Source of the DNA: Candidatus Doudnabacteria bacterium
Lineage (GTDB): Bacteria; Patescibacteriota; Doudnabacteria; UBA920; O2-02-FULL-48-8
Length of the DNA: 58,560 bases
Reading direction: 5' to 3'
Assembly: GCA_016182875.1 (NCBI GenBank)
Contig: JACPFQ010000003.1
Span: 1 to 58,560, forward strand
The notes below the pieces were generated by a model, which saw only the letters and a program-made list of their open reading frames with translations, was not told the origin of the DNA and did not search any database. Below, one piece after another: positions 1 to 58,560 of the stretch. Numbering within the stretch: position 1 is the first letter of the stretch; each line of letters starts with the position of its first letter. The position numbers were made by a program, and so were the translations under genes.

Positions 1-1068
1 TTTGAATTCAGGAATTTAGTGCACCAGTTAATTGTTTAACCGTTGTGGACATGACTTCATTGGGAGTCTTGAATTTAAGCTTCTTCCTCGGCCGGTTATT
101 GAGCTTTTCCTGTATGCGGTAGATTTGTTCATCCGTTACCGTAGACATATCCGTAGCTTTAGGCAAATATCTCCGGATTAAGCCAACGGCATTCTCAACC
201 CCGCCTTTTTGCCAGGCAGAGTACGGGTCACAGAAGAACGTCTCGATATCATAGCCGTCTCTGAGCTTAGTGTGGCAGGCATTCTCCAGTCCGTTGTCAA
301 AAGTAATACTCTTAACCAGCTCAGCAGGGAAGCTTTCGATGGTTTGATTTAAGGCAGCTTCGTTTTCTTCCGCAGACTTGTTTGTGGTCCTGGTGATCTG
401 AATCAGCATAGCTTTTCTTTCATACTGCACTGAGAGTGCGGCTTTTTGTTTTCTGAATGCCGCCAGATCCGATTCCCAGTCTCCGAACCGTTCTCTCAGG
501 TTGATCTGATTGGGGCGATCTTTGATGGAAACCCGCTGTTTAATCATGGTTTTAGCTTGTTGCTTGCGTCCAAAGCGTCTTCGTCTTTTGGGATGTTTCC
601 TAACCAAGTAGTGATACCAGCCCTCGTATCTGCCTTCGCCATTGTAAATGAAATCATAAATTTGTTCGTGGCTAATGGCGAGACCTGTTAACTCTTTGGG
701 TGGTCCATGCTTGAGCTTGCCTGAGATCAGCTCCGGGCTCCAGCCTTCTTTCAGTTGGGCTTGGACATAATCGTGCAGCTGCTTGTTAGCCTCAAGCTTG
801 CGCTTGTTGGTCCTGTGGGATTTAAACTCTGCTAGTTTCTGAGCCGTATCTGCCCGATACTTGCCATGCTTGCTGTTGCGCTTTAATTCCCGAGAAATGA
901 CTGCATGATCCCGTTTCAACCTCCTGCCGATCTGCCTGGGACCTAATTTCAGCTTTAAGTAATATTCGATTCTTTGCCGCTCATACAGGCTTAAAATTTG
1001 CATAGTTGTCAGAGTTATGTTTACAGGGTTATTTTACCCTGAAGTGGTGCACTCTGACCTGAATGCAG
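1..1068 (-). mobile_element. IS30-family insertion sequence abutting the window start
   Basis: Transposase ORF 8..1003. Imperfect terminal inverted repeats at about 3-32 (TGAATTCAGG...AGTGCACCA) and 1039-1068 (TGGTGCACT...CCTGAATGCA). Confidence 0.8.
8..1003 (-). CDS. IS30-family DDE transposase
   Basis: 331 aa. N-terminal HTH (YERQRIEYYLKLKLGPRQIGRRLKRDHAVISRELKRN). DDE core motifs DWESDL, FDNGLEN and C-terminal RPRKKLKFKTP are typical of IS30. Confidence 0.95.
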   Translation of the reverse strand: MQILSLYERQRIEYYLKLKLGPRQIGRRLKRDHAVISRELKRNSKHGKYRADTAQKLAEFKSHRTNKRKLEANKQLHDYVQAQLKEGWSPELISGKLKHGPPKELTGLAISHEQIYDFIYNGEGRYEGWYHYLVRKHPKRRRRFGRKQQAKTMIKQRVSIKDRPNQINLRERFGDWESDLAAFRKQKAALSVQYERKAMLIQITRTTNKSAEENEAALNQTIESFPAELVKSITFDNGLENACHTKLRDGYDIETFFCDPYSAWQKGGVENAVGLIRRYLPKATDMSTVTDEQIYRIQEKLNNRPRKKLKFKTPNEVMSTTVKQLTGALNS

Positions 1069-1084
1069 TCCCTTTTGCTTTGCC

Positions 1085-1113
1085 TTGACGCAAGCAAAGA
1101 ACTAGGTTAAGCT
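1085..1113 (+). promoter_or_regulatory. Candidate sigma70-like promoter of GC-rich island 1
   Basis: TTGACG (1085-1090), 17-nt spacer, TAAGCT (1108-1113). AGGAGG at 1162-1167 lies 8 nt before the ATG at 1176. Confidence 0.35.
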
Positions 1114-1175
1114 TATCTGTTCGCCATTTTTATTTTACTTTCACGGCCTCAAGGCCCACACAGGAGGAGTTACGC

Positions 1176-2024
1176 ATGCGTAGATTAATCGCGTTCACCG
1201 TCGTCGCGCTGCTCGTTTCGTTCGTGCCCGTTTCCGTCGCTCAGGCACAGACCAACCCGTTCGCGGAAAAGATCACGGTCCGCCTCGGTGTTGGCGGCGT
1301 GAACTTGATCGACGATGTCGAAGAGTCGACGACGTTGGTCAAGGATATCCGAGTTCGGTACCGGATCAACCAGCCCTGGGCCGTCGAGTTCCGCACAAAC
1401 ATCGGCCAGGGCGGCATCGAGCCGAACTACTTCAGGATCACCGACTCGAAGTCCAGAATCAGGGACTTCAACGCTCGCGTCGAGCATCGACGCGGGATCC
1501 TCGTGCTACACGGTGGCGTCGAGTATCTGGCGACTACCGGAGACAATACCAGCACCGTCGAGGTTCTCAGCGGACCGAGGCCGTCATACTGGTGGATGTC
1601 GTCGTATACGCCATGGCCCACCGTCATCGGCCACGCCCGCAGGCAGGAACGACACAGCAGCTCACTTCTCGCTCCGTACGCCGGCGTGGGAGCTTCGGTC
1701 GAGACGAGCGACCGTGTGACGGGATACAGCAACATCCAAGCGCTTATCGGCGTACGTCGGACCGATGAGCGCACCGTCACGTTCCGCGACAACCCCTACA
1801 GCGACGGGTACATCGAGGAGTTCAAAGGCCGGACCTGGGGCTGGGGCTGGGACTTCGGCGGCAGGATACGGCTCATCAGGAGGCTCTCGGTCGAGGCCGA
1901 CGTTGCACTGACCCAGTTCTTCGGGCCGGACGACGTCTCAGAGAACCGGACAGGGAACCCGCAGCTGGACAGCAGGTCGCTCGACCGCACACGGGGTGGT
2001 GTCCGCGCCGTTTACGGGTTCTGA
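1176..2024 (+). CDS. Secreted beta-barrel outer-membrane-protein-like protein (GC-rich island 1)
   Basis: 282 aa. Signal peptide MRRLIAFTVVALLVSFVPVSVAQAQ, alternating beta-strand pattern, C-terminal beta-signal-like GVRAVYGF. Strong SD. Composition far more GC-rich than the flanks. Confidence 0.7.
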   Translation: MRRLIAFTVVALLVSFVPVSVAQAQTNPFAEKITVRLGVGGVNLIDDVEESTTLVKDIRVRYRINQPWAVEFRTNIGQGGIEPNYFRITDSKSRIRDFNARVEHRRGILVLHGGVEYLATTGDNTSTVEVLSGPRPSYWWMSSYTPWPTVIGHARRQERHSSSLLAPYAGVGASVETSDRVTGYSNIQALIGVRRTDERTVTFRDNPYSDGYIEEFKGRTWGWGWDFGGRIRLIRRLSVEADVALTQFFGPDDVSENRTGNPQLDSRSLDRTRGGVRAVYGF

Positions 2025-2042
2025 AACCGTCGCGCGCATGCA

Positions 2043-2110
2043 GAAAGAGCACGGAGCTTTCCTTCGGGAACGCCAGACGTTCCTTCGGGACATTCGTGCT
2101 CTTTCATTTT
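2043..2110 (+). terminator. Long hairpin plus T-run downstream of island-1 ORF
   Basis: GAAAGAGCACG (2043-2053) pairs with CGTGCTCTTTC (2095-2105), followed by ATTTT. The loop holds two TCCTTCGGGA mini-hairpins. Confidence 0.5.
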
Positions 2111-2117
2111 GCTTAAA

Positions 2118-2215
2118 AACAAGATCCCCGCTTTCGCGGGGATGAAAATAGATCGCCACGTCGGCCTACGGCCTCCTCGCGAATGCGCATTTGCGAGGAG
2201 CGAAGCGACGAAGCA
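2118..2215. repeat. Cluster of short GC-rich hairpin repeats (IPAFAGM-type)
   Basis: ATCCCCGCTTTCGCGGGGAT, GGCCTACGGCC and CCTCGCGAATGCGCATTTGCGAGG hairpins. The same ATCCCCGCTTTCGCGGGGAT module recurs at 6845-6866. Confidence 0.7.
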
Positions 2216-2217
2216 AT

Positions 2218-3750
2218 CTATAACTTGGTTAAAACCGTATTTATATAAATCTTGCCGTTGTACTTGGGGGCTTTGCGCACGAAGAATGGCGACAACTTCA
2301 CCTCTATCTGGTCGACCTCGGGTTTGGACAGCAGGATTTCCTTGATTTCCGAAGTCTTCTTGCCGCTTAAGATTCTTTTGAGATTCTCGGTCTCGACCTT
2401 GTAAGCGATGATTCGGCTATAGTGGACCTCTAGTGTGCCTTGGCCCAGGTTCAAATCCTTGTCTTTGAATTCAGCCTGAATGACTTTCGTGCTCCCATCA
2501 ACTATATATTTATCATCAGCCAGGACGCTCTTAATCTGCTGGTCCATGAGGCTGGTGGCGTCATTTTCGTTAAAGGTCAGTCCTTTGATTCTGGCGATCA
2601 CGGTCATGCTGAAGCTTTCGGCTTCGTCCCCGACTTCTTTGTCAGCGGTGCTGGCCAGGATTTCCTTCTCCACGCCCGACGGAAGCAGTCTTGTTCCCGG
2701 AGTTTCGGAATCGAGTTCTGCCTGGGCTTCGGATATCAAATCGGCCGTGATTTTACCCAGAGCCTGGTCCAAATCAGCCTGCGAGAGCACGGTTTTGGCA
2801 GTCGCCTGTCCCCCGCTTATGGGCCCCGAAGTCAATCCATAGACCTCTGGCCGGTTGCCCAAGGCGGCATTGCTGATCGTAAGCTTGGTATCGGATGCAA
2901 GATTATATCCTTCGCCCGGCTGCTCCGCCACTATGTCCACGAGAGGGTTGCTGTTGCTTTGGCTGGTCGTAGGCTTGATGCCGGTGACGTCCTTGGTAAA
3001 AAAATATTTTTTCCCTTCAAAAAGCAAAGTCGTGGTGGAAGCCTTGAGCGTCAGGGTGTTTCCTGTGCCATTGTAAATCTGGATCTTGCCCGCGGCCTTG
3101 CTTCCCGAAAAGCTGCTTCCCGTTGCTTTGAAGTCTCCTGTTTTGGAAACCTCTTTGCTGTAAATTTTTCCCGGAATGGTGAGAGTGCTGTAGTTGGCGG
3201 CAGTGGCGTTTTGGTCAACTTTCAATTCCGCGTCGCGGTCTATGGATTCCGATCTCGCGTAGATTGTAATCTGCGCCTGAGGCAGAAGAACGGAAGCCAG
3301 CACCAGCACAATCAAGGTTACTGCCGCGGCCGCTATCGATTTCTTGATAGTTGAGCCGGAAAATCTTCTTGCCTTATTGCTTTTAAGTTCGCTGATGGTG
3401 GCAGCCGGCAAGACCCTGGCTTTCTTGACTCCCACATCCGAAAAAGATTTTTTGGAGGAGGATTTGGTCTGCCTCTTCGGCATCATGTTCTTAACGTCAG
3501 CTTCGCTGTATCCGGCCAAAACCCCGGCCTTGATGGCTAGAAGTTTGCCGACGGGATCATCCGTCGTGATCGTGACTTTTTTCTTAAGCGTCTCGCCCGT
3601 GCGGCGCAGAAGCTTCAAATTAGCCGAACTCGAAAGGAGCCGGCTGCCTTTTTCCAATTCAAAAATAATTTCCCGCTCATTGAGATTTTTAATCTGCTGA
3701 ATGGCGGAAACCAAGTCATCTTTCTTGCCTAATTTTACGACCTTGCTCAT
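2218..3750 (-). CDS. Conserved hypothetical single-pass membrane protein with a large extracytoplasmic domain
   Basis: 510 aa. Soluble N-terminal roughly 80 aa, TM segment SIAAAAVTLIVLVLASVLLP, then a beta-rich S/T/G-rich region. I do not recognise a function. Confidence 0.75.
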   Translation of the reverse strand: MSKVVKLGKKDDLVSAIQQIKNLNEREIIFELEKGSRLLSSSANLKLLRRTGETLKKKVTITTDDPVGKLLAIKAGVLAGYSEADVKNMMPKRQTKSSSKKSFSDVGVKKARVLPAATISELKSNKARRFSGSTIKKSIAAAAVTLIVLVLASVLLPQAQITIYARSESIDRDAELKVDQNATAANYSTLTIPGKIYSKEVSKTGDFKATGSSFSGSKAAGKIQIYNGTGNTLTLKASTTTLLFEGKKYFFTKDVTGIKPTTSQSNSNPLVDIVAEQPGEGYNLASDTKLTISNAALGNRPEVYGLTSGPISGGQATAKTVLSQADLDQALGKITADLISEAQAELDSETPGTRLLPSGVEKEILASTADKEVGDEAESFSMTVIARIKGLTFNENDATSLMDQQIKSVLADDKYIVDGSTKVIQAEFKDKDLNLGQGTLEVHYSRIIAYKVETENLKRILSGKKTSEIKEILLSKPEVDQIEVKLSPFFVRKAPKYNGKIYINTVLTKL

Positions 3751-3764
3751 GTAAGCATTCTACC

Positions 3765-4565
3765 CTAAGAGGTAATGCCTGACAATTCCACGGCGTATTT
3801 CTCGGGGTTGTTCAAAAAATCGAGGCTTTGCGGGTCATCTGTGCCGGTCAGATACATGGGCCGGTTGGCGGTGACGGCGAACAGGGTCATGAATTTGGTA
3901 TCTATCATTCTCAAGGCGGGCGTGTCTTTGTAATTGCCGTTTGGCACGAATTTAAATCCTTCAACCTCGTCCTTAACCGGGTAATAAGCCATGCCGTGGC
4001 GCTGAGTAACCGGCTCATAAAGCGGCTTGTAGTCGGTGGAAAGCCAATTGGCGACCACGAGCACTTCGGAGCCGATGTTAATCATGATGTGGCCGTAGTT
4101 GGGCGGATAAATGACCTTTTCGCCGGTCCTGGCTTTGACCGCCAGGACATTGATGGTCTTTTCGAAATTTTGGTCCATCTTCTGAAGCAGAACCAAGGCT
4201 TCACCGTGCAGAACCTCATAAACTTCGGGGTGCGCGATGTTGTTGGTCCCAGGCTTGGGCGCGTGGTAATGTCCGACCGTATGATTGAACTCCTCACCCA
4301 GCATAAAAGACGGAATGACGGTTATGTCATAAGTAAGATGGTGAGCGCGCAAAATCTGTTGATGCTCGGGCATGTGAATGCCACGATAGACGAAATACGT
4401 TTCCTCGGCCGGCGCCGTGATGTTGGGATTGAGCAGTACCGGCACCATTTCCGAAAATTTCCTGGCAAAAGTCAAAGGGAATTCCCGCAGCGGCGGATTG
4501 AACTTTAATTTGTACTCCGGTGTGACCTCAATCGGCAGCCCTGATGTTTTTTCGATGTTAATCAT
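3765..4565 (-). CDS. Cupin-type glucose-6-phosphate isomerase-like protein
   Basis: 266 aa. The cupin PGI signatures TVGHYHAPK...PEVYEVLHGEA and IYPPNYGHIMINIG resemble archaeal-type cPGI. Confidence 0.6.
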   Translation of the reverse strand: MINIEKTSGLPIEVTPEYKLKFNPPLREFPLTFARKFSEMVPVLLNPNITAPAEETYFVYRGIHMPEHQQILRAHHLTYDITVIPSFMLGEEFNHTVGHYHAPKPGTNNIAHPEVYEVLHGEALVLLQKMDQNFEKTINVLAVKARTGEKVIYPPNYGHIMINIGSEVLVVANWLSTDYKPLYEPVTQRHGMAYYPVKDEVEGFKFVPNGNYKDTPALRMIDTKFMTLFAVTANRPMYLTGTDDPQSLDFLNNPEKYAVELSGITS

Positions 4566-4597
4566 AAGTATATTGTCTTAATTATTCTAAAGCGTTA

Positions 4598-4623
4598 TGT
4601 CATTCTGAACGAAGTGAAGAATC
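4598..4623. repeat. Left terminal inverted repeat bracketing the GIY-YIG gene
   Basis: TGTCATTCTGAACGAAGTGAAGAATC matches the reverse complement of 4901-4926 at about 21 of 26 positions. Confidence 0.6.
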
Positions 4624-4896
4624 CCACAAGTCATTAAGCTTGGGATTTATGCTTCTTATCAACTTGAACTTTTTTACTCTGGTCCATCCCTTTATTTTTT
4701 TCTCCGCAGTTAACGCTTCGTCATTTATATTGCTAAACTCCTCTACAAACAAAAGTTTATTAACATTATATCTCTTTGTAAATCCTTTACGTTTCTTATT
4801 ACGATGTTCGTCCATGCGCCTATAAATATTATTAGTGACTCCTGTATAAATTACACTATGCCATTGATTTGACGCTATGTAAACGTAATAGCTCAT
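4600..4896 (-). CDS. GIY-YIG nuclease family protein (UPF0213-like)
   Basis: 98 aa. YYVYIASN...VIYTGVTNNIYRRMDEH...GFTKRY...LLFVEEF...A..E.KIKGW is the classic GIY-YIG pattern. Confidence 0.9.
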   Translation of the reverse strand: MSYYVYIASNQWHSVIYTGVTNNIYRRMDEHRNKKRKGFTKRYNVNKLLFVEEFSNINDEALTAEKKIKGWTRVKKFKLIRSINPKLNDLWDSSLRSE

Positions 4897-4900
4897 GAGA

Positions 4901-4926
4901 TCCTTCGCTCCGCTCAGGATGACAAA
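4901..4926. repeat. Right terminal inverted repeat bracketing the GIY-YIG gene
   Basis: GATCCTTCGCTCCGCTCAGGATGACA is the inverted partner of 4598-4623. Confidence 0.6.
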
Positions 4927-4941
4927 GTATTATTCTTGAAG

Positions 4942-6780
4942 TTACTCAACACTCGCCTTAATTCTTCGAACGCCGGCTGAAACTGCTTCTTCCTTGAGAA
5001 TCCTGAACTTGCCAAGCTCGCCGGTTCGAGCAACATGCGGCCCGCCGCAAAATTCTCGGGAAAATACCGAGCCGTCTTGGTTGAAAATGGTATAGACGCT
5101 GACTGTGTCGCCATACTTGGCCCCGAATTCGGCAAGCGCTCCGAGTTTTTCAGCCTGTTCTTTCGGCATCTCTTCCTTTCTGACCTCGAGGTCTTCTGAA
5201 ATTTTTTGGTTGACTATTTGTTCAACCTCTTGCAACTGCTCTTTGGTCAATTTCTCCGGATGCGAAAAATCGATGCGGAGGCGCTCCGAACTGACGTTTG
5301 AGCCGCGCTGGACGACGTGATTGCCCAGAACCTGCCTTAACGCCGCCAAAAGCAAATGGTGCGCCGTGTGATGCTTGATCGTCTGCGGTTCGTGGTCAAC
5401 TAAGCCGCCTTTGAACATGCCGGCAGAAGCTGTGCGCGAAAGCTTTTGGTGTTTTTTCAACTCCTGGTTAAACCCTGACTCTAAAGCGTAACGATCGTAC
5501 TTTATGTTAGCGTCGTTTAATAGCTCGAATATCATTTCTAAAGGCATCCCATAAGTTTGATAGAAATCAAACAAAGCGTGACCAGTTATAAGCAGTCCAC
5601 CCGCTTTCACTCCCTTTTTATATTCCAATCCTTCTCTTTTGCCCCACAGCGTCGCATTTCTTATTTCTTCAATGTATATTGACAGTTTCTTCAAACCATC
5701 TTTTAGTGTTTCGCTAAATTTCAACTCTTCCTTGTTCAGTTCCTCCATAATTTTCTCATGATGCTTAAGTTCCGGATAATAATTACCGTACAACTCTACT
5801 ACATTACGATATAGTATTGTAGTGAAGGGGTCGTTGATGCCGATTTTTTTGGCATATGTAATGGCGCGGCGGATAAGGCGGCGCAAGATATAGCCGCGAT
5901 CTTTATTCGATGGGGTTACGCTATCGGCAATCAAAAAAACTGCGGCTCGGATATGGTCGGCTATAATCCGCTCTGATTTTAAATCTGGTTTCTGACCCAA
6001 GCTTCTTATTTTTTCCATGATTGGAGCAAATAAGTCTGTATCGTAGATATTGTCCTTGCCCTGGAGCACGGCGCTTGTCCGCTCCATACCCATGCCGGTG
6101 TCGACGTTTCTTTGCTTAAGCTCCACGAACTTGCCGTCAATGGTTTTTTCGTATTGCATGAAGACATTGTTCCAGACTTCCACCCAGAGCGGCTCATCGT
6201 TGTTTCCATGAAAGCCTTTTGGGACAGGGCCCTTGCCGGTCCAGTAAAACATTTCGGTATCCGGGCCGCAAGGACCGGTCAACCCGGGCGGTCCCCACCA
6301 GTTATCTTGTCTGCCCAAAAAAGCAATCCGCTCCTCGGGAATTCCCAACGACTGCCAGATTTCGACTGATTCATTATCGCGCGGCGCATCGCTGTCTCCG
6401 GCAAAAACCGAAACCGCGAGCTTGGATTTGTCCAAGCCGAGCCATTTTTTATCAGTTAAAAATTCGTAAGACCATTCAATTGATTCCTTTTTCCAATAGT
6501 CGCCCAGCGACCAGTTGCCGAGCATCTCAAAGAAAGTGTTGTGCACCGCATCCCCGACCTCATCAATATCATCCGTGCGCAGACACTTCTGGACATTGAC
6601 GAGTCTCGCACCTTCCGGATGTTTCTCGCCAAGCAAAAAAGGAATTAACGGATGCATGCCGGCGGTCGTGAACAAAACCGTAGGATCGTCTTTTGGAATC
6701 AGCGAAGCCGAAGGAATGACTTTGTGGCCTTTTTCTTCAAAAAACTTCATGTATTTTTTTCTCAAATCAGCGGAATTCAT
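4942..6780 (-). CDS. alaS: Alanine--tRNA ligase, short form lacking the C-Ala domain
   Basis: Start taken at the MNSADLRKKYMKFFEEKGH ATG (6780). Motifs TTAGMHP, FFEMLGNWSLGDYWK, zinc motifs HTAHHLL and CGGPHV. The protein ends right after the editing-core motif (VRRIKASVE). Confidence 0.95.
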   Translation of the reverse strand: MNSADLRKKYMKFFEEKGHKVIPSASLIPKDDPTVLFTTAGMHPLIPFLLGEKHPEGARLVNVQKCLRTDDIDEVGDAVHNTFFEMLGNWSLGDYWKKESIEWSYEFLTDKKWLGLDKSKLAVSVFAGDSDAPRDNESVEIWQSLGIPEERIAFLGRQDNWWGPPGLTGPCGPDTEMFYWTGKGPVPKGFHGNNDEPLWVEVWNNVFMQYEKTIDGKFVELKQRNVDTGMGMERTSAVLQGKDNIYDTDLFAPIMEKIRSLGQKPDLKSERIIADHIRAAVFLIADSVTPSNKDRGYILRRLIRRAITYAKKIGINDPFTTILYRNVVELYGNYYPELKHHEKIMEELNKEELKFSETLKDGLKKLSIYIEEIRNATLWGKREGLEYKKGVKAGGLLITGHALFDFYQTYGMPLEMIFELLNDANIKYDRYALESGFNQELKKHQKLSRTASAGMFKGGLVDHEPQTIKHHTAHHLLLAALRQVLGNHVVQRGSNVSSERLRIDFSHPEKLTKEQLQEVEQIVNQKISEDLEVRKEEMPKEQAEKLGALAEFGAKYGDTVSVYTIFNQDGSVFSREFCGGPHVARTGELGKFRILKEEAVSAGVRRIKASVE

Positions 6781-6840
6781 GTCGGCATTATAACACAAAA
6801 TCCGAACCTCCATCCCACACTTGATGCGGGATCTAAACAA

Positions 6841-7040
6841 AGCAAAATCCCCGCTTTCGCGGGGATGGAAAATATTCTTAATTGCTCAGCGCGAGGACTA
6901 GCCGCAAAAACTAGCTTTCGCAGGACGGCTCATCCGGCCGAGAACCTTCGAGCGCATCCCGACGTTACGTCGGGATGACGACCGGTAGTTTTTGTCGGCT
7001 AGCCCGAGCGATCGCGGCAGGACCCGTCGCCTACTTATGA
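6841..7040. repeat. Composite GC-rich nested-palindrome repeat, related to 50520-50737
   Basis: Shares modules AAAACTAGC(T/C)TTCGCAGG, CGGCTCATCCGGCCGAGAAC, CCCGACGT(T/A)ACGTCGGG, CCGGTAGTTTT(T)GTC and GGCAGGACCCGTCGCCT with 50520-50737. The outer arms are inverted repeats. Confidence 0.7.
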
Positions 7041-7042
7041 AC

Positions 7043-8296
7043 CTATTTCAATAACTCTAAAGCCTTATCCATCTGAGGGTCTTTGTCGGCCTCAAAGTCA
7101 GCGGCAGTGCGCTCAATTTTTATATCCGGCTCCAGGCCGTTTTTGTTTATGTCTCTACCCTTGGGAGTAAGCCATTTGGCAATGGTCACTTTGAGGCTTG
7201 AATCTCCTTTCAGCTCCAGGACTTCCTGCACCGAGCCCTTGCCGAATGTCTTTTCCCCGACCAATGTGGCCAATTTGTAATCCTGCAAGGCGCCGGCCAG
7301 AATTTCCGAAGCCGAAGCCGAACCGGCGTTGACCAAAACAATGGTTTCCAAATCTTTCAACCGCGCCAGGCCCGATGCCGGGTAGGCTTTTTCCTTGCCT
7401 TCGTAATTGACTTCGGAAACTACGGTCTTGCCCTGCGCCACCCAATTGGAAGCAATCTGGATGCTGGTCTCCAAAAATCCGCCAGGATTGTTCCTTAAGT
7501 CCAGGACCAAACCCGAATAATTGCCGGAAAGCAGAATGTCCACGACGTGGTCAAACGCCCCCTTGGTGTCTTCTCCGAACCTGTTGAGCTTGATAATGCC
7601 CAACTTCTTGCCTGCCCCGGCCGCAGCGTCGGGGCCGTCGGTTTCTTTCGTCTCAAACTTTACGCTTTTGATTTCAATCCTGCTGCGGGTGATTTTTATT
7701 TCCTGCGGCGCTTTTTTGCCCGGATGCAGAATCGTCAATGTCACTTCGGTCCCGGCAGGGCCGCGGATTTTGCTTACAGCCTGGTCAATGGTAATTCCGC
7801 TGGTTGGTTCATTGTTGATGGCCAGAATCATGTCTCCGGCCAGAAGTCCGGCCTTAGACGCGGGAGTGTCTTCCAAGGGAGCGATAATCACAAGCTGGTC
7901 GTCCTTGATTCCCAGCTCCGCGCCGATGCCGTCAAAGCTGCCTTTAAGCTCTTCGGCAAATTTCTTGGAGTCCTCGGGGTTGAGAAAAACCGTGTAGGGG
8001 TCGCCGGCGGCGTTGACCAGCCCGGATACGGCGCCATAAAGCAATTTTTGCTGGTCGAGCGGCTGTTCAATGAATTTTTTATTGAGAGTATCTAAAGTTT
8101 CCCAAAGCAGGGAGTAGTCCGCAGATGTCGGGACGCTTCCCCGGTTGATGCTGATGCTTGCGGGCTTGAAATCAATCCTTTTGCCGGCCACGGCGTAGCC
8201 AAATGCGAAAAACAAAGCCAGCAAAACCAAAACTGTCGGCCAGTTGAGGAAATTTCTGCTTTTTTTAGTTTCTTGATTGTCCAAGTCGCCAGACAT
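7043..8296 (-). CDS. ctpA: S41 carboxyl-terminal processing protease with PDZ domain
   Basis: N-terminal TM, PDZ (GDMILAINNEP), catalytic Ser in GSASASEI and Lys in TFGKGS. An alternative TTG start at 8332 would overlap the upstream stop. Confidence 0.9.
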   Translation of the reverse strand: MSGDLDNQETKKSRNFLNWPTVLVLLALFFAFGYAVAGKRIDFKPASISINRGSVPTSADYSLLWETLDTLNKKFIEQPLDQQKLLYGAVSGLVNAAGDPYTVFLNPEDSKKFAEELKGSFDGIGAELGIKDDQLVIIAPLEDTPASKAGLLAGDMILAINNEPTSGITIDQAVSKIRGPAGTEVTLTILHPGKKAPQEIKITRSRIEIKSVKFETKETDGPDAAAGAGKKLGIIKLNRFGEDTKGAFDHVVDILLSGNYSGLVLDLRNNPGGFLETSIQIASNWVAQGKTVVSEVNYEGKEKAYPASGLARLKDLETIVLVNAGSASASEILAGALQDYKLATLVGEKTFGKGSVQEVLELKGDSSLKVTIAKWLTPKGRDINKNGLEPDIKIERTAADFEADKDPQMDKALELLK

Positions 8297-8328
8297 GAAT
8301 CTTACATTAGCATTTAGAAACAGAGTGG

Positions 8329-9180
8329 TCAATGCACTCTCTTTTTGCTTCGAAACAAGTTCAGCACTAAAACTAAATACATACGCAAGTTGATACCCAA
8401 ATACACCAGCTGGTTGAAAAGCCAGGGATATTGATTGGCATAGTGCTTGCGATAAAAAATTTTCATGGCCTGGTGAGCGGATTTGATGGTACGAAAGGCA
8501 ATCGCCTGGGCTGAGCCATATTTGTAATGAATCACCACCGGCTTGGGATAGTACATAACTTTGTATCCAGCTTCTTTAATCCTCCAGCACCAGTCCAAAT
8601 CCTCGCCATACATAAAAAATTGTTCATCCAGAAGCCCAACCTGGTCAATCACCGACTTGCGGACCATTAAATACGCCCCCACTCCTGAGTCAATTTCGAC
8701 TTCCTCGTCTATTGGTGATGTGGCATTGTAGTCGCTATATTGTTTGAATCCAAACAAGCGCAAAAAAGAATTCCAAGGATTTGGAAATTTGCGCCTGGCC
8801 GCCTGGTCCAGCTCGCCGTTCGGCAGAAGAATTTTTGGGCTCAAGGCGCCGACGTTAGAGTGAGAGTCCATATATTTGATTGATAAATCAAAAGTGTCGG
8901 GCCGGACTTCGGTATCGGAATTCAAAAGCAGGATATAACGGCCAGAAGCCTGCTTAAGGGCGGCATTGTTGCCTTTGGCAAAACCAAGATTGGCTTTGTT
9001 TTCAAGAAGTTTAACCTTCGGAAATTCCGCCTTAACCATCTCAACGCTGCCATCAACTGAGCCGTTGTCGGAAACCAAAACTTCGAATTGGCAATTAGTT
9101 TGGGACGCAAAAACCGACTCCAGGCACTTTTGGAGCAGTTTTTTCGTATTAAAATTCACAATGACAATTGATAAGTCCAT
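8329..9180 (-). CDS. Family 2 glycosyltransferase
   Basis: 283 aa. SIVIVNFN...SDNGSVDGS...LLLNSDT...FFMYGEDLDWCWR are typical GT2 (GT-A) motifs. Confidence 0.9.
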   Translation of the reverse strand: MDLSIVIVNFNTKKLLQKCLESVFASQTNCQFEVLVSDNGSVDGSVEMVKAEFPKVKLLENKANLGFAKGNNAALKQASGRYILLLNSDTEVRPDTFDLSIKYMDSHSNVGALSPKILLPNGELDQAARRKFPNPWNSFLRLFGFKQYSDYNATSPIDEEVEIDSGVGAYLMVRKSVIDQVGLLDEQFFMYGEDLDWCWRIKEAGYKVMYYPKPVVIHYKYGSAQAIAFRTIKSAHQAMKIFYRKHYANQYPWLFNQLVYLGINLRMYLVLVLNLFRSKKRVH

Positions 9181-9228
9181 TTGATATGATTATGATTAAG
9201 TATATTCGATTTTCAAGGAGGGAACTAT

Positions 9229-9588
9229 ATGCGCTCAAGCGCTAATCGGGATTTTGTCCCGACCAGCGAACAGGTGCAGACGATGCTGGGTCGGGCCAAG
9301 TCCGCTCCCGTAATCAGTCTAGCATTTGCCCTGCTCGCTCAACTGGCCATCCAGCATCGCCGCTACCTGGAATATCTCCGATTCTGGGAAGACCGAAAAC
9401 CGGCAAAAGCCAACATCCTCGCTTTCTATGAAGGACTTCACGTGCGGCAATGTCCCAAAGCCATTCGCGACAAGGTCAAAGAGATTATCGCAGATATTTC
9501 TGCGATACCCACTGAGCCGCAAGCCGCAGCAAGTACCCAACGCTACGGGACGCCACGCAAAAGACTGCGCAGTGCCGCACCCCCTTAG
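9229..9588 (+). CDS. Hypothetical protein (GC-rich island 2), antisense to the flanking GT operon
   Basis: 119-aa ORF with AAGGAGGG 6-7 nt before the ATG. It is GC-rich compared with the flanking GT2 genes. No recognisable domain. Confidence 0.5.
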   Translation: MRSSANRDFVPTSEQVQTMLGRAKSAPVISLAFALLAQLAIQHRRYLEYLRFWEDRKPAKANILAFYEGLHVRQCPKAIRDKVKEIIADISAIPTEPQAAASTQRYGTPRKRLRSAAPP

Positions 9589-10607
9589 CCCAGGTTTGTC
9601 CCCGCGGCTCTTTTTTTTAGCATGCGCGGAATCTGCCTAAGCAACTGCGGCAAAACTTTCAAGGTGCTCATCTCCAACAAAATTATATACCCAAGCATGG
9701 CAATTTCGCGGAGGATGAATGCCGGGTGAAAAATAAACTTGGCATTCTTAATGTACATCAAAATGTGATTTTTGTAATTGAGCCTCCGAACCACAGGCGA
9801 AAGCTTTGAGTGATGCTTGATGAAATTGAAAATTTTGAGGTATCCGCCCTTGGCTTGTCCGGCCGTCCGGCCGTGATAAGCTACTGCCTCCGGCACATAG
9901 ACATTCTTGAATCCCGCACGATTCAAGCGCCACGACAAATCCACGTCCTCCCAGTAAGCGACAAAATCTTCGTCAAAGTACTCGCAGTATAACTCCCCCG
10001 CTTTGCCTGATGCAGTTTCACCCCCTCTTAAATTAAGAGGGGGTCGGGGGGAGTTATTCCCACAGTACTTTACCTTTTCCAAAGCGCTTCTCCGATACAT
10101 TGGCCCTGCTCCGCTGACACCAAAAACTTCACGTTTGTAGTCGTATTGGCCGTTGTCTTGCTCAAGCTGTCCCCTATCCCTAGCTCGGCCGGAACTAGAC
10201 ATCACAACCCCGGTCGAGTCGATAATATTCGTCTTCTGATTTTTTTCAAAATCGTAGCGCAAAAGTTTACCAGTCGCCGCGGCGACTTGCGGGTTCTCAA
10301 AAACTTTCAAGAGATTCTCAATATAATCCGGTTCCAGAATCAAATCCGGGTTGACCAGCTGGATAAATTCACCCGAGGAGTTTTTGATTCCCAAGTTATT
10401 TCCACCGGCAAAGCCGAGGTTTTGGCCAGGCTCAATAATTTTCGCCTGCGGATAATTTCTTTGCAGGATTCCCTTAGCGCCATCATCAGCATTTACGACC
10501 GCAATAATTTCCAGGTCTTTATGCGTCTGTGCCAAAACCGCATCCATCACTGGCTTGATGAATTTTTTGCTGTTATATAGAATTAATATAACACTAACCT
10601 TGGGCAT
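9585..10607 (-). CDS. Family 2 glycosyltransferase carrying an in-frame palindromic-repeat insertion
   Basis: 340 aa. VSVILILYNS...NLGFAGGNN...LVNPD...YWEDVDLSWR. The segment NNSPRPPLNLRGGETASGKAGE is encoded by repeat 10019-10062. Confidence 0.9.
   Translation of the reverse strand: MPKVSVILILYNSKKFIKPVMDAVLAQTHKDLEIIAVVNADDGAKGILQRNYPQAKIIEPGQNLGFAGGNNLGIKNSSGEFIQLVNPDLILEPDYIENLLKVFENPQVAAATGKLLRYDFEKNQKTNIIDSTGVVMSSSGRARDRGQLEQDNGQYDYKREVFGVSGAGPMYRRSALEKVKYCGNNSPRPPLNLRGGETASGKAGELYCEYFDEDFVAYWEDVDLSWRLNRAGFKNVYVPEAVAYHGRTAGQAKGGYLKIFNFIKHHSKLSPVVRRLNYKNHILMYIKNAKFIFHPAFILREIAMLGYIILLEMSTLKVLPQLLRQIPRMLKKRAAGTNLG
10019..10062. repeat. Intragenic copy of the CCCCCTCTTAAATTAAGAGGGGG palindromic module
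   Basis: CACCCCCTCTTAAATTAAGAGGGGGTCGGGGGGAG. The same module occurs intergenically at 47552-47578, and related ones at 42821-42846, 48438-48462 and 55026-55050. Confidence 0.75.
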
Positions 10608-11487
10608 CAGAAATTATTTTGTTAATTTGTATTCTTGCCTCTTTCCAAAGTGCCTTATTTTTTCTTCTAACTAAACCGTCATAAAGCAGATAAATCCAGC
10701 GATGAACAAAATGCTCATATGATCTCTTGAAGAAACTTTTATCTTTCGAGCCGGTATATAATTTATAAATTTGTCCGGGCATTTTTTTATCATAATCAAA
10801 AAACCCGTTAAATTCATGAGCGGGATCACCTATGTTGACATCGCCAAAATCTATAATACCTGCGATTGCGCCAGCTTTGATTATAATATGGTCATGGCTC
10901 AAATCGTAATGCCCGAGCCTGGGCTTTATGGAATATTGAGATTTGTAAAAAGACTCGATAAATTTTTTTATAAAATCGTTTTGTTTAAGTGTAAGCTTTG
11001 GGCCGACTTTTGGGACAAATTCCTTCTGGAACCATTTCTGCTTGCCGTTCAGAGTCTGTGTCCAATATTCGTTTTCCTGGAAACCAAACTGCTTGGCCTT
11101 CTTAACCGGGATGTTATGCAATATGCTTACGAATTTGGCTAAATCTCTGACAATCTTTCGTTTTTGGCTGGGAGAAAGTCTGTTATAAATCTGTGGAGTT
11201 AACTCCTTGCCCTTAATCATTTCGTAGCCGCCAAAACTTTTATCTTTGGAGAGAAAAGTATAATTTGGGACCTTGAGGTTGCTTATTTTCGAAAACTCTC
11301 TAAGAAACTTAACTTCTCTGGTGAAACTGCTTTTATATAACCTCGCTTTCGCGAAGCGGACAATAAAATTATCATCGAGGACTAAAACATCATGGTCCCA
11401 ACCTTTAGTTACCAGCCTAGCAGTCTTAAACTTTAGTCGTGGAAATTCTTTATGTATTTTTGATGTAAGTTGATTCTTTAAATCCAT
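10594..11487 (-). CDS. Aminoglycoside/choline-kinase-type phosphotransferase (APH family)
   Basis: 297 aa. Catalytic loop HYDLSHDHIII and IDFGDVNIGDPAHEF. Confidence 0.8.
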   Translation of the reverse strand: MDLKNQLTSKIHKEFPRLKFKTARLVTKGWDHDVLVLDDNFIVRFAKARLYKSSFTREVKFLREFSKISNLKVPNYTFLSKDKSFGGYEMIKGKELTPQIYNRLSPSQKRKIVRDLAKFVSILHNIPVKKAKQFGFQENEYWTQTLNGKQKWFQKEFVPKVGPKLTLKQNDFIKKFIESFYKSQYSIKPRLGHYDLSHDHIIIKAGAIAGIIDFGDVNIGDPAHEFNGFFDYDKKMPGQIYKLYTGSKDKSFFKRSYEHFVHRWIYLLYDGLVRRKNKALWKEARIQINKIISDAQG

Positions 11488-11518
11488 AAACTATTCTATA
11501 GCCGACCGCAACATTAAA

Positions 11519-11547
11519 TACTGCAATACGGGGAAGTATTGCAGTAT
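11519..11547. repeat. 29-bp hairpin TACTGCAATACGGGGAAGTATTGCAGTAT (copy 1)
   Basis: Identical to 12093-12121. 13-bp stem. Lies immediately 3' of the YerC-like stop codon on the minus strand. Confidence 0.8.
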
Positions 11548-12038
11548 TAGGCTGGTAACTGCTTTTTGGCCGAAGACTTAGCAGTTCTTCTATTTAATGC
11601 CTTATCTAACTGGTTGAAGCCTTCTCCGATCAAGTTCGGTAGAAAGGTTTCAGCCGGCAGTTTACGGCGGACTCGTCGCTCAATGCGAGCTTGCCTTTGT
11701 TCTCTTTTTCTCTGAAAGTCCTTTTCTAGCTCCGTCAAGATTTCATTCGCCCTTCTAAATCCTGACCCGTCCCGCTCTATACTATTGCTGATTGAGGAGA
11801 TGGTGTGTTCGGCAACCTTTAAGTCGCTTCTGATTGTTTCATACTTCTGCCCTTCCAAAAGCCTTCGGGCGATCTCTAACCTTTTCGCCAGCATTTTCCA
11901 TTCAGTGTGAGTAAATAAATCTTTAAATAATGCTCGTACGTCTTGTTTATCAAACATCAAAGTAAAAACGGACCAGAGGTTATTTATATAATGACCCATA
12001 TCATTTGGGTCCAAACGAATTCTTGATAACTTCGTCAT
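11547..12038 (-). CDS. TrpR-like YerC/YecD family DNA-binding protein with an extended basic C-terminus
   Basis: 163 aa. FTHTEWKMLAKRLEIARRLLEGQKYETIRSDLKVAEHTISSISNSI matches the YerC/TrpR-like HTH. Paralog of 38027..38407. Confidence 0.7.
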   Translation of the reverse strand: MTKLSRIRLDPNDMGHYINNLWSVFTLMFDKQDVRALFKDLFTHTEWKMLAKRLEIARRLLEGQKYETIRSDLKVAEHTISSISNSIERDGSGFRRANEILTELEKDFQRKREQRQARIERRVRRKLPAETFLPNLIGEGFNQLDKALNRRTAKSSAKKQLPA

Positions 12039-12092
12039 ATTGTTTGAGTTTGTTTAAGAAACCTTTGTTTAAGTTTAACACTAGTTATGCTT

Positions 12093-12121
12093 TACTGCAA
12101 TACGGGGAAGTATTGCAGTAT
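12093..12121. repeat. 29-bp hairpin TACTGCAATACGGGGAAGTATTGCAGTAT (copy 2)
   Basis: Exact copy of 11519-11547. Sits just 3' of the S51-like gene stop and 5' of the YerC-like gene. Confidence 0.8.
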
Positions 12122-12129
12122 ACTGATAC

Positions 12130-12696
12130 TTATTGCTCAATTACTGTATACTCGCCTTCGGCTAATTTATAAATCGGCAAATCTTCTCCGAAATTTTCTA
12201 ATTGCTTAAGTTTATCAAGCTTGCTTTCGTCCCAGTGGGCAAAGACTTTGATTGGCAGGATGCCAAGGCCGTGTTCGATTCGTTTGCGGTCGTTGCTGTA
12301 ATAATACTTGGAAACCAGATACATCCCTGCGGAACTGCCGGCGTATACTTTGTCTTTGATTAAATCGGCAAAATCAGGAAGCTGTTTCATTTTTTCCAGA
12401 AGAGGCTGGGTGTTACCACCTCGGACATATATAACGTCTGAATTGGCAATTTGGCGGCGTAGAATTTCCAGATCAGAATTCGCAATCTCAATATCAATAA
12501 TCTTATCGGGTGAATTCGAATGGAAGTTGTGCTTGTCATCCTCAAATTTTATCTCGTATTCGTTTTCCTCGCGTGCAAAATAAACCAATAAAACTTTTAC
12601 TTTTTGAGGAAGCCTAGCCAGAATTTCGCGAAAAAATTGCTTGTTACTCTCTACAGGTTTTCTTGTTGCTCCGCCGTGGAGGATATATTTGGTCAT
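12130..12696 (-). CDS. Peptidase S51 (dipeptidase E)-like / type 1 glutamine amidotransferase-like protein
   Basis: 188 aa. RGGNTQPLL and GSSAGMY nucleophile elbow, with a downstream His (FAHWDE). Confidence 0.7.
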   Translation of the reverse strand: MTKYILHGGATRKPVESNKQFFREILARLPQKVKVLLVYFAREENEYEIKFEDDKHNFHSNSPDKIIDIEIANSDLEILRRQIANSDVIYVRGGNTQPLLEKMKQLPDFADLIKDKVYAGSSAGMYLVSKYYYSNDRKRIEHGLGILPIKVFAHWDESKLDKLKQLENFGEDLPIYKLAEGEYTVIEQ

Positions 12697-12703
12697 ACTA
12701 TAT

Positions 12704-14095
12704 TTATGCTATATCTGTGCTTAACATTTTCCGGGTCACAAAAAGGTGGATTACCAAGAGCAAAAACAAGTCCAGATACATTTCGGCGCGGACCGTGAAT
12801 GACAAATAAATGGACATGACCACAAAGAAACAAGCGTAGGCATAAAGATTGATTGACAAAAAATTCTTTACAGCCAGCCAGTAGCGGTAAACAAAAGCCA
12901 GGATTCCCGCGATAATCAGCGGGATAATTACGAATGCCCACTTGCCGAAGTCCTGCACAAACGGGAACAAATACGTGCCAGTGTTCCACCAGCATTTGAA
13001 AATCGCGCAAAGGTCAAAATCAGACTTAAATTGGTTCAAAGCGGGAATGGCTTTGCCAAAAAGGTTGGTGAAAGGGTCCAGCGAAACCCTGCCATGCTGC
13101 AATGGGTGCATTTCATAATATTCCACCGCGTGGAGCAGGGCCTGCTGATTGAATGATACGCCGACATAAATGGGAAGCAAGGCTTTGCCGGCAGGGTTGA
13201 AGCCGGAGGAATCGATGCTGGCCACTCCGGCCAGATAATCCGTAGTGCCATAGCTTTTGTACTGGCGATAAAGCGGCACAGTGGCCAGGACCAAAATCGA
13301 TATCAACAAAAACACGGGATAAAATTTAAGGGCTTGCGTAAGATTCGGCCTGCGCATCAGCAAATATAAAGCCATAACCCAGAGGTCAACAAAAAATATC
13401 TGCGTGCGCGAAGTAAATAAAATCAAACTGAGCGCGCCGATAAGACAAATAAAGACCAAATGCATATGCCTGCGCCTGTAAGCGGCGGTGGGAACGTTTC
13501 CTTGGGGTCTTCCAAGCGGCAGGCGGGGCTGGGTTTTCTTCCGCCATGGCCAATTGAATCCTTCGATAAAAAATAAATAGAAGCTAAGCGGAATGAACAA
13601 GCGGGCCAGCTGGGCGCTATAATTAATCAGGCCCGGCACTTGCTCGTCCGCCGCGAACCGGAACACGTCCGGGTCCTTGGCAAACAGCGGAAAGTTGCCC
13701 GCGCGGACGTAGAACGTGGCAAGCGCGATCAAGGAAACGGCAAAAAGAAAATATATAATTATTCGCAGGCGGGTAGTTGAGCCAGCGCCGCCGCTTGAGC
13801 TAAAGGTTCGACCTTTCGGTAAAGGATCCCTCACTTCAAGGTCGAACCTTGAACCCAGCCACTTATCAAACAAATAATATCCAATCACAAACATGCACAA
13901 CGACACGAACAAAAGCAGCCAGTATTCCGGATACCAATCTTTTTCGAGCCGCGACAGATTCAGCCGGGGGATGCCAAGTCCAAGCATCCAGGCCGAGAGC
14001 ATAAGCCATAAAGGCGAGAATTGATGGGTCCGGTCGCGAAGAAACAGATAAAAGAATGTCGCGGCTAAAATTAGAAAAATTATAAATAGAGTCAT
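12704..14095 (-). CDS. Polytopic membrane protein, putative O-antigen/oligosaccharide polymerase (Wzy-like)
   Basis: 463 aa with more than 10 predicted TM segments, located in a glycan cluster between GT and flippase genes. Family assignment is inferred from context. Confidence 0.55.
   Translation of the reverse strand: MTLFIIFLILAATFFYLFLRDRTHQFSPLWLMLSAWMLGLGIPRLNLSRLEKDWYPEYWLLLFVSLCMFVIGYYLFDKWLGSRFDLEVRDPLPKGRTFSSSGGAGSTTRLRIIIYFLFAVSLIALATFYVRAGNFPLFAKDPDVFRFAADEQVPGLINYSAQLARLFIPLSFYLFFIEGFNWPWRKKTQPRLPLGRPQGNVPTAAYRRRHMHLVFICLIGALSLILFTSRTQIFFVDLWVMALYLLMRRPNLTQALKFYPVFLLISILVLATVPLYRQYKSYGTTDYLAGVASIDSSGFNPAGKALLPIYVGVSFNQQALLHAVEYYEMHPLQHGRVSLDPFTNLFGKAIPALNQFKSDFDLCAIFKCWWNTGTYLFPFVQDFGKWAFVIIPLIIAGILAFVYRYWLAVKNFLSINLYAYACFFVVMSIYLSFTVRAEMYLDLFLLLVIHLFVTRKMLSTDIA
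13803..13850. repeat. Intragenic hairpin repeat inside the Wzy-like gene
   Basis: AAGGTTCGACCTT (13803-13815) pairs with AAGGTCGAACCTT (13838-13850). Encodes FDLEVRDPLPKGRTF in a predicted loop. Confidence 0.6.
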
Positions 14096-14122
14096 GGTTC
14101 TTGTAAGCGTTCGGCAGCAGTT

Positions 14123-14175
14123 GTCTCTCCTTCCAGGAGAGACCGACCCTCTTTCGCTAAAGCTACAGCGGGTCG
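14123..14175. repeat. Palindromic modules 3' of the DUF559 fragment
   Basis: GTCTCTCCTTCCAGGAGAGAC hairpin (14123-14143) and CGACCC...GGGTCG hairpin (14144-14175). Confidence 0.7.
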
Positions 14176-14468
14176 AGAGAGGTGGTTAAAGCTTTATAAA
14201 TAATATCGAGTACTCCGTCTATGTTGTCATCTAACTCATTGTTCCAGAACCTGAGAACAGTATTGTCTTGATCTAACAAATATTTTTGTCTTTCAAGATC
14301 TTTAGTCTTGTTAATTGCTTCGTTATGCTGACCACCGTCAAGTTCAATTACAAGCTTAGCAGAATGGCAATATAAATCTAAGATATATGGCCCAATGACA
14401 ACTTGTCTTCTGAATTTAAAGCCTTGGAATCTTTTGGCTCGAAGGTAATACCGGAGCTTGGCTTCCCA
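14163..14468 (-). pseudogene. DUF559 (Vsr-like endonuclease fold) gene fragment without a start codon
   Basis: My own translation of the minus strand gives WEAKLRYYLRAKRFQGFKFRRQVVIGPYILDLYCHSAKLVIELDGGQHNEAINKTKDLERQKYLLDQDNTVLRFWNNELDDNIDGVLDIIYKAL. An in-frame TGA lies immediately upstream and there is no ATG/GTG/TTG start. It is absent from the ORF track. Confidence 0.7.
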
Positions 14469-14470
14469 TC

Positions 14471-14511
14471 ACCTCTCCCCCAACCCCTCTCCTGGAAGGA
14501 GAGGGGAGTTC
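14471..14511. repeat. Palindromic module 5' of the DUF559 fragment
   Basis: CCCCTCTCCTGGAAGGAGAGGGG hairpin at 14484-14506, same family as 58350-58372. Confidence 0.7.
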
Positions 14512-15612
14512 CTAACTCTTAATATTCTCTAATACTCTCAAAGTTTGCTTAGCTGTATTCTCCCAACTAAACTTCCTCGCCTGCTCGAGTCCCCTTTGAA
14601 TCATCTGCCCCCTCAGGTTCTTGTCGGTCAAAACCTTGAGCAAACCATCGGCGATGGAATCGATAGAGTTTGGGTCCACCAAAACTCCGGCGTCACCCAC
14701 AACCTCTGGAAGCGAAGAAACATTGGAGACGGCCACTGGCACCCCTGAGGCCATGGCCTCAAGCGGCGGCAGGCCAAAGCCTTCATACAAAGCCGGCAAA
14801 GCCAACAGAGAAGCTCCGGCAATGATTGCCGGCAGATCCTCGTCGCCGACATGGTCCAAATATACGGCTCCGGCCGTAGTTTTGATTTTAGCTTCGATCG
14901 GCTCCCAAAGCCAGCCGCGCTTGCCGACAATCACCAGCTTCTCCTCAAGATGGTACTTGTTCTTTAAAAGCGCGTAAGCATCCAAAAGCCTTAAAAGATT
15001 TTTGCGGGGCTGAAGAGTGCCTACAAACAACAGGTACTTTTGATAAGTCAAGCTGTATTTGTCCAAAGTTGGCTGGGCTTGTTGGTACGACTGGGGCCGA
15101 AACTGCCCCCCCATTGCCAAATGAATGACTTCAACTTTTTCTGGCTCCAAATCGTAACATTTAATCAAGTCATTTTTGGTGGCTTGCGAAACGGCGATAA
15201 TGCGGGCGGCATTTCGAGCCGCAAACTTAGTGGAAAACTCCAAGTATCTCCTCATGAACGGCGTGAATGCTCCCGGAAAAAACTTCCAAGCTATGTCATG
15301 CGCGGTGAAAACAGAATTTTTGGGATGGATAAACGGCAGGACTGAGGCTAAAATCAGCAAACAATCCACCGGGTGCCAAAGCATTTCCCAGGATAGCCGA
15401 AGCTGCGTCCAAAACTTGGTGAAGGGCATGACTTTGAGCTTGAAGTTTTTTGGAAGCTCGTAAAACCACTGCTGAGGGTTTGTTCGAAAATACAAGACAT
15501 ACTGATTTTTCTGGTCGATGCGAGATAAATACTTAATAAGCTGAGCGGCATAAACTTCCACTCCGGTTTTTTGCGGCAAATTGGCACGTTCCGCTTCAAT
15601 CCCTATGATCAT
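14512..15612 (-). CDS. Family 4 (GT-B, group 1) glycosyltransferase
   Basis: 366 aa. [18 protein letters not shown]-x7-E region. ATGA overlap with the upstream flippase gene. Confidence 0.9.
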
Positions 15613-17084
15613 GTTAGTGGCTGGTCAATGTCCAGTTTCTTTTTAATGTTAAGTGCCGCTGATAGTAGTTCCCAATCCTCGCGTTGGAAAAATCTAAGCA
15701 GTAAAAGCGCAACGCCGTAAACCAAGGCACCGGCTCCGATGATCAGCCAGAGACTGAAGTCCTGCTTAAGCCAGACAACAACCGCCGACATCAAGGCAGA
15801 GGCCACAATAGGCTTAAGAAAGCTCCTAAAGAAGCGATAATTCACAATCCCCTTTTTGATGATGAATGCGTAGCAGGAAGCCTGGATGATTTCTGAAGCC
15901 AGAGTGGTGGCAGCAGCAGCTACAAATCCGTATTTGGGTATAAGCAGCAGGTTAAACCCGAAGTTAAACAACAAAGTAAACCCAGTGACCTTGGTTGCAG
16001 CCCTGGTTTTTTGGGAAATCACCAGGCTGTTGGCTGGCGAATAAACCAATAGCACGGAAATGGCTGCAATCAAAATCCATATCGCCGGCGCGGCAGGAAG
16101 AAAATCAGGACCGTAAAAAGCCAGGGCAATTTCCGAGGAAAGCAGAAAAGCGCCTGCAAACAAAGGAAGGGCTAAGGCGATCATATAACGGGTGTAAGTT
16201 TCCAAGCCCTTTTTGACATCGGAAACTGCCCCCACGCTTAAACGTTCGGCATAAAACGGATAAAGCGAAATCCCAATAACCGCTGGCAGAAACGCCAGCA
16301 CATCCCAGAATTTGTACGCCGCGGCATAATACCCAGTTTCTTTAAAATCCCTCAGATGCGGCAGCATCAAGGTATCAATGCGGTTATAAATGCTGAAAAA
16401 TGTCAAAAGCATGAACGGCCAGGTCCAGATAAACAGCTGCCTTATAAACAGTTTGTCGAATTCAAATTTAAACCGAACAAACCGGGTATGAGTAAGATAG
16501 CCGTAAACCAGGACATCAAAAGTACTGACCGCAACACTGATAAATGCCAGAAAGAATAACCCCTGGTTTAGGGTGATGACCAAAATCATGAATATGGCAT
16601 TGATGGCGGAATTTAAGAAATTGACTTTGGCTATGATAGTCAGCTTCTGAAAAGCATTGATGATGGATCGAAACGGCAGGGATAGTGAGGACAGGAATAA
16701 GCCAAGTCCCGCTATATACAGCGCGTTTTTTACTTCTTGCGGATAGTGGGCAAAAAACACGAACAAATCCATGACCAGCATAAATACAAATGCCAAGGCT
16801 AGCTGGATTAAGAAATAATTGCTTAAAAATTTCAGCGCATCGTTTTTATTTTCACTGACTTTCTTAATCACGAGCTGTGACATGCCCAAATCCACAAACA
16901 TGGAAAACACCATGAGAAACCCGCCCAAAAGTCCATACTGGCCAGCCACTTCAGGCCCCAAGTATTGGGCCAGCCTGGTATAAATTAAAAACAGGATTAA
17001 TCCTGCCAGGACGCGCGAAAATATTAAGCTCAAAATGTTTCGTCCGATGTGTAACATGACCCCAGTATTATACGAGATTTTCAT
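15609..17084 (-). CDS. MOP-superfamily polysaccharide flippase (Wzx-like)
   Basis: 491 aa with about 12-14 TM segments. N-terminal pattern RNILSLIFSRVLAGLILF is typical of polysaccharide biosynthesis/export proteins. Confidence 0.8.
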   Translation of the reverse strand: MKISYNTGVMLHIGRNILSLIFSRVLAGLILFLIYTRLAQYLGPEVAGQYGLLGGFLMVFSMFVDLGMSQLVIKKVSENKNDALKFLSNYFLIQLALAFVFMLVMDLFVFFAHYPQEVKNALYIAGLGLFLSSLSLPFRSIINAFQKLTIIAKVNFLNSAINAIFMILVITLNQGLFFLAFISVAVSTFDVLVYGYLTHTRFVRFKFEFDKLFIRQLFIWTWPFMLLTFFSIYNRIDTLMLPHLRDFKETGYYAAAYKFWDVLAFLPAVIGISLYPFYAERLSVGAVSDVKKGLETYTRYMIALALPLFAGAFLLSSEIALAFYGPDFLPAAPAIWILIAAISVLLVYSPANSLVISQKTRAATKVTGFTLLFNFGFNLLLIPKYGFVAAAATTLASEIIQASCYAFIIKKGIVNYRFFRSFLKPIVASALMSAVVVWLKQDFSLWLIIGAGALVYGVALLLLRFFQREDWELLSAALNIKKKLDIDQPLT

Positions 17085-17125
17085 TCGGAAAAAAAGTAGT
17101 TGATTCGAGCGTCTTAACCCTTAGT

Positions 17126-18307
17126 CTAGGGCCGCATTTTTTTATTTTTCAAATATTTTTTGCCCTTGAGTTTTTCGGGAAGCAAATCTTCTTTCGGATA
17201 GAGTTCGTATCCTTTATGATATCCAAGCTCTTTCATCAGCTTGGTTGGAGCGTTTCTTATCATTAGGGGAATCGGAAGATTGCCAAGCTCTCTAACGTCA
17301 TCCACAGCTTCGAAGTAGGCGTTGTACGAATCGCGGCTCTTGGGGGCTAAGGCCAAGTACACCGTACCATGTGCGAGGTTAATCGCGCACTCCGGATAGC
17401 CGATGGTTTCGCAGGCGCGGAAGACCTCATTGGCAATCATGAGTGATGTGGGGTCGGCAAGCCCAACGTCTTCTGAGGCGAACACGACCATGCGGCGCGC
17501 GATGAATTTGGGGTCTTCGCCCGCTTCGACCATTCGCGCCAAATAATACAAGGCCGCGTCCGGCTGGCCGGCGCGCATGGATTTGATGAAGGCGCTTATG
17601 GTATTGTAGTGCTCTTCGGCTTTTTTGTCATAGCGCAGATGCTTGCTCTGCAGAGTGTTTTTAAGATTCTCAAGCGTAATCTCTTTGTAAAATTTAGCGG
17701 TGTTTTCTATCATGGTAATCGCCTGTCTGGCATCGCCGTTGGCCATCGCAACCAGCCACTCGCCAGCCTCTTGGGAAAGCTTGAACCCGGTCCGGGCGAT
17801 AATTTTGTTCATTTCCTCGGCTGTCAGCTCATTGAGTACGAATACGCGGCAGCGCGAAAGCAAAGCCGGAATCACTTCGAAGCTTGGATTTTCGGTAGTC
17901 GCGCCAATCAAGGTCAGCTTCCCGGACTCGACGGACGGAAGCAGATAATCCTGCTGAGCTTTGTTGAATCTATGAATCTCGTCAAGAAACAAAACTTGCG
18001 GCTTTTGATTTAACAGGTCGGGCTTTCTCTCCACGATCTTTTTAATGTCGTCTTTGCCCGCGGAAACCGCGGAAAGTTCATGGTAATCGGCCCCAAGCGC
18101 TTTGGCATAAATCCGGGCCAGGGTCGTTTTGCCCACTCCGGGAGGCCCCCAGAAAATAAAAGAAAACAGGTGCCGCTGCTCAATCGCAATCCTAAGCGGT
18201 TTGTTGCTGCCGACCAGATGTTCCTGGCCGATGAACTCGTCCAAATTTTTGGGCCTGATTTTTGAGGCTAAGGGCTCCATAGGATTAGTAAAAAAATAAA
18301 CGGCCAT
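17126..18307 (-). CDS. rarA: Replication-associated recombination protein A (AAA+ ATPase)
   Basis: Walker A GPPGVGKTTLA, LFLDEIHRFNK, MgsA C-terminal region YDKKAEEHYNTISAFIKSMRAGQPDAALYYL. An alternative start MEPLASK lies at 18280. Confidence 0.9.
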   Translation of the reverse strand: MAVYFFTNPMEPLASKIRPKNLDEFIGQEHLVGSNKPLRIAIEQRHLFSFIFWGPPGVGKTTLARIYAKALGADYHELSAVSAGKDDIKKIVERKPDLLNQKPQVLFLDEIHRFNKAQQDYLLPSVESGKLTLIGATTENPSFEVIPALLSRCRVFVLNELTAEEMNKIIARTGFKLSQEAGEWLVAMANGDARQAITMIENTAKFYKEITLENLKNTLQSKHLRYDKKAEEHYNTISAFIKSMRAGQPDAALYYLARMVEAGEDPKFIARRMVVFASEDVGLADPTSLMIANEVFRACETIGYPECAINLAHGTVYLALAPKSRDSYNAYFEAVDDVRELGNLPIPLMIRNAPTKLMKELGYHKGYELYPKEDLLPEKLKGKKYLKNKKMRP

Positions 18308-18321
18308 CGCCGCTTAAACTT

Positions 18322-18349
18322 ATTGTAACACAGTTCTAACCACCGTCAA
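18322..18349 (-). promoter_or_regulatory. Candidate rarA promoter
   Basis: Minus strand TTGACG (18349-18344), 16-nt spacer, TACAAT (18327-18322), about 14 nt before the ATG. Confidence 0.45.
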
Positions 18350-18350
18350 G

Positions 18351-18387
18351 CCCTCAACGTCTTTTAGACGATCGTTAATTTTACGTT
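18351..18387 (-). promoter_or_regulatory. Operator-like motif copy 2 (ACGTAAAATTAACGATCGTCTAAAAGACGTTGAGGG)
   Basis: Shares about 35 nt with 18927-18962 and 30041-30076. Palindromic core ACGATCGT at 18368-18375. Confidence 0.4.
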
Positions 18388-18397
18388 AATAGATTCA

Positions 18398-18919
18398 TTA
18401 GTCATGAAGCACACGACCTTCAAGAACGCTAACGTTGAATTCAACATCCAACTCATGCAAAATTTGTTTGAACTCTGCCAATAACTTAAATCGACCGATA
18501 AATACGCTTTTTTGCAACTGGGTAAAATTGTTCTCTTTCAAAAACCGCCGCAGAAAATTTCTAGCCTTTCTTTTTTCCTCGGGAATGTCAAAAATTACAA
18601 TCGTCGCTAAACCATCGGTCCGTGCGGTCTTAGTTTTCTTTTTATACGTCCAAACCAATGCCCTTGCCTTCCCCAGATCAGTAAGCTCGTATTTGATTTG
18701 CTCACGGTATTTCTTCATGCGGATAAGCCGTTGTTTCTTTAGATCCTCTGCAGCGCGTCTAATCTTTAATAGTGTTATCTGCTTTTTAGGATAGTGGCTG
18801 GCGACGTAGCCTCGGGTATCAGTAAAAATATCCACAAGCCCCAGAGGCATCCTTAATAAAACCAGAAGGATCTCTTTAGTTAGCTCAAACGCTTGCTTTT
18901 GTAATTTTCTCTTAGTCAT
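18398..18919 (-). CDS. PaaX-like regulator: winged-helix N-terminus fused to a Cas2-fold C-terminal domain
   Basis: ATG start at 18919 (MTKRKLQ). The C-terminus LATIVIFDIPEEKRKARNFLRRFLKENNFTQLQKSVFIGRF matches the Cas2/PaaX_C ferredoxin-like pattern. There is no CRISPR context. Confidence 0.65.
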   Translation of the reverse strand: MTKRKLQKQAFELTKEILLVLLRMPLGLVDIFTDTRGYVASHYPKKQITLLKIRRAAEDLKKQRLIRMKKYREQIKYELTDLGKARALVWTYKKKTKTARTDGLATIVIFDIPEEKRKARNFLRRFLKENNFTQLQKSVFIGRFKLLAEFKQILHELDVEFNVSVLEGRVLHD

Positions 18920-18926
18920 AAATAAC

Positions 18927-18962
18927 CTTAACACCTTTTGGACGATCGTCAATTTTACGTTT
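18927..18962 (-). promoter_or_regulatory. Operator-like motif copy 1 upstream of the PaaX-like gene
   Basis: Minus strand ACGTAAAATTGACGATCGTCCAAAAGGTGTTAAGG ends 8 nt before the ATG. Perfect 10-bp palindrome GACGATCGTC at 18941-18950. Contains TTGACG. Confidence 0.45.
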
Positions 18963-18972
18963 AGATTTGTGT

Positions 18973-19001
18973 TTGCGAGTTCCGAAAAATTATAGCATAA
19001 T
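18973..19001 (+). promoter_or_regulatory. Candidate promoter of GC-rich island 3
   Basis: TTGCGA (18973-18978), 17-nt spacer, CATAAT (18996-19001). GGAGGAG at 19014-19020 precedes the ATG at 19027. Confidence 0.4.
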
Positions 19002-19026
19002 CATACAAGGAACGGAGGAGCATGCA

Positions 19027-19401
19027 ATGGATTGGCAACTGCTGCACTTGACATTGGTGATGTCTGCAATGGTATTTGCGATGCGGGCGTTCACCAATCG
19101 TTGGTGGTCGCACGCATTGGCACTCTCGATAAGCATGCTGCTTTTCTTAAGCGGCATCAACTTGACCATTCTGGCCTTCATTCAAGCTCAGGAGAACATC
19201 ACGTTGTTACTGCAATACTTTCCTGAGCTTTCGGTGGGACGAGCTGAACGCCTGACCGTACTTTATGAAATCGTTGGGCGTCTCTGGCCGCTGAACCTGC
19301 CGCTTGCGGCTTATGCACTGGCGGAAGCCTGCCTATGGCTTATCGCCGTGTATAAGAAGTTCCGCAGCCGCACCCTCGTGCTAATCGTCATCCATCACTA
19401 G
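19027..19401 (+). CDS. Small integral membrane protein of unknown function (GC-rich island 3)
   Basis: 124 aa counted from the MDWQLLHLTLVMSAMVFAMRAF start, with 3-4 hydrophobic segments. Canonical SD at about 8 nt. Antisense to the neighbouring genes. Confidence 0.55.
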   Translation: MDWQLLHLTLVMSAMVFAMRAFTNRWWSHALALSISMLLFLSGINLTILAFIQAQENITLLLQYFPELSVGRAERLTVLYEIVGRLWPLNLPLAAYALAEACLWLIAVYKKFRSRTLVLIVIHH

Positions 19402-19427
19402 CCGGCCCCTCGGGTCGGCATTTTTTT
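19401..19427 (+). terminator. Rho-independent terminator
   Basis: GCCGGCCC-CTC-GGGTCGGC stem-loop followed by A and seven T. It overlaps the stop codon of the convergent 573-aa gene. Confidence 0.65.
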
Positions 19428-21147
19428 ACAAAATTGTGTCACCGGAAGCGTAGCTATCGACTTCGGCTTGAGGCAAAACTGTTGCTCTTGGATAACCTAA
19501 GCGCTTGTAGGCGGCGGCTGTCAGCATACGCTTTAAACCATTTTCCATTTTGTAAATCGCGGTCGATTGGTCGCCCTTAATGACCGTGCCATCGCGGGGC
19601 GGAAACGGCGTGCCAGTGGGAATCTGATTAAACTCGTCCTGGCCAATGCTGACGCGCGGGAAATTGCCGACTCCGCGCTGTTTGAACACGAATGCCGAAA
19701 CAAATCTTTTCTGCCCGTCTTTAAACCAATAAATGCCGGTATCACCCTTAAGGTTAATCGAAACCGAGTCAGGAGGATAAACAAACGGTCCAGACGGAAT
19801 TCCGGATACTTCCGCATCGGTCAATTTCATGAGTTTGCCAAAGGAATATTTGCGCGCCACGAACACTTCATAGGTTATGGGCCGCCTAAGCCCGCTCTCC
19901 ATAAGATATACGGTCTTATCCAGTTCTCCCGTAATCAAGCTCCCGTCCAACGGCGGCAGGATAGAGCCGGACTCGTAAGAATCGACTTCAGCCTGGGGAA
20001 GAGTTACCACGTTGGCAAAAGAAAGTTTGCGCTGTACGAAGACAGGATATGAGATGATGTGCTTTTTGGTATCGAGGATAAGATGAACTGCGGCAGAAAC
20101 ATCACCCTTTATCAAAGTCTGGTCAAGGGGCGGCATAGGCTTATCAGTCAGGTAAGTGTCAAACTCGGTTTGTGAGACCGTGACTATGTTTAAAGAATTG
20201 ATTTTACGCTGCTGGGCGACGAAAGCCGAAAATAAGCGTTTGCTGCCGTTGTCGATGACGTAAGTCGCCGTATCCCCAACTTTTTGGATTACGGTCCCAT
20301 TGGGATAGCGAAACCAGGTCGTATAAAATTTCCAAAAATTATAATTGCCATTGAAGACATGGGGCGTGTAGCGGTACAAGGCCGCGGTGGCAAAATTGCC
20401 AAACGTCACCGTCTGAGTGGGAGCAACTCCGCTAAAGCCTCCATTGGTATTATCTATAACTGCTGAGTCGCCTTTGCGCGTCGTGCGCACCACGGGTCGC
20501 CCGAAGACCTGATTGTTGCCGTCCACCATCGGCCCGCGGCCGACTCTGACGCCGGAAATTTCATAGCGAAACGACTTCATTAGTGAAGCCGCGGCTCCCA
20601 GCCAACGGCTGCCGGATGAGTCGAAAGTCCCGAACAACTGCCGGTAAAAACCAAGAAAAATATCGCCGCAGCCTTCGTAATCCGGACAGCCGAATCCCAC
20701 CGCGCGGTCCAAGGCGCGCTGAAGGCTGTCATCAGACGTGAAGCTGCCGTTTATCAGGCTTTGCTCTTTTTGGAGCATCACCAAAAGAACCTGGGGGTTC
20801 AAGCCTTTGCTTACCGCTGAGTCATAAATCAATTCGGCAGCGGTCCGCAGCCGGCCCAAATTAGGCTGCAGATCCTCCAGCCCAACCTTGGTCAGGGTGT
20901 CGGGCTCTCGAAGCTTCATCAAAAAATCCGGACTGGTGTTCGCCAGGACCGAGGAGCGCTGTTCCAGAAACTTTTGTATGTTTGCGGCCGTGCCAAACGT
21001 GCCAACATCAGCAAAAGCCTCATCGGGAATTAAAAGGTTTGGATTAAACGCTGGGTCAACTGGCTGTTGGGCAAAGACAAAAGACGGCAGTACGAGTGCC
21101 GAAATTAAAAATAACCAGCAAAAATTCCAAAATTTTGACTTTTGCAT
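19426..21147 (-). CDS. Secreted protein with five roughly 60-aa repeats shared with the adjacent S8 protease
   Basis: 573 aa. Signal peptide MQKSKFWNFCWLFLISALVLPSFVFAQ. Repeats follow the pattern PPLDG(S/T)LI.G....VY....G.(K/R)R.I....F.....F..V..L...E. Confidence 0.8.
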   Translation of the reverse strand: MQKSKFWNFCWLFLISALVLPSFVFAQQPVDPAFNPNLLIPDEAFADVGTFGTAANIQKFLEQRSSVLANTSPDFLMKLREPDTLTKVGLEDLQPNLGRLRTAAELIYDSAVSKGLNPQVLLVMLQKEQSLINGSFTSDDSLQRALDRAVGFGCPDYEGCGDIFLGFYRQLFGTFDSSGSRWLGAAASLMKSFRYEISGVRVGRGPMVDGNNQVFGRPVVRTTRKGDSAVIDNTNGGFSGVAPTQTVTFGNFATAALYRYTPHVFNGNYNFWKFYTTWFRYPNGTVIQKVGDTATYVIDNGSKRLFSAFVAQQRKINSLNIVTVSQTEFDTYLTDKPMPPLDQTLIKGDVSAAVHLILDTKKHIISYPVFVQRKLSFANVVTLPQAEVDSYESGSILPPLDGSLITGELDKTVYLMESGLRRPITYEVFVARKYSFGKLMKLTDAEVSGIPSGPFVYPPDSVSINLKGDTGIYWFKDGQKRFVSAFVFKQRGVGNFPRVSIGQDEFNQIPTGTPFPPRDGTVIKGDQSTAIYKMENGLKRMLTAAAYKRLGYPRATVLPQAEVDSYASGDTIL

Positions 21148-21161
21148 TTTGAATTCTAAAT

Positions 21162-23096
21162 TTATAGTATCGGTCCTCCCGGAGCAACGACATCCATTTC
21201 AGCCTGAGGTAAAGTCTTGATACTAGAAAACTTATACCCCCGGCTAATAAAGGCCTGGTATGAAAGAGCCCGCTTGGTTTCATTCTCTATAACATATACC
21301 GTGCTGTCGGAAACCGATTTGACCAAGGTGCCTTCAAGCGGCGAGAGCCAATAAGAATCTGGGGCCTGCGGGATGTGGGAAAATTCATCCACAGTCACTT
21401 TGACGACCTTGGCAAAGGAAAGTTTCCGCTGAATGAAGACGAAGTAGGTCACCGGCCTCCGAACTTCGCGGTGCATGACGTAAGCAACCTCAGAATCAGT
21501 AAGGGTGATGACGCTGCTGAAGCTGAAACTGCGCGAGGTAAAAACCAGGTAGGTTAGAGGCCGCCGCAGTTCCTGATGAATCACGTAAACCGTAGCGTCT
21601 GACTGGCTTTTTATCAGCGTCCCTTCCAGGGGAGGCAAGGGGTCGCCTAAGGGAATTGCAGCAAGCTGGCCGCTGACTTCGTTTGTGACTGAGGAGGAGG
21701 CAAAACCTCTCTGATTGAATACGAAACCGCTCACCAGGCGCCTTATACCGCCGGTAATGAGGTAAATATCGCCTGTACTGCTGCGAACCAGGCTGCCTTC
21801 AGAAATCACCTGCGGGGCCATGGCTTTATAAGCATTGATCCGTCCTTTGCCCAAAAATCCATTGCAGGAAGAATTCAAGCAATTATTCTGATTTAAGGCG
21901 TCGATGTTGTCAGTGGAAGCGAGAAGAACGCTGCGGAGGTTGAGGTTGGTAAATTCCGGATGGGCGGATTTAATCAAAGCCGCCACCCCGCTTACGACCG
22001 GGGTGGCCAGGGACGTACCCGAACCGTAGATTAAAACGTTATCGCTGGGGTCGGAAGGCAGGAAAGCCGTGGTCAAGATTTTCTTTCCGGGAGCGGAAAT
22101 ATCGATGCAGTTAATCCCGAAATTGGAGAAGGAGGCTTTTTTGTCGGTCACGTCCGTGGCCGCCACCCCCAAGACCATATTTGCTCCGTTATCCGAACAC
22201 ACGGGATAAACCGGCGCGGTGTCCAAATTCTGTCCGGAAGCGGCCAGGTCATTGCCGGCGGCAGAGACAATCAAAACGCCTTTGTTGAAAGCATAAGTAA
22301 TGGCATTGTTGAGAGTCTGGTCAGCGCCGAACCCCGGACCGCCTAAACTTAAGTTGATGATATGAGCGCCGTGGTCGGCCGCCCAAACAATTCCCGAAGC
22401 AACCGCAGAAATGCTTCCGGTGCCGTCGCTGCTCAAAGCCTTAATCGGCATGATCTTGACATTCTTGTTGACTCCGGCAATCCCTTTGCCGTTGTCGGAA
22501 ATCGCTCCGATGATTCCGGCAACCGCCGTGCCATGCCCGTTGTCATCGGAATTGGTTTGAGCGGGAATAACCTGGTTGGTAACCGTGTTGTAGCCTTCGG
22601 CAATCCGCCCGTCGTTGAGTTCCAGGTGCGTGGCGTGAATGCCGGTGTCGATAATCGCCACGGTTGTGGTGCCACTCCCCTGTCCGAATTCCCAAGCCTG
22701 CGGAATTTTGATTTTGGGCAAATACCACTGCCGGTCTTCCTGCAGCTCGTCTAGGGTAAACAACGGGTCATTGCGGTTGATAAGAGCGGCTGAAACCGCT
22801 GCGTCAAATTCCACATAAGCGATCCTGGGGTCGAGCTTTATTGCTTGAAAAGACGGAGCATCGATATAAGCTTTGTAGGTCTGCCGAAGCGGGCCGCGGG
22901 CTTCATAAATCAGATGCGCATCTTTGAGCTCATAGTCGCTCTTAAGCCCCTGGACGGACGCTGCCTCATTTACGGCAAAAATCACTTCAAAGCTATCGAC
23001 TTCCGCCTTCGCCTGAAAATTTAATGACAATAAAAAAATCGGCAGGAGAAGGCCTGAGGATAGTTTTCGATAAATTTTATGTCGTGTTGTCGACAA
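21162..23096 (-). CDS. Subtilisin-like serine protease (S8) with C-terminal repeat modules
   Basis: 644 aa with an apparent TTG start. Triad motifs VAIIDTGI (Asp), GHGTAVAGII (His), GTSLATPVVSG (Ser). The C-terminus has about four copies of the repeat found in 19426..21147. Confidence 0.9.
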   Translation of the reverse strand: MSTTRHKIYRKLSSGLLLPIFLLSLNFQAKAEVDSFEVIFAVNEAASVQGLKSDYELKDAHLIYEARGPLRQTYKAYIDAPSFQAIKLDPRIAYVEFDAAVSAALINRNDPLFTLDELQEDRQWYLPKIKIPQAWEFGQGSGTTTVAIIDTGIHATHLELNDGRIAEGYNTVTNQVIPAQTNSDDNGHGTAVAGIIGAISDNGKGIAGVNKNVKIMPIKALSSDGTGSISAVASGIVWAADHGAHIINLSLGGPGFGADQTLNNAITYAFNKGVLIVSAAGNDLAASGQNLDTAPVYPVCSDNGANMVLGVAATDVTDKKASFSNFGINCIDISAPGKKILTTAFLPSDPSDNVLIYGSGTSLATPVVSGVAALIKSAHPEFTNLNLRSVLLASTDNIDALNQNNCLNSSCNGFLGKGRINAYKAMAPQVISEGSLVRSSTGDIYLITGGIRRLVSGFVFNQRGFASSSVTNEVSGQLAAIPLGDPLPPLEGTLIKSQSDATVYVIHQELRRPLTYLVFTSRSFSFSSVITLTDSEVAYVMHREVRRPVTYFVFIQRKLSFAKVVKVTVDEFSHIPQAPDSYWLSPLEGTLVKSVSDSTVYVIENETKRALSYQAFISRGYKFSSIKTLPQAEMDVVAPGGPIL

Positions 23097-23100
23097 TTTG

Positions 23101-23835
23101 CTAGTCTTGGTGATTAAAGGGGCTATACTTTCCCGTCAACGCCCGCCACTTAATTATAAATAAATCACGAAGAGATTCCAAAAAGGCCGTGGGCGGGACC
23201 GTGCTTTCTCCGGGATCATTTCTTATTATCGGAACGGCCTTTATTCTATAACTGAATTTGAGAGCAATTGCAAGCAATTCCATATCGAAGGCCCAGCCGT
23301 GGATGGTGAGGTTTCGGAATATCTGCCGCGCGCTATCGGCCTTAAAAGCCTTGAACCCGGCCTGAGTATCGTGAATATGAGGGACCAGCACTATTTGAAT
23401 GAGGTAGTTGCTGAGCCGGGAGAGCATGGTTCGAAACCAAGGTTGGTGAGATTTGTGAGCCGGGTCCAAGTATCGATCCCCGATAACCACCTCTATCCCC
23501 GCTTCCAATGCTGGCCAAAATTTTTCGATTTCCGAAATAGGGGTGGCGTTGTCCGCATCCATGAACACGATATACTCGCCTACGGCTTCCGAAACTCCGC
23601 GCTGAACCGCGGCACCCTTTCCTTTGCTCCACTCCTCAACGATTCTGGCGTTCTTGACGCTCGAACTTTCCAATTCCTTCACGACCCTGGCCGTGTGATC
23701 CCGGCTGTTATTGTCGACTACGATAATTTCGTAATCATAAGCTTGCCTCTCGAGATACTGGCCGATGTCTTCCAAAGTTTTTCCAATCCGTCTTTCTTCG
23801 TTGAATGCTGGGATAATAACTGAAAGCTTTTTCAT
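23101..23835 (-). CDS. GT2 polyprenyl-phosphate glycosyltransferase (Dpm1/GtrB-like)
   Basis: 244 aa. LSVIIPAFNEE...IIVVDNNSRDHT...VFMDADNATP. Confidence 0.85.
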   Translation of the reverse strand: MKKLSVIIPAFNEERRIGKTLEDIGQYLERQAYDYEIIVVDNNSRDHTARVVKELESSSVKNARIVEEWSKGKGAAVQRGVSEAVGEYIVFMDADNATPISEIEKFWPALEAGIEVVIGDRYLDPAHKSHQPWFRTMLSRLSNYLIQIVLVPHIHDTQAGFKAFKADSARQIFRNLTIHGWAFDMELLAIALKFSYRIKAVPIIRNDPGESTVPPTAFLESLRDLFIIKWRALTGKYSPFNHQD

Positions 23836-23901
23836 TTCGATTAAACGTTTTGTCTCTTAAAAAGTTACTCCGACGCAAGGCCGGAGTTAATTATACCACA
23901 A

Positions 23902-25056
23902 TCACCCTTTCTCTAAAACTTGCGGAGATTTTGCTTCGATATTGTGCAGTTTGCAGTGCCAATTCCAGGCGTGAGCGATGATGGTTGAAAGATCGGAATA
24001 TTTTGGCCTAAATCCTAATTCATGTTTTATCCGGTCGGCGTCGGCCACTAATACCGCCGGATCTCCGGGCCGCCTGGGCGAGGGATCAATCATTACCATT
24101 TTCCCCGTAAGCTCCATGGCCGCATCAACCACCTCTTTCACGGAATGCCCGACTCCGGTTCCCACGTTGTAGGTAAAACATCCGGCTTCCTGTTCCAGTT
24201 TGTTTAAGGCCAGAATATGAGCATCAGCCAAATCCGCGACATGGATATAGTCTCTGACGGCTGTGCCGTCAGCGGTGGGATAATCAGTGCCGAAAATTTT
24301 CAGAACTTCTTCCTGCCGGGAGGCGACTCTAAGAATCCTCGGTATCAAATGCGTTTCGACCGGATGGTTTTCACCCAACTTCCCATCGGGGTCGGCTCCG
24401 GCGGCGTTGAAGTAGCGCAAAATGACCGAGGCAATGCCGTGGCTCTGCTGGTACCAGTTCAAAATCTTTTCAAAGATTAATTTTGTTTCTCCATAAGGAT
24501 TGGTGGGTTGGCAAGGATGCTCTTCCCTAATCGGAACTGTTTGGGGGTTGCCGTATACGGCGGCCGAGGACGAATAAACAAGCTTCTTGACGCCGAACTG
24601 GACCATGCAATTAAGCAGATTCAGGCCGTTGACGACGTTGTTCTGAAAATACTTCGACGGATTAAGGACCGACTCTTCCACAATGATTGAGCCGGCGAAA
24701 TGAAGAACCACCTCTATCTGGTTGCGGCTGAAAATTTCCTTGAGCAGGTTGGTGTCCGCAAGACTTCCGACCACCAGCTTGCCGCCAATGCTTTCCATAG
24801 ATCCGGTGGAAAGGTCATCGATAACGACTACGCTGCTGCCCAGCTTCTGCAAAGCCAAAACGACATGCGACCCGATGTAGCCGGCGCCGCCTGTAACCAA
24901 AATTTTTCCGCTTGAGGAATCAGCCAGGCCGAAATTATCGTATTTTTGGGGATCGAGGATAACCAACCTCGGCCGTTCGTTGTCAAAAACCAAAAACTCT
25001 CCATTATGTTCCTTAAGCAGTTCTTCCAGCTCCTGAAAAGTGGGCATAAATCTCAT
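23902..25056 (-). CDS. galE: UDP-glucose 4-epimerase with a roughly 50-aa N-terminal extension
   Basis: KILVTGGAGYIGSH Rossmann motif, YSSSAAVYG, YGETK. The extension MPTFQELEELLKEHNGEFLVFDNERPRLVILDPQKYDNF precedes the normal GalE start. Confidence 0.9.
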   Translation of the reverse strand: MRFMPTFQELEELLKEHNGEFLVFDNERPRLVILDPQKYDNFGLADSSSGKILVTGGAGYIGSHVVLALQKLGSSVVVIDDLSTGSMESIGGKLVVGSLADTNLLKEIFSRNQIEVVLHFAGSIIVEESVLNPSKYFQNNVVNGLNLLNCMVQFGVKKLVYSSSAAVYGNPQTVPIREEHPCQPTNPYGETKLIFEKILNWYQQSHGIASVILRYFNAAGADPDGKLGENHPVETHLIPRILRVASRQEEVLKIFGTDYPTADGTAVRDYIHVADLADAHILALNKLEQEAGCFTYNVGTGVGHSVKEVVDAAMELTGKMVMIDPSPRRPGDPAVLVADADRIKHELGFRPKYSDLSTIIAHAWNWHCKLHNIEAKSPQVLEKG

Positions 25057-25067
25057 AGAAATGTGAT

Positions 25068-25120
25068 TTTACTCCGACGCTTCGGTCGGAGTTCCGACCC
25101 CCGCCAGGGCGGAGCGTCGG
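25068..25120. repeat. GC-rich hairpin repeats (ACTCCGAC...GTCGGAGT family)
   Basis: ACTCCGACGCTTCGGTCGGAGT and TTCCGACCCCCGCCAGGGCGGAGCGTCGGAA. Related hairpins occur at 23869-23889 and 28371-28430. Confidence 0.65.
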
Positions 25121-25148
25121 AAAAAAATAAAACCGAAAATCCGGTTTT
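25121..25148 (-). terminator. Rho-independent terminator after the surface-protein operon
   Basis: Minus strand AAAACCG-GATTTT-CGGTTTT followed by ATTTTTTT. Confidence 0.55.
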
Positions 25149-25225
25149 GGTTTTGGTTTGACTTTGTGCCTGCCAACTAAATATTAGAAAATAAAAAACA
25201 CAAAATCAACCCCCTGAGTTATCCA

Positions 25226-25834
25226 CTATATTTTTCTTCGGAACTTGTATAACGATACCCCCAAAGTCATGCTTAAAGCCAGCAGGGAACTTAAAGACAT
25301 CGGCAATCCGCTTTTGGGCGAAACATAGGCTGAACGCTGCGCTGTCGCATCATTTTGCTGAGTTTCGCCCGCCACTTGAGGTTCGGCCACTGCCATGGTA
25401 ATTTCATTCCCAAACTTTACGCGCATCGTCAAATCCGAGTCATCGGGCAGATCATGCTTGACCTCTACCGTAACTTTCTTAGTTATGGCTCCTTTTGCGG
25501 GAATATCGAAAGGCGTCCAAATCAGCGACCCGGTTGTTGGGTTGTAATTGGCGCCCTCGGCATCAACTAAGCTGGCTGATTTCTGCACGTCAGAAATGTT
25601 TGCCTCAACCACGAAGCCTTCGAGCGCTTGCTTGTTGGGATTTTCCACGTTGAAGCTGAGAATCAAAGTGTCATTAGGCGAGACTTGATTAGCCTCAGCG
25701 TTTTTAGTCTGATTGAAAACCGAAACAGAATTGATTGCTTGCTGCTCAGGCTCTGTCCGTTTTTCCTGCCACCACCAAATCAACCCCAAAATAATGAGCA
25801 GAACTGCGACAGCGCCAATGGTCCTGTTGGTCAT
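25226..25834 (-). CDS. Small cell-surface protein with an SPKSG sorting-signal-like C-terminus
   Basis: 202 aa. N-terminal TM. C-terminus YVSPKSG plus hydrophobic stretch plus FRRKI. ATGA overlap with the upstream 805-aa gene. Shares a DUF11-like C-terminal domain with the large paralogs. Confidence 0.8.
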
Positions 25835-28248
25835 ATAGCGGCAAACTTTCTTCTTCGGTAAATGGTTAAAGCACCAACCGCGGCCAGGGCAAGCGTGAAG
25901 CTTAAGCTGGTTTTTGCCCCGGTTTTGGGAGAAACGAACGTCACGCCGGCGACCTGAGGTTGTCCGGGACGCGCTACAGTAACATCGACCCGGTTGCCGT
26001 AAATATTGGTCATCACGAAGTCAGTGCTTGCAGGGAAGGAACTGCGCACGCGGACCGAGAAGGTTTTTTCGACCCGGCCGCCGCCAGGCACGCTTACAGC
26101 CGGCCAGATCAGCCGTTTTCGCCCAACGTCGAAGGAAGCACCATCAAAGGTTATCAGTTCTGCCAATTCCAGTATATCGCCAATGTCATCCTCGACTACG
26201 AAGTTCTGGGCCACAACCGTTCCCCGATTCTCTACGATTAAGGTATAGATTATCACATCTCCGGGATTGGCGGCAACAGCAGTCGCATCCTGATTTTTGG
26301 TTTGATTGAAGGCCTTCTTGCTTATGTTAAGGTTGGTGCTGCCAGCGCCTCCGATGGTAACGGTTGCAGTATCGCTAATTTGGTTGAAGTTGTCGGCAAA
26401 CACCGTGGCGGCATTGACGTACGTGCCCGCTGTTGACCCAGCATTAGCTTCAAACGTAATGGTTCGGCTCGTTCCGGCAGTAAGGTTGCCCAATGATAAA
26501 TTATTGTTGAACAAATCTCCGCTGAAACTTGTTGAGCCATCCACGCGCAAAGTACCGCTTACGAACTGCAGGCCACTCGGCAAGCTGTCGAAAACTCGAA
26601 CATTTTGGCCGGTTGTGCTGCCGCTGTTGCTGACAACAATCCTAAACTCCACGCGCTCCCCGGAATTGACGTTAACCGATTCCTGGAATCCGGAGCCAGA
26701 CGCAATACTTCTCACTTGCTTGCTGACCGTAAGCGTTGTCTGGGCTGCGGTGAAGCCGCTTCGGTTGATGATGACGATGGCGTCGTCCGTGACCGAATTG
26801 GCGTTACTGGATGAAACCAGGGCAACATTGACCCACGACGATGAGCCGACCGGGAAACTGGTTTCGGACGCGGCTGTTGCGGTAAGCCTCACTGTTCGAG
26901 AACTGCCAGCATTTATGCTTCCGAAGTTGAATGAAGTCGAAGTGCTGCCTTGAGTTACTCCTGAATCCAGAGTGACGAAATTCAATGTGAAGTTCTGAGG
27001 CAATGTGTCGGTAACTACGACATCGTTGGCGGTGTTGCCGGTGGCAGTCACCACCAGCCTGAATTCAACCTGCTCACCCGGCCGGGCGGTAATTGATTTG
27101 GCAAACGCGCTTTGGCCGGCGGAAACGTTTCTGACTGTTTTCTCGACGCTTAGCGCGGCTTGACCTGGCGTTGGAGCCGGTGTGGGTGCCGCGGCTTGAG
27201 TGATTGTGCCGACATTCTGCTGAGTGGAGTCGCCGGAAACGATTCCAGCCTGGTTGACTCCGGCGATATTGTTGTTTCCGGTCTGGGTAATAGTCGAAGT
27301 ATTGGTGATATTGGTCGAGGTATTATTGGTGACATTGCAGGAATTACTTGCGTTATTGGCGCATGGAGAATTATTTATCGTAGTGGTTGGAGTTGGGCTG
27401 GGAGTTGGTGCAGGAGGCGGAGGAGGCGGAGGTGGTGCGCCAGGAATATCGTCGTTGGTCGCAACACAGGTGACGTTTTGGCCGACGGTAAGAGTTACGC
27501 TGCCATTCCCCTGGCAGGCTCCCCGCCAACCGTCAAGCTCATAACCGGTTCTTTGAGTTTCCGTAGCCTGATAATTTCCAGGGCTTAGAGTAACGCTCTG
27601 GCCGCTTCTGATTGTTTGTCCGCCGATTCTGAGTTCAAAGTCCCCTGGCTGGGCAGTGCCGCCGTTGTTATTGATGACTTCTTTAATCAAAGTAACTCTG
27701 GCCGTTGGGGTGGGTGTCGGGGTTGGGGTTGGGGTTGGGGTGGGAGTTGGAGTTGGCGTTGGAGTAGGTGTAGGCGTAGGTGTGGGAGTTGGTGTAGGTG
27801 CAGGGGTTGGTGTCGGAGTTGGAGTTGGCGTTGGAGTGGGTGTAGGGGTCGGGCCTGGACAATCACCGCCAGACAAATTGAACGAAAGGCTTTGGTCAGA
27901 GGTTAGAACAATGCCTTCAGTATCGAAAGCCTCATGGCCTTCCGGAACAATATGTAAATAGAAAACACCCGGACTAAGGCCTTCAAAGGTAAAGGAGCCA
28001 GAGCTGTCAGTGATGCCAAAAGCGCCGTCATCCGGGCCGTTGACAATGATGATTTGTGCGATCACCGGCCCGCAGGCATCCGTAACCGTAACAGTCAGGC
28101 GCAGAGGGCCATCGGTTGCTTGAATTGAACCTACAATGGTAACTGCAAGCACTGCAAGTAAAGCTAAAGCTGCTGTTTGAGCTATTTTTGTTTTGTTTAT
28201 CTTAAATTTTGTCTTAAATACGCTGGAAATGTGTTGAAAGTATTGCAT
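25831..28248 (-). CDS. Large surface protein (prealbumin-like domain, PT linker, DUF11-like repeats, SPKTG sorting signal)
   Basis: 805 aa. N-terminal TM/signal. CarboxypepD_reg-like domain ([30 protein letters not shown]). About 50 aa of PT repeats. C-terminus [31 protein letters not shown]. Confidence 0.85.
27706..27855. repeat. Low-complexity (CCN-ACN)n tract encoding the Pro-Thr linker
   Basis: GGTGTNGGNGTTGG-type periodicity on the plus strand. Encodes PTPTPTPT... on the minus strand and produces a spurious GV-repeat antisense ORF. Confidence 0.9.
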
Positions 28249-28370
28249 AAATAACTGCCTCGCCTCCCCTAATGTTTTTCTAATGCTTTCGTTTTACTAG
28301 CCAATACTGGATTTTTGGCTGGAAGTTATCAATAGGACATAATGCACAAATCAAATTTATGCATTAATCA

Positions 28371-28430
28371 ACTCCGACGCCGACTTTGTCGGGTCGGAAT
28401 CCCGACTTGCACGTTGTGCAACGTCGGGAT
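28371..28430. repeat. GC-rich hairpin repeats at the left border of island 4
   Basis: CCGACGCCGACTTTGTCGGGTCGG and ATCCCGACTTGCACGTTGTGCAACGTCGGGAT. Confidence 0.65.
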
Positions 28431-28458
28431 TGACAAATTGCTGGCGATAAACCATAAT
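28430..28458 (+). promoter_or_regulatory. Near-consensus sigma70-type promoter of GC-rich island 4
   Basis: TTGACA (28430-28435), 17-nt spacer, CATAAT (28453-28458). AAGGAGG at 28554-28560 lies 7 nt before the GTG at 28568. Confidence 0.5.
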
Positions 28459-28567
28459 CGGGTGTTCCACTCTGACTCTTTTCGACACAAAAGTCAGGGT
28501 AGAACGCCTGAACATTTCATCACCAAGCCGGTTCACCGGCACTGTACGAAACGAAGGAGGAACCATC

Positions 28568-29857
28568 GTGCGCATGACAATTGCAATGCTGGTGTTTCTG
28601 CTTGGGCTTGCCAGCTCTGGCATCGTCTCGGCGCAGACGCTCCCCGACCGGTTCAGTTCCCGAGCCGAGTGCCTGGCTGCTCTCAAAAGCGGCCGATACC
28701 GGGCTTACGTGCCCAGTTTCCTCACGCTCAAGCGTGAACCGACAGCGGGAGAAGAAGTTCGTCCGCTGGAGGCCAACGCCTGCATGCGGATGCACATCGT
28801 CGGCACCCGCAGGCTATGGGTCGTTCAAATGGCAGGCACGGAGTTCATCTTCCGCGCTGGTCAACCAGTGGCCAGGTACGACTGCGGCAACGAAGTCTAT
28901 GAAACCGCATACCTGCCTGAGCCAGTTGCGATTCGGCTCCCGCCTCCACCGCCGCCGCCTACCCAGACATTCACTCCGCCACCGGCCATACCAGAACTCC
29001 CGCCTCTACCGCCGGTTCGCCGCTTCCCTCTTCCACCGACATATCAAGAGCCGCCTGACGAAGACGAAGACCTGGAGTTCGTCTGGGACATCTCACCAGG
29101 CGTCATCGGCGGCCCGGTACGCGGTGACTTCCGCTACCCTGACCCAAGACGTGGGGACGCTCCGTGGCGGCATCGCTTCTTTGCTTCGGTGATAAAGGCA
29201 CGGGCAGAGATGCTGACGCCTGACCATAACGCCGGCTTTTTTGCCTCACTAATTACCACCTTCTCAGGTGAAGCCTCGAAGCCGGAGTTCCAGAACATCC
29301 GCGGGGAATGGAACCGCAAGCGGCGTGAAGCCGACGACAGCCGCGACAAGTTCACCGACGTGAAGTTTGGCGTCAAACTGCCAGTCGGCAACATCGTCTC
29401 GGTAGGCGTGGGAGCCGACTACAACAGAATCTGCTTTTGCCAACTGTATCTGGCGCAGAACGCGCGAAGCGAAGATCGGCGCCGGTTCAGTACGTGGGGC
29501 CTGGGAGTCGAGGCCGTGGGCGCTACGGAAGGCCGCGGACTCGTTGCCCGAGCCGGAGGAGTCCTCGGGCTGGCTGGCGACCGAAGGAGATCGTTCAAGC
29601 AGTTCTACCACAGCCCACCGGCAATCGACTTCCCGCCGGTCACAGATCCCAAGGAAGACGCCAAGCGGCATGAACTGGCGGCATCGGTTGAGCTCGGAAT
29701 CGCCTTCGGGGCGAACGAAGCTGACCCGGCGTTCGTGCTCAAGCCGTTCCTCGGGGTGACGTGGTCGAACTGGAAGTCATTCCGGCCCAACACGCATCCG
29801 GCCACGGAGTTCACGACACTCCTCGGTTGGAACGGAGGGCTCGGGTTCAGCTTCTAA
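28568..29857 (+). CDS. Secreted OMP-like protein: N-domain, Pro-rich TonB-like linker, beta-barrel-like C-domain (GC-rich island 4)
   Basis: 429 aa. Signal peptide MRMTIAMLVFLLGLASSGIVSAQ. Linker PPPPPPTQTFTPPPAIPELPPLPPVRRFPLPP. C-terminal beta-signal-like GGLGFSF. Confidence 0.7.
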   Translation: MRMTIAMLVFLLGLASSGIVSAQTLPDRFSSRAECLAALKSGRYRAYVPSFLTLKREPTAGEEVRPLEANACMRMHIVGTRRLWVVQMAGTEFIFRAGQPVARYDCGNEVYETAYLPEPVAIRLPPPPPPPTQTFTPPPAIPELPPLPPVRRFPLPPTYQEPPDEDEDLEFVWDISPGVIGGPVRGDFRYPDPRRGDAPWRHRFFASVIKARAEMLTPDHNAGFFASLITTFSGEASKPEFQNIRGEWNRKRREADDSRDKFTDVKFGVKLPVGNIVSVGVGADYNRICFCQLYLAQNARSEDRRRFSTWGLGVEAVGATEGRGLVARAGGVLGLAGDRRRSFKQFYHSPPAIDFPPVTDPKEDAKRHELAASVELGIAFGANEADPAFVLKPFLGVTWSNWKSFRPNTHPATEFTTLLGWNGGLGFSF

Positions 29858-29907
29858 CTGGCCTGGCCTGCATGCGCTCACCTGCCGCAAGGCAGGCAAT
29901 ACGAAAA

Positions 29908-29948
29908 GGCGGACGTCACCCTCCGGGGTGCGTCCGCCGTATTTTTTT
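29908..29948 (+). terminator. Rho-independent terminator of island 4
   Basis: GGCGGACG-TCACCCTCCGGGGTG-CGTCCGCC followed by GTATTTTTTT. An extra CCTGCCGCAAGGCAGG hairpin lies at 29881-29896. Confidence 0.75.
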
Positions 29949-29952
29949 AATT

Positions 29953-29985
29953 TTACGAATTACTAATTGTTACGAATTTACTAAT
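29953..29985. repeat. Tandem direct repeat TTACGAATT(T)ACTAAT, two copies
   Basis: Copies at 29953-29967 and 29970-29985. A perfect palindrome ACCGTACGGT lies at 29997-30006. Confidence 0.55.
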
Positions 29986-30040
29986 GACATAATTTTACCG
30001 TACGGTGATTTTATGTTATGCGATAAAGATGAAGCCCATG

Positions 30041-30076
30041 ACGTAAAATTGACGATTGTTCAAAACACGTTAACCT
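30041..30076 (+). promoter_or_regulatory. Operator-like motif copy 3 (degenerate, opposite orientation)
   Basis: ACGTAAAATTGACGATTGTTCAAAACACGTTAACC resembles the minus-strand motifs at 18927-18962 and 18351-18387. It abuts the stop of the 759-aa gene. Confidence 0.3.
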
Positions 30077-30079
30077 AAC

Positions 30080-32359
30080 TCAAAGTGGATTTTCAATCGT
30101 TCTTTCTTTCCCTTTCCGTCTGTGGGCGATTATGTAGCCAGAGAGGGTTAGAATTGAGAGACCAAAACTGATAGTGGTTTTAGCGCCGGTTTTGGGGGCA
30201 ACAAAGGCGCCGGCAACTTGCGGACGAACAACATTTACATCCACGCGGTTGCCATAAACATTGGTCATGACCGAATCAGAGCCTGCCGGGAATGAATTGC
30301 GCACGCGGACCGAGAAGGTTTTTTCAACTCTTCCGAATGCCGGAACCACAACTGCCGGCCAGGTCAGCTTATGCCTGGCTAAATCAAATTGAGCGCCGCC
30401 AAAGTCCAGAAGTTCGGCAAGCTGCAAAACGTCAGCTAACTCATCTTCGACCACAAAGCTGTTGGAATTGGCATTGCCGCGGTTTTCTACGGTCAGAGTA
30501 TAAACTACTGCATCTCCCGGTCGAGCCGCAGTTGTGGAAACCCGCTTAGAGAGAACCAAATCGACATTGCCCCCGGCAACGATTGCTACGGGTTGAATGG
30601 TTGGGGTTGTGGCTGCGACAATTGAAGTATAAGTGATAATGAAACTCAAACTGCCATCGCAAGGCAGGGTCCCGCTTGTTGGCGTGACCGTCTCGATAAA
30701 ATTCGGCAAGTCTTCGATTTGAATGGAGTAGTTGCCGGCTCGTTGGTTGAAAAATATTCTTGAGCCGCGGCTGCTGAAACTGCCGCCGGGACCGGTGACG
30801 GTATATAAAGGCTCATCTCTGTTGGTCTGGATTCGTATCATGCCGCTGATGCACGCAGGAGACACAGACAACGCTGGCGCCTGCGAAACGCTGATTGGTG
30901 CGACGCTAACCGATTGCACTGTCGAGATATAGGTAATGATAAAGCTGACGTCACCGTTGCATGGCAAAGTAACGCTGGCCGGATTTGCCGTTTCGGTAAA
31001 ATTCGGCAAGTCTTCGATTTGAATGGAGTAGTTGCCGGCTCGCTGGTTGAAAAATATTCTTGAGCCGCGGTTGCTGAAACTGCCGCCGGGACCGGCGATC
31101 GAGTATGAAGCCAAGTCGTTATTGGTTCCCACTCTGATTATGCCGTTGGCGCACTCTGAAGATGGAGCCAGCGTTGTCGTGGTTGTTGAATTATCATCGT
31201 TGGTCGCTGTACAAGTGACGCTGTCATTGGCGCGCAGGGTTACACTGCCATCACCGTCACAAGCACCCCGCCAATTGACGAGGGTATAACCGGTTCTTTG
31301 GGTTTCGGTGGCCCGATAGTTGCCTGGAGCAAGCGTTACGCTTTGGCCTGATCTTAAAGTTTGGCCTCCAATCTTAAGCTCAAAGTCTCCCGGCTGGGCA
31401 GTGCCGCCGTTGTCGTTTCGCACTTCTTTGACCAGAGTGACTCTCGCTGAGCCTGCTGGTGCAGGAGCAACATCATCATTGGTTGCCAAACAGGTGACAT
31501 TCTGGCCGGCGCTCAGGCTGACGTTTCCATTCCCGTCGCAAGCTCCGCGCCAGCCCAAAAGCTGGTATCCGGTTCTTTGATTTTCAGTAGCCTGATAATT
31601 CCCGGGGTTCAAATTTACGGTTTGGCCGCTGCGAATGGTCTGGCCGCCTATACGCAATTCAAAATCTTCCGGCCGGGCCGTGCCGCCGTTGTCGTTTCGC
31701 ACTTCTTTGAGCAAAGTCACGCGCGCCTGAGTCGGAGGGCAGGTTCGAGTGAGGGTGACCTCATTGTTTCTGCCGCCTCCGCTGTTGGCATTGCCGCTGG
31801 CATTGTTATATCCGGATTTGGAAACGGTCCAGCCGATATCGGTATTGGCTTGCACGCCAAAATGGGCAAAGCCGTTGCCGTCTGTGGTGCGGCTCGCGCC
31901 ATTTCCAAAATCACGATTAATCGCGACGGCGGCATTCACCACCGGTTGGCTGTTGCAGGCGTCTCTAACATTAAACGTAAAGTCGACGAACGTTACTGGA
32001 CAGCCGTTGTTTCTCTGCAAGGCATAAGAAACAGTTTGGTCAGAAGTAAGAACTATCTCGTCAGTATCCATACTCTCATGATTGTCAGCGGTAATATGCA
32101 AATAAAACACTCCAGGATTTAAACCCTGGAAAGTAAACCGGCCGGAGCTGTCGGTGACACCAAAAGCGCCGTCATCCGGGCCGTTGACAATGATGATTTG
32201 GGCGATCACCGGCCCGCAATCGTCAGTGACATTAACCGTAAGATTTAGGCTCTCTTCTGCCTTGGTGAAGCCCATAAAGCTAACAACCAAAGCGATAACC
32301 AAGCCTAAAGCTGCGGTTTTAGCAAATCTGATTGATTTGTGAACAATAGGGTCTGCCAT
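30080..32359 (-). CDS. Large surface protein paralog (prealbumin-like domains, tandem internal repeats, APKTG sorting signal)
   Basis: 759 aa. The N-terminal domain is nearly identical at the DNA level to 25831..28248 over about 28020-28080 versus 32165-32225. Two ARVTL(L/V)KEVRNDNGGTA domains. Two roughly 100-aa repeats. C-terminus FVAPKTGAKTTISFGLSILTLSGYIIAHRRKGK. Confidence 0.85.
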   Translation of the reverse strand: MADPIVHKSIRFAKTAALGLVIALVVSFMGFTKAEESLNLTVNVTDDCGPVIAQIIIVNGPDDGAFGVTDSSGRFTFQGLNPGVFYLHITADNHESMDTDEIVLTSDQTVSYALQRNNGCPVTFVDFTFNVRDACNSQPVVNAAVAINRDFGNGASRTTDGNGFAHFGVQANTDIGWTVSKSGYNNASGNANSGGGRNNEVTLTRTCPPTQARVTLLKEVRNDNGGTARPEDFELRIGGQTIRSGQTVNLNPGNYQATENQRTGYQLLGWRGACDGNGNVSLSAGQNVTCLATNDDVAPAPAGSARVTLVKEVRNDNGGTAQPGDFELKIGGQTLRSGQSVTLAPGNYRATETQRTGYTLVNWRGACDGDGSVTLRANDSVTCTATNDDNSTTTTTLAPSSECANGIIRVGTNNDLASYSIAGPGGSFSNRGSRIFFNQRAGNYSIQIEDLPNFTETANPASVTLPCNGDVSFIITYISTVQSVSVAPISVSQAPALSVSPACISGMIRIQTNRDEPLYTVTGPGGSFSSRGSRIFFNQRAGNYSIQIEDLPNFIETVTPTSGTLPCDGSLSFIITYTSIVAATTPTIQPVAIVAGGNVDLVLSKRVSTTAARPGDAVVYTLTVENRGNANSNSFVVEDELADVLQLAELLDFGGAQFDLARHKLTWPAVVVPAFGRVEKTFSVRVRNSFPAGSDSVMTNVYGNRVDVNVVRPQVAGAFVAPKTGAKTTISFGLSILTLSGYIIAHRRKGKERTIENPL
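30697..31096. repeat. 300-bp-period tandem repeat inside the 759-aa gene
   Basis: Cores 30697-30796 and 30997-31096 differ at only two positions (30743 T/C and 30771 C/T), while the rest of each unit has diverged. Confidence 0.85.
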
Positions 32360-32381
32360 ATATCCTTGTGCAAAACAGGTA

Positions 32382-32410
32382 AGAATACATGATTATTGCT
32401 CCCAAGTCAA
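32382..32410 (-). promoter_or_regulatory. Candidate promoter of the 759-aa surface protein gene
   Basis: Minus strand TTGACT (32410-32405), 17-nt spacer, TATTCT (32387-32382). Confidence 0.4.
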
Positions 32411-32434
32411 GCCCGGCTGCCGGCAGGTGAGATT

Positions 32435-33613
32435 CTAAAGACTCTGCAAGATAGCGGTAACGACATACCTGTCCTTGGCTGTGCCGATGGGCCAGCAGGT
32501 GGAAAGATTTAATTTGGCAGTCGAGTTGTCTACAAACTGGCTTTGATCATCGGGGCGGTAAACATTCTCAGACGCAACCCGGTAGCGGTAGTTATACAAT
32601 TTTCCATCCAAGCCGTAGATGTCGACAAAGATGTCATCGCCCGCCTCCAGGGCATTGAGGCGCGCGAACACTTGCTTATATGGATGCTTCTTCCATGGAT
32701 AATCAGAGGAATGGCCGGAGACATACACTGTCCCCTGTTCACCGGGCAAGGCCGTGCCCGGATAATGCACTACGCCGCGGGTGAGGTCCTTGTCAAAATC
32801 CTTCGGATCTTTCGACCAAACAATCGGAACTTGCAAATTCAATTTCGGAATCGACAAATGACCCTCGCGATTGAAATCATAATTTATTTTCGCAGCACCC
32901 AAGACCGCCGCCTCCGCCTGATGCTGACCAATTGAAGCATTGTTAAAACTTATTCTGTTGCTTATTTTAATTAAGTCCACGGTTTCGGCCAATTTTTTCT
33001 GTCTTTCGGTAAAGACCCCGCTTCCCCACGGATTAGTGGAGTTAATCAGCTCGATTCCATCAGAAAAACCATCCGAATCCGAATCGGCAATTGTCGGATT
33101 GGTGCGCATGGCGAATTCATCAATGTTAGAAAGCCCATCGCGGTCAATGTCATTGGCGGGTTCAAGCGATTCTTTATCGCCGACCGAGAAGAAATAACCG
33201 CCCATCCAGGAATAATATTCGGTTAAGTCCTCACCCAGAATCTGCTCGTCTTCCGCCTGAGCAAACCAGCCGGTTACTTGGCTGGTCAGCGACTGAAAAT
33301 TAAGTACTGTGTAGAAAAAAAGAAACGCGGCCAAGAACACGGCGGGATAGACGAAAAAACTTGATTGATAAGTTTTTGACAATCGGGCAAACACGGCGCC
33401 GAGTGTACTTTGGGTCTCGGGTTTAGTGACGGCAGGTTCTCCAGATATCGAAGCTTCCTTAGCTTCTTTATGCTCAATCATGGGCAAGTTAATAGGAGCC
33501 TGAGTGATTTTGCCCGCATTGCCGACAATTAAATTATCGCCAAGTTTAAGAAGGCGATGAATTTCGCTCGCGTAACGGATATTTTCGTCTGCTATGGGTT
33601 CTTGGTGAGACAT
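32435..33613 (-). CDS. Sortase-family transpeptidase with a long N-terminal extension
   Basis: Start taken at the MSHQEP ATG (33613); a TTG alternative lies at 33655. TM segment, calcium-binding-like DIDRDGLSNIDEF and DSDSDGFSDGIE repeats. Catalytic His (VSGHS), Cys (LSTCWP) and Arg (KDRYVV). Confidence 0.85.
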   Translation of the reverse strand: MSHQEPIADENIRYASEIHRLLKLGDNLIVGNAGKITQAPINLPMIEHKEAKEASISGEPAVTKPETQSTLGAVFARLSKTYQSSFFVYPAVFLAAFLFFYTVLNFQSLTSQVTGWFAQAEDEQILGEDLTEYYSWMGGYFFSVGDKESLEPANDIDRDGLSNIDEFAMRTNPTIADSDSDGFSDGIELINSTNPWGSGVFTERQKKLAETVDLIKISNRISFNNASIGQHQAEAAVLGAAKINYDFNREGHLSIPKLNLQVPIVWSKDPKDFDKDLTRGVVHYPGTALPGEQGTVYVSGHSSDYPWKKHPYKQVFARLNALEAGDDIFVDIYGLDGKLYNYRYRVASENVYRPDDQSQFVDNSTAKLNLSTCWPIGTAKDRYVVTAILQSL

Positions 33614-33734
33614 TCTGGATAAGGTCCAGTTAATGGCTTTAGTTCTAAACACCAAAGTTTAACATAAAACAGCCAGCTTGTCAATGCCAAACATTTCTTT
33701 TAAACTAATAATAACCAACTCGTCTAAAAAGTGA

Positions 33735-34934
33735 ATGAGATTAAAAGACTATTTTTTGGCTTCCGAAACCAACGATTACCAGCCTTGGATTACCAAACCG
33801 GTAGCACTTTTTTCTTTTTGCCTAATCATATGGGCCCTGCGCCTGCTTTTGCCCAGTGCTTTCACCTTCGCTTCTCCGGGCATTGATGCAGGCGTGTTGA
33901 TGGACAAAATCAACCAGGAGCGGACTAATCGCTTTATCCCGAGCCTTGTCACGAACTCCAAGCTCATTGCTGCTGCCGCGAGCAAATCCAACGATATGCT
34001 TACTCGAAGTTACTTCGCCCACGTCGACCCGGACGGCAATTATGTCTGGTACCGCATTGAAAACGCGGGATACAAGCCTTACCTCACTCTGGGAGAAAAT
34101 TTGGCAATCGACTTCAATGACGCGCAGTCGGTTATAGAGGCGTGGATGAACAGCCCGACGCACAGGGCGAACATCGTAAACGAAAAATTCCAGGACCAGG
34201 GACTGGCCTCCATTTACGGCTTATACGAACCAGGCCACTCCACCATTGCGATTACCAGCTTGTTCGGCGCTCTGCTTAAAAAATCTTCGCCCCCTCCTCC
34301 GCCGCCGGCCGCCGCATCAAAACCAAAACCTCCCCCGCCGCCCTCAAGTTTAGCTACCAAACCACCGCCTACACCTCAACCTGCCCCTCCCCCGCCAGCA
34401 CCTCAACAGCCCGAAAACAAACCAACCGTCACAATCAATCCTGACATCAAACTGACCAAAAAAATAATTGATGAAGAACTCATCTTCGAACTCGACGTGG
34501 TCGTATCGGGTAGTCCGAGTATGGTCAAAGCCTCTCTCAAAGACAAAACCATAGAACTCCTCCCTTCTGCCATCGTCGGACAATTTTTGGGTGTTTTCAC
34601 ATTCCCCAAACAAAGCGACTTTTCTTCGGAGAAAATTAAAATTTCGGCCGTCGATAAAAATGGGACGGAAACTTCTTCGGAATTTGAGATCGGAGATCTC
34701 CCAAGCGCGGACTACGCAGTAACTGGAACAGTCTCGCCGGCCTCGGAGTACCACTTCATAAAAATCCTAAAAATAATCTTCAGCGTTTTTGCCCTCATCT
34801 ACTTGGTATTTTTGATAATCGATTCGATTATCATCCACCGAGCCAAAATAAAAAGGACGACTATTCACAGCAGTCCCCATTCCCTATTATTTCTATTAAT
34901 TGTACTGGTTAATTTAATTTCAATCTGGGTTTAG
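33735..34934 (+). CDS. CAP/SCP (PR-1, YkwD-like) domain protein with a Pro-rich linker and C-terminal TM
   Basis: 399 aa. SYFAHVDPDG...GENLA...WMNSPTHRANI CAP motifs. Linker SSPPPPPPAAASKPKPPPPP. Hydrophobic C-terminus. Confidence 0.85.
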   Translation: MRLKDYFLASETNDYQPWITKPVALFSFCLIIWALRLLLPSAFTFASPGIDAGVLMDKINQERTNRFIPSLVTNSKLIAAAASKSNDMLTRSYFAHVDPDGNYVWYRIENAGYKPYLTLGENLAIDFNDAQSVIEAWMNSPTHRANIVNEKFQDQGLASIYGLYEPGHSTIAITSLFGALLKKSSPPPPPPAAASKPKPPPPPSSLATKPPPTPQPAPPPPAPQQPENKPTVTINPDIKLTKKIIDEELIFELDVVVSGSPSMVKASLKDKTIELLPSAIVGQFLGVFTFPKQSDFSSEKIKISAVDKNGTETSSEFEIGDLPSADYAVTGTVSPASEYHFIKILKIIFSVFALIYLVFLIIDSIIIHRAKIKRTTIHSSPHSLLFLLIVLVNLISIWV

Positions 34935-34970
34935 ATGCGGCCGCGAGGGGTGACGAGGATCCCGAGCGGC

Positions 34971-35885
34971 TCAGTCAATTCTCGGGGCAAAATCCTGCCC
35001 AGCGGCCAAAACCGACAAAATCAAAACCAGCATGGCCACGTATTCGAAGGCCAGCTTTTTTGTGAGATTTTTTTCCAGATGATGATGAATAATCCCCCAC
35101 AAACTGTTATAGACTCCCGTAATTACCAGTCCTCCGGTCAAATAGTTTATGCCCCAGTAAGAATGGATGATGTAGCCGGTCGCTGATGTCAAAAGCGATA
35201 TTGCCATTACCGGGACGACAACATTAGGCGAAAGCAAGCGAAGTTGAAACAAAGCCTGATAAATCAAAATAAAAGTCAAAGCGAACACAGCCAAGACGAG
35301 CAAGCTCCAGTGCATCCCAAAGTACCACGTCAGTCCCAGCGCCGCCGAAAAAATCAGGAACGCCGCATAGAGCTTGACGAGAGCCAAAACCCGAACTCCC
35401 ACTTCATGCATCTCGAGCTTCTTGCTTAGAAAATCCTTGAAATACCAATAGGCCACCGTCATGGCTAGGCTGGCTGACACGACGATCACCTGCTTCGTTG
35501 ATTCCTTGAACAGATTTAAGAAAAGCAGCGCCACGACCGCCCAATAAATAACTCCGGGCAAAATCAAAAAATTCTGCAAGTGCCGGAAATGATGCCAGTT
35601 GATTATGTACCGGAAGCGCTCCTTCATGGCAGCGGCGAACATGCCCGCCTTAATCTCGCCGCTCAAAATCGCTCCGATAATGCTTCGCTCCTTAAGATGC
35701 AAATCAAAAATAAAAGTCAGCCAGAAAACGTGGAATAGATAAATATATATAGAAAGCTCTAGGTAGGTTTTGATTTGATAAAGCCCCACAGCGAGGCTAA
35801 GCGCTTCGAAGCCTAAAAACGCGCCTACACTTACGATCAGCGTGGAAAGGAACTTTTGTTTTTGAGGTGTCATCAGCGCCTTCAT
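34971..35885 (-). CDS. Polytopic membrane protein of unknown function
   Basis: 304 aa with about 8 TM segments. No motif that I recognise. Confidence 0.7.
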   Translation of the reverse strand: MKALMTPQKQKFLSTLIVSVGAFLGFEALSLAVGLYQIKTYLELSIYIYLFHVFWLTFIFDLHLKERSIIGAILSGEIKAGMFAAAMKERFRYIINWHHFRHLQNFLILPGVIYWAVVALLFLNLFKESTKQVIVVSASLAMTVAYWYFKDFLSKKLEMHEVGVRVLALVKLYAAFLIFSAALGLTWYFGMHWSLLVLAVFALTFILIYQALFQLRLLSPNVVVPVMAISLLTSATGYIIHSYWGINYLTGGLVITGVYNSLWGIIHHHLEKNLTKKLAFEYVAMLVLILSVLAAGQDFAPRID

Positions 35886-35916
35886 GCTATATCTATGTTA
35901 AGCATAAGTATAACTT

Positions 35917-36639
35917 TTATGATTTCATAAGACCGGATTTTTTTCTTGCCAACTGCGTTGCTTTATAAAGCGTTTCAAATGTTCCGGCATCGATCCACTC
36001 GCCTTTGACTATATCGACCTTAAGCTCGCCTTTCGCTAGATACCAATTATGAAGCTCAGTTATCTCAAGCTCGCCGCGTGCGGAAGGTTTGGCCTGTTTC
36101 GCCGCTTCCACGACGCGGTTGTCATACAGATATAAACCGGTAATCGCATAATCAGACAAGTATTCTTTGGGCTTTTCTTCAATCTTTACGGCATTCATGT
36201 TTTCATCGAATTTCACCACGCCAAATCTTTCTGGATCCGGGACTTTCTTAGCGAAGATATGTCCGCCTGACCTAAAATTCCTGATCGTTTCGGACATGTC
36301 GTCCTCGAAAATATTATCGCCCAGAATCATGGCGACATTATTGCTGTCAATGAAATTCTCGCCGATAATAAAAGCGTGCGCCAGGCCCTCCGGCTTATCT
36401 TGAATCTCGTAAGCGAACCTTGCTCCATACTGCTTGCCCGAACCCAAAAGCTTCAAATAATCGCCGGCGTGGTCCGGAGCGACGATAATCAAAATGTCCT
36501 TGATGCCCGCCTTGAGCAGAATCTCAAGCGGGTACATAATCATCGGCTTGTCATACACTGGCAAAAGCTGCTTGCTCGTGACTTTCGTAAGCGGCAGTAG
36601 CCTTGTGCCATATCCGCCGGATAAAATTATGCCTTTCAT
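35917..36639 (-). CDS. rfbA: Glucose-1-phosphate thymidylyltransferase (short form)
   Basis: MKGIILSGGYGTRLLPLTKVTSKQLLPVYDKPMI. Lies in an operon with rfbD, rfbC and rfbB. Confidence 0.9.
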   Translation of the reverse strand: MKGIILSGGYGTRLLPLTKVTSKQLLPVYDKPMIMYPLEILLKAGIKDILIIVAPDHAGDYLKLLGSGKQYGARFAYEIQDKPEGLAHAFIIGENFIDSNNVAMILGDNIFEDDMSETIRNFRSGGHIFAKKVPDPERFGVVKFDENMNAVKIEEKPKEYLSDYAITGLYLYDNRVVEAAKQAKPSARGELEITELHNWYLAKGELKVDIVKGEWIDAGTFETLYKATQLARKKSGLMKS

Positions 36640-37463
36640 GTTTCTAAATATTCCTTCAAAGCCTCAGCCCACGGTCGAAGTTCGATGAACTTCGTGTTGT
36701 TCAGAATGCCGTATTTGGGCCGGGCGGCTTTTCTTTTACCCGCAAATTTTTGAGCTTCAACAGCCGAAACATTAACCTCGATGTTCTTTATGGCAAAAAT
36801 TTCCTTGGCCCAGTCATACCACGAAGTAAAACCGGCATTGGTCAGGTGATAAATGCCGAACGGCTTGTCTATCTTGACCAAAGCGGCAACCGCTTCGGCC
36901 AAATCCTTGGTGTAAGTCGGACTGGCGAATTCGTCTTCGATCGCTTCGATTGGCTGTCCTTTTTGACCAAGCGTCAGCATAACTTCTACAAAACTTTTTT
37001 TCATCCCGGGTTTGCCGTAAAGCCAAGCGGTGCGAATCAAATAAAATTTATCCGTGTTTTTCTGAAGTTCTATTTCCCCCAAAAGCTTGGATTTGCCGTA
37101 AGCCGAACGCGGATTTGGGATATCATCCTCATTGTACCCCTCCTGTTTGCCGCCGTCGAATACGTAGTTGGTGCTGAAATGCACCAAGGGAATGCCTAAA
37201 CCGTTGCAAGCCTTGGCAACAAAACCGACTGCGTAGCCATTGATATTTTCCGCTGCCGAGCGATTTTCCTCGGCTCCGTCGACGTCATTATACGCCGCGC
37301 AATTAATCACCATTTCCGGCTTGGCTTCGGCTATCTTCGCAGTGATGCCGGCTTCATCCGTAATGTCGACCTGTTCACGATCCCAACCCAAAGCGCTATT
37401 GCCATAAAGCTCAAGAAACTCCTGCCCCAAACTTCCCTTGCTTCCGAGAATCAAGGCTTTCAT
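36636..37463 (-). CDS. rfbD: dTDP-4-dehydrorhamnose reductase
   Basis: 275 aa. MKALILGSKGSLG Rossmann motif, YGKSKLLGE catalytic YxxxK. ATGA overlaps on both sides. Confidence 0.9.
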   Translation of the reverse strand: MKALILGSKGSLGQEFLELYGNSALGWDREQVDITDEAGITAKIAEAKPEMVINCAAYNDVDGAEENRSAAENINGYAVGFVAKACNGLGIPLVHFSTNYVFDGGKQEGYNEDDIPNPRSAYGKSKLLGEIELQKNTDKFYLIRTAWLYGKPGMKKSFVEVMLTLGQKGQPIEAIEDEFASPTYTKDLAEAVAALVKIDKPFGIYHLTNAGFTSWYDWAKEIFAIKNIEVNVSAVEAQKFAGKRKAARPKYGILNNTKFIELRPWAEALKEYLET

Positions 37464-38008
37464 GGCTTTAAATCTTTCAGCATTGGATTGCTGCGGTCTT
37501 TGTCGGAAATTATTGCCTTATCCAAAGAAACCGGCCATTTTATAGCCAAGTCAGGATCCGCGACATTTATAGAGCGATATTTAGAATCAGACGACCAGTG
37601 CTTGTTAACCAAATAAGAATAATACGTATCCGGCTCTAGAGTCTGATAAGAATTGGCCACGTCTTCAGGTAAAAACACCGCCTTAGTCGGGGTAATTTCA
37701 ACTGTCACGATAGTGCCAAATCTTTCTCCTTTACGTAAATCGACAAACGCGGCAAAAACCCTGCCTTTAATCACGGAAATATACTTGTCCCATGGTTCGG
37801 CGTGAATACCACGAATAACTCCCACATCTCTGTTGTAAGAAATATTTTGCTGTACGGGATTGAATGACTCCGGGAATCCTGCTGCGACGAGTTTTTCTTT
37901 TTGAAACTTTTCCTGAAAGTACCCTCTTTCATCTTCGATCAAGGAGATGTCAATCTCAAGCAATCCAGAAATTGCAGTCTCTTTAATTTTAAACTCTGTA
38001 GTCGGCAC
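37460..38008 (-). CDS. rfbC: dTDP-4-dehydrorhamnose 3,5-epimerase
   Basis: 182 aa with a GTG start. RGYFQE, GVIRGIH and KAVFLPEDVANSYQTL cupin motifs. Confidence 0.9.
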   Translation of the reverse strand: MPTTEFKIKETAISGLLEIDISLIEDERGYFQEKFQKEKLVAAGFPESFNPVQQNISYNRDVGVIRGIHAEPWDKYISVIKGRVFAAFVDLRKGERFGTIVTVEITPTKAVFLPEDVANSYQTLEPDTYYSYLVNKHWSSDSKYRSINVADPDLAIKWPVSLDKAIISDKDRSNPMLKDLKP

Positions 38009-38028
38009 TTTAATACGATAATGTATTT
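38007..38028. repeat. 22-bp direct repeat ACTTTAATACGATAATGTATTT (copy 1)
   Basis: Identical to 38408-38429, exactly 401 bp away. Overlaps the rfbC GTG start and the YerC-like stop codon. Confidence 0.85.
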
Positions 38029-38407
38029 AATTCCATGCTTTTAGCGCTGCCACCCTACTACTAAGAACACGCTTAACTGTTTTCGATTTCTTTTTTTGAT
38101 CGGACAATCTTTCGACAACTATTTTATAACCCTGACCAAATGTTTCTTTCCAATTTTGAATCTTAGCTATGGTCGTATCGCTGATATTCAAAGCGTTTCT
38201 GATTTGTTCATACGTCAGACCCTGCTCAAGCATAGTCACAACCTGTAAGCGTTTTGCCAGCATTTGAATTTCTGTATGGGTCAAGATGTCATGCAGAAAA
38301 GCGTGCACCTCCTCTTTATTCTTTAGGGTAGCAAAAGCCCTCCATAGCTGTTCGATCATTAAACCCATTTTGTCGCCGGCAAGCTTTTTTCTTGATAACT
38401 TAGTCAT
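38027..38407 (-). CDS. TrpR-like YerC/YecD family DNA-binding protein inserted in the rfb operon
   Basis: 126 aa. LTHTEIQMLAKRLQVVTMLEQGLTYEQIRNALNISDTTIAKIQNW. Paralog of 11547..12038; both start with MTKLSR. Confidence 0.7.
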   Translation of the reverse strand: MTKLSRKKLAGDKMGLMIEQLWRAFATLKNKEEVHAFLHDILTHTEIQMLAKRLQVVTMLEQGLTYEQIRNALNISDTTIAKIQNWKETFGQGYKIVVERLSDQKKKSKTVKRVLSSRVAALKAWN

Positions 38408-38429
38408 ACTTTAATACGATAATGTATTT
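38408..38429. repeat. 22-bp direct repeat ACTTTAATACGATAATGTATTT (copy 2)
   Basis: Lies immediately 5' of the YerC-like ATG and 3' of the rfbB stop codon. Confidence 0.85.
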
Positions 38430-39449
38430 TTATTTTAGCACATCATATTGCTTTTGATAATAATTCTTATATTCTTGCGAGTCTTTTATCTTTTTCCACC
38501 ATTCTTGGTTGTTCTTATACCATTCTACGGTTAACCGGACAGTCTCATCCAAACTATATTTTGGCTTCCAGTCAAGTTCTCTTTTAATTTTATTGTTGTC
38601 CAAGGCGTATTTCTCATCATGTCCGGGACGGTCGGCAACAAATTCAATTCTGTCCTCAGGCAGATTCATCAGCTTTAAGATTTTTTTAATTACTTCCAGA
38701 TTACTTACGGGCTCGTTGTCGGGCGAAACGAAGTAAGTTTCGCCGGGCTTGCCTTTTTGCAGAATCAAGTCAATCGCAGAGCAATGGTCCTCGACGTAGA
38801 GCCATTCGCGGACATGCTGGCCCTGGCCGTAAACAGGGATTTTTTTTCCTTCCAGTAAATTCGTAATCGCGAGCGGAAATAATTTTTCCGGATACATATA
38901 TGGTCCGATATTGTTGGCACAATTCGTAATTGTTGCCGACAGGCTGTAAGTATGAAAATAGGCCCGGACGAGATGGTCAGATGCCGCCTTGCTTGCGGAG
39001 TAAGGGCTCCTGGGATTATACGGCGACTGTTCCGTCCATTTTTCGTCTGAGTTCAATGCGATGGAGCCGTAAACTTCGTCAGTCGAGACATGATGGTAGC
39101 GCTTGACCTTGTGTCTCAACGCCGCGTCTAGCAAAACTTGCGTACCCAAGACATTGGTCCGGACAAAAGCCGCGGGTTCGTGGATTGAACGGTCGACATG
39201 GCTTTCGGCGGCAAAATTAACGACGACGTCCGCACCATTCATGGCTTCATTGACGACTTTCGGCTCCGCAATGTCGCCTTTGATAAAGGTATAACGAAGA
39301 TCACCTTCGTAAGCTTTCAAATTTTCTAGATTGCCGGCATAGGTCAGCTTGTCCAAATTGACAATTTCGGCGTCCGGATGATGCTCAACCAGATAGTGAA
39401 TGAAATTGGAGCCGATGAATCCCGCTCCGCCGGTAATGAGATACTTCAT
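38430..39449 (-). CDS. rfbB: dTDP-glucose 4,6-dehydratase
   Basis: 339 aa. MKYLITGGAGFIGSNF, HVSTDEVYG, YSASKAASDHL. Confidence 0.95.
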   Translation of the reverse strand: MKYLITGGAGFIGSNFIHYLVEHHPDAEIVNLDKLTYAGNLENLKAYEGDLRYTFIKGDIAEPKVVNEAMNGADVVVNFAAESHVDRSIHEPAAFVRTNVLGTQVLLDAALRHKVKRYHHVSTDEVYGSIALNSDEKWTEQSPYNPRSPYSASKAASDHLVRAYFHTYSLSATITNCANNIGPYMYPEKLFPLAITNLLEGKKIPVYGQGQHVREWLYVEDHCSAIDLILQKGKPGETYFVSPDNEPVSNLEVIKKILKLMNLPEDRIEFVADRPGHDEKYALDNNKIKRELDWKPKYSLDETVRLTVEWYKNNQEWWKKIKDSQEYKNYYQKQYDVLK

Positions 39450-39859
39450 GCCAGCAGCTTTTTTATTTCTTCCGCAAGCTCTTGGCGGTTTTTCGGTTCA
39501 GAATCGCCGTGCGGCCAGGGCATTAAATTATCATTGCTGAACCGCGGAATCAGGTGAAAGTGCAGATGAAAAACCACCTGGCCGGCCGCAGCGCCATGAT
39601 TGGTGCTGATGTTCATGCCGTGGGCCCCGACTGCCTTCATCACCGCCGCTCCGATTTTTTTGATTTCCGGAATCAAAGCCTCAAGCACGTCATCTTCGGT
39701 CGAGAGAAAGTCATTAGAGTGCTTTTTGGGAACGACCAAAGTGTGGCCCTTGGAAACGGGACGAATGTCCAAGAAGGCCACGACCGAGTCGTCTTCATAG
39801 ACTATCTCGGCCGGTATTTCTTTGTTTACTATTTTGCAGAAAATGCATTGCTCGGACAT
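39446..39859 (-). CDS. HIT-family nucleotide hydrolase/transferase
   Basis: Start at MSEQCIFCKI (39859). Histidine triad VFHLHFHLIP. Confidence 0.85.
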   Translation of the reverse strand: MSEQCIFCKIVNKEIPAEIVYEDDSVVAFLDIRPVSKGHTLVVPKKHSNDFLSTEDDVLEALIPEIKKIGAAVMKAVGAHGMNISTNHGAAAGQVVFHLHFHLIPRFSNDNLMPWPHGDSEPKNRQELAEEIKKLLA

Positions 39860-39872
39860 ATGCTTTGTTGTG

Positions 39873-40925
39873 TTATTTGGTTGCCTCAAGATTAATTACA
39901 AACTCCAATTCTTGCTTCCCGCGCAACAGCTTAACTTTCATCTCCCCTATCGGATGCCTGTTCAAAATCTGCTCAAAACTTCCCACCTCCTGTCCATCAA
40001 TTTGGTAGATCAAGTCATTCGCAATAATGCCCGCCGCATGGGCCGCTGAATTTTTTTCAACCCCGACTATTAGGGCGCCCGTCCTGTCCAACCCCCGAAG
40101 TCTTGCGCCCATCGCAGAAAGCTGGATATATGTTGCTCCAAGGCGAGGCCGCGCGATTTTGCCGCTGGCCAGATAAGAAGACAGGGCAGTTTGAATATTT
40201 TCGGAAATAATAATCCTTCCGGAAGTATCAACCATTCCAATTAACCTTCCCTCCAGATTAATCAGGGGGCTTCCCAGGAAACCGCGATTCAAGCCTGCCT
40301 CGATAACAAAGCTTTCGCTTAAAATTTCCGACGAAAAGACCTCAAAAAAACCTTTGTTGTCTGAAACACTTCTGACTATGAACCCGCTCAAAAAGTCCCG
40401 GCCGAACTCTTTGTTCAATTGTCCCACAGTCAGGACCTTTTGGCCAGACAGCATTTTGTGGGCTTCGGCAAACGGGAGCACCGAGGGCGTTTTGGCTTCG
40501 ATGGTCAGTACTGCCAAATTGCTTTTCGGATCAAACGCCCGCACCAATCCGGTAAAGCTGCTGCCGTCATTTAACACTGCCAAAACCTCATTAAAACTTC
40601 CCACTGCCGACTTTGATGTGAAGATTAAGCCGTCGGACGAGAGTATTATGCCGTTGCCCAGGAAAGATAAATTCGATTTCTGGTACAAAGAAACAGTGGC
40701 GCTTGACGCTTGTTTGGCCAGTTCGATGAAGTTGGCTCCTTCATTGAGAACGATTTCTTCGCGTCTGGTGATGATGATTGGCGCGTTGTTGACGTACCTC
40801 TGAAGCCACCCGAAGCCTTTCACGGTTGAAAGCCTCGGAACCAGGCCTCGGTCAAAAACAATGCCTCCCAAAGCTCCGGCCAAGATTGCTGCGGCCAAAA
40901 AATAAATCAACTGCTTACGCTTCAT
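39873..40925 (-). CDS. HtrA/DegP-like protein with PDZ domain and a substituted catalytic triad (likely pseudoprotease)
   Basis: 350 aa. Compared by eye with E. coli DegP, TNNHVV becomes TSKSAV (His to Ser), SDIALIQI becomes SNLAVLTI (Asp to Asn), and GNSGGAL becomes GFLGSPL (Ser to Leu). The PDZ domain is intact (GALIVGVEKNSAAHAAGI). Confidence 0.75.
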   Translation of the reverse strand: MKRKQLIYFLAAAILAGALGGIVFDRGLVPRLSTVKGFGWLQRYVNNAPIIITRREEIVLNEGANFIELAKQASSATVSLYQKSNLSFLGNGIILSSDGLIFTSKSAVGSFNEVLAVLNDGSSFTGLVRAFDPKSNLAVLTIEAKTPSVLPFAEAHKMLSGQKVLTVGQLNKEFGRDFLSGFIVRSVSDNKGFFEVFSSEILSESFVIEAGLNRGFLGSPLINLEGRLIGMVDTSGRIIISENIQTALSSYLASGKIARPRLGATYIQLSAMGARLRGLDRTGALIVGVEKNSAAHAAGIIANDLIYQIDGQEVGSFEQILNRHPIGEMKVKLLRGKQELEFVINLEATK

Positions 40926-41200
40926 AAATAACCTTCTTTTCTAAGCAGTTTTATTTTGCTTTTAAGTCCGCCCTGCGCTGAATAGCCTCCCAAGCCATTG
41001 CTTGCCACGACCCTATGGCAGGGAATGAACGGCGCATCCATGTTTTTAGATAAGGCTTGTCCTACGGCCCGAGCAGCACGCGGTTTGCCTATCCTTCGCG
41101 CCACCTCGGCATAAGTCAAAACGCGCCCTTTGGGAATCTTGAGAATAGTTTTGAAGACGCGGGTTTGGAAGTCAGTATATTTGGACCAATTTATTTTCAT
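40922..41200 (-). CDS. ogt: Methylated-DNA--protein-cysteine methyltransferase, single (C-terminal) domain
   Basis: 92 aa from MKINWSKY. Active site IPCHRVV and the HTH TYAEVARRIGKPRAARAVGQAL. Confidence 0.8.
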   Translation of the reverse strand: MKINWSKYTDFQTRVFKTILKIPKGRVLTYAEVARRIGKPRAARAVGQALSKNMDAPFIPCHRVVASNGLGGYSAQGGLKSKIKLLRKEGYL

Positions 41201-41204
41201 ATAT

Positions 41205-41918
41205 CTACTCAAATAACGGCATCCAGGAAGCGGTGGCGAGAACGGCTGCCAAAACAAGAGTAACCAGCATCGACTGCCAATAAATTTTTTTGCTGGTCAA
41301 TTTGCCAAAAAAAGCCGCCAAGGCAAACGCCCAGAGCAGATAGAATATGAGAAATAAAACTATGGCATTGACCAAAAAATGGGTTGGCCAAAGCATAAGG
41401 CCTACGGCCGACTCGGCAATCACTACTGTTATAAGAAGGAAGAAATATTTTTTTGAAGGGAGAGTGATTCCGGCGAACCCCTGCAGAGTGAGCCCAACAG
41501 TGAACGCGGTAATCAGGGCGATCTCCCACCAGAAACTGAAATTTACGAAGTAAAAAGCTGAAGCAAATAATCCCAAATAAATCAGAAAAACCGTGAGCAA
41601 AAATATATTTTGCAGGTAGTGGCTTTCCTTGCCCAGCGTCCGCTCCAGATAAAAAAAACTGATGCCGGCCAAAATAAGGAAAATCAATCCTGGCTTCTGG
41701 CTTGGAATAACGGCATAAGTCCCGGCCGCCCCGACCAGAAAAAAAATTGGCAGCAATAAATGAGACCAATAAAATCCCAACCGCTTGTAGTTGATAAAGG
41801 TCGCAACTGCCGCCAGGACAACTATTGATGCTCCCATTAATGGCAAGTTGCCGCTGCTTCCCAATAATGCAACTACCAATAATATCGATAGAATTACAGG
41901 AGAAATTTTATGCAACAT
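41205..41918 (-). CDS. Polytopic membrane protein of unknown function
   Basis: 237 aa with about 7 TM segments. Confidence 0.65.
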   Translation of the reverse strand: MLHKISPVILSILLVVALLGSSGNLPLMGASIVVLAAVATFINYKRLGFYWSHLLLPIFFLVGAAGTYAVIPSQKPGLIFLILAGISFFYLERTLGKESHYLQNIFLLTVFLIYLGLFASAFYFVNFSFWWEIALITAFTVGLTLQGFAGITLPSKKYFFLLITVVIAESAVGLMLWPTHFLVNAIVLFLIFYLLWAFALAAFFGKLTSKKIYWQSMLVTLVLAAVLATASWMPLFE

Positions 41919-41945
41919 AGAGACTATAGGATACCAATACCGCGA

Positions 41946-42782
41946 TTACTTTTCAACCGCTCGATTTATCCTAAAGAGCATCACCGAAGCAAAGACAATT
42001 ACCATAAAAGCCACGACCTGGTCAGCTCGAAAACCTTGAATGAACACGCTGTCGACTCTGAGCGGTTCGATAAAAAACCTGCTCAAGGAATACAAAATCA
42101 AATACAAGAGACCCAATGACCCGTTTTTAAGCCTTCCAGCCAGCTTGTTTAGCAGGAAAAAAATCAAAATGCTCGCTATCGCCTCATAAAGAAAAACTGG
42201 ATGATGATACTGTTTGGTGCTGCTTACATGCATCCTCCAAGGCAAATCGGTTGCATAGCCATAGGCCTCCTGATTGAAAAAATTTCCGAATCGGCCGAGG
42301 GCCTGGCCCAACGGCAGCGCAAGCGCCACCAAATCGAGGAGTTGAAGCTTACTGTACGCTTTTTTGCGGCTGAAAAACCAGATGAACGCAACTCCTCCCA
42401 ACAGTGCCCCGAATATCGACAATCCGCCATGCCATATTTTATAAATTTCCGAAGGATGCTTGGCAAAGAACGGCCAATCGAAAATGACGTAATAGATTCT
42501 GGCCGAAATCAATCCGACCAAAATCAGCCAGAACGCCAGCTCGTCCACCTCAGATTTGTCTATTCCGAAGCGCCAGGAATTTCTTCTGGCCACAAGATAT
42601 GCCAGAAGAATTGCCAGAGCCAAAATCAGGCCGTACCAACGAATCGAAATTACGCCGAGATTGATAACGGGATTGGGGGTAATATTCCCCCTGAACGCCG
42701 GAATGAAGAACAAAAAAATCGCCCCGAGAGCGAGATTGGCTAGAATTAGAACAAGGACAATTTTGAATTTTGAATTATGCAT
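41946..42782 (-). CDS. lgt: Prolipoprotein diacylglyceryl transferase
   Basis: 278 aa. IRWYGLILA, GGLSIFGALLGG, GRFGNFFNQEAYG. Confidence 0.9.
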   Translation of the reverse strand: MHNSKFKIVLVLILANLALGAIFLFFIPAFRGNITPNPVINLGVISIRWYGLILALAILLAYLVARRNSWRFGIDKSEVDELAFWLILVGLISARIYYVIFDWPFFAKHPSEIYKIWHGGLSIFGALLGGVAFIWFFSRKKAYSKLQLLDLVALALPLGQALGRFGNFFNQEAYGYATDLPWRMHVSSTKQYHHPVFLYEAIASILIFFLLNKLAGRLKNGSLGLLYLILYSLSRFFIEPLRVDSVFIQGFRADQVVAFMVIVFASVMLFRINRAVEK

Positions 42783-42802
42783 ATTGCTTAACTATCAGGG
42801 TT

Positions 42803-42930
42803 TAAGCGTTAGGCCGCAGCTACCCCCTCTTGGAACAAGAGGGGGTAGGGGGAGTTAGAACACAAGCGTTCTTACCATCTAACCCCCTCTTACTCCCCCT
42901 TGTTCCAAGGGGGAGTATCCGAACGCTTAT
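42803..42930. repeat. Roughly 125-bp MITE-like composite palindromic element (copy A, reverse orientation)
   Basis: Its reverse complement aligns by eye with 48355-48470 along the full length except a central stretch of about 19 nt. Contains CCCCCTCTTGGAACAAGAGGGGG and CTCCCCCTTGTTCCAAGGGGGAG hairpins. Confidence 0.8.
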
Positions 42931-42947
42931 CATAAAACACTTGAAAA

Positions 42948-43529
42948 TTAAAACAGCGCTGCTTGCCTGGTGAGCGGCTTTCTGACTTCCGGTTCGGGGA
43001 AGGAAATTTTGATTTCCTTGATCTCGAAGTAATCCTTAAACAAAAGTTTGCCGTACCTGCCTACATAGTCATAAAGTTCTTTGGTGATTTTGACGTCATC
43101 GGTGCAGTATTTTTTCAACTCCTCGATCCGGCCGGCCTTATACAGCTTCAAAGCTTCCAAGCCGTCGCCGCTCTTGCCCATGCCCAAGGTAGTTTGGGCC
43201 AAATTGTCCAGTTTGACCCGGTGGCCGATTAATTTCTCCGCCTCCGCCAATATATCCAGGGTCGGGATATCCTTGAGCGAAAAACTTATATACGGCTGCA
43301 GCACCGGGAAGTCAAAGTTAATGATGTTGAAGCCGATAACCTGGTCGGCTTCCGAAATCATTTCGCCGGCCCGGTAAAGCTGGTTTTCGTCGAAGCAGAA
43401 AAATTTATCCTGGGCGTAAGAGTATATCCCGCAAACCGAAACCTTGAGCAAGTGGTTGCGGTCCCGCCCGCCAACTTCGTCAAATGATTTTTGGGTTTCT
43501 AAATCGAGAACGATTTTATTTACTGCCAT
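42948..43529 (-). CDS. DEDD-type 3'-5' exonuclease (RNase H-like fold, PolB-exo/YprB-like)
   Basis: 193 aa. Exo I LDLET, Exo II GFNIINFD, Exo III YCTDDVKITKELY. Confidence 0.7.
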   Translation of the reverse strand: MAVNKIVLDLETQKSFDEVGGRDRNHLLKVSVCGIYSYAQDKFFCFDENQLYRAGEMISEADQVIGFNIINFDFPVLQPYISFSLKDIPTLDILAEAEKLIGHRVKLDNLAQTTLGMGKSGDGLEALKLYKAGRIEELKKYCTDDVKITKELYDYVGRYGKLLFKDYFEIKEIKISFPEPEVRKPLTRQAALF

Positions 43530-43571
43530 TTAGATTTCTTAAAATACCAATCAATTATAACATAGGTGATT

Positions 43572-43612
43572 TAAAAAATAAAAAAGACCTAGAAAACTTA
43601 ATCTCTAGGTCT
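43572..43612 (-). terminator. Rho-independent terminator
   Basis: Minus strand AGACCTAGA-GATTAAGTTT-TCTAGGTCT followed by TTTTTATTTTTT. Confidence 0.55.
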
Positions 43613-43778
43613 GCTCCTCCAGACCGTCTCCTGTAACTGCTAAAAACAATTATACATTAAAAAAGAGCTGACACTACCGGGTATCAGCCCAGCTTTCGCT
43701 CGGGGACAACAAACCCCAAGCATAATAGCGCAATCCAGACCCGTGAGATAATCCGCACGACATTGGCTTCCGGCAGGC

Positions 43779-44501
43779 CTAACTAGCTGACCTTGCCATT
43801 GCTTGCTTCAGCCTCCTGGCGGCACAGGCGTGGAGCTGAGAGACTCGCGATTCGTTAACCCCGATTGCGGCGCCTATCTGCCTCATGGTCTGCTCGCCGA
43901 AGTAGTAGAGAACAATCACCTTCTGCTCACGTGGTGGGAGCGTGGCGATGGCTCTACGGACCAGCTGGCGTACTTCCTGCCTTTCCAAAGCTTTATCAGG
44001 CTGCTCAGGCTCAGGCGGGACCAAGGACGAAGGCAACAGTGAAGAATCTACACCGTCGCTGTTTGTCAGAGGCGAGGTCGACTCGATAATGTTGATCCGG
44101 ATGATCCTTTTCTCGAGGCGGCGCTCGCTCGTCTGGAGACGTCTGGCTAGATCGGCCAGGGATGGTTCTTCGCCCAGCTCGCGCCTGAGTTCTTCACATG
44201 CCGCTTCCAGCTCACGACGCTGCCGGCGCACTCCTCGCGGCCAGGCGTCTTTGCGCAAGGCGTCAATCATGGCTCCGCGAATCCGGCGCTCGGCAAAAGT
44301 CTGAAACTTGATTCCCCGTCGCTTGTCGAATCGGCGTGCTGCGTCAATCAACCCCAGCACTCCGTCTTGAACCAGGTCGTTCACTTCAACCGAATACGGC
44401 ATGGTTGCAGCCACCCGACGAGCGAGCTGCTCCACGAACGGAATACATTCCAACACTCTTGCTTCCTGTTCCTCAGGAAGCAACATGGTCCGTGCGCTCA
44501 T
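43779..44501 (-). CDS. FliA/WhiG-type (group 3) sigma-70 family sigma factor (GC-rich island 5)
   Basis: 240 aa from MSARTM. AGGAGG lies 6 nt upstream. Region 2 DLVQDGVLGLIDAARRFD and TFAERRIRGAMIDALR. Region 4 LPPREQKVIVLYYFGEQTMRQIGAAIGVNESRVSQL. Confidence 0.85.
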   Translation of the reverse strand: MSARTMLLPEEQEARVLECIPFVEQLARRVAATMPYSVEVNDLVQDGVLGLIDAARRFDKRRGIKFQTFAERRIRGAMIDALRKDAWPRGVRRQRRELEAACEELRRELGEEPSLADLARRLQTSERRLEKRIIRINIIESTSPLTNSDGVDSSLLPSSLVPPEPEQPDKALERQEVRQLVRRAIATLPPREQKVIVLYYFGEQTMRQIGAAIGVNESRVSQLHACAARRLKQAMARSAS

Positions 44502-44581
44502 GTAAATCCTCCTGATGAACGTGAATAAACGAATTATAACACAAACGCCGACAACTATGGTATAATGGTCAAGCAAATTTC

Positions 44582-44626
44582 ATGCAAAGAACCTTAATCA
44601 AAGACACAATCAACCTAAGCAAATAG
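44582..44626 (+). pseudogene. Duplicate aspS 5' end, fragment 1
   Basis: Encodes MQRTLIKDTINLSK*, compared with the genuine AspRS N-terminus MQRTLTKDTINKTG at 45558. Confidence 0.6.
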
Positions 44627-44629
44627 CTT

Positions 44630-44735
44630 GTAGTTTAGAGTCTTACAGTAACGAAGCCGGTATAGTCTAAAGATGACGTCAGACGTCCAACCTAAACGAT
44701 ACTGGTTTCGTAACCTCTTAACCCTAAACTAAATA
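44630..44735. repeat. Roughly 100-bp imperfect palindrome between the two aspS 5' fragments
   Basis: TAGTTTAG (44631-38) pairs with CTAAACTA (44724-31). AGTAACGAAGCCGGTAT pairs with ATACTGGTTTCGTAACC, including G-U pairs. The centre contains GACGTCAGACGTC. Confidence 0.45.
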
Positions 44736-44749
44736 AGTTTACGAAAATA

Positions 44750-44868
44750 ATGCAGCGGACACTCATAAAAGACACAGTTAATAAAATTGGCCAAACCGTG
44801 CTTCTAAAAGGCTGGGTAAACATCAGGCGCGATTCATCCACAAGCTGATGTTCTCCAATTGCGCGCTT
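44750..44868 (+). pseudogene. Duplicate aspS 5' end, fragment 2 (frameshifted)
   Basis: Encodes MQRTLIKDTVNKIGQTVLLKGWVNIRRDSSTS*, compared with the genuine MQRTLTKDTINKTGGAVLLKGWVNVRRDHGKLIF. Nucleotide similarity continues to about 44868 with a 1-nt indel. Confidence 0.75.
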
Positions 44869-44893
44869 AAATAATTTGTTTTATCATATCTAT

Positions 44894-45145
44894 ATGAGAC
44901 AATCTACAATTACCAAAATTAAAAATGGCAAAATAACCCTGCCTAAGGACCTACAAAAAGAATGGAAAGAAGGCGAGGTGCTTTTCATGCGCTCATCAGG
45001 CGGCTTTCTCATCAAGTCCATTACTCCTCCTTCCCTGTCAGCTCTACGACCGAAACTAAAAAAATTAGGCAAACTTGTATCCAGCAAGGATATTGATGAC
45101 GCCGTCAGCTGGGCCCGACAAAAAACCTATGCTGGTCGTACTTGA
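44894..45145 (+). CDS. AbrB/MazE/SpoVT-fold antitoxin-like protein
   Basis: 83 aa from MRQSTITKIKNGKITLPKDLQKEWKEGEVLF, a swapped-hairpin-like motif. Overlaps the PIN gene by 17 nt. Confidence 0.65.
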   Translation: MRQSTITKIKNGKITLPKDLQKEWKEGEVLFMRSSGGFLIKSITPPSLSALRPKLKKLGKLVSSKDIDDAVSWARQKTYAGRT

Positions 45146-45542
45146 TACTAACGTTTTGATATCAGCGCTGCTTTATAAGAAACGTCTGGGTAAAATAGGT
45201 GATTTGATTGAACAAGGGAGCTTGACTCCCTGTTTTATTGCGTCAACCTGGAGAGAACTAGAGAGTGTCCTTCGTTACCCCAAGTTTCAGCCCAAAATAA
45301 AATCGCTAAATACAACGCCTGAAGAAATCGCTCAATCACTCAGTTTGCAAAGCGCGATATTTCCCGACCCTAACAATGTTCCCAAGTTAGTCACACATTC
45401 TGGCGACAATTTTATCCTTGCTACAACTATTGCCGCAAAAGCTTCTTATATCATTACTGGCGACAAAGAGTTGCTTGCCCTTAAAAAATTTAAAAACACG
45501 TCTATTATTTCTCCAGTTCAATTCACCCAGATTGTGTTATAA
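45129..45542 (+). CDS. PIN-domain toxin-like ribonuclease
   Basis: 137 aa. MLVVLDTNVLISAL (first acidic residue) and a later ITGDKELL motif. Typical PIN toxin of a type II TA pair. Confidence 0.8.
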   Translation: MLVVLDTNVLISALLYKKRLGKIGDLIEQGSLTPCFIASTWRELESVLRYPKFQPKIKSLNTTPEEIAQSLSLQSAIFPDPNNVPKLVTHSGDNFILATTIAAKASYIITGDKELLALKKFKNTSIISPVQFTQIVL

Positions 45543-45557
45543 TATCTATACTTTTCT

Positions 45558-46988
45558 ATGCAACGAACCCTAACCAAAGATACTATCAACAAAACCGGCG
45601 GCGCTGTCCTTTTGAAAGGCTGGGTAAACGTGCGCCGCGACCACGGCAAGCTGATTTTTTTGGATTTGCGCGACATGAGCGGACTGGTGCAGTTGGTCGT
45701 GAACCCAAAAGTCTCAAACGAAGCGCATAAGAACGCTTCCGAAGTCCGGAATGAATACGTACTCGAAGTTGAAGGCTTGGTTAAACAGCGCGACGCCAAG
45801 CTTATAAATCCGAACATCGAAACCGGCAAAATTGAGATCGAGGTCACAAAGCTAAATGTGATAAGCAGGTCCAAAGCATTGCCGTTTGATATCACTTCCG
45901 ATACGACAAACGTTTCGGAAGAAGTACGGCTCAAATACCGGTATCTTGATCTACGCAACGAGCGAATGAAAAAAAATCTCAGACTGCGCCACAAGGTGAT
46001 TCACTTTATCCGCAACTATCTCACGGATCAAGGATTTACCGAAGTCCAAACGCCGATACTCACCAAATCAACGCCGGAAGGAGCCCGCGATTATTTGGTG
46101 CCGTCCAGGATTTATCCGGGCAAATTCTTCGCATTGCCCCAGTCGCCTCAGCAATACAAGCAGCTGTTGATGGTGGCCGGCTTGGAAAAATATTTTCAGA
46201 TAGCACCCTGCTTTCGCGATGAAGACGCCAGAGCCGACCGGAGTCCCGGTGAATTTTACCAGCTTGACCTTGAAATGTCTTTTGTTACCCAAAACGACAT
46301 TTTAGAATTAACTGAAGACCTATATACCAAACTCGTCGAAGCCATTACACCAGAAAAACGAATTACTCAAAAACCCTGGCCCCGAATAAGCTATAAGCAA
46401 GCGAAAGAAAAATACGGTAACGATAAACCTGACCTACGCAAGGACAAAGACGATCCCAACGAATTAGCTTTTTGCTGGGTACTCGACTTTCCGCTTTTTA
46501 CCGAGCAGACCGAGGAAGACTTTTTCCACGGCTCAGGTGAAAGCAAGTGGGCTCCTTCGCATCATATGTTTACATCTCCGCATCCCGATGATCTAGCGCT
46601 TCTTGACAAGGATCCCGGCAAAGTCCGCGGCCTTCAGCATGACTTGGTCCTAAATGGCGTGGAAATCGGCGGCGGCAGCATTCGGATTCATGACCCCCAA
46701 ATTCAGGAAAAAATATTCGATCTAATCGGATTCACGGACGAGCAAAAAAATCAGTTCGCCCACATGCTGGAAGCGTTTGCTTACGGCGTTCCGCCCCACG
46801 GCGGCATCGCGCCGGGCATTGACCGCTTCGTCCGAATTTTGGCCGGTGAGGATAAAATCGCGGAAGTCATCGCCTTTCCCCTTTCCGGCGCTGTGCGGGA
46901 TCCCTTAATGGGGTCGCCATCCGAAGTCTCGCCCAAACAGCTCAAGGAATTGCATCTTAAAGTGGATTTGCCAAAAGAGAAAAAATAG
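45558..46988 (+). CDS. aspS: Aspartate--tRNA ligase lacking the bacterial GAD insertion domain
   Basis: 476 aa. OB-fold N-terminus, motif 2 FRDEDARADRSPGEFYQLDLEMSF, motif 3 GGIAPGIDR. DKPDLRKDKDDPNELAFCWVLDFPLF joins directly where E. coli AspRS has an insertion of about 130 aa. Confidence 0.95.
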   Translation: MQRTLTKDTINKTGGAVLLKGWVNVRRDHGKLIFLDLRDMSGLVQLVVNPKVSNEAHKNASEVRNEYVLEVEGLVKQRDAKLINPNIETGKIEIEVTKLNVISRSKALPFDITSDTTNVSEEVRLKYRYLDLRNERMKKNLRLRHKVIHFIRNYLTDQGFTEVQTPILTKSTPEGARDYLVPSRIYPGKFFALPQSPQQYKQLLMVAGLEKYFQIAPCFRDEDARADRSPGEFYQLDLEMSFVTQNDILELTEDLYTKLVEAITPEKRITQKPWPRISYKQAKEKYGNDKPDLRKDKDDPNELAFCWVLDFPLFTEQTEEDFFHGSGESKWAPSHHMFTSPHPDDLALLDKDPGKVRGLQHDLVLNGVEIGGGSIRIHDPQIQEKIFDLIGFTDEQKNQFAHMLEAFAYGVPPHGGIAPGIDRFVRILAGEDKIAEVIAFPLSGAVRDPLMGSPSEVSPKQLKELHLKVDLPKEKK

Positions 46989-47055
46989 TAACGCAACCCT
47001 GAACTTGATTCAGGGTCTCAAGATGAGATCCTGACTTTCGTCAGGATTGCGAGAT
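46989..47055. repeat. Two short hairpin repeats downstream of aspS
   Basis: ACCCTGAACTTGATTCAGGGT and ATCCTGACTTTCGTCAGGAT. Confidence 0.6.
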
Positions 47056-47060
47056 ATATT

Positions 47061-47525
47061 ATGCCAATATCTAAATCTCTCGAAAAACTATTAAAGCAAA
47101 ACAAAGTCAAATACGAACTAGCGCAACACCGCAAGGTCTTCACGGCTTTTGATGCGGCCGAAACCCAGCATATCAAGGAGTCGGAAGTCGCCAAGGCCGT
47201 CTTGCTTAAGGGAAAGAAAAATCTTTATTTGGCCGTGCTCCCTGCGGGAAACAACTGCGATTTTAAAGCCTTGTCAAAACTCGCCGGAGACAAGGTTTCA
47301 ATGGCAAAAGAAAAGGATATTAATACAAAGCTCAAGACAAAAATTGGTCTGATTGCGCCGTTTGGGTCGTTGTTTAAAATCCCTGTATTCCTCGATACAA
47401 AACTTTTAAAAAACAAGAAGCTCAATCTGCCGGCGGGCTCTTATACGGAATCAGTCGTATTGGCGACGAAGGATTATCTTAAATTAGAAAATCCGGTTTT
47501 AGGTAACTTTAGCATTAAGAAATAA
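47061..47525 (+). CDS. YbaK/EbsC-type aminoacyl-tRNA editing (deacylase) domain protein
   Basis: 154 aa. AKAVLLKGKK.LYLAVLPAGNNCDFKAL...GLIAPFG pattern. Context is next to aspS. Confidence 0.75.
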   Translation: MPISKSLEKLLKQNKVKYELAQHRKVFTAFDAAETQHIKESEVAKAVLLKGKKNLYLAVLPAGNNCDFKALSKLAGDKVSMAKEKDINTKLKTKIGLIAPFGSLFKIPVFLDTKLLKNKKLNLPAGSYTESVVLATKDYLKLENPVLGNFSIKK

Positions 47526-47612
47526 CTCCCCCGCAAAGCCCGACGCAATTTCACCCCCTCTTAAATTAAGAGAGGGTGTCAAAGCCCAATCCAAAGCGGG
47601 GGCGTTATAACA
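47526..47612. repeat. Nested palindromic repeat
   Basis: Outer CCCCCGC...GCGGGGG arms enclose CACCCCCTCTTAAATTAAGAGAGGGTG (47552-47578), which is the same module as 10019-10045. Confidence 0.65.
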
Positions 47613-47614
47613 CA

Positions 47615-48337
47615 ATGAAAGTCAAAATTGATCAATTCGAAGGTCCGCTGGATCTTCTTTTGCAGCTGATTGAAAACCAGGAATTGGACATCACCACGGT
47701 TTCGCTGGCGAAGGTCACGGAGCAATTCTTGGCTTACGTGCGCAGCTTGCCCGCCGAAGCCTCTGGCGAAGGCGGGGAAAAAAACCCGACGCATTTGGCG
47801 GACTTTTTGGTCATCGCGGCCAAGCTTTTGGTAATCAAGTCCAAAGCCTTGCTGCCCAATTTGGATTTGGGCGCGGAAGATGAGGAAACTGCCTTTGATC
47901 TCACCGCCCAGCTGCTGCTTTACAAAAAATTCAAAGAGGCGGCTCTGTTTTTAAAAAAACTGGATTCAAAAAGAAGACAATCTTGGATTCGGCAGTTCGA
48001 TATTCAAAACCTGGTGGTTTTCTTGCCTGACCCCGGCTTGACTGCCCAAACTCTCGGAAGCCACCTCAAGGTTCTGGCCGAGGAACTCAAAGAAATCATC
48101 AGGCATCCTCAGGACGTCATAAAAGAAGTCGTTTCGATAAGCGAAAAAATCTCGCACATACAGAAATTAATTTCCGAAAAACTGGAAACTTCCCTGGCGG
48201 CTCTAATCAAGGATTCCAAAAGCAAGACCGAAGTCATCGTCACATTCTTGGCTTTATTGGAATTAATCAAACAGCGGGTCCTGACAGTTGAGCAGAATGA
48301 GATGTTCGGAGATGTTATGATTAAGAAAACTGGCTAA
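47615..48337 (+). CDS. scpA: Segregation and condensation protein A
   Basis: MKVKIDQFEGPLDLLLQLIENQELDITTVSLAKVTEQFLAY. Followed by scpB. Confidence 0.85.
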   Translation: MKVKIDQFEGPLDLLLQLIENQELDITTVSLAKVTEQFLAYVRSLPAEASGEGGEKNPTHLADFLVIAAKLLVIKSKALLPNLDLGAEDEETAFDLTAQLLLYKKFKEAALFLKKLDSKRRQSWIRQFDIQNLVVFLPDPGLTAQTLGSHLKVLAEELKEIIRHPQDVIKEVVSISEKISHIQKLISEKLETSLAALIKDSKSKTEVIVTFLALLELIKQRVLTVEQNEMFGDVMIKKTG

Positions 48338-48354
48338 GATTATTTAAAGCCTTA

Positions 48355-48470
48355 GGATCCTCCCCCTTGGAACAAGGGGGAGTTAGAGGGGGTTAGAGGC
48401 AAAGGTTCTTTGTGATCTAACTCCCCCTACCCCCTCTTATTCTAAGAGGGGGTAGCTACAGCCGAATGCT
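48355..48470. repeat. Roughly 125-bp MITE-like composite palindromic element (copy B, forward orientation)
   Basis: TCCCCCTTGGAACAAGGGGGA and CCCCCTCTTATTCTAAGAGGGGG hairpins. Aligns with the reverse complement of 42803-42930. Confidence 0.8.
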
Positions 48471-48484
48471 ACAAAGCTATCCCC

Positions 48485-49021
48485 ATGGACCCTAATAAAC
48501 TTAAATCTCAAATTCTCTCCGTCCTATTCGCGGCTTCCAAGCCCGTAACCCTCAAAGAACTTTGCGATGTTTTGGAAGTTTCTGAAGAAGAAATAAAAAA
48601 CGCCGTAGCTTCGATTACGGCGCAAAACCAAGGCTCCGGCATCGTGCTTCTGGCTCACAACAACAAGCTGCAGCTGGCCACCAATCCGGACAACAGCACC
48701 GTGGTCAAGCAATTTTTGTCGCTGGAGCTCCGGGAAAAATTAACGGACGCGGCCTTGGAAACTTTGGCCGTTATCGCCTACCGCCAGCCGATTTCGCGGG
48801 CGGAAGTAGAGAACATCCGAGGGGTCAATTCACAGTACACTTTGCGGCAGCTGCTGATCCGCGGCCTAATAGAAAAAGTCGGCTCCACTGCCGACCGCCG
48901 GGTCCAGCTTTATAGGACGACTTTGGAATTTATGCAGCACTTAGGGCTTAAGGATATGAAAGACCTGCCCGACTTTGAAGAGTTGACCAAAAACATCCAG
49001 CTCCCAAGCGCCTCTTTGTAG
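48485..49021 (+). CDS. scpB: Segregation and condensation protein B
   Basis: 178 aa. LETLAVIAYRQPISRAEVENIRGVNSQYTLRQLLIRGLI. Confidence 0.85.
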   Translation: MDPNKLKSQILSVLFAASKPVTLKELCDVLEVSEEEIKNAVASITAQNQGSGIVLLAHNNKLQLATNPDNSTVVKQFLSLELREKLTDAALETLAVIAYRQPISRAEVENIRGVNSQYTLRQLLIRGLIEKVGSTADRRVQLYRTTLEFMQHLGLKDMKDLPDFEELTKNIQLPSASL

Positions 49022-49081
49022 CGAAGCAAGGACCTGAGCTTGATCCTTGGTCTTTTGGATTTTTTCTTATTCCCAATCATG

Positions 49082-50314
49082 TTAAACCTGTCCAACGCGG
49101 TTCTTCTCAAGATACAAAACCTTGTTGAGTATCAGCGCGACCTTCAGCTCCATGGCGTCGTTGAATTTCCGCGGATCCAAGCCGGTCACTTTTCTAATTT
49201 TGTCCAGGCGGTAAAGCAGCGTGTTGCGGTGGATCTTCAGCTCTTTGGCCGTCTGCGTCAGGCTCATATTCTTGTCAAAAAATATTTCCAGGGTTTCCAG
49301 CAGATACTCTTCGGCCAACAGTTTCATCAACAGCCTTCGCACGAAATTGTCCTGCCATTTCTTGTTCCCTCCGGCAAGGGTGGCGATCATGCCTAAATCG
49401 TCGATGTGGTACATGCTCCTAATGTCCCCCATGGAGATGCCGAGGTTCAAAGCCCGGCGGGCTTCCTCATAGGCCAAAATCGAGCCGTCCTTGCCGCGGT
49501 AAAAGCTACCCACGCCGATTAGTATTCTTTCGTAAGGTATGCCCTCGAACTGCTGAGACATGAGGTTATAAAATTCCTGAGATTTGCTTCTAATTTGAGC
49601 AACCATCTCTTTGCCGTCCATGCTGTAAAGCTCGTCAACCAAAGCTACGAAGGTGTCTGAGCCGAAGTACGAAACCGCACAGCCAGAGAGCCGGCCAAAA
49701 AACTGGCTGGCAGCCTGATAAATCTTCTTTTTGTAATTCGACAGCGCCATTTGTTTTTCATCCTCCGAGGCGGTGACGTTTTCTCCAAACAGCTTCTGCC
49801 AAAACCCCACGACGTTGATGATGAAAACGATTTTATCCCGGTTCAGGTTTACGTCGAAGAGCTCGGCTTCTTCTCTTATTTTAGAGTCCTCCACCGCCAA
49901 CCTTCTGTGGAGCAGGCCAAACATAAAATTATCTTTGATTTTGTCCTTATAAGGAAAACTGTCGACAACCAGGTTTTGCTGAATCAAAAGTTCAATCGTT
50001 GTTCCGATTATCTGGCGGTAATGACTATACTCTTCCGGCTTGTCCTCAATAAACAGCGCCCCGATAACCTCATTGTTATAGTTGACAGGTACGATTAAAC
50101 CCGTGCCCAGAGTTGTTTTGGTCGCCTGCCCCTCAATTTCAAGCTCTTTCTTGGCGTAAATGACTTTTTTAAACTGCTCGTAATTTTTGCCGGTTTCGGA
50201 AAGCTCGGTTGAGGCCAGCACCTCTCCCTCGGTGTCGGCAACAGTAATTTTCTTCTTGAGCAGGGTGGAAAGCTTATTTACTATATTTTCCGCTATGAGC
50301 TCAGTTATTTCCAT
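49082..50314 (-). CDS. CdaR/PucR-family transcriptional regulator
   Basis: 410 aa. C-terminal PucR-type HTH LTQTAKELKIHRNTLLYRLDKIRKVTGLDPRKFNDAMEL. Confidence 0.75.
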   Translation of the reverse strand: MEITELIAENIVNKLSTLLKKKITVADTEGEVLASTELSETGKNYEQFKKVIYAKKELEIEGQATKTTLGTGLIVPVNYNNEVIGALFIEDKPEEYSHYRQIIGTTIELLIQQNLVVDSFPYKDKIKDNFMFGLLHRRLAVEDSKIREEAELFDVNLNRDKIVFIINVVGFWQKLFGENVTASEDEKQMALSNYKKKIYQAASQFFGRLSGCAVSYFGSDTFVALVDELYSMDGKEMVAQIRSKSQEFYNLMSQQFEGIPYERILIGVGSFYRGKDGSILAYEEARRALNLGISMGDIRSMYHIDDLGMIATLAGGNKKWQDNFVRRLLMKLLAEEYLLETLEIFFDKNMSLTQTAKELKIHRNTLLYRLDKIRKVTGLDPRKFNDAMELKVALILNKVLYLEKNRVGQV

Positions 50315-50360
50315 AAATTTTGTGTCATTTAATTAATGCTATGGTTTGAATATATACCTA

Positions 50361-50425
50361 TTGCACAAAAAATCAAGTCAATTTTTGGTGATTTAAAGCA
50401 TTTTTTGTACATTTTGCACAAAAAA
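50361..50425. promoter_or_regulatory. Three TTGCACAAAAAA-type half sites upstream of the CdaR-like gene
   Basis: TTGCACAAAAAA at 50361-50372, inverted TTTTTTGTACAT at 50401-50412, and TTGCACAAAAAA at 50414-50425. Confidence 0.3.
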
Positions 50426-50519
50426 CCTCACAATATAAGCAAATTCTTTGTAATATTCAAAAATTATCTACAATTGCTTCGGCTTTTTCAACGATAATAA
50501 AGTAAAAAGTTACCCGGAA

Positions 50520-50737
50520 TTTAAGTATTTAACCGCGAGGCGCAGTTGCAAAACTAGCCTTCGCAGGCCGGCTCATCCGGCCGAGAACGCAGGGGCGACG
50601 GGTGGCGTGGTTTTTGGGGACCCCGACAGCGCGCAACGATAGTGAGCACTGGCGGGGTAAAAACCACGGCAGGACCCGTCGCCTGCCCCGACGTAACGTC
50701 GGGGACAGCCGGTAGTTTTGTCCAACTGCGCCGAGCG
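50520..50737. repeat. Roughly 215-bp GC-rich nested palindrome (MITE-like or structured RNA), related to 6841-7040
   Basis: Outer arms GGCGCAGTTGCAAAACTAGCC and GGTAGTTTTGTCCAACTGCGCC. Inner arms GGCGACGGGTGGCGTGGTTTTT and AAAAACCACGGCAGGACCCGTCGCC. Local hairpins CGGCTCATCCGGCCG and CCCCGACGTAACGTCGGGG. Confidence 0.75.
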
Positions 50738-51733
50738 CTAATTTTGAGTCAATAAGCTTTTCGCCTCCTCCCACATGCCCCAGTCATTGTGCTTGTGCGC
50801 CAGCCAGTACCACCATTCCACTCCCCAGAGATAATTTTCTTCAAATCCCACTTTTTTGGCGTAAGTGATGTTTCGTTCAAACACCTTCGGGTTCATAAGC
50901 GACAATTGGTCGGAAAGAGCGGTTTTTTCTATCCCTTCCCTAAACCAGGGCTCGGCCTGCAGTTCCACTCCAATAACCTTTTCGATTCCCGTGAACTTTT
51001 TAAGCCAACCGGCCCGAATGCGGTAGAAAAAAGACGGCAACGGGTATTGGTAATATCCCAGTCGCGGCTGATAAACCGTGCGGTACATCGTGGACCCGAA
51101 CATGTCGGCTCCCAGCTTGGCCGTGGCAACCCAAGCTCCTTTCTCGCCGCTGTCGGTCAGAAGCACAGGCCGTGCGTCCAAGCCCTTTACCGCTTCGATT
51201 TCCCTGCGCACAAGTTCTTCGCCCAACTTCGGGCACTCATATCCGAATTCGAACAACGGCTCGTTTTCCACCTGCCAAACTTTGATGGCGGAGAATTGTC
51301 TGAAATGTCCCACAGCCCGTTCTATCATCCGAACTTGGGCGTTCTCTTTTTCAGTTTCAGAATCCAACTCTCTCACCCATTTTGGTTCATGGCACTCTGG
51401 CCAACGCGGCTGTTTGCGGCCCACGACCAAAATCACGTCAATCCCCTGCTTTCCCGCCTCAATCAGCATTTCATCCATGATCTGGAAATCAAATTTGTCC
51501 TTCATGGGTTCAATCATGTCCCAATACGCCATCAACCGAATCTTTTTGGGCTTAAGGTCATTGAGCACATCGAGATAAAGCGTCTTCCAGTCAAATCCGA
51601 GGTACTGCGCATGCGGGACTGAAAAATTTAAGCCAAACTGCACTAAATCCTTCGGTTCGAACTGGAAATAGAAATAAGACAAAATCGAAACGACGACAAT
51701 AACGATAACTATGACAGCTTTAGTAGTTTTCAT
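50738..51733 (-). CDS. Membrane-anchored TIM-barrel glycoside hydrolase-like protein (clan GH-A-like)
   Basis: 331 aa. N-terminal TM. VWQVENEP acid/base-type motif. The family is not resolved by eye. Confidence 0.55.
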   Translation of the reverse strand: MKTTKAVIVIVIVVVSILSYFYFQFEPKDLVQFGLNFSVPHAQYLGFDWKTLYLDVLNDLKPKKIRLMAYWDMIEPMKDKFDFQIMDEMLIEAGKQGIDVILVVGRKQPRWPECHEPKWVRELDSETEKENAQVRMIERAVGHFRQFSAIKVWQVENEPLFEFGYECPKLGEELVRREIEAVKGLDARPVLLTDSGEKGAWVATAKLGADMFGSTMYRTVYQPRLGYYQYPLPSFFYRIRAGWLKKFTGIEKVIGVELQAEPWFREGIEKTALSDQLSLMNPKVFERNITYAKKVGFEENYLWGVEWWYWLAHKHNDWGMWEEAKSLLTQN

Positions 51734-52620
51734 AAAGTTAGCAGGACCAGCCCAACGGTGACCAAGACGATGGCCGCGATTTTTTGGGACAAAATGGCGG
51801 CAGAAATATTTTCCCTTAAGACCTTGGGAAATCGGAGGGATAGAAAAGACGTCAACACCAAAAGGAATATAAATTGCGTCCCCTGCAAAGCATTCACAAT
51901 CGTAACACTGCCGATGGAAACTGCAAAGTTCTGCAAGAATCCCCCAACGGTCCCCAAGAAGCGGGAAGAATAATAAATCGCGACATTCTTAGTCTTGGCC
52001 TCTTTCGGAGCCTGAAAAATGTACCTGCGGTTTTGAGGAGAAGCTAAGAATGCCATGGCAGTAACAAAAAATCCGAGCCTGGTCCAAACCATGCCCGAAA
52101 CGTAATTGCTGACATCAAAAATATACTTGCTGAATGCCGCCGACAAAGCGAACAGGAGCGACGAAAGCACAACATACTTCAAGGCCACCGGATGCCACTG
52201 GCCAGACTCCTTTTTGAAAGAAATCAAGACTGCTCCGCAGACCAAAAAAACAAAAGCGATGTATTGTATCGCATCCAACCGCTCTCCCAATAAAACAAGA
52301 GCTAAGAACAGGGTGAAGAGCGGGGTCAGCCCGCCTTGTATGGGCAGGATTCTTGAGACCGTGGTTTTTTGAACCGCTACAAAATAATAATAAATCGCCA
52401 GCACCAGGCAAACGCCCGATATGATAGCTATGAAAAAGTCAGGAAGACTCAACGATTTAAGTCCAAACGGGGCCAACAGCAGGGAAAACGGGCCGGTAAT
52501 GCCGATATAAAACGCGTAGGCTACCGGATGCCGTACAACCTTGCTGACCAAAAACTTGTCAATCACGGCGCTTATCGCAAACAGCAGGTAGGCCGAGATT
52601 GCAAAATAAATCCAAGCCAT
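51730..52620 (-). CDS. EamA/DMT-family transporter
   Basis: 296 aa with 10 TM segments in a two-repeat EamA-like architecture. Confidence 0.8.
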   Translation of the reverse strand: MAWIYFAISAYLLFAISAVIDKFLVSKVVRHPVAYAFYIGITGPFSLLLAPFGLKSLSLPDFFIAIISGVCLVLAIYYYFVAVQKTTVSRILPIQGGLTPLFTLFLALVLLGERLDAIQYIAFVFLVCGAVLISFKKESGQWHPVALKYVVLSSLLFALSAAFSKYIFDVSNYVSGMVWTRLGFFVTAMAFLASPQNRRYIFQAPKEAKTKNVAIYYSSRFLGTVGGFLQNFAVSIGSVTIVNALQGTQFIFLLVLTSFLSLRFPKVLRENISAAILSQKIAAIVLVTVGLVLLTL

Positions 52621-52621
52621 G

Positions 52622-53812
52622 TTAAAAGTTAACAGTTATTTCTTTGAAAACTCTGGCGCTTTCGCGGACACGCCTCTCCTGCGTTTCAAAATCCACCTCC
52701 ACCAATCCAAACTTGGGGCCAAATCCGTCATGCCATTCGTAGGTGTCGGTAAGCGACCAGTAAAAATACCCTCTGACGTCCACGCCGAAATCGATGGCTT
52801 TTTTGGCCCAATAAAGATGTTCGGCGATAAATCGTTTTCTCATATCATCGGAAGCGTTGGCAATGCCGTTTTCCGTAACGTAAACGGGCTTGTTGTATTT
52901 TCTTAGAGCTCGAAGCAGATAATAAATCCCTTCCGGATGGGTTCTCCAGCCCATATCCGAGCGCGCTTCTTCCTCACTCGGCTTCACGCGCTGAAATCCT
53001 GATTTCAAATCAAGCCGCAGCCGTTCGTAAAAATAATAATTCAACCCGATGAAATCGAGCTGCTTCCTTATCTTTTCGAAAAAATAGTGATTGGCGAAAA
53101 AATTTGCAATTTTGACCGCCTGTTTGTCCGTCCACTTATTTCGATATGGCTCCATGTACACGCTATTTTTGGCCACACCGACTTTAGCGTCAGGGTTCAC
53201 CTCTTTGATCGCTCTATACGCCGCCTTGTGAGCGCGGATTAGGTTGCCTATGACCTTCAAAAACCCAGGCAGGCTTTTTTTGAATGGCGGCCAGATTCCA
53301 AACCGGTACCCCATGCCTGCGTAAATTTCCGGTTCATTTATGGTCACCCACAAGTCCACTTCTGACTTTAAATTCTGGGCCAAAAACCAGGCGAAGCGCC
53401 CGAAAGCCGCAGCGCCCTCCCGCGTGGCCATGCCGCCCCTGTCGGCAAGCCACCGCGGCAGAGTGAAGTGATGCAAAGTGACCATGCGCGTCATGCCGAG
53501 GTCCTTCAGCTTTCGCAAAACCTTTTTGTAGTGCTCAAGCTCTGAAACCGACCACTTGCCCTCAGCCGGCTCAATCCGGCTCCACTCGATGGAAATCCGC
53601 ATGGCGTTCAAGCCGATTTGCTTCGCCAGCGCAAAGTCTTCTTCGAAGCGGTTGTAATGATCGCAGGCCTTGCCGGATTTGGGGAGCTTGCCCATTTCCT
53701 CATACATCCACCAGTCGCTGTTTTTGTTGTTTCCTTCCACCTGGTGCGCCGAGGATGCGGCTCCCAACAAAAATCCGTTCGGCAAAGACAGTTTTATTTC
53801 TTGATTATTCAT
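52622..53812 (-). CDS. GH1 beta-glucosidase
   Basis: Start at MNNQEIK (53812). GAASSAHQVEG, TLHHFTLPRW, TINEPEIY (acid/base) and YVTENGIA (nucleophile). Confidence 0.9.
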   Translation of the reverse strand: MNNQEIKLSLPNGFLLGAASSAHQVEGNNKNSDWWMYEEMGKLPKSGKACDHYNRFEEDFALAKQIGLNAMRISIEWSRIEPAEGKWSVSELEHYKKVLRKLKDLGMTRMVTLHHFTLPRWLADRGGMATREGAAAFGRFAWFLAQNLKSEVDLWVTINEPEIYAGMGYRFGIWPPFKKSLPGFLKVIGNLIRAHKAAYRAIKEVNPDAKVGVAKNSVYMEPYRNKWTDKQAVKIANFFANHYFFEKIRKQLDFIGLNYYFYERLRLDLKSGFQRVKPSEEEARSDMGWRTHPEGIYYLLRALRKYNKPVYVTENGIANASDDMRKRFIAEHLYWAKKAIDFGVDVRGYFYWSLTDTYEWHDGFGPKFGLVEVDFETQERRVRESARVFKEITVNF

Positions 53813-53912
53813 GAACCGATGAGTATATAGTAACAAAAAAAATAAGGGCCAGCCATGAGGCGAGCCCGGTTAGAAACCCGCAGCCTATAAAGCTGCATCG
53901 ACATTCGAGCCG

Positions 53913-54098
53913 CTAGCTTTCGGCCGAAGTTGACGCCGCCTGCTGCTGGGTCGTTTGTGCGAGGAGTGCATTGAGACGAGCCTGTGCCGCCTCGAGTTCC
54001 TGTCTGGCGTACCCTCTGTTGATCTGACCCTCGGCTCTGTCCAACCTGCCCCTGTAGAACTCCACTTCCCTCCTGGCAGCTGCGATCTTGTCGTTCAT
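53913..54098 (-). CDS. Small coiled-coil protein of unknown function (GC-rich island 6)
   Basis: 61 aa, Arg/Ala/Gln-rich heptad-like sequence. GGAGGG lies 8-9 nt before the ATG. A hairpin plus T-run follows at about 53835-53869 on the minus strand. Confidence 0.45.
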   Translation of the reverse strand: MNDKIAAARREVEFYRGRLDRAEGQINRGYARQELEAAQARLNALLAQTTQQQAASTSAES

Positions 54099-54329
54099 GT
54101 TTATGTACCCTCCGTAAAAGAAAACAGCCCTTGTGAGGGCTGCCGAATTTGCTCAAACTCAATCAGCCTTCACGAGGAGTGAGGAATAATGATTCCGATT
54201 GATTTTGAGCCGATATTTTCCATGCCTAAGATAATAGCACAGACTTATTTTGTTGAAAAGACCCCACAAAAACGATTGACCAAAAAAAAGCCATGGCCTA
54301 AAATCGATCAATGCTTTCTATGCCTATGA

Positions 54330-54358
54330 TTGAATCAAAAAAATAGAAAAGCTATAAT
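54330..54358 (+). promoter_or_regulatory. Near-consensus promoter of tRNA-Glu
   Basis: TTGAAT (54330-54335), 17-nt spacer, TATAAT (54353-54358), 12 nt before the tRNA 5' end. Confidence 0.6.
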
Positions 54359-54370
54359 TATTGGGCTTAT

Positions 54371-54448
54371 GGCGCTATCGTCTAGCCTGGCCTAGGACAC
54401 ACGGTTCTCATCCGTGGAACTCGGGTTCGAATCCCGATAGCGCTGCCA
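54371..54448 (+). tRNA. tRNA-Glu (anticodon CTC) with encoded CCA
   Basis: Cloverleaf folded by hand. Acceptor GGCGCTA/TAGCGCT, D-arm TCGTCTAGCCTGGCCTAGGAC (Glu-like), anticodon stem CACGG/CCGTG with loop TTCTCAT, T-arm TCGGGTTCGAATCCCGA, then G-CCA. Confidence 0.9.
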
Positions 54449-54450
54449 AG

Positions 54451-54483
54451 AAAAAATCTCACATTTAGTGAGATTTTTTCTTT
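54451..54483 (+). terminator. Rho-independent (potentially bidirectional) terminator
   Basis: AAAAAATCTCAC-ATTTA-GTGAGATTTTTT. Confidence 0.7.
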
Positions 54484-54496
54484 CTGCTTTTCAAGG

Positions 54497-55126
54497 CTAT
54501 TCCGCAGCCACTTCTGCCGGCGCTTCAGTTGTTTCCACGACCGGTTCTTCAGCCGCCTCGGTTGTTTCCTCGGTCGGAGCCTCGCCAGAGCTTTCAGTCG
54601 TTGTAGCGTCCGGAATGACATCAGAGGGCTCTTCTGTTCCTGTTTGGTCATTGTCATTGTTATTGTCATCGTTTACCTCAATACTCTCCCCAACCACCTC
54701 CCCATTGTTATCTGTTATCTGTTCGCTGCCTGCCCCGGCCGAAGCGTCGGGGTTATCTGACGCTGATTCCTGTGTTACCCCGCATTCTCCCGCCGTATGG
54801 CTCAAACTGCCGCTTTTGACCTTCACGCAATAAATTTCGCCGGTATCTTCATCTATCAATTCTAACCCCTTGGTCCTGACCTTGGCCGCGATAATAAGTC
54901 CATTCTCATCAATGCTCCACTTGCCGGAGATTGAGGTAATGGCTTTGACATTCAGTATGCTAAAGCCGGACATGTCTATATCCTTCTCATTGACAATTTT
55001 TTCGCAAGAGGATAACTCCCCCTCACCCCCTCTTATATTAAGAGGGGGTTCCTCGGAAGGAAGTCCTCCCCCTTGGAACAAGGGGGAATTAGAGGGGGTT
55101 AGATTCGAGCAAGAAGCACTCGCCAC
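54497..55126 (-). CDS. Probable detached C-terminal part of the tail-fibre-like protein (GKWSIDENG domain plus acidic T/E-rich tail)
   Basis: 209-aa ORF with a GTG start inside repeat 55015-55115. The first roughly 40 aa (SNSPLFQGGGLPSEEPPLNIRGGEGELS) are repeat-encoded. An in-frame TAG lies 6 codons upstream of the start. Confidence 0.5.
   Translation of the reverse strand: MASASCSNLTPSNSPLFQGGGLPSEEPPLNIRGGEGELSSCEKIVNEKDIDMSGFSILNVKAITSISGKWSIDENGLIIAAKVRTKGLELIDEDTGEIYCVKVKSGSLSHTAGECGVTQESASDNPDASAGAGSEQITDNNGEVVGESIEVNDDNNNDNDQTGTEEPSDVIPDATTTESSGEAPTEETTEAAEEPVVETTEAPAEVAAE
55015..55115. repeat. Permuted copy of the MITE-like palindromic element at the junction of two ORFs
   Basis: CCCCCTCTTATATTAAGAGGGGG and TCCCCCTTGGAACAAGGGGGA hairpins plus TTAGAGGGGGTTAGA, matching halves of 48355-48470. 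Confidence 0.75.
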
Positions 55127-58100
55127 ATCCAGCTTTTGGAATACCTATACTTTGGCCGGATTCGGTCATTTTCATGGCATAACCGGGGATAGTCTTTGAA
55201 ACAGTGATGTGATCACCCGGCAGTATTGGCCCATTTTCTTTCGAGACCTTGACCGGTATTTGGCCAATCAAACCAACGATTACATTACCGGTTTCCTGAC
55301 CTTCAGGAGGAAGGTTGCCAACAAATGCCGAACGGTCAGATATCACCCCTAATAAAAGGACAGAATCGTCCGCCTTCACAACTCGACCGTTGTCATTGAT
55401 CGATACTAAATCGCCCGCTTCCAAGCTTAAATCTCGTGTTGGGAAATATTCCGCGAAGTCCGCACCGCCGGACTCGTATGCCACGGCGTTGTTGTTCAGA
55501 CGTACACGTCCCACGCCGGTCCCGTTGCTGGACGTCGTCGATCCGGCAAAGAAGTTAATGAATCGCCTTGTGCTTCCAGTTGAAGCAGTTCCGGATCGTA
55601 GGGATAAAACAGTTCCTCCGTCACTTGTGTTGCTGTTGAAAAAGGTACTGATTGTGGAATCTGATGCTCCGTCGCCGACCACGTTGAGAGTGCTGTTCGG
55701 CCCCGTCGTCCCGATGCCGACATTGCCGGCACTTCCATCAACAAATACAATGGTGTTCTGCTTTCCATCGGCGATCCTTAGATCCCTGAACTGCGTAGCA
55801 CCCGCCTGATAACCTACGTAGTTGAGAAACAACTCCGAATTGGCATTGGTTTCATATTGAGCGTTTATTGTGTTGCCGGTCGAGATATATACTTCACCAA
55901 ACCCGGCGCCACTGGTTGAGAATCCAGCCAAACCGGTTGAAGCCTTTCTCACGTCCAATATACCTGCAGGGCTAGTCGTCCCGATGCCGACGTTGCCGGA
56001 GGAAGTCAGAGCCAAGACATTGGTATAACCCCCTCCATTGACTTGGGAGGAGAAGTCCAGGTAGCTGGTGGGATTAGCCGTTCCTTGGACTGGCACCACC
56101 TGGGTAATCCAGTCTACTGTCTGGGAAGCGGCTGTGGCATCTGTCTTCCAGCCCTGGCCGGTTAGTCTTAATCTGGGAGAATACTGCTGGGCGGAGGCTT
56201 GGGCAGCGGTGGTGTTGGTGAGGATGTAGCCATCAGCTGAGGTGACACCAATGGCTGTTCTGGTCAGGGTTTCCGTGGTAGTCACAGCTGGGGTGGTCAG
56301 GGTAGGTGAGGTGGCCAAGACCAGATTACCCGTCCCGGTCTGATTGGTCGTGGTCAAAGCCGTGCCTCCTCCTAGAGCCAAGGAAGTGCCAGTAGCCACA
56401 CCCAAGACTGGAGTTACTAATGTCGGAGTATTGGCAAAGACCAGAGCGCCACTGCCGGTCTCATCAGTGATGGCCGAGATTAAATTAGCCGAGGAAGGAG
56501 TGGCCAGCAAAGTGGCTATGCCTGTGCCTAGGCCACTGACTCCGGTGGAGATGGGCAAGCCGGTAGCGTTGGTTAAAACAGCTGAGGCGGGAGTGCCTAA
56601 AGCTGGGGTAACCAAAGTTGGCGAAGTGGCAAACACCAACGCCCCGCTCCCTGTCTCATCAGTGATGGCCGCAGCCAGGGCCGCTGATGTCGTTGGCGAG
56701 CACCCGGTGCAGCTGGTGACTGTCAAGGCGTTGAAGGTCGGAGAAGCTGCTACTTTGACACTCTGGTCAAACCAGTCATTGAGGGTAGGATTGCCTGAGA
56801 GAGTAATGGTTCTAGCAGCATCCCCAGTGGTAATAGTTAAGGTTCTGCCTGCGGTTAGGTTCTCAGTATTGGCTATGGTTAAGTCAAAGGCTCCGGTGCC
56901 TGTGGATCTGATACCTAAGGAGGTTAATCCTGTATGAGTGCCTCCATTGATGGTTGGTGAGGTTAAGGTCTTGTTAGTTAAGGTGTCTGTGGTGGCTCGG
57001 CCCACATAAGTATCTGTGCCCTGGAAGGTGATGGTGGTGGAGTCAGTCCCTGAGAAAGCCAGGGTGTTGTTGGCAGTTAAAGTCTTGCCATCAGCAATGG
57101 TTAGGGTGGAGCCGGTGGCTGGAGCGGTGATGGTGAGTTTGTTAATGGTTGTGGCAGTAGCCACTCCCAGGGTTGGGGTAACTAGGGTTGGGGAGGTGGC
57201 AAAGACCAATGCTCCAGACCCCGTCTCATCAGAGATGATTCCAGCTAACTGAGCTGAAGTGGTGGCGGCAAAGACTGAGAGGTTGTTAGAAGTGTAAGCC
57301 ACGGTGCCTCCTGTACCAAAAGCTATGGATGAGGCATCGGTCCCGGTAAGGGTTAAAGTATTGGAAGCAGTTAAGGTCTTCCCAGCTCCCAGGGTCAAGG
57401 TTCCGGTTCCTGTAGTTATGGTATTGCCATTGACTGTGTTGACATAGAGAGCTCTCCATTTCTTGGAAGAAGAGCCTAAGTCATAAGTGTTGTCTGTGGC
57501 TGGGATGATATGGCTGCTGACTTGGGCTACGTAAGTAACCGTGTCAGTGGAGGCATCTCCCAGGGTGGTAGAATCCTGGACTGTGAGGTTAGCCGTGATT
57601 TGGGTGGTTCCCTGGGTGGTGGTGCCGGTTAATACCAGGGAGTTGCCATAGATGTCTCCCTCGGAGTCAACCAGGAACTTGATGGTTCCTCCGACTGCGG
57701 CAGAGATGAGGTTGCCGTCAGCGATGGAGGAGGCGGGGTTGATGTAAATGGTGCCGTCTGAGGCATTGGAGGTGCCGGCGGGAAAAGAAGTAAAGACATG
57801 AGGAAGGGTGGGAACCTTGGTAAAGGTAGACTGGGCGGTGGCGGTAAAGGTGGAGTTGGTGATGGTTAGGCCATTGAGGGTGGTGGTTCCTGAGACTGTG
57901 AGGTTTCCTGTGATGGTGGAGTTTCCTGAGACTGAGAGGCTGTTGAGAGTAGAAGTCCCTCCGCTTTGGGTGAAGTCTGAGGTGATGGTGAGCTTTTCCG
58001 AGGTAATGTCCTTGGCTCCGAAATAGGTCGTGCCTCCCAAGGTTCCTACCGGGGAGGTGGCTGGGGCAGTGGGTAAGACGTAGCTTATGGAGTATCCTTG

Positions 58101-58560
58101 TGGGCCTTGGATGCCGTCCTTGCCTGGGTCTCCCTTGAGTATGGTCTTAAGCTCTTGAGACTTGCCAATTAAATCAACGAGCTCGGTTTCAGTCAGGGCT
58201 GCTTTGACAGTATAGTTGTTGACCTCCCGGATGATGTGGGTGGCTTGGATGTCTGCTCTGTTCCCCTCATCCGTCCGGTCATTCGACCGGACAAGCCCCC
58301 GGCGGGAAATCAGGGAGGGAATTTCTTCTCCCTGTGGGAGAAGGGAATTCCCCTCTCCCATAGGGAGAGGGGTCAGGGGTGAGGGGTTCCCAAGCCATTC
58401 CCCAGCAATTCTTCCCAGCTCTTGAGTTCTTATGCCTAATTCATTCTCAAGATATCCTCGAATCTTCTGGGCTACGACTTGCTGAATGTCTGTGTGCGTG
58501 AGTCTGGCCAATACTGGGGTTGCGACGATCAAGCAGGCCAAAATCGCGGCAGCTGTTTGA
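55089..58560 (-). CDS. Giant collagen-like / tail-fibre-like repeat protein (5' end outside the window)
   Basis: The reading frame is open to the window edge, where it reads QTAAAILACLIVATPVLA (signal/TM-like). Collagen-like KGDPGKDGIQGPQG. At least four copies of DETGSGALVFA(T/N)(S/T)PTLVTP. GNVGIGTT(S/G)P motifs are typical of tail-fibre-like proteins. Confidence 0.85.
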   Translation of the reverse strand, partial: QTAAAILACLIVATPVLARLTHTDIQQVVAQKIRGYLENELGIRTQELGRIAGEWLGNPSPLTPLPMGEGNSLLPQGEEIPSLISRRGLVRSNDRTDEGNRADIQATHIIREVNNYTVKAALTETELVDLIGKSQELKTILKGDPGKDGIQGPQGYSISYVLPTAPATSPVGTLGGTTYFGAKDITSEKLTITSDFTQSGGTSTLNSLSVSGNSTITGNLTVSGTTTLNGLTITNSTFTATAQSTFTKVPTLPHVFTSFPAGTSNASDGTIYINPASSIADGNLISAAVGGTIKFLVDSEGDIYGNSLVLTGTTTQGTTQITANLTVQDSTTLGDASTDTVTYVAQVSSHIIPATDNTYDLGSSSKKWRALYVNTVNGNTITTGTGTLTLGAGKTLTASNTLTLTGTDASSIAFGTGGTVAYTSNNLSVFAATTSAQLAGIISDETGSGALVFATSPTLVTPTLGVATATTINKLTITAPATGSTLTIADGKTLTANNTLAFSGTDSTTITFQGTDTYVGRATTDTLTNKTLTSPTINGGTHTGLTSLGIRSTGTGAFDLTIANTENLTAGRTLTITTGDAARTITLSGNPTLNDWFDQSVKVAASPTFNALTVTSCTGCSPTTSAALAAAITDETGSGALVFATSPTLVTPALGTPASAVLTNATGLPISTGVSGLGTGIATLLATPSSANLISAITDETGSGALVFANTPTLVTPVLGVATGTSLALGGGTALTTTNQTGTGNLVLATSPTLTTPAVTTTETLTRTAIGVTSADGYILTNTTAAQASAQQYSPRLRLTGQGWKTDATAASQTVDWITQVVPVQGTANPTSYLDFSSQVNGGGYTNVLALTSSGNVGIGTTSPAGILDVRKASTGLAGFSTSGAGFGEVYISTGNTINAQYETNANSELFLNYVGYQAGATQFRDLRIADGKQNTIVFVDGSAGNVGIGTTGPNSTLNVVGDGASDSTISTFFNSNTSDGGTVLSLRSGTASTGSTRRFINFFAGSTTSSNGTGVGRVRLNNNAVAYESGGADFAEYFPTRDLSLEAGDLVSINDNGRVVKADDSVLLLGVISDRSAFVGNLPPEGQETGNVIVGLIGQIPVKVSKENGPILPGDHITVSKTIPGYAMKMTESGQSIGIPKAGCGECFLLESNPL
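58272..58390. repeat. Three in-frame hairpin modules inside the 5' region of the tail-fibre-like gene
   Basis: TCCGGTCATTCGACCGGA, CTTCTCCCTGTGGGAGAAG and CCCCTCTCCCATAGGGAGAGGGG. Together they encode NPSPLTPLPMGEGNSLLPQGEEIPSLISRRGLVRSNDR. Confidence 0.65.

What the first reader, a model, noticed from the sequence alone, without database searches (positions are those of the whole stretch)
1085..54160. Six GC-rich, expression-ready single-gene cassettes scattered through an SD-poor CPR-like backbone
Six segments are visibly GC-rich compared with their flanks: about 1085-2110, 9229-9590, 18973-19427, 28430-29948, 43655-44580 and 53840-54160. My hand counts give 64 G+C in 1201-1300 and 42 of 60 in 28921-28980, against 49 of 100 in 36001-36100. 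Each segment carries exactly one ORF. Each ORF has a canonical AGGAGG-type Shine-Dalgarno site 6-9 nt before its start. Most backbone starts I inspected have none (lgt, aspS, scpA, rarA, the CdaR-like gene, CAP, the 573-aa gene). Islands 1, 3 and 4 also show a sigma70-like -35/-10 pair; I found no convincing one in island 2 (its best pair is poor) and none in islands 5 and 6. Five of the six end in a hairpin plus T-run; in islands 5 and 6 that hairpin is weak, and island 2 has only a poor 5-bp stem and overlaps the GT2 stop codon. All six sit in intergenic gaps, and four are antisense to long minus-strand operons. The products are two beta-barrel OMP-like proteins ending in aromatic-x-Phe, a FliA-type sigma factor, and small membrane or coiled-coil proteins. 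These suit a diderm, flagellated, GC-rich donor rather than a CPR cell. The islands have no integrase, no shared att-like flank and no array organisation. If real, this is repeated capture of complete foreign transcription units by an unknown route, for example from a host organism. It could also be an assembly or construction artefact.
Basis: partly seen in the sequence, partly recalled or inferred. Interest (0 to 1): 0.8.

Follow-up and report, generated by a model that had tools for sequence, protein, structure and literature searches.

The report
Conserved GC-rich SD-led genes in Doudnabacteria
A genome piece from an ultra-small CPR bacterium (Candidatus Doudnabacteria) holds six real, self-contained genes with a ribosome-binding site, GC content and codon usage unlike the rest of the genome; at least two are old, inherited features that have kept this foreign look, not freshly captured host DNA.

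Summary
Six monocistronic ORFs carry a GGAGG-core Shine-Dalgarno site 6-10 nt upstream, against 0-1 of 49 backbone genes. They have higher GC at all codon positions, and in a leave-one-out codon-usage test they rank as the top six of 55 genes. By raw GC alone only islands 1, 4 and 5 stand out.

They are not assembly artefacts. Independent Logan assemblies span both junctions of islands 2-6. Island 1 joins Doudnabacteria-type repeats in six assemblies, but its link to the next gene is unconfirmed and its left side is an IS30 insertion into more GC-rich DNA.

The backbone is Candidatus Doudnabacteria, with sortase and pilin genes. The idea of a recent capture from a host is only partly right:
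- **Sigma factor (island 5):** 69-76% identical to genes native to 60-68% GC soil bacteria.
- **Islands 2 and 4:** they sit at the same syntenic sites in other Doudnabacteria species. There they show the same SD, GC3 of 0.65-0.75, promoter and terminator, although synonymous sites are saturated.
- **Islands 1 and 3:** orphans.

Island 4 models as a 10-stranded OmpT/OpcA-like barrel. Why the composition persists is unexplained.

The parts
1085..2110 (+). Island 1. ORF 1176-2024 (282 aa) with a Sec-type signal peptide and an OMP_b-brl domain. SD AGGAGG at 1162-1167, weak -35/-10 at 1085-1113, long hairpin plus T-run at 2047-2110.
   Evidence: Pfam PF13505, 37.2 bits against a cut-off of 28.7. 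GC 0.62, GC3 0.80. No homolog other than itself in the exhaustive phmmer search. Six Logan contigs carry it.
4..1068 (-). IS30-family insertion sequence (transposase ORF 8-1003), flanked by the 7-bp direct repeat TCCCTTT. It is inserted upstream of the island 1 promoter and is polymorphic in the population.
   Evidence: Pfam HTH_38 and a weak rve hit. Logan contig L004 shows the empty site. L001 shows GC-rich DNA (59% GC, the 3' end of another ORF) on the far side.
2116..2220 (.). Backbone-type palindromic repeats that form the right edge of island 1. ATCCCCGCTTTCGCGGGGAT (2124-2143) recurs at 6847-6866. Element 2175-2220 recurs in another Doudnabacteria genome (L045).
   Evidence: All Logan contigs break at 2188-2199, inside this repeat.
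9168..9618 (+). Island 2. ORF 9229-9588 (119 aa), SD AAGGAGG at 9215-9221, promoter-like pairs at 9161-9196, weak T-run at 9600-9618. It overlaps the stop of the convergent GT2 gene by 4 nt.
   Evidence: Orthologs 41-48% identical (P0192, P0279, P0205) lie between the same two GT2 genes in Rifle Doudnabacteria. Junctions are spanned in 6 or more assemblies.
18973..19427 (+). Island 3. ORF 19027-19401 (124 aa; hydrophobic, apparently a multi-pass membrane protein by inspection of the sequence, no predictor run), SD GGAGGAG at 19014-19020, TTGCGA-17-CATAAT at 18973-19001, terminator at 19401-19427.
   Evidence: Orphan in the exhaustive search. Both junctions are spanned in five Logan assemblies (a sixth contig, L035, starts inside the island). 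Absent at the equivalent site in L046.
28430..29948 (+). Island 4. ORF 28568-29857 (429 aa, GTG start): signal peptide, about 100-aa N-domain, Pro-rich linker and a 10-stranded beta-barrel. TTGACA-17-CATAAT at 28430-28458, about 95-nt 5'UTR, SD AAGGAGG at 28554-28560, strong terminator at 29908-29948.
   Evidence: AF2 model, pLDDT 80. Foldseek top hits are OmpT, Pla and OpcA, probability 1.0. Syntenic orthologs in L041, L045 and L053 show the same anomalies. Both junctions are spanned in three Logan assemblies (L007-L009; two further contigs, L010 and L011, end inside the terminator).
43659..44541 (-). Island 5. ORF 43779-44501 (240 aa), a FliA/WhiG-family sigma factor. SD AGGAGG at 44508-44513, extended -10 TGTTATAAT at 44533-44541, weak terminator at 43659-43688.
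   Evidence: Pfam sigma-70 regions 2, 3 and 4. TIGR02479, 196 bits against a cut-off of 189.6. 69-76% identity to proteins native to 60-68% GC contigs. Junctions are spanned in 5 assemblies.
53835..54143 (-). Island 6. ORF 53913-54098 (61 aa, predicted coiled coil). SD GGAGG at 54108-54113, a hairpin plus T-run directly upstream at 54116-54143, weak terminator at 53835-53867.
   Evidence: One homolog, 48% identical over 56 aa. Both junctions are spanned in three Logan assemblies (L036-L038; two further contigs stop at or just past the ORF stop).

Best explanation
The window is chromosomal DNA of a Candidatus Doudnabacteria (CPR/Patescibacteria) bacterium. Its ordinary genes are translated without a Shine-Dalgarno site.

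Scattered among them is a small, separate class of genes. Each is monocistronic, has its own promoter-like and terminator-like signals and a strong SD, and uses GC-rich, C-ending codons. Most encode secreted or envelope proteins; two are outer-membrane-type beta-barrels.

This class is not a recent burst of captured host DNA. It has built up over a long time. At least two members (islands 2 and 4) predate the split of Doudnabacteria species and have been inherited in place. One (the sigma factor) came from GC-rich non-CPR bacteria. Islands 1 and 3 are lineage-specific additions of unknown source.

The foreign-looking signature is actively maintained. It survives in orthologs whose synonymous sites are saturated, so neutral drift toward the genome's composition (amelioration) should have erased it.

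Shown: the islands are real; the SD/composition split is real; islands 2 and 4 are syntenically conserved with the same anomalies; the sigma factor has non-CPR affinity; island 4 has a barrel fold.

Inferred:
- The genes use SD-dependent initiation on the cell's own ribosomes.
- Selection on expression keeps the codon bias.
- The barrels descend from diderm genes.
- The fast-evolving products act at the cell surface or at the interface with a host.
For: - Split between the two gene classes: SD in 6 of 6 island ORFs against 0-1 of 49 backbone genes. ORF GC differs with Mann-Whitney p=1.4e-7, and the six rank top in leave-one-out codon usage.
- Real DNA: independent Logan assemblies are collinear with the window at 98.7-100% identity (100% for most) and span both junctions of islands 2-6 (three to six contigs per island).
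- Lineage: synteny and 55-89% amino-acid identity to NCBI MAGs labelled Candidatus Doudnabacteria. The backbone has sortase, SpaA/DUF11 pilins and DUF5656.
- Island 4 orthologs in L041, L045 and L053: gene GC 0.58-0.62 against 0.46-0.49 for the locus as a whole, GC3 0.71-0.75, an AGGAGG/GAGGAGG SD, a TTGACA-17-TATAAT-type promoter and a strong terminator. Neighbouring genes lack a canonical SD (one, L053 5223-5858, has a partial AAGGAG).
- Island 2 ortholog lies between the same GT2 genes and has CCAAGGAGG.
- Saturation: pS is 0.72-0.86 for flanking orthologs. Island 4 dN is 0.54-0.65, against 0.07-0.29 for flanking orthologs in the L041 comparison (0.43-0.47 for the two flanks compared with L045).
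- The island codon bias (ATC, AAC, GAC, TAC, CTC, AAG; also TTC, which the r-protein genes partly share) is mostly absent from three ribosomal-protein genes of a relative, so it is not simply that lineage's high-expression bias.
- Sigma factor homologs are native to 60-68% GC contigs, where the flanks have the same GC.
Against: - No donor is detectable for islands 1-4 and 6. Their only homologs are in CPR contexts, or there are none, so a foreign ancestry for them is inference from composition and fold only.
- No mechanism for keeping the composition has been demonstrated.
- The 16S rRNA 3' end of this organism was not available. An anti-SD motif is reported missing in about half of Parcubacteria (PMC9297842). 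If it is missing here, SD-dependent translation in the CPR cell fails as an explanation.
- The ribosomal-protein comparison rests on only 479 codons from another species.
- Island 1's link to the neighbouring 510-aa gene is not confirmed by any independent assembly.
Confidence: 0.55

Rival explanations
1. These are native Doudnabacteria genes and were never foreign. They are a small set of very highly or specially expressed envelope genes. Strong selection for C-ending codons, an SD and consensus promoters creates the GC-rich look. Only the sigma factor is a true import.
For: - Homologs of islands 2 and 4 are found only in CPR contexts, and at conserved sites.
- The signature persists past synonymous saturation, which requires selection.
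- The bias is mostly C-ending NNY codons, which are commonly the translationally preferred ones.
- Promoters are near consensus.
Against: - GC1 and GC2 are also shifted, with high Arg, Pro and Ala and low Lys, Ile and Asn. Codon selection does not explain that.
- Ribosomal-protein genes of a relative lack both the SD and most of this bias.
- OMP-type barrels are unexpected in a lineage regarded as having a single membrane (monoderm).
- The sigma factor shares the same signature and is demonstrably foreign.
Confidence: 0.25
2. One reading: all six are recently and repeatedly captured complete transcription units from a GC-rich, diderm, flagellated host. They have not yet drifted toward the recipient's composition.
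For: - The sigma factor's nearest relatives are in GC-rich non-CPR genomes.
- Islands 1 and 3 are absent at the equivalent sites in a relative.
- Composition and SD look foreign.
- Single-gene HGT into Patescibacteria is documented (PMC12455944).
Against: - Islands 2 and 4 are syntenic orthologs across species with saturated synonymous sites.
- The sigma factor is only about 70% identical at the nucleotide level to any sampled relative. No flanking DNA is shared, and the donor-type sigma-54 promoter has been replaced.
- No donor is found for islands 1-4 and 6 in 1.84 billion representatives.
- There is no flagellar context on the donor side.
Confidence: 0.1
3. The genes are kept in host-compatible form (SD, sigma-70 consensus promoter, GC-rich codons, complete transcription units) because they are delivered to, or function in, a GC-rich diderm host cell. 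This would resemble T-DNA genes carrying the recipient's expression signals. The barrels would be assembled in the host outer membrane and the sigma factor would redirect host RNA polymerase.
For: - It would explain several facts at once: an SD in an SD-free genome, a non-ameliorating composition, OMP barrels in a monoderm-type cell, a sigma factor 70-76% identical to those of GC-rich bacteria, and insulated monocistronic units.
- Some Parcubacteria reportedly lack the anti-SD (PMC9297842).
Against: - There are no transfer borders, no relaxase or T4SS, and no clustering in the window.
- The genes are scattered and syntenically fixed like ordinary chromosomal genes.
- No precedent exists in CPR.
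- Nothing here tests expression in a host.
- The island 4 family's C-terminal beta-signal is not conserved.
Confidence: 0.04
4. Assembly or binning artefact: GC-rich fragments of another organism were mis-joined into a CPR contig.
For: Island 1's right junction falls at an assembly-graph branch. No Logan contig spans 2193-2199, and one contig (L001) continues differently.
Against: - Both junctions of islands 2-6 are spanned at 98.7-100% identity in three or more independent assemblies.
- The same islands exist in other species' genomes.
- The break at 2193-2199 lies inside a Doudnabacteria-wide repeat that is contiguous in the same form in L045.
- Island 1 is joined to backbone-type repeats in six assemblies.
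Confidence: 0.02

Closest known systems
Single-gene horizontal transfers and genomic islands in groundwater Patescibacteria (Gios et al. 2025, PMC12455944)
   Same: These are individually transferred genes inserted in streamlined CPR genomes, with occasional non-CPR donors. The sigma factor here fits that pattern.
   Different: [quoted passage not shown] Here the atypical GC, codon usage and SD persist in syntenic orthologs after synonymous saturation. For five of the six genes no donor outside CPR is detectable.
Amelioration model of horizontally acquired DNA (Lawrence and Ochman 1997; from my own knowledge)
   Same: Islands 1, 4 and 5 show the classical signature of un-ameliorated foreign genes, with all three codon positions shifted.
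   Different: The model predicts that GC3 converges on the recipient's value. Island 4 keeps GC3 at 0.70-0.75 in four lineages whose backbone GC3 is about 0.5-0.55, with pS at 0.72-0.86.
Rare SD-led genes in SD-poor Bacteroidia, such as rpsU/bS21 autoregulation (from my own knowledge, not tested here)
   Same: A genome that generally initiates translation without an SD keeps a strong SD on a few genes, which implies a special translational regime.
   Different: Those genes have ordinary composition and are core genes. Here the SD-led genes are accessory, GC-rich, fast-evolving and mostly orphan.
10-stranded outer-membrane barrels: omptins OmpT/Pla and the adhesin OpcA
   Same: The island 4 C-domain model matches them, with Foldseek probability 1.0 and target-normalised TM-score 0.53-0.63. 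It has a signal peptide.
   Different: Sequence identity is 12-15% and there is no Pfam Omptin hit. It has an extra N-domain and a Pro-rich or collagen-like linker. It is encoded by a sortase-bearing CPR genome that is presumed to lack an outer membrane.
Agrobacterium T-DNA genes (an analogy for the novel reading only; from my own knowledge)
   Same: Genes carried by one organism but equipped with the expression signals and composition suited to another.
   Different: There are no border repeats and no transfer machinery in view. The genes are dispersed rather than on one transferred segment. Nothing here shows transfer.

Membership tests
Horizontally acquired gene islet | Composition atypical for the recipient genome | tested here: met
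   ORF GC, GC1, GC2 and GC3 are all shifted, and the six rank top in leave-one-out codon usage. By raw window GC only islands 1, 4 and 5 stand out.
Horizontally acquired gene islet | Closest homologs lie in a lineage other than the recipient's | tested here: inconclusive
   Met for the sigma factor. Not met for islands 2 and 4, whose homologs are in Doudnabacteria or other CPR contexts. Islands 1 and 3 are orphans, and island 6 has one 48% hit of unknown origin.
Horizontally acquired gene islet | Patchy presence, with empty sites in relatives | tested here: inconclusive
   Islands 1 and 3 are absent at the equivalent sites of L046. Islands 2 and 4 are present at the same sites in relatives. 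Islands 5 and 6 could not be examined in relatives.
Integrase- or att-mediated genomic island | Integrase or recombinase, flanking att repeats, tRNA target | tested here: not met
   No integrase is present. The only mobility gene is the IS30 transposase beside island 1, which is itself a separate, polymorphic insertion. No family of direct repeats shared among island flanks appeared in the repeat scan. tRNA-Glu lies about 210 nt from island 6, but no repeat of its 3' end was sought.
Integron gene cassette | Promoterless ORF with an attC site, arrayed next to intI | tested here: not met
   The units are dispersed, most carry their own promoter-like sites, and there is no array and no shared 3' element.
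FliA/WhiG (sigma-28) family | Score above the curated family cut-off, with sigma-70 regions 2, 3 and 4 | tested here: met
   TIGR02479, 196 bits against a cut-off of 189.6. Pfam regions 2 and 4 are strong and region 3 is weak.
FliA/WhiG (sigma-28) family | Association with flagellar or chemotaxis genes, or sigma-28-type promoters | tested here: not met
   There are no flagellar genes in the window. On the donor side the neighbours are sigma-54 activators, GGDEF proteins and kinases. No TAAA-N15-GCCGATAA site lies upstream of any island.
Outer-membrane beta-barrel (OMP_b-brl, PF13505) | HMM score above the gathering threshold, or a closed transmembrane barrel fold with a signal peptide | tested here: met
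   Island 1: 37.2 bits against 28.7. Island 4: no Pfam hit, but the AF2 model (pLDDT 80) has 10 long strands and matches OmpT, Pla and OpcA. Its homologs P0177 and P0181 give sub-threshold PF13505 hits. The island 1 structure model failed (pLDDT 31).
Outer-membrane beta-barrel (BAM substrate) | Conserved C-terminal beta-signal (aromatic-x-aromatic/Phe) and BAM machinery in the genome | tested here: not met
   The window proteins end in YGF and FSF, but island 4 family members end in LGN, IGK, KVSF, WGK and other sequences. Whether BamA is present could not be tested, because only this contig is available.
Omptin protease family | Omptin HMM match and the Asp/Asp/Asp/His catalytic residues | tested here: not met
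   There is no Pfam hit at E<=0.01 and only 12-15% identity in the structural alignments. Catalytic residues were not examined.
Candidatus Doudnabacteria genome | Gene order and protein identity shared with genomes so labelled | tested here: met
   There are long collinear blocks with GCA_016198045.1, GCA_039931165.1 and Rifle contigs; 13 of the 14 L041 genes with a window match (of 15 compared) pair with the collinear window ortholog at 43-89% amino-acid identity. Marker-gene or 16S phylogeny was not possible.

The most novel reading that the evidence does not exclude
Doudnabacteria keep a conserved set of genes deliberately matched to a GC-rich diderm partner (SD, consensus sigma-70 promoter, GC-rich codons, outer-membrane barrels, a partner-like sigma factor). 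The reason would be that these genes or their products operate in the host cell, not in the CPR cell. For example, the genes could be delivered and expressed there, or the barrels could be inserted into the host outer membrane to form the feeding or attachment interface.
Probability: 0.05. Interest if true: 0.95.

Novelty: new variant of a known kind. Interest (0 to 1): 0.62.

Why it matters
Horizontal transfer into CPR genomes is known. Foreign genes are expected to lose their compositional signature with time. Here a minority gene class keeps a foreign-type ribosome-binding site, codon usage and GC content across species whose synonymous sites are fully randomised, in a genome that otherwise makes no use of Shine-Dalgarno sites.

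That points to one of two things. Either ultra-small bacteria run a second, SD-dependent translation regime, or some unrecognised force keeps these genes compatible with another organism.

The class also includes outer-membrane-type barrels in a lineage regarded as lacking an outer membrane. These evolve two to three times faster than their neighbours. They are therefore concrete candidates for the still unknown molecules through which these episymbionts touch their hosts.

All of this can be tested with data that already exist: the 16S 3' ends, metatranscriptomes, and a survey of Doudnabacteria MAGs.

Tried and rejected
- **Genome-contig scan with the sigma protein.** The exact 8-residue patterns were too strict.
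- **Concatenated island proteins in the search for homologous proteins.** Both searches returned only the island 4 cluster. They failed to return even P0001 and P0002, which are in the database. I treat them as unreliable negatives. The exhaustive phmmer search replaced them.
- **Single-sequence AF2 of island 1.** pLDDT was 31, so the model is unusable.
- **Consensus fold of the island 4 5'UTRs.** The alignment was too poor and no pairs were predicted.
- **Sigma-28-type promoters upstream of the islands.** None were found, so the idea that the island sigma factor drives the other islands has no support.
- **Remnant of the donor-type 95-aa C-terminal tail downstream of the sigma gene.** None was found. 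No flanking DNA is shared with donors either.
- **Rfam searches.** These covered the window, L041, L046 and the structured repeats. Only tRNA-Glu was found.
- **Logan contig L014 as a divergent strain.** It is 100% identical up to 45653 and then switches to a different aspS, probably the co-occurring species. It says nothing about island conservation.
- **Literature search for the SRA run numbers.** Nothing was found.

Full report
**Observation**

The window is 48.5% GC. As raw segments, islands 1 (60.1%) and 4 (60.6%) are clear outliers against same-length sliding windows (z 2.8 and 3.3). Island 5 is moderate, islands 2 and 6 are weak, and island 3 (51.4%) is not unusual.

At ORF level the picture is sharper. 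I compared the six ORFs with 49 backbone genes:
- 1176-2024 (+)
- 9229-9588 (+)
- 19027-19401 (+)
- 28568-29857 (+)
- 43779-44501 (-)
- 53913-54098 (-)

The six have higher GC (0.52-0.62 against a mean of 0.467 and a maximum of 0.53; Mann-Whitney p=1.4e-7). GC1, GC2 and GC3 are all shifted. In a leave-one-out synonymous-codon likelihood test they take the six top ranks of 55 genes.

Every island ORF has a GGAGG-core SD 6-10 nt upstream. Among the 49 backbone starts only one GGAGG occurs, at a poor spacing of 14 nt. Island 2 has two 10-of-12 candidates and island 5 has an extended -10, TGTTATAAT.

**Artefact test**

All six proteins occur in Logan assemblies of several sequencing runs in the range SRR12113383-SRR12113431. 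Both junctions of each of islands 2, 3, 4, 5 and 6 are spanned by contigs from three or more independent runs (three for islands 4 and 6, five or six for islands 2, 3 and 5). These contigs are collinear with the window at 98.7-100% identity (100% for most).

Island 1 is more complicated.
- Six contigs carry it.
- On the left it abuts an IS30-family element (window 4-1068, 7-bp direct repeat TCCCTTT).
- One contig (L004) shows the empty site. Another (L001) shows 206 nt of 59%-GC DNA, with the 3' end of another ORF, beyond the IS. Island 1 is therefore not shown to be a single-gene unit.
- On the right, island-side contigs stop at 2188 or 2199 and backbone-side contigs stop at 2193. L001 continues differently.
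- The break lies inside a palindromic element (2175-2220) that occurs in the same contiguous form in another Doudnabacteria genome (L045). A second hairpin (2124-2143) recurs at 6847-6866.

Island 1 is therefore attached to Doudnabacteria-type repeats in six assemblies. Only its link to the 510-aa gene stays unverified.

**Backbone**

The ordinary genes include sortase, SpaA/DUF11 pilins, a cupin-type GPI, a short AlaRS, rhamnose-pathway genes, DUF5656, lgt and rarA.

Long collinear blocks match NCBI MAGs labelled Candidatus Doudnabacteria (GCA_016198045.1 and GCA_039931165.1) and Rifle-aquifer contigs. Thirteen of the 14 L041 genes that found a window match (15 were compared) pair with the collinear window gene; the flanking orthologs are 55-89% identical in protein sequence and island 4 is 43%.

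In these relatives even ribosomal-protein genes lack an SD.

**Origin of the six genes**

*Sigma factor (island 5).* It passes the FliA/WhiG family cut-off. It is 69-76% identical to thousands of roughly 336-aa metagenomic proteins, one of them labelled Thermoanaerobaculia. The island copy lacks the roughly 95-aa C-terminal tail that most of these relatives carry.

In 17 long soil-metagenome loci that I examined, the homolog and its flanks share 60-68% GC. In most of them (12 of the 17 upstream stretches as printed) a sigma-54-type TGGTAC-N5-TTGC promoter precedes the gene. In the one locus I annotated (L063), the neighbours are sigma-54 activators, GGDEF proteins and kinases. This gene is foreign to CPR. 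It is not a recent arrival, though. It is about 70% identical at the nucleotide level to sampled relatives, shares no flanking DNA, and has a replaced promoter.

*The other five.* I ran an exhaustive phmmer search of them against 1.84 billion representative proteins.
- Islands 1 and 3 matched nothing but themselves.
- Island 6 had one 48% match over 56 aa.
- Island 2 had two small homologs.
- The island 4 barrel domain had about 15 homologs.
- The island 4 N-domain had about 90 homologs.

The homologs that carry names are from Candidatus Doudnabacteria.

**Conservation in place**

The island 4 ortholog lies next to the same pilin, sortase and sugar-epimerase genes in L041, L045 and L053 (between two pilin genes in L041; L045 starts at a contig end). 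In each of the three:
- it is 58-62% GC against 46-49% for the locus as a whole, with GC3 of 0.71-0.75;
- it carries an AGGAGG or GAGGAGG SD, a TTGACA-17-TATAAT-type promoter and a strong terminator;
- its neighbours lack a canonical SD (one, L053 5223-5858, has a partial AAGGAG).

The island 2 ortholog lies between the same two GT2 genes in Rifle Doudnabacteria. It has CCAAGGAGG upstream and GC3 of 0.65.

Synonymous sites between these genomes are saturated, with pS of 0.72-0.86 for flanking orthologs. A neutral foreign gene should by now have the backbone's GC3. Island 4 has not converged in any of four lineages. Its protein evolves two to three times faster than its neighbours in the L041 comparison (dN 0.54-0.65 against 0.07-0.29; against L045 the two flanks compared are themselves at 0.43-0.47).

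The island codon bias favours ATC, AAC, GAC, TAC, TTC, CTC and AAG. Three ribosomal-protein genes of a relative do not share most of it (only TTC is also elevated there). It resembles the usage of the GC-rich sigma donors.

Other CPR contigs show similar SD-led, GC-enriched genes (L052). L046 has an extra GC-rich segment with a promoter and an SD but no intact ORF.

**Products**

Island 1 passes Pfam OMP_b-brl. For island 4 I built an AF2 model from a 14-sequence alignment; mean pLDDT is 80. It shows a signal peptide, a small N-domain, a disordered Pro-rich linker and a barrel of 10 long strands. The best structural matches are OmpT, Pla and OpcA, with probability 1.0 and target-normalised TM-score 0.53-0.63.

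The family's C-terminal residue is not conserved, so the aromatic-x-Phe argument for BAM dependence is weak.

**Interpretation**

What is shown:
- This is a real class of monocistronic genes, SD-dependent in appearance and distinct in composition and codon usage, in Doudnabacteria.
- At least two members are inherited in place across species with the signature intact.
- One member was imported from GC-rich non-CPR bacteria.

What is inferred:
- The barrels also descend from diderm genes.
- Selection on expression keeps the signature.
- The products act at the surface or at a host interface.

It needs recasting as slow, piecemeal gain with long-term retention of a maintained signature. Assembly artefact is essentially excluded.

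The cause of the maintenance is unexplained. A published report says that about half of Parcubacteria lack the anti-SD motif (PMC9297842). That makes the 16S 3' end of this lineage the single most informative missing datum. If it is absent, the host-directed reading would rise sharply from its present probability of about 0.05.

HGT into Patescibacteria as such is already documented (PMC12455944). I rate this a new variant of a known kind, with moderately high interest.

Noticed in passing
window 4-1068 (ORF 8-1003, minus strand); L001 1-206; L004 1-30: An IS30-family element with imperfect terminal inverted repeats and a 7-bp direct repeat, TCCCTTT. It is polymorphic in the population: one Logan contig shows the empty site. 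Another shows GC-rich DNA, with the 3' end of a further ORF, beyond the IS. The NCBI contig ends in this IS.
   Followed up: partly
window 6888-7020 and 50533-50740; L041 9715-9835: A family of GC-rich structured intergenic elements. They share a closing stem (GCGAGG..AGTTGCAAAACTAGCC / GGCCGGTAGTTTTGC..CCGAGC) around a variable interior. Three copies show 4 compensatory pairs, and the minimum-free-energy z-score is -7.3. No Rfam family matches. They could be a MITE-like repeat or an undescribed ncRNA.
   Followed up: partly
window 10014, 42816, 42886, 47547, 48423, 55019 (ACCCCCTCTTAAATTAAGAGGGGGT type); 42821, 42891, 48358, 55064; 2124 and 6847; 2175-2220 (also in L045 near 7500): Several families of short REP-like palindromes lie in intergenic regions. 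At least one is shared between Doudnabacteria species. They coincide with break points of the Logan contigs.
   Followed up: partly
window 11519-11547 and 12093-12121: Two identical 29-nt palindromes (TACTGCAATACGGGGAAGTATTGCAGTAT) lie just upstream of the Trp_repressor-like gene and the peptidase S51 gene. They could be a shared operator or terminator.
   Followed up: no
window 4600-4896 (minus strand): A small GIY-YIG nuclease ORF with only 33% GC. It sits between the GPI and alaS genes, which are directly adjacent in the relative L046. It looks like a separate, AT-rich insertion.
   Followed up: partly
window 28459-28567; L041 9903-10000; L045 about 355-467; L053 about 800-954: The island 4 orthologs share a 95-150 nt 5'UTR. 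It contains a conserved hairpin-like motif (CTCTGAC...GTCAGGG(T)AG) that is better conserved than the coding sequence. It may be a cis-regulatory leader. The alignment was too poor to test covariation.
   Followed up: partly
L046 8360-9100 (also in L047 and L051): A 740-nt segment of 55.7% GC in a 46.8% GC genome, lying between the S41 peptidase and GT2 genes. It has TTGACA-17-TATACT and two AAGGAGG sites but no intact ORF. It could be a decayed island or an RNA gene. It has no counterpart in the window.
   Followed up: partly
window 54371-54448 (+): tRNA-Glu(CTC) lies about 210 nt from island 6. No repeat of its 3' end was looked for.
   Followed up: no
window 25831-28248 and 30080-32359 (minus strand); repeats at 27433-27858, 30628-31727 and 32028-32242: The two pilin-like genes flanking island 4 are paralogs. 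They share 70-77% identical blocks and a run of 12/18-nt GTTGGG-type repeats, which on the coding (minus) strand would give a Pro-rich, probably Pro/Thr, linker (inferred from the repeat sequence; not translated here). These repeats cause local misjoins in Logan contig L007.
   Followed up: partly
L014 1-950 compared with window 45654-46226: This Logan contig is 100% identical to the window up to 45653. Inside aspS it then switches to a sequence about 60-73% identical. This is probably a graph walk into the co-occurring second Doudnabacteria species.
   Followed up: yes
L055, L058, L063, L065, L069 and others, about 40-60 nt upstream of the sigma homolog: The GC-rich soil-bacterial homologs of the island 5 sigma factor are preceded by a conserved sigma-54-type promoter (TTGGTACCGCGGTTGCC). 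They also carry a roughly 95-aa C-terminal extension that the window copy lacks.
   Followed up: partly

Follow-up and report, generated by a model that had tools for sequence, protein, structure and literature searches.

The 58,560-nucleotide stretch of Candidatus Doudnabacteria DNA described here, referred to below as the window, probably contains a horizontally acquired orphan gene of the sigma-28 family in a CPR/Patescibacteria genome. Sequence comparisons confirm that the gene is foreign. It stems from a lineage of high GC content, and the closest relatives of this lineage among those sampled are of the Acidobacteriota type. The imported fragment of ~860 bp (roughly positions 44516 to 43660) contains only the sigma2-sigma3-sigma4 core, with its ribosome-binding site in front and a short tail on the 3′ side. 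It occupies the intergenic slot that separates aspS from a conserved exonuclease gene, and the donor's sigma-54 promoter, C-terminal extension, and syntenic partners are missing from it. The gene is of a known kind, and its cross-phylum transfer is well documented; the context is interesting, without a demonstrated new mechanism.

The coding sequence lies on the reverse strand at positions 43779 to 44501, starts with an ATG at 44501, and encodes a protein of 240 amino acids containing the sigma2, sigma3, and sigma4 core. A longer open reading frame with a TTG start, reaching up to 44576, was rejected, given that its additional 5′ part runs across a remnant of aspS encoded on the opposite strand. 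The Shine-Dalgarno sequence AGGAGG, already recognized by the sequence-only reading 6 nt from the ATG, is located at 44513 to 44508 on the reverse strand and represents a donor-type signal. The same reading described a stand-alone FliA/WhiG-type sigma factor with regions 2, 3, and 4, which is borne out by the domain models; its description of the sequence holds at every point checked. The protein reaches the NCBIfam model TIGR02479 (FliA_WhiG) by a small margin, scoring 196 bits where 189.6 are required; the match spans residues 20 to 235 and model positions 6 to 223/224. In Pfam, Sigma70_r2 (6e-17) and Sigma70_r4 (4e-15) give strong matches, and the region 3 match is weak (19 bits versus a cutoff of 25.3). 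The presence of all three regions follows from the full-length TIGR02479 match together with the alignment of residues 13 to 236 to the solved structures of WhiG (6pfv, 144 bits) and Escherichia coli FliA (6pmi, 127 bits). The protein shows the group-3 architecture of sigma2, sigma3, and sigma4 without region 1.1 and stops 5 residues past region 4.2. The more specific models are not reached, with 183.9 bits against a cutoff of 201 for the FliA-proper model NF005413 and 188.7 bits against 343 for the WhiG-proper equivalog model NF004935. The sigma protein is an ordinary member of the FliA/WhiG family.

Alignment to E. coli FliA and WhiG shows that two motifs are kept, ESRVSQ with its S and Q and PRGVRR with its R and R. 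They correspond to S224/Q228 and R97/R101 of Pseudomonas aeruginosa sigma-28 (PMC12784957), a correspondence read across through these two aligned proteins. In the open complex, those P. aeruginosa residues contact the −35 TAAA and extended −10 GC elements (PMC12784957). The pocket for −11A contains an aromatic residue, with F in place of Y. Because the contact residues of the solved sigma-28 complexes are unchanged, the protein is predicted to read promoters with a −35 TAAA and a −10 GCCGATAA-like element.

The nearest proteins are 70 to 76% identical over the sigma2-sigma4 core, and a search of 5.8 billion sequences finds no protein above 76% identity. These relatives form a very large cluster with an internal identity of ~93%, to which the window protein is an outlier. 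The cluster is comprised of thousands of metagenome proteins of ~240 to 340 amino acids carrying the JGI label "FliA" (for example, P0018, P0035, and P0079). Representatives of 50%-identity clusters show a graded family with 69, 65, 64, 59% identity and lower, followed by generic FliA/WhiG proteins at ~40%. One close relative, the sole named one, is from Thermoanaerobaculia, and a GlnA encoded ~5 kb from the sigma gene of another close relative shows an 83% match to Vicinamibacterales; both taxa belong to the Acidobacteriota. The phylogenetic placement suggested by the sequence-only reading was performed, and the neighbor-joining tree nests the window protein within this Acidobacteriota-type clade on its own branch, with E. 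coli FliA and Streptomyces WhiG far off (38 to 39% identity). A scan of genome contigs with the single sigma protein yields only distant sigma factors of 22 to 32% identity.

In three donor genomes, the sigma gene stands in a conserved series, preceded by genes for a response-regulator sigma-54 activator (enhancer-binding protein) and a small HTH_17 protein and followed by those for a hybrid histidine kinase (HisKA response regulator), GGDEF, and GAF-SpoIIE, whereas the neighbors of the window copy are host genes. Genes for PP2C, two-component, and c-di-GMP (GGDEF and PilZ) signaling are also found in the donor loci, and no flagellar genes surround the sigma gene in these three loci. The −24/−12 element TGGTAYC-N3-GTTGCCTTA, located 23 to 41 nt before the ATG in loci L009, L010, and L019, is absent from the window. 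The conserved element and the synteny together indicate that in its home genomes the sigma factor is a sigma-54-dependent, nonflagellar regulator. The donor genes share with the window copy a GGAGG at the same spacing as its AGGAGG. Clade members carry a C-terminal extension with an AILEFQ motif, which is missing in the window copy and also in P0035 and P0066.

The boundaries of the foreign DNA can be approached from composition and homology. The GC content of the sigma gene is 58% versus 48.5% for the whole window, and 200-nt windows between about 43650 and 44500 show values of 0.55 to 0.64 versus 0.485, in agreement with the GC-rich island noted from the sequence alone. Homology to donor DNA is limited to positions 44480 to 43785. 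The stretch from 43778 to 43691 has no homology to the DNA downstream of the donor gene, and no frame in the 3′ stretch of the sigma gene matches the C-terminal extension or the downstream gene of the donors. The hairpin with T-run reported at the 3′ end is found at 43655 to 43690 on the reverse strand (stem at 43690 to 43665, 10 pairs, some of them G-T). This terminator-like structure ends the GC-rich 3′ untranslated region and probably marks where the foreign DNA stops on its 3′ side. A second, cleaner terminator follows on the same strand at 43577 to 43612, with an 11-pair stem at 43612 to 43585 and the tail TTTTTTATTTTTT. In relatives, the exonuclease promoter is preceded by the same conserved tail, which assigns the second terminator to the host.

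On the 5′ side, the DNA upstream of the ribosome-binding site is AT-rich. The host-type extended −10 motif TGTTATAAT lies at 44533 to 44541 on the reverse strand, 40 nt upstream of the sigma ATG, and constitutes a putative promoter. The same 9-mer is found before the host exonuclease gene and before aspS, and it occupies the place of the sigma-54 promoter present in donor genomes. The divergent original aspS promoter TGGTATAAT lies at 44558 to 44566 on the forward strand and is the same in the relatives L011 and L015. The host housekeeping holoenzyme would transcribe the sigma gene from TGTTATAAT, and translation would start from the retained Shine-Dalgarno site.

The right edge of the slot is formed by the conserved host gene for an RNase H-like 3′-5′ exonuclease (42948 to 43529, reverse strand). 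With the exonuclease as bait for relatives, the same slot was read in six related loci, and the sigma gene is missing at the slot in all of them (L011, L012, L013/L014, L015, L016, and L017), with no CPR homologue of it seen there. This supports the earlier suggestion of a foreign origin, as does the grouping with Acidobacteriota-type proteins. The content of the slot varies. Upstream of the exonuclease, the L015 slot is empty except for a stranded GC-rich terminator. The slot contains a small KGG stress-protein gene in L011, KGG together with a sigma-54-type activator in L016, and a sigma-54-type activator alone in L012. In L017 it holds an NYN nuclease, and aspS is preceded there by a YafQ toxin-antitoxin pair; in L013/L014 purL is found on the other side and there is no cargo. 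A single joint transfer of sigma gene and activator was considered and rejected, the activators of L012 and L016 being only 37 to 50% identical to those adjacent to the donor sigma genes. The ends of the cassettes have no common sequence apart from a single 18-nt match, whose meaning is doubtful. At codons 5 to 10, 16 of 18 nt agree between the sigma gene and the L012 activator, a value equaled in 3 of 500 shuffles. The first 10 codons were also rejected as a common host "leader," the L016 activator and other cassettes being without it; the likeness is probably due to chance.

The main rival to a horizontally acquired, functional sigma gene is a still-intact neutral passenger, a young captured fragment in a permissive, fast-turnover slot that has no host targets and will decay. 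This reading is possible, if clearly not the favored one. It draws on the turnover of the slot, with its empty state in L015 and its KGG, sigma-54 activator, NYN, and toxin-antitoxin cargo elsewhere, and on the restriction of the sigma gene to one lineage. The native sigma-54 control, the C-terminal extension, and the partners are lost, and other odd cargo is present in the genome, where outer-membrane-type beta-barrel genes are found within a sortase/SpaA-type monoderm.

The passenger reading further agrees with the promoter scans. A strict scan of the 58-kb window for TAAA-N14-17-GCCGATAW gives a single match, which is antisense inside a gene and has its like in 6 of 100 shuffles, and a relaxed scan for sigma-28 promoters gives 1 match versus 0.93 expected. 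Promoters of the type TAAA-N15-GCCGATAA are found neither upstream of any GC-rich cassette nor in the further loci scanned. The sequence-only reading had called for such a search of the window and had proposed that the factor could divert the host RNA polymerase, possibly toward the other GC-rich cassettes; sigma-28 promoters at chance level, with none upstream of the cassettes, lend this proposal no support. Three GC-rich cassettes show sigma-70-like promoters by eye; the one before 1176 to 2024 is a poor match only.

Against a neutral passenger stand the state of the coding sequence and its position directly behind the host-type promoter motif. The contact residues are kept, as are 162 of the 196 columns that do not vary within the donor family (83%), the changes being mostly conservative. 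The GC content at codon positions 1, 2, and 3 is 0.65, 0.46, and 0.635, respectively. Positions 1 and 2 are donor-like, whereas the third position is near that of host genes (0.558 ± 0.039) compared to 0.73 to 0.91 in four donor relatives. Neutral change of this extent would nearly always close the frame: in simulations lowering third-position GC to 0.635, the open reading frame stays open in 0 to 0.3% of 300 runs, and protein identity falls to 18 to 36%. The protein has changed without marked acceleration, its distance to outgroups exceeding the value for the main donor cluster by only ~12%; this is well inside the range of the other family members, some of which are more distant. The dN/dS of the sigma gene versus the donors is ~0.15. 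The near-host third-codon GC, the intact frame, and the conserved DNA-contact residues suggest that the gene has been kept by selection, if the true donor was as GC-rich as the sampled relatives. A donor of lower GC and a recent transfer are also possible, because the window protein is an outlier (70 to 76%) to a cluster of 93% identity. The earlier description of the gene as inert cargo fits poorly with an intact gene that has kept its contact residues, a host-type promoter, and near-host third-codon GC, the last of which is hard to reconcile with neutral decay, given a donor as GC-rich as the sampled relatives.

As a functional, horizontally acquired sigma factor, the protein is predicted to bind the core RNA polymerase of the host with no anti-sigma partner of its own. 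No anti-sigma factor (FlgM or RsiG) is recognized among the neighbors of the sigma gene, which are the exonuclease, a small open reading frame without a Pfam match, and PIN; elsewhere in the window, the scan covered open reading frames of at least 90 amino acids. Any targets would lie outside the 58-kb window. The genomes of CPR bacteria are very small and encode few regulators. The locus provides a clean and datable example of the transfer of a regulator between phyla into a CPR genome, with a change from sigma-54 control to a host-type promoter. It is tractable for studying the uptake and expression of foreign DNA by virtue of the varying cargo of the slot, the foreign genes bearing Shine-Dalgarno sequences in a genome that otherwise dispenses with them, and the outer-membrane-type genes in a monoderm.

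A more far-reaching and rather doubtful proposal sees the slot between aspS and the exonuclease as a dedicated expression slot for captured promoterless genes with Shine-Dalgarno sequences and the sigma factor as a domesticated regulator of a few captured genes. Genes from diderm neighbors, possibly from the physical host of the presumed epibiont, would be placed behind a host promoter, and the controlled genes might be, for example, outer-membrane-type cassettes or host-interaction genes elsewhere. If true, no earlier case would exist of a CPR bacterium that acquired a functional alternative sigma factor from another phylum.

It is very unlikely that the gene is cargo of a phage, plasmid, or integrative element that seizes host transcription with its own sigma factor. 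The region next to the gene does show marks of repeated insertions. The sequence-only reading noted a decayed duplicate of the aspS 5′ end, which is confirmed at 44750 to 44860 on the forward strand (~72% identical, with a 2-nt indel leading to a premature stop), and a second, shorter remnant is found at 44582 to 44614 on the same strand, with its ATG at 44582 just after TGGTATAAT. A toxin-antitoxin pair at 44894 to 45542 (forward strand), consisting of a small AbrB/SpoVT-like open reading frame without a Pfam match and a PIN toxin, is inserted between the longer remnant and the intact aspS, which starts at 45558. These nested remnants and the toxin-antitoxin pair would be in line with a mobile element, as would an IS30-like open reading frame at 8 to 1003 with HTH_38 and a weak rve match. 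However, what the aspS 5′ repeats enclose is the toxin-antitoxin insert, and the sigma gene lies outside them; the toxin-antitoxin pair is neighboring cargo, separate from the sigma insert. There is no integrase, recombinase, or phage gene within several kb, and neither integrase, recombinase, nor attachment-type repeats flank the sigma insert. Matches in plasmid and phage collections are at most 38% identical, a scan of viral contigs finds no relative of the sigma protein, and PADLOC returns only a weak domain-level match to MzaA in the window. The closest relatives are instead syntenic chromosomal genes in the three donor genomes. Cargo of an old integrative element, as first suggested, finds no support, given the missing integrase and attachment-type repeats and the position of the gene outside the aspS-repeat-bounded insertions.

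A native Doudnabacteria sigma factor serving a flagellar or other vertically inherited regulon is highly improbable and is suggested by the family name only. The closest named homologues of the neighboring genes are from Candidatus Doudnabacteria and other Patescibacteria. The flanking genes encode the RNase H-like exonuclease, Lgt, a methyltransferase-type DNA-binding protein, an HtrA-like protease, rhamnose-pathway enzymes, AspRS, ScpA, and ScpB, and the remaining window contains genes for a sortase, SpaA/DUF11 surface proteins, glycosyltransferases, and aminoacyl-tRNA synthetases. No flagellar or chemotaxis domain is found by Pfam among the ~50 genes of the window, consistent with the lack of flagellar context remarked on earlier, and an Rfam search of the window yields one tRNA only. 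The Shine-Dalgarno sequence is absent from ~50 host genes, and AGGAGG occurs in only four GC-rich open reading frames of the window, including the sigma gene, which in composition and Shine-Dalgarno use is unlike all host genes. The absence of the sigma gene from the six related loci, the closest match of 76%, and the Acidobacteriota type of both the sole named close relative and the three donor loci likewise speak against a native origin.

An assembly chimera or binning contaminant, which a short GC-rich stretch within a more AT-rich contig would typically bring to mind, can practically be dismissed, because the same sigma protein with the same neighbors and junctions was assembled independently in five runs (groundwater metagenomes SRR12113383, SRR12113384, SRR12113422, SRR12113424, and SRR12113430), and contigs of four runs cross both junctions with uniform depth (56.8, 55.8, 16.4, and 8.7) and without alternative joints. 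The contigs differ from the window at 0 to 1 positions, indicating a population without polymorphism. Contigs with GC-rich donor-family sigma genes are present in one of these same groundwater runs. A search for RNA-seq runs found none containing the sigma gene.

Comparison with described sigma-28-family factors shows common architecture and different settings. FliA/sigma-28 of E. coli and P. aeruginosa (6pmi and 9wsm) shares the group-3 architecture and the contact residues at ~37 to 38% identity. In contrast to FliA, the window copy remains below the NCBIfam subfamily cutoff, and the window shows no flagellar genes, no FlgM among the open reading frames scanned, and no sigma-28 promoters above chance. 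WhiG is a nonflagellar sigma-28-family factor controlled by RsiG and c-di-GMP. Streptomyces WhiG (6pfv) is the best-scoring solved structure, with an identity of 39% and a score far below the equivalog cutoff. The c-di-GMP control of WhiG has a parallel in the GGDEF and PilZ genes of the donor loci; no RsiG-like partner is seen among the open reading frames neighboring the window sigma gene. The sigma-28 factor of chlamydiae is kept in a small genome without flagella and drives a few late genes. The window protein reaches 116.6 bits against a cutoff of 378 for the chlamydial model PRK05911. Chlamydial sigma-28 may serve as a functional analogy for an orphan sigma-28 factor in a reduced genome, although the chlamydial gene is vertically inherited, whereas the window gene is a lineage-specific import.

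The slot upstream of the gene for the conserved RNase H-like 3′-5′ exonuclease (42948-43529, minus strand) carries cargo that varies from one Doudnabacteria relative to the next, namely a single gene for a KGG stress protein, for a sigma-54-type activator that lacks a receiver domain, for an NYN nuclease or, in the window (43530-44520), for the FliA/WhiG-family sigma factor. In the related loci, the slot holds a KGG gene in L011 (5590-5960), an activator gene in L012 (4849-5907), both of these in L016 (3654-4961) and an NYN gene in L017 (4423-4911), while a stranded GC-rich terminator is the sole remainder in L015 (2283-2437). All cargo genes are oriented toward the exonuclease gene. A consensus-like promoter ahead of the cargo and a Shine-Dalgarno site on it are present in L011, L012, L016 and the window; the NYN gene of L017 is AT-rich, and the only upstream signal seen there is the TGCTATAAT motif. 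Four of the five cargo-bearing slots have, 3′ of the cargo, a hairpin whose T-rich tail reads TTTTTTATTT or nearly so; a tail of this type is absent from the L017 slot.

The aspS side of the window shows two nested, decayed aspS 5′ ends on the plus strand, at 44558-44614, with the original TGGTATAAT promoter still ahead of the remnant, and at 44750-44860. These are followed by a toxin-antitoxin pair (44894-45542, plus strand) and then by intact aspS (from 45558). This succession suggests that the aspS 5′ end is the target of successive insertions, each supplying a replacement 5′ end. L017 has a YafQ toxin-antitoxin pair in the same position.

Across the whole window, no Shine-Dalgarno sequence was found in about 50 host genes, and AGGAGG is present in exactly four GC-rich ORFs: 1176-2024, 9229-9588, 28568-29857 and the sigma gene (43779-44501). 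Their third-codon GC values span 0.80 to 0.57, a spread that would fit acquisition at different times. The ORFs at 1176-2024 and 28568-29857 are plus-strand cassettes, each with its own terminator, whose proteins have signal peptides and resemble outer-membrane proteins of diderms; one matches Pfam OMP_b-brl and has a C-terminal YGF, and the last residues of the other are GFSF. The surface proteins native to this genome belong to the sortase/SpaA type, implying a cell with only one membrane. Adjoining the first cassette is a 331-residue ORF (8-1003, minus strand) that looks like an IS30-type transposase; it contains HTH_38 and matches rve (integrase core) weakly.

Doudnabacteria genomes carry genes for sigma-54-type enhancer-binding proteins, as seen in L012 (4849-5907) and L016 (3951-4961), both encoding an AAA+ domain and HTH_8 but no receiver domain. 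In the Acidobacteriota-type loci L009, L010 and L019, a conserved sigma-54 -24/-12 element (at 9961-9979, 9960-9978 and 9960-9978, respectively) precedes the FliA-like sigma gene, and a divergent response-regulator activator adjoins it. This arrangement implies a non-flagellar cascade from sigma-54 to a sigma-28-like factor in those bacteria.

Codons 5-10 of the sigma gene (44472-44489, minus strand) and codons 5-10 of the L012 activator gene (4843-4860) agree at 16 of 18 nucleotides (ACC-ATG/TTG-TTG/ATG-CTT-CCT-GAG). The two stretches are equally far from their start codons, and the two genes, although unrelated, occupy the same slot. The stretch is not shared by the L016 activator gene, and the match was equalled in 3 of 500 shuffles; it is possibly due to chance.

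A protein with a PaaX central/Cas2-like domain is encoded at 18398-18952 (minus strand), with neither a CRISPR array nor other cas genes visible nearby. P0258, a protein labeled Acidobacteriaceae at NCBI, is 69% identical to the Doudnabacteria exonuclease; its source is probably a mis-binned CPR contig, and the label may hint at co-occurrence of Acidobacteriaceae and Doudnabacteria.

Follow-up and report, generated by a model that had tools for sequence, protein, structure and literature searches.

The window analyzed here is an entire metagenomic contig of 58,560 nt from a candidate-phyla-radiation (CPR) bacterium close to Ca. Doudnabacteria, and in it the start of an intact aspS gene recurs twice, in part, just upstream of the gene. 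A preliminary description had reported these two partial 5′ ends, and all the elements it named were recovered at, or a few bases from, the positions it assigned to them. The region, from the exonuclease gene on the left to aspS on the right, carries the following features:

42948 to 43529, minus strand: 3′-5′ exonuclease gene (RNase_H_2 / DnaQ-like, Pfam match), conserved and bounding the variable interval on the left
43779 to 44501, minus strand: FliA/WhiG-family sigma factor gene (TIGR02479, 196 bits against a cut-off of 189.6; Sigma70 r2, r3 and r4 domains)
44543 to 44581, plus strand: P0, the native aspS promoter region, with its -10 TATAAT at 44561-44566, 15 nt upstream of the fragment 1 ATG
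44582 to 44626, plus strand: fragment 1, a 14-codon ORF (MQRTLIKDTINLSK, then a stop), clearly aspS-like over nt 1-33 (44582-44614) and degraded to about +58 (44641)
44631 to 44731, no strand assigned: palindrome with arms at 44631-44679 and 44683-44731 and centre GACGTCAGACGTC
44750 to 44866, plus strand: fragment 2 (MQRTLIKDTVNKIGQTVLLKGWVNIRRD), with codons 1-28 intact, then an indel, and similarity to aspS as far as +115/117
44894 to 45145, plus strand: antitoxin-like ORF of 83 aa, overlapping the toxin start at 45129
45129 to 45542, plus strand: PIN_3 toxin gene (PF13470, E = 1.5e-14; TIGR00305, 70.5 bits against a cut-off of 29.15)
45532 to 45550, plus strand: current aspS promoter (TTGTGTTATAATATCTATA), with its -10 at 45538-45543, of the native aspS-promoter type
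45558 to 46988, plus strand: aspS, 476 aa (tRNA-synt_2, E = 6.6e-116, plus an OB anticodon domain)

The similarity of both fragments to aspS, which might have proved insignificant on formal alignment, held up. Fragment 1 agrees with aspS nt 1-33 at 28 of 33 positions and beats all 200 shuffles of the window, the best of which reached 24/33; the corresponding fragment in the related locus L161 is identical to it at 27 of 28 positions. It starts at 44582, as first described, but is probably longer than was thought, continuing in degraded form to about +58. Fragment 2 is 69% identical to aspS over 117 nt (blastn E about 1e-8 to 2e-11, varying with the search space) and ends at a junction where CCAATTGCGCG gives way to CTTAAAT. 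The preliminary description had expected alignment of the copies to define an att-like core. The copies are similar, but no identical core is apparent; the longest identical run between fragment 2 and aspS is 15 nt. The junctions differ. A 19-nt repeat at 44876 and 45532 was considered as an att site and rejected, since it represents the local promoter -10 consensus. Both stubs are probably functionless.

To the left of fragment 1, P0 resembles the promoter in the 68-nt spacer that separates the exonuclease gene from aspS in L177 (23 of 29 positions identical; the score was equalled in 1 of 500 shuffles). The sequence upstream of fragment 1 scores 17 against the L177 native promoter, while shuffles score 8.5 ± 1.6, and the L161 equivalent of P0 scores 18, a value reached in 0 of 500 shuffles. 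P0 is thus homologous to the native promoter of L177, and we conclude that fragment 1 is the original promoter and start of aspS, pushed upstream. The current aspS promoter has a weak resemblance to the native promoters of L164 and L177 and arrived with the toxin-antitoxin (TA) segment. aspS is probably transcribed from this promoter, which overlaps the last codons and stop codon of PIN_3. For annotation, the aspS promoter sits within the end of the PIN gene, and both stubs are pseudogene fragments.

Fragment 2 is more similar to aspS starts in relatives (75.7% for L166 and 74.8% for L164) than to its own neighbor (69.2%). Its differences from the adjacent aspS fall 6, 3 and 17 on first, second and third codon positions, affecting 11 codons synonymously and 6 non-synonymously. 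Compared with the aspS of L161, 15 codon differences are synonymous and 3 non-synonymous, and fragment 2 encodes a consensus-like N-terminus. The same bias is seen at L002, a distant GC-rich CPR locus with an aspS stub of its own, where stub and live start differ at 7, 2 and 14 positions (chi-square on codon-position counts, p about 0.002 for fragment 2 and 0.009 for L002). Because stub and gene differ mostly at third codon positions, the copies were working genes while they diverged, which indicates that they are imported alleles and not the products of a decaying local duplication.

Between the two fragments lies the palindrome, previously put at about 100 bp, which is 101 nt long and imperfect, with 37 of 47 arm positions complementary. 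Its alignment score of 19 compares with 7.5 ± 1.5 (maximum 13) over 1000 shuffles, and it folds as RNA to -36 kcal/mol (z = -4.8). It has no Rfam match at E ≤ 1, and a search for a second copy found none in the 58.5-kb window (up to 3 mismatches) and none in 178 related loci. Being single-copy in both, it was rejected as a MITE or a member of a genomic palindromic repeat family; the actual repeat family of the window, CCCCCTCTT...AAGAGGGGG, is unrelated to it. It was also rejected as an integron attC, since its arms (CAGTAAC / GTTTCGT) are unlike RYYYAAC ... GTTRRRY and there is no integrase nearby. We take the palindrome to be the sole remnant of the first inserted piece, and it is probably functionless.

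The second piece, between fragment 2 and aspS, encodes a TA pair that had been called AbrB/PIN. The PIN toxin is well founded, but the AbrB label is weak. The antitoxin-like ORF matches PF04014 (MazE_antitoxin) below threshold (E = 0.078) and has no match in PDB or NCBIfam. Its AF2 single-sequence model, at a pLDDT of 54, has a beta-beta-alpha-beta-beta pattern followed by helices, and the protein is possibly of the AbrB/MazE-type fold. The ORF has its own -10-like TATCAT 8 nt upstream, and antitoxin and toxin are conserved together in L161, L162, L163 and L172. The PIN_3 toxin shares 81% amino acid identity with its L161 homologue, and the differences by codon position (16, 8 and 41) indicate purifying selection. 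The pair is probably a working addiction module. In L163 a TA homologue lies upstream of folD, with no folD stub, so scars of this sort are not a general trace of the TA family.

Comparison of the window with L161 showed that third-position divergence is 13-45% in the TA pair and 57-66% along the whole of aspS. Identity across the TA pair is itself mosaic, at 93-97% in the centre and 73-82% at the edges. Against L172, the 5′ part of the antitoxin is 80-85% identical and the PIN part only 45-60%, while the non-functional relic beside the TA pair is 19% diverged from its L172 counterpart. In aspS codons 1-29, where 18 of 29 third positions differ, divergence from L161 is on a par with that elsewhere in the gene, and the present start is therefore not a recent arrival with the TA pair. 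Later homologous exchange of a block comprising the relic and the TA pair fits this pattern better than repeated integration at an att site.

We compared the region upstream of aspS across relatives, as the preliminary description had suggested, and found that the interval between the exonuclease gene and aspS is hypervariable, with alternative cargo in most relatives examined. L177 and L178 have an empty site, in which exonuclease, 68 nt and aspS follow one another, and the same context was seen in 24 contigs read. The left-border exonuclease gene is also present in L164, L167, L168, L170, L171, L172 and L177, and full-length aspS of the window has orthologues of 80-84% identity. Cargo in other relatives includes an NYN gene with a DinJ/YafQ TA pair, purL/purQ, purS, a sigma factor with KGG, and unknown genes. 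L161 (SRR22388048) has P0, a fragment, the same TA pair and aspS. L172 (GCA_964372625.1) has a relic of aspS +61 to +117, followed by the TA pair and aspS, with promoter and start absent. This relic (5242-5310) carries the same GATTCA indel as fragment 2, is 81% identical to it and is orthologous. The scars are old and common to other lineages, and are not peculiar to this strain.

Similar scars were found at two other places. At L002, a 99-nt aspS stub is followed by 490 bp of cargo at 42% GC (context 62-65%) and then by aspS, and stub and live start are mutual best matches at 77%. At L152, a 98-nt stub of an acyltransferase gene is 96% identical to the live start, from which 1.4 kb of cargo separates it, with repeat boundaries that are sharp at both ends. 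The same kind of scar has arisen independently at these two genes. At 98-117 nt, all the stubs are short, and they open at the start codon or close to it. Junction positions vary, at about +33-58 for fragment 1, +99 for L002 and +117 for the window, L161 and L172. Within aspS, synonymous sites from +88 to +119 (45645-45676), which encode HGKLIFLDLRD, are unusually conserved; the fragment 2 junction falls at the end of this block and the independent L002 junction inside it.

The sigma-factor gene abuts fragment 1, as was noted before, but it is not part of the insertion series in which it had been placed, since it lies to the left of the native promoter, is intergenic, and has no copy of the aspS start on its far (left) side. 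Its GC content is 58% against 48% for the contig. Its product is 71% identical to the sigma factor at the same position in L172, and the neighboring exonuclease is 74% identical. We conclude that this gene entered the intergenic region separately and earlier, and that L172 shares it at host-level divergence.

These comparisons indicate that imported DNA has displaced the start of aspS at least twice, each time providing a new start and leaving the old one upstream, and that insertions have a genuine, if fairly ordinary, hotspot there. Our leading account, which we put at a probability of roughly 0.45, is a fossil stack built up by att-like integration, with at least two insertions entering the first ~120 nt of aspS one after the other. 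The ancestral state is that of L177 and L178, with exonuclease and aspS head-to-head about 68 nt apart. Each time, the incoming DNA, derived from a related lineage, would have included an aspS promoter of its own together with the gene's first ~100 nt, and would have recombined with the resident aspS near the +88 to +119 block, so that the essential gene stayed intact but its start was imported. The promoter and start that had been resident were stranded upstream as a dead stub, fragment 1 with P0 and later fragment 2. The first insertion would have decayed to the 101-nt palindrome, and the second is the PIN_3 TA cassette, kept under purifying selection and since exchanged between related lineages. 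Mechanistically, we infer that integration was conservative and Campbell-type, by small elements with an attachment region imitating the promoter and aspS 1 to ~117, and subsequent loss of the integrase would leave CIME-like, integrase-less remnants. With a crossover at the repeat's gene-internal end, as for the e14 prophage, junctions such as +99 and +117 at the conserved block would be the expected geometry.

Repeated site-specific integration, as originally proposed, is upheld in part. The stacked scars with replacement starts stand. Against site-specificity, no integrase-bearing version was found, the junctions differ and the TA pair is younger than the aspS start. The remark that no integrase remains was correct for the interval. 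We also found no integrase among 20 mid-sized ORFs of the window or, judging by Pfam lists for 12 clade loci (±8 kb flanks), in their variable interval, no repeat-flanked islands at aspS in 160 further CPR aspS loci within ±8 kb (about 2 Mb), and, in IMG/VR and among GenBank phages, no phage or element that carries either this antitoxin or a fragment of the aspS start. With no integrase found, site-specific integration is plausible but unproven.

A serious rival, though a somewhat unlikely one, is homology-facilitated illegitimate recombination (HFIR), by which the allele of a related lineage would displace the gene start in situ with no integrase ever involved. Linear DNA with a cassette upstream of aspS would be taken up, the aspS part would cross over homologously, and an illegitimate joint would link the heterologous end to the 5′ part of the resident aspS, whose own start would stay behind as a stub. 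The lack of an integrase in all five scarred loci, the variable junctions, and the mosaicism of the locus (TA centre against edges, and antitoxin 5′ part against PIN in L172) are consistent with this, as are an imported promoter of native aspS type and starts from close relatives (L002, 77%; L152, 96%). HFIR is documented in naturally competent bacteria (PMC3240628), transformation is able to create partial duplications (PMC3784515), and ComEC is encoded in CPR genomes, in one case adjoining the L002 site. However, illegitimate joints should scatter over the 1.4-kb gene and leave stubs of mixed sizes, yet all four independent stubs are ≤120 nt and lie at or near the start codon. By a rough estimate that ignores later deletion, three such aspS junctions under a uniform model have a probability of (120/1430)^3, about 6e-4. 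Both of the exactly placed aspS junctions lie at the conserved +88 to +119 block, the young L152 repeat is sharp at both ends in the manner of an att repeat, and a comparison of nine clade members shows aspS to be free of visible mosaic tracts.

Local tandem duplication of the aspS promoter and 5′ end, by slippage or unequal crossing-over, followed by decay and independent insertion of the palindrome and TA pair, is already disfavored and we consider it improbable. Partial duplications are common mutational events, and the copies all lie within 1 kb, as direct repeats that share one orientation. Decay in place, however, would strike all codon positions equally, and the observed bias is to synonymous third positions; fragment 2 resembles the starts of other lineages more than it does the gene beside it; the sequences upstream of the three ATGs differ, with the native promoter at fragment 1 only; and the L002 cargo is of foreign composition (0.42 GC against 0.62-0.65). 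It is about equally improbable that the fragments have a function, serving as a leader peptide or upstream ORF, with the palindrome as an RNA element, in attenuator-like control of the TA pair or aspS. Fragment 1 does still have a short ORF with its ATG and a -10 of promoter-like sequence, and it is nearly identical to its L161 counterpart; the palindrome folds well as RNA. The fragments are nonetheless missing from most relatives, including the nearest (L164, L166, L167, L170, L171 and L177); the length and end of the short ORFs differ between the window and L161; L172 lacks promoter and start; and the palindrome is unique to the window and without an Rfam match. An assembly artefact, in which a metagenome assembler joined strain variants of the aspS start, is barely conceivable. 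The window is a whole metagenomic contig, but copies that are 69-85% identical with unique sequence between them are not what de Bruijn strain collapse yields, and the same layout occurs in the independent assemblies of L161 and L172.

For the favored stack of att-like insertions, the closest analogues appear to be e14 at icd/icdC and the tandem accretion of CIMEs. In E. coli K-12 MG1655, 165 nt of icd remain at the point where the e14 feature begins, and a 165-nt icdC pseudogene follows the prophage. As proposed for aspS, a conserved housekeeping gene is kept intact by a replacement end and the displaced end becomes a short pseudogene at the far junction. The aspS case would be the 5′-end mirror image, in which the 5′ end and promoter are replaced, whereas e14 replaces the 3′ end, spans 15 kb and encodes intE and xisE; the aspS inserts measure 0.13-0.7 kb, form two layers and have no recombinase present. 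IMEs are reported to integrate at the 3′, and more rarely the 5′, ends of housekeeping genes without disruption, and integrase-less CIMEs are decayed IMEs that undergo tandem accretion (PMC5704250). Like the CIMEs of Streptococcus (Pavlovic 2004, reviewed in PMC5704250), the aspS inserts are integrase-less, with attL/attR-like repeats derived from the target gene's end and a TA pair, which is typical CIME cargo. In CIME accretion, newcomers likewise enter the att site beside the intact gene and older remnants are pushed outward (PMC5704250). The streptococcal sites, however, have intact ICEs and IMEs with integrases and demonstrated excision, whereas at aspS no intact element was found, the repeats are 69-85% identical and the junctions vary. 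The host here is of a Patescibacteria lineage, in which ICE/IME/CIME-type elements are uncharacterized.

Two further systems share part of this layout. In tycheposons, serial integration shifts the older elements further in, and partial copies of the target stay behind (10.1101/2020.12.28.424599). As in the tycheposon islands of Prochlorococcus, one conserved site is reused, partial target copies lie amid degenerate, integrase-less cargo, and the hypervariable stretch adjoins a conserved gene in a streamlined genome. Tycheposons differ in targeting the 3′ part of tRNA genes, in spanning many kb and in having hundreds of integrase-bearing members, whereas the aspS island is <2 kb at the 5′ end of a protein gene. 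The likeness to HFIR lies in entry through a single homologous crossover within a conserved gene and a single illegitimate joint, in a donor that is a relative, and in no element enzyme being needed. HFIR usually deletes or replaces recipient DNA, with joints at arbitrary microhomologies, and stubs of similar size running from start codon to conserved block are not what it predicts.

Mobile DNA and gene entry in tiny CPR genomes are poorly known, and aspS offers a rare case with a base-by-base history. The series can be read from the empty site through the stranded native promoter and two layers with imported starts to a TA cassette still being exchanged, and it suggests that an essential aminoacyl-tRNA synthetase gene can repeatedly take foreign DNA in its coding start, provided the start is restored. 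The signature of a short 5′ gene stub, small cargo and an intact gene is searchable in CPR genomes and could reveal a recombinase or its dispensability. Three independent cases in about 2 Mb of CPR sequence, at the Doudnabacteria-clade aspS, the L002 aspS and the L152 acyltransferase gene, raise the idea, which we consider quite unlikely, that Patescibacteria harbor a class of integrase-less 0.1-1.4 kb cassettes. These would insert in the first ~100 nt of conserved genes, each bringing a promoter and a gene start and having gene-start repeats of ~100 nt on either side, and would be moved between lineages by trans-acting or host recombination. Their logic would be like that of integron cassettes or CIMEs, but with the 5′ ends of essential genes as the target. 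The cargo of such cassettes would comprise TA pairs, orphan genes or hydrolases.

Upstream of aspS lie two partial copies of its 5′ end, frag1 and frag2, both in the same orientation as the gene. The interval contains the following features:

44582 (start), + strand: frag1, encoding MQRTLIKDTINLSK and then a stop
44631-44679 and 44683-44731: arms of an imperfect palindrome between frag1 and frag2, with 37/47 aligned positions complementary
44750 (start), + strand: frag2, 28 consensus-like residues followed by an indel, alignable to aspS +115/117 (nt from the gene start)
Between frag2 and aspS: an 83-aa antitoxin-like ORF overlapped by a PIN_3 toxin gene (PF13470, TIGR00305), together the TA
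45558-46988, + strand: aspS, 476 aa, with a class II core and an OB anticodon-binding domain

Alignment of the copies, which the preliminary description had read as two decayed aspS starts, gave similarity beyond chance: frag1 matches nt 1-33 of aspS at 28/33 positions, against a best of 24/33 in 200 window shuffles, and frag2 is 69% identical to the gene over 117 nt (E ~1e-8 to 2e-11 depending on search space). No third aspS copy was found left of the sigma factor gene, where the best match of 16-20/33 is at chance level. The roughly 100-bp palindrome reported between the fragments was likewise borne out, with a score of 19 compared to 7.5 ± 1.5 in 1000 shuffles and an RNA fold z of −4.8. The arrangement of two fragments, palindrome and TA is confirmed. 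The toxin half of what had been described as an AbrB/PIN pair stands, and the AbrB label of the 83-aa ORF is provisional, coming from a sub-threshold MazE_antitoxin match and a low-confidence AF2 model (pLDDT 54).

Further copies of the palindrome were found neither in the window, nor in 178 comparison loci, nor in IMG/VR, where the single pattern match lies in a coding region and is due to chance. Its ends do not fit the attC consensus, Rfam gave no match at E ≤ 1 across 43400-45800, and the window has a single tRNA, at 54371. The degraded tail of frag1 and the palindrome's outer left arm overlap, and we can only call the palindrome a remnant of the first insert.

No exact match to the AspS sequence of the window was found, and relatives were retrieved through homologue searches with PIN and AspS. 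AspS in the nearest species-level genomes is only 64-68% identical, and protein searches led to a clade at 75-84% AspS identity that includes Ca. Doudnabacteria. The backbone of this clade is conserved (HIT - HtrA - MGMT - 235 aa - Lgt - exonuclease on the minus strand, a variable interval, then aspS - ybaK-like - scpA - scpB). One lineage, L177/L178, has an empty gap with exonuclease and aspS head to head, 68 nt apart, a context that recurs in the 24 contigs read. Elsewhere the cargo at aspS differs among lineages, and we conclude that this stretch between the two genes is a real hotspot.

Cargo between exonuclease and aspS in related loci
L164/165: NYN and a DinJ/YafQ TA
L168/169: purL/purQ
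L170: purS
L167: sigma and KGG
L166, L171: unknown genes
L161: long sigma-like protein, KGG, aspS fragment and the same PIN TA as in the window
L172: NYN, sigma, small ORF, aspS relic and PIN TA

The promoters support the earlier proposal that an older start was pushed upstream. The 29 nt around the −10 upstream of frag1, AACGCCGACAACTATGGTATAATGGTCAA, agree at 23/29 positions with the promoter that natively drives aspS in the empty-site locus L177, AATGCCAACAATTATGGTAAAATAATCAA, a score equalled by only 1/500 shuffles, and the equivalent promoter in L161 is closer still (0/500 shuffles reach its score), whereas the sequence upstream of frag2 has no match to the native promoter. The native promoter and start codon of aspS have therefore been displaced and now lie ~1 kb ahead of the functional copy. 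A 19-nt repeat at 44876 and 45532 was considered as an att or arm site and rejected: its TTGTGTTATAAT motif, which also precedes the sigma gene on the opposite strand, is the local extended −10 consensus, and the repeat has no conserved counterpart ahead of the antitoxin gene in L161. Strong GGAGG Shine-Dalgarno sites occur at the GC-rich sigma/KGG genes (window 44502-44520; L161 2822-2835; L172 4906-4925). At aspS, the stubs and the antitoxin, a −10 element lies only 8-15 nt before the ATG with no Shine-Dalgarno site, so leaders would be short or absent. This contrast agrees with a foreign origin of the GC-rich genes.

The single stub of L161 matches frag1 at 27/28 of its first positions and has a promoter of the same type; past nt 28 it continues with aspS-like sequence, an internal deletion and a window-type ...ATTGCGC... 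junction before the TA. The L172 relic, which spans +61..+117 only, is 81% identical to frag2 and shares its GATTCA indel. Next to the relic comes an antitoxin that in its 5′ part has 80-85% identity to that of the window, and then a PIN gene with only 45-60%. Between the window and L161, third-position divergence is 13% at the TA centre and 36-45% at the TA edges, compared to 57-66% throughout aspS, codons 1-29 included. AspS identity does not group the three scarred lineages (window, L161 and L172) together. Because divergence is low in the TA and high in aspS, and because the lineages do not group, the relic-TA block must have been exchanged after the lineages split, and the present aspS start did not travel with it. 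We conclude that exchange of the TA cassette followed insertion; the scars themselves are old and the cassette is mobile between lineages. The antitoxin was not found in IMG/VR. The idea that this TA family always leaves a stub of its target was rejected, as in L163 the TA lies upstream of folD without a folD stub. There (1162-1817, logan SRR30280117_289004) the PIN_3 TA homologue directly follows a group II intron that lacks an ORF (RF02005, 107 bits), with an RF00029 domain V/VI that ends at 1817 and overlaps the antitoxin ATG at 1813.

The sigma-factor island, which had been described as abutting the first fragment, is not a layer of the insertion series. The gene, of FliA/WhiG type and divergently transcribed left of frag1, has 58% GC in a 48% GC contig and sits in the intergenic spacer left of the native aspS promoter, and its far side lacks an aspS copy. 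Its identity to the sigma gene at the corresponding place in L172 is 71%, comparable to the 74% of the neighbouring exonuclease. Position, missing far-side copy and host-level identity show it to be a separate, older acquisition. A 10-nt direct repeat, AATTATAACA, brackets the sigma insertion (43553-43562 and 44532-44541), and each copy is the −10 region of a minus-strand promoter, one belonging to the exonuclease gene and one to the sigma gene. Since L177 has only one copy, the insertion may also have duplicated or replaced a promoter; given the promoter consensus, the pair could equally have arisen by chance.

Integrase-less scars of one type were found at three independent CPR loci: the window, L002 and L152, none of whose inserts encodes a recombinase. 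In L002 (JAUSKB010000016.1, 8001-8591), from a distant CPR genome rich in GC, intact aspS is preceded by 490 bp of 42%-GC DNA and, before that, by an in-frame 99-nt copy of the gene's start with 77% identity; the site adjoins comEC and an MBL-fold gene. The cargo opens with a 14-nt tandem repeat (GCACACAGAGGCTT x2) and a hairpin; it also contains a terminator and an 82-aa ORFan for which Pfam and NCBIfam gave no match. A GACGTCNGACGTC motif occurs both in the window palindrome and at the end of the L002 cargo (rough chance estimate ~0.08). In L152 (Ga0209518_1000742), 98-nt copies at 127-224 and 1608-1705, 96% identical, correspond to nt +12..+110 of an acyltransferase (PlsC-like) gene; the copy lies 1.4 kb upstream of the gene, with a DUF397 protein and an alpha/beta hydrolase in between. 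This scar is young and of the same type as those at aspS, at another gene. A 379-nt repeat ending at aspS in L118 proved irrelevant, being a pair of paralogous response-regulator genes.

Between frag2 and the neighbouring aspS there are 6 differences at first, 3 at second and 17 at third codon positions (11 synonymous and 6 non-synonymous codons), and the independent L002 stub/aspS pair has 7, 2 and 14; our own chi-square on these counts rejects uniform decay (p ~0.002 for frag2, ~0.009 for L002). Frag2 shares 69.2% identity with its own gene but 75.7% with the start of aspS in L166 and 74.8% with that in L164. The third-position bias and this affinity to other lineages show that stub and live start diverged as working genes in separate lineages, and the copies are thus imported alleles. 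Local duplication with subsequent decay of the extra copies is contradicted by the codon-position bias and is improbable. An assembly artefact is hardly credible, as independent assemblies have the same layout, and a conserved or regulatory leader, the case that would have told against insertion scars, is a poor account of fragments that are absent from most relatives. We conclude that insertion at aspS was serial, with replacement of the gene start; the layout had been read correctly and the finding is real. The stack is of a known kind: an integration hotspot at which target ends are duplicated and the remnants decay.

The serial replacement of starts thus held up, and the site-specific integration proposed with it is more tentative. 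We favor, at a probability of about 0.45, conservative, att-like (Campbell-type) integration into the 5′ end of aspS, because the stubs are short and alike in size (98, 99 and 117 nt) and begin at or near the start codon, and because the two independent aspS junctions (+99 and +117) both fall within the +88..+119 block or at its end. This block (window 45645-45676) encodes HGKLIFLDLRD; its 32 nt are identical between the window and L161, whose genes are 72% identical overall, and among nine clade members codons 32-38 show unusual conservation at their third positions. Prophage e14 at icd has the same geometry, overlapping the last 165 nt of the gene and leaving a 165-nt icdC pseudogene at the far end, as does CIME/IME accretion in streptococci (PMC5704250). 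Against att-like integration count the frag1 junction at +33-58 and the divergence pattern, which homologous exchange at a later stage explains better than repeated att integration does. It also counts against it that the reported absence of an integrase extends to the comparison, with no integrase-bearing relative of the inserts among clade loci, other CPR aspS loci, IMG/VR and window ORFs. The main rival, in which DNA taken up from a relative entered by a single homologous crossover in aspS and a single illegitimate joint, needs no integrase and accounts for the native-type imported promoter, but it leaves the short size of all stubs and the conserved-block ends unexplained, and we consider it less likely than att-like integration. 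No mosaic tracts were found inside aspS among nine clade genes. A start carried by a phage or other element was rejected, since both IMG/VR matches are full-length aspS genes, and the match in the GenBank phage P-EibC is just the flanking E. coli aspS beside yecD. The 5′ end of aspS is an unreported target in a poorly explored phylum, and the recurrence of integrase-less scars in independent CPR loci is the sole aspect that could lead somewhere new.

Several other repeats and ORFs were observed in the window. A family of G/C-rich intergenic palindromic repeats forming CCCCCTCTT..AAGAGGGGG hairpins (42788-42951, 47522-47577, 48340-48470, 9989-10075 and 55012-55104) occupies gaps between convergent or consecutive genes such as lgt/exonuclease, ybaK/scpA and scpA/scpB. 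Its members resemble REP or terminator elements and have no relation to the palindrome at 44631-44731. Two sites 43 kb apart, 6890-6945 and 50534-50588, carry a 56-nt direct repeat with 86% identity that contains ...AAAACTAGC.TTCGCAGG.CGGCTCATCCGGCCGAGAAC. At the contig end, an ORF at 8-1003 on the minus strand encodes 331 aa with an HTH_38 domain, the N-terminal HTH typical of IS30-family transposases, and no catalytic domain at E ≤ 1e-5. Two large paralogous ORFs, 25831-28248 and 30080-32359 (805 and 759 aa), share 64-74% nucleotide identity and contain internal repeats, and more internal repeats (56386-57273) lie in a 1150-aa ORF at 55089-58541.
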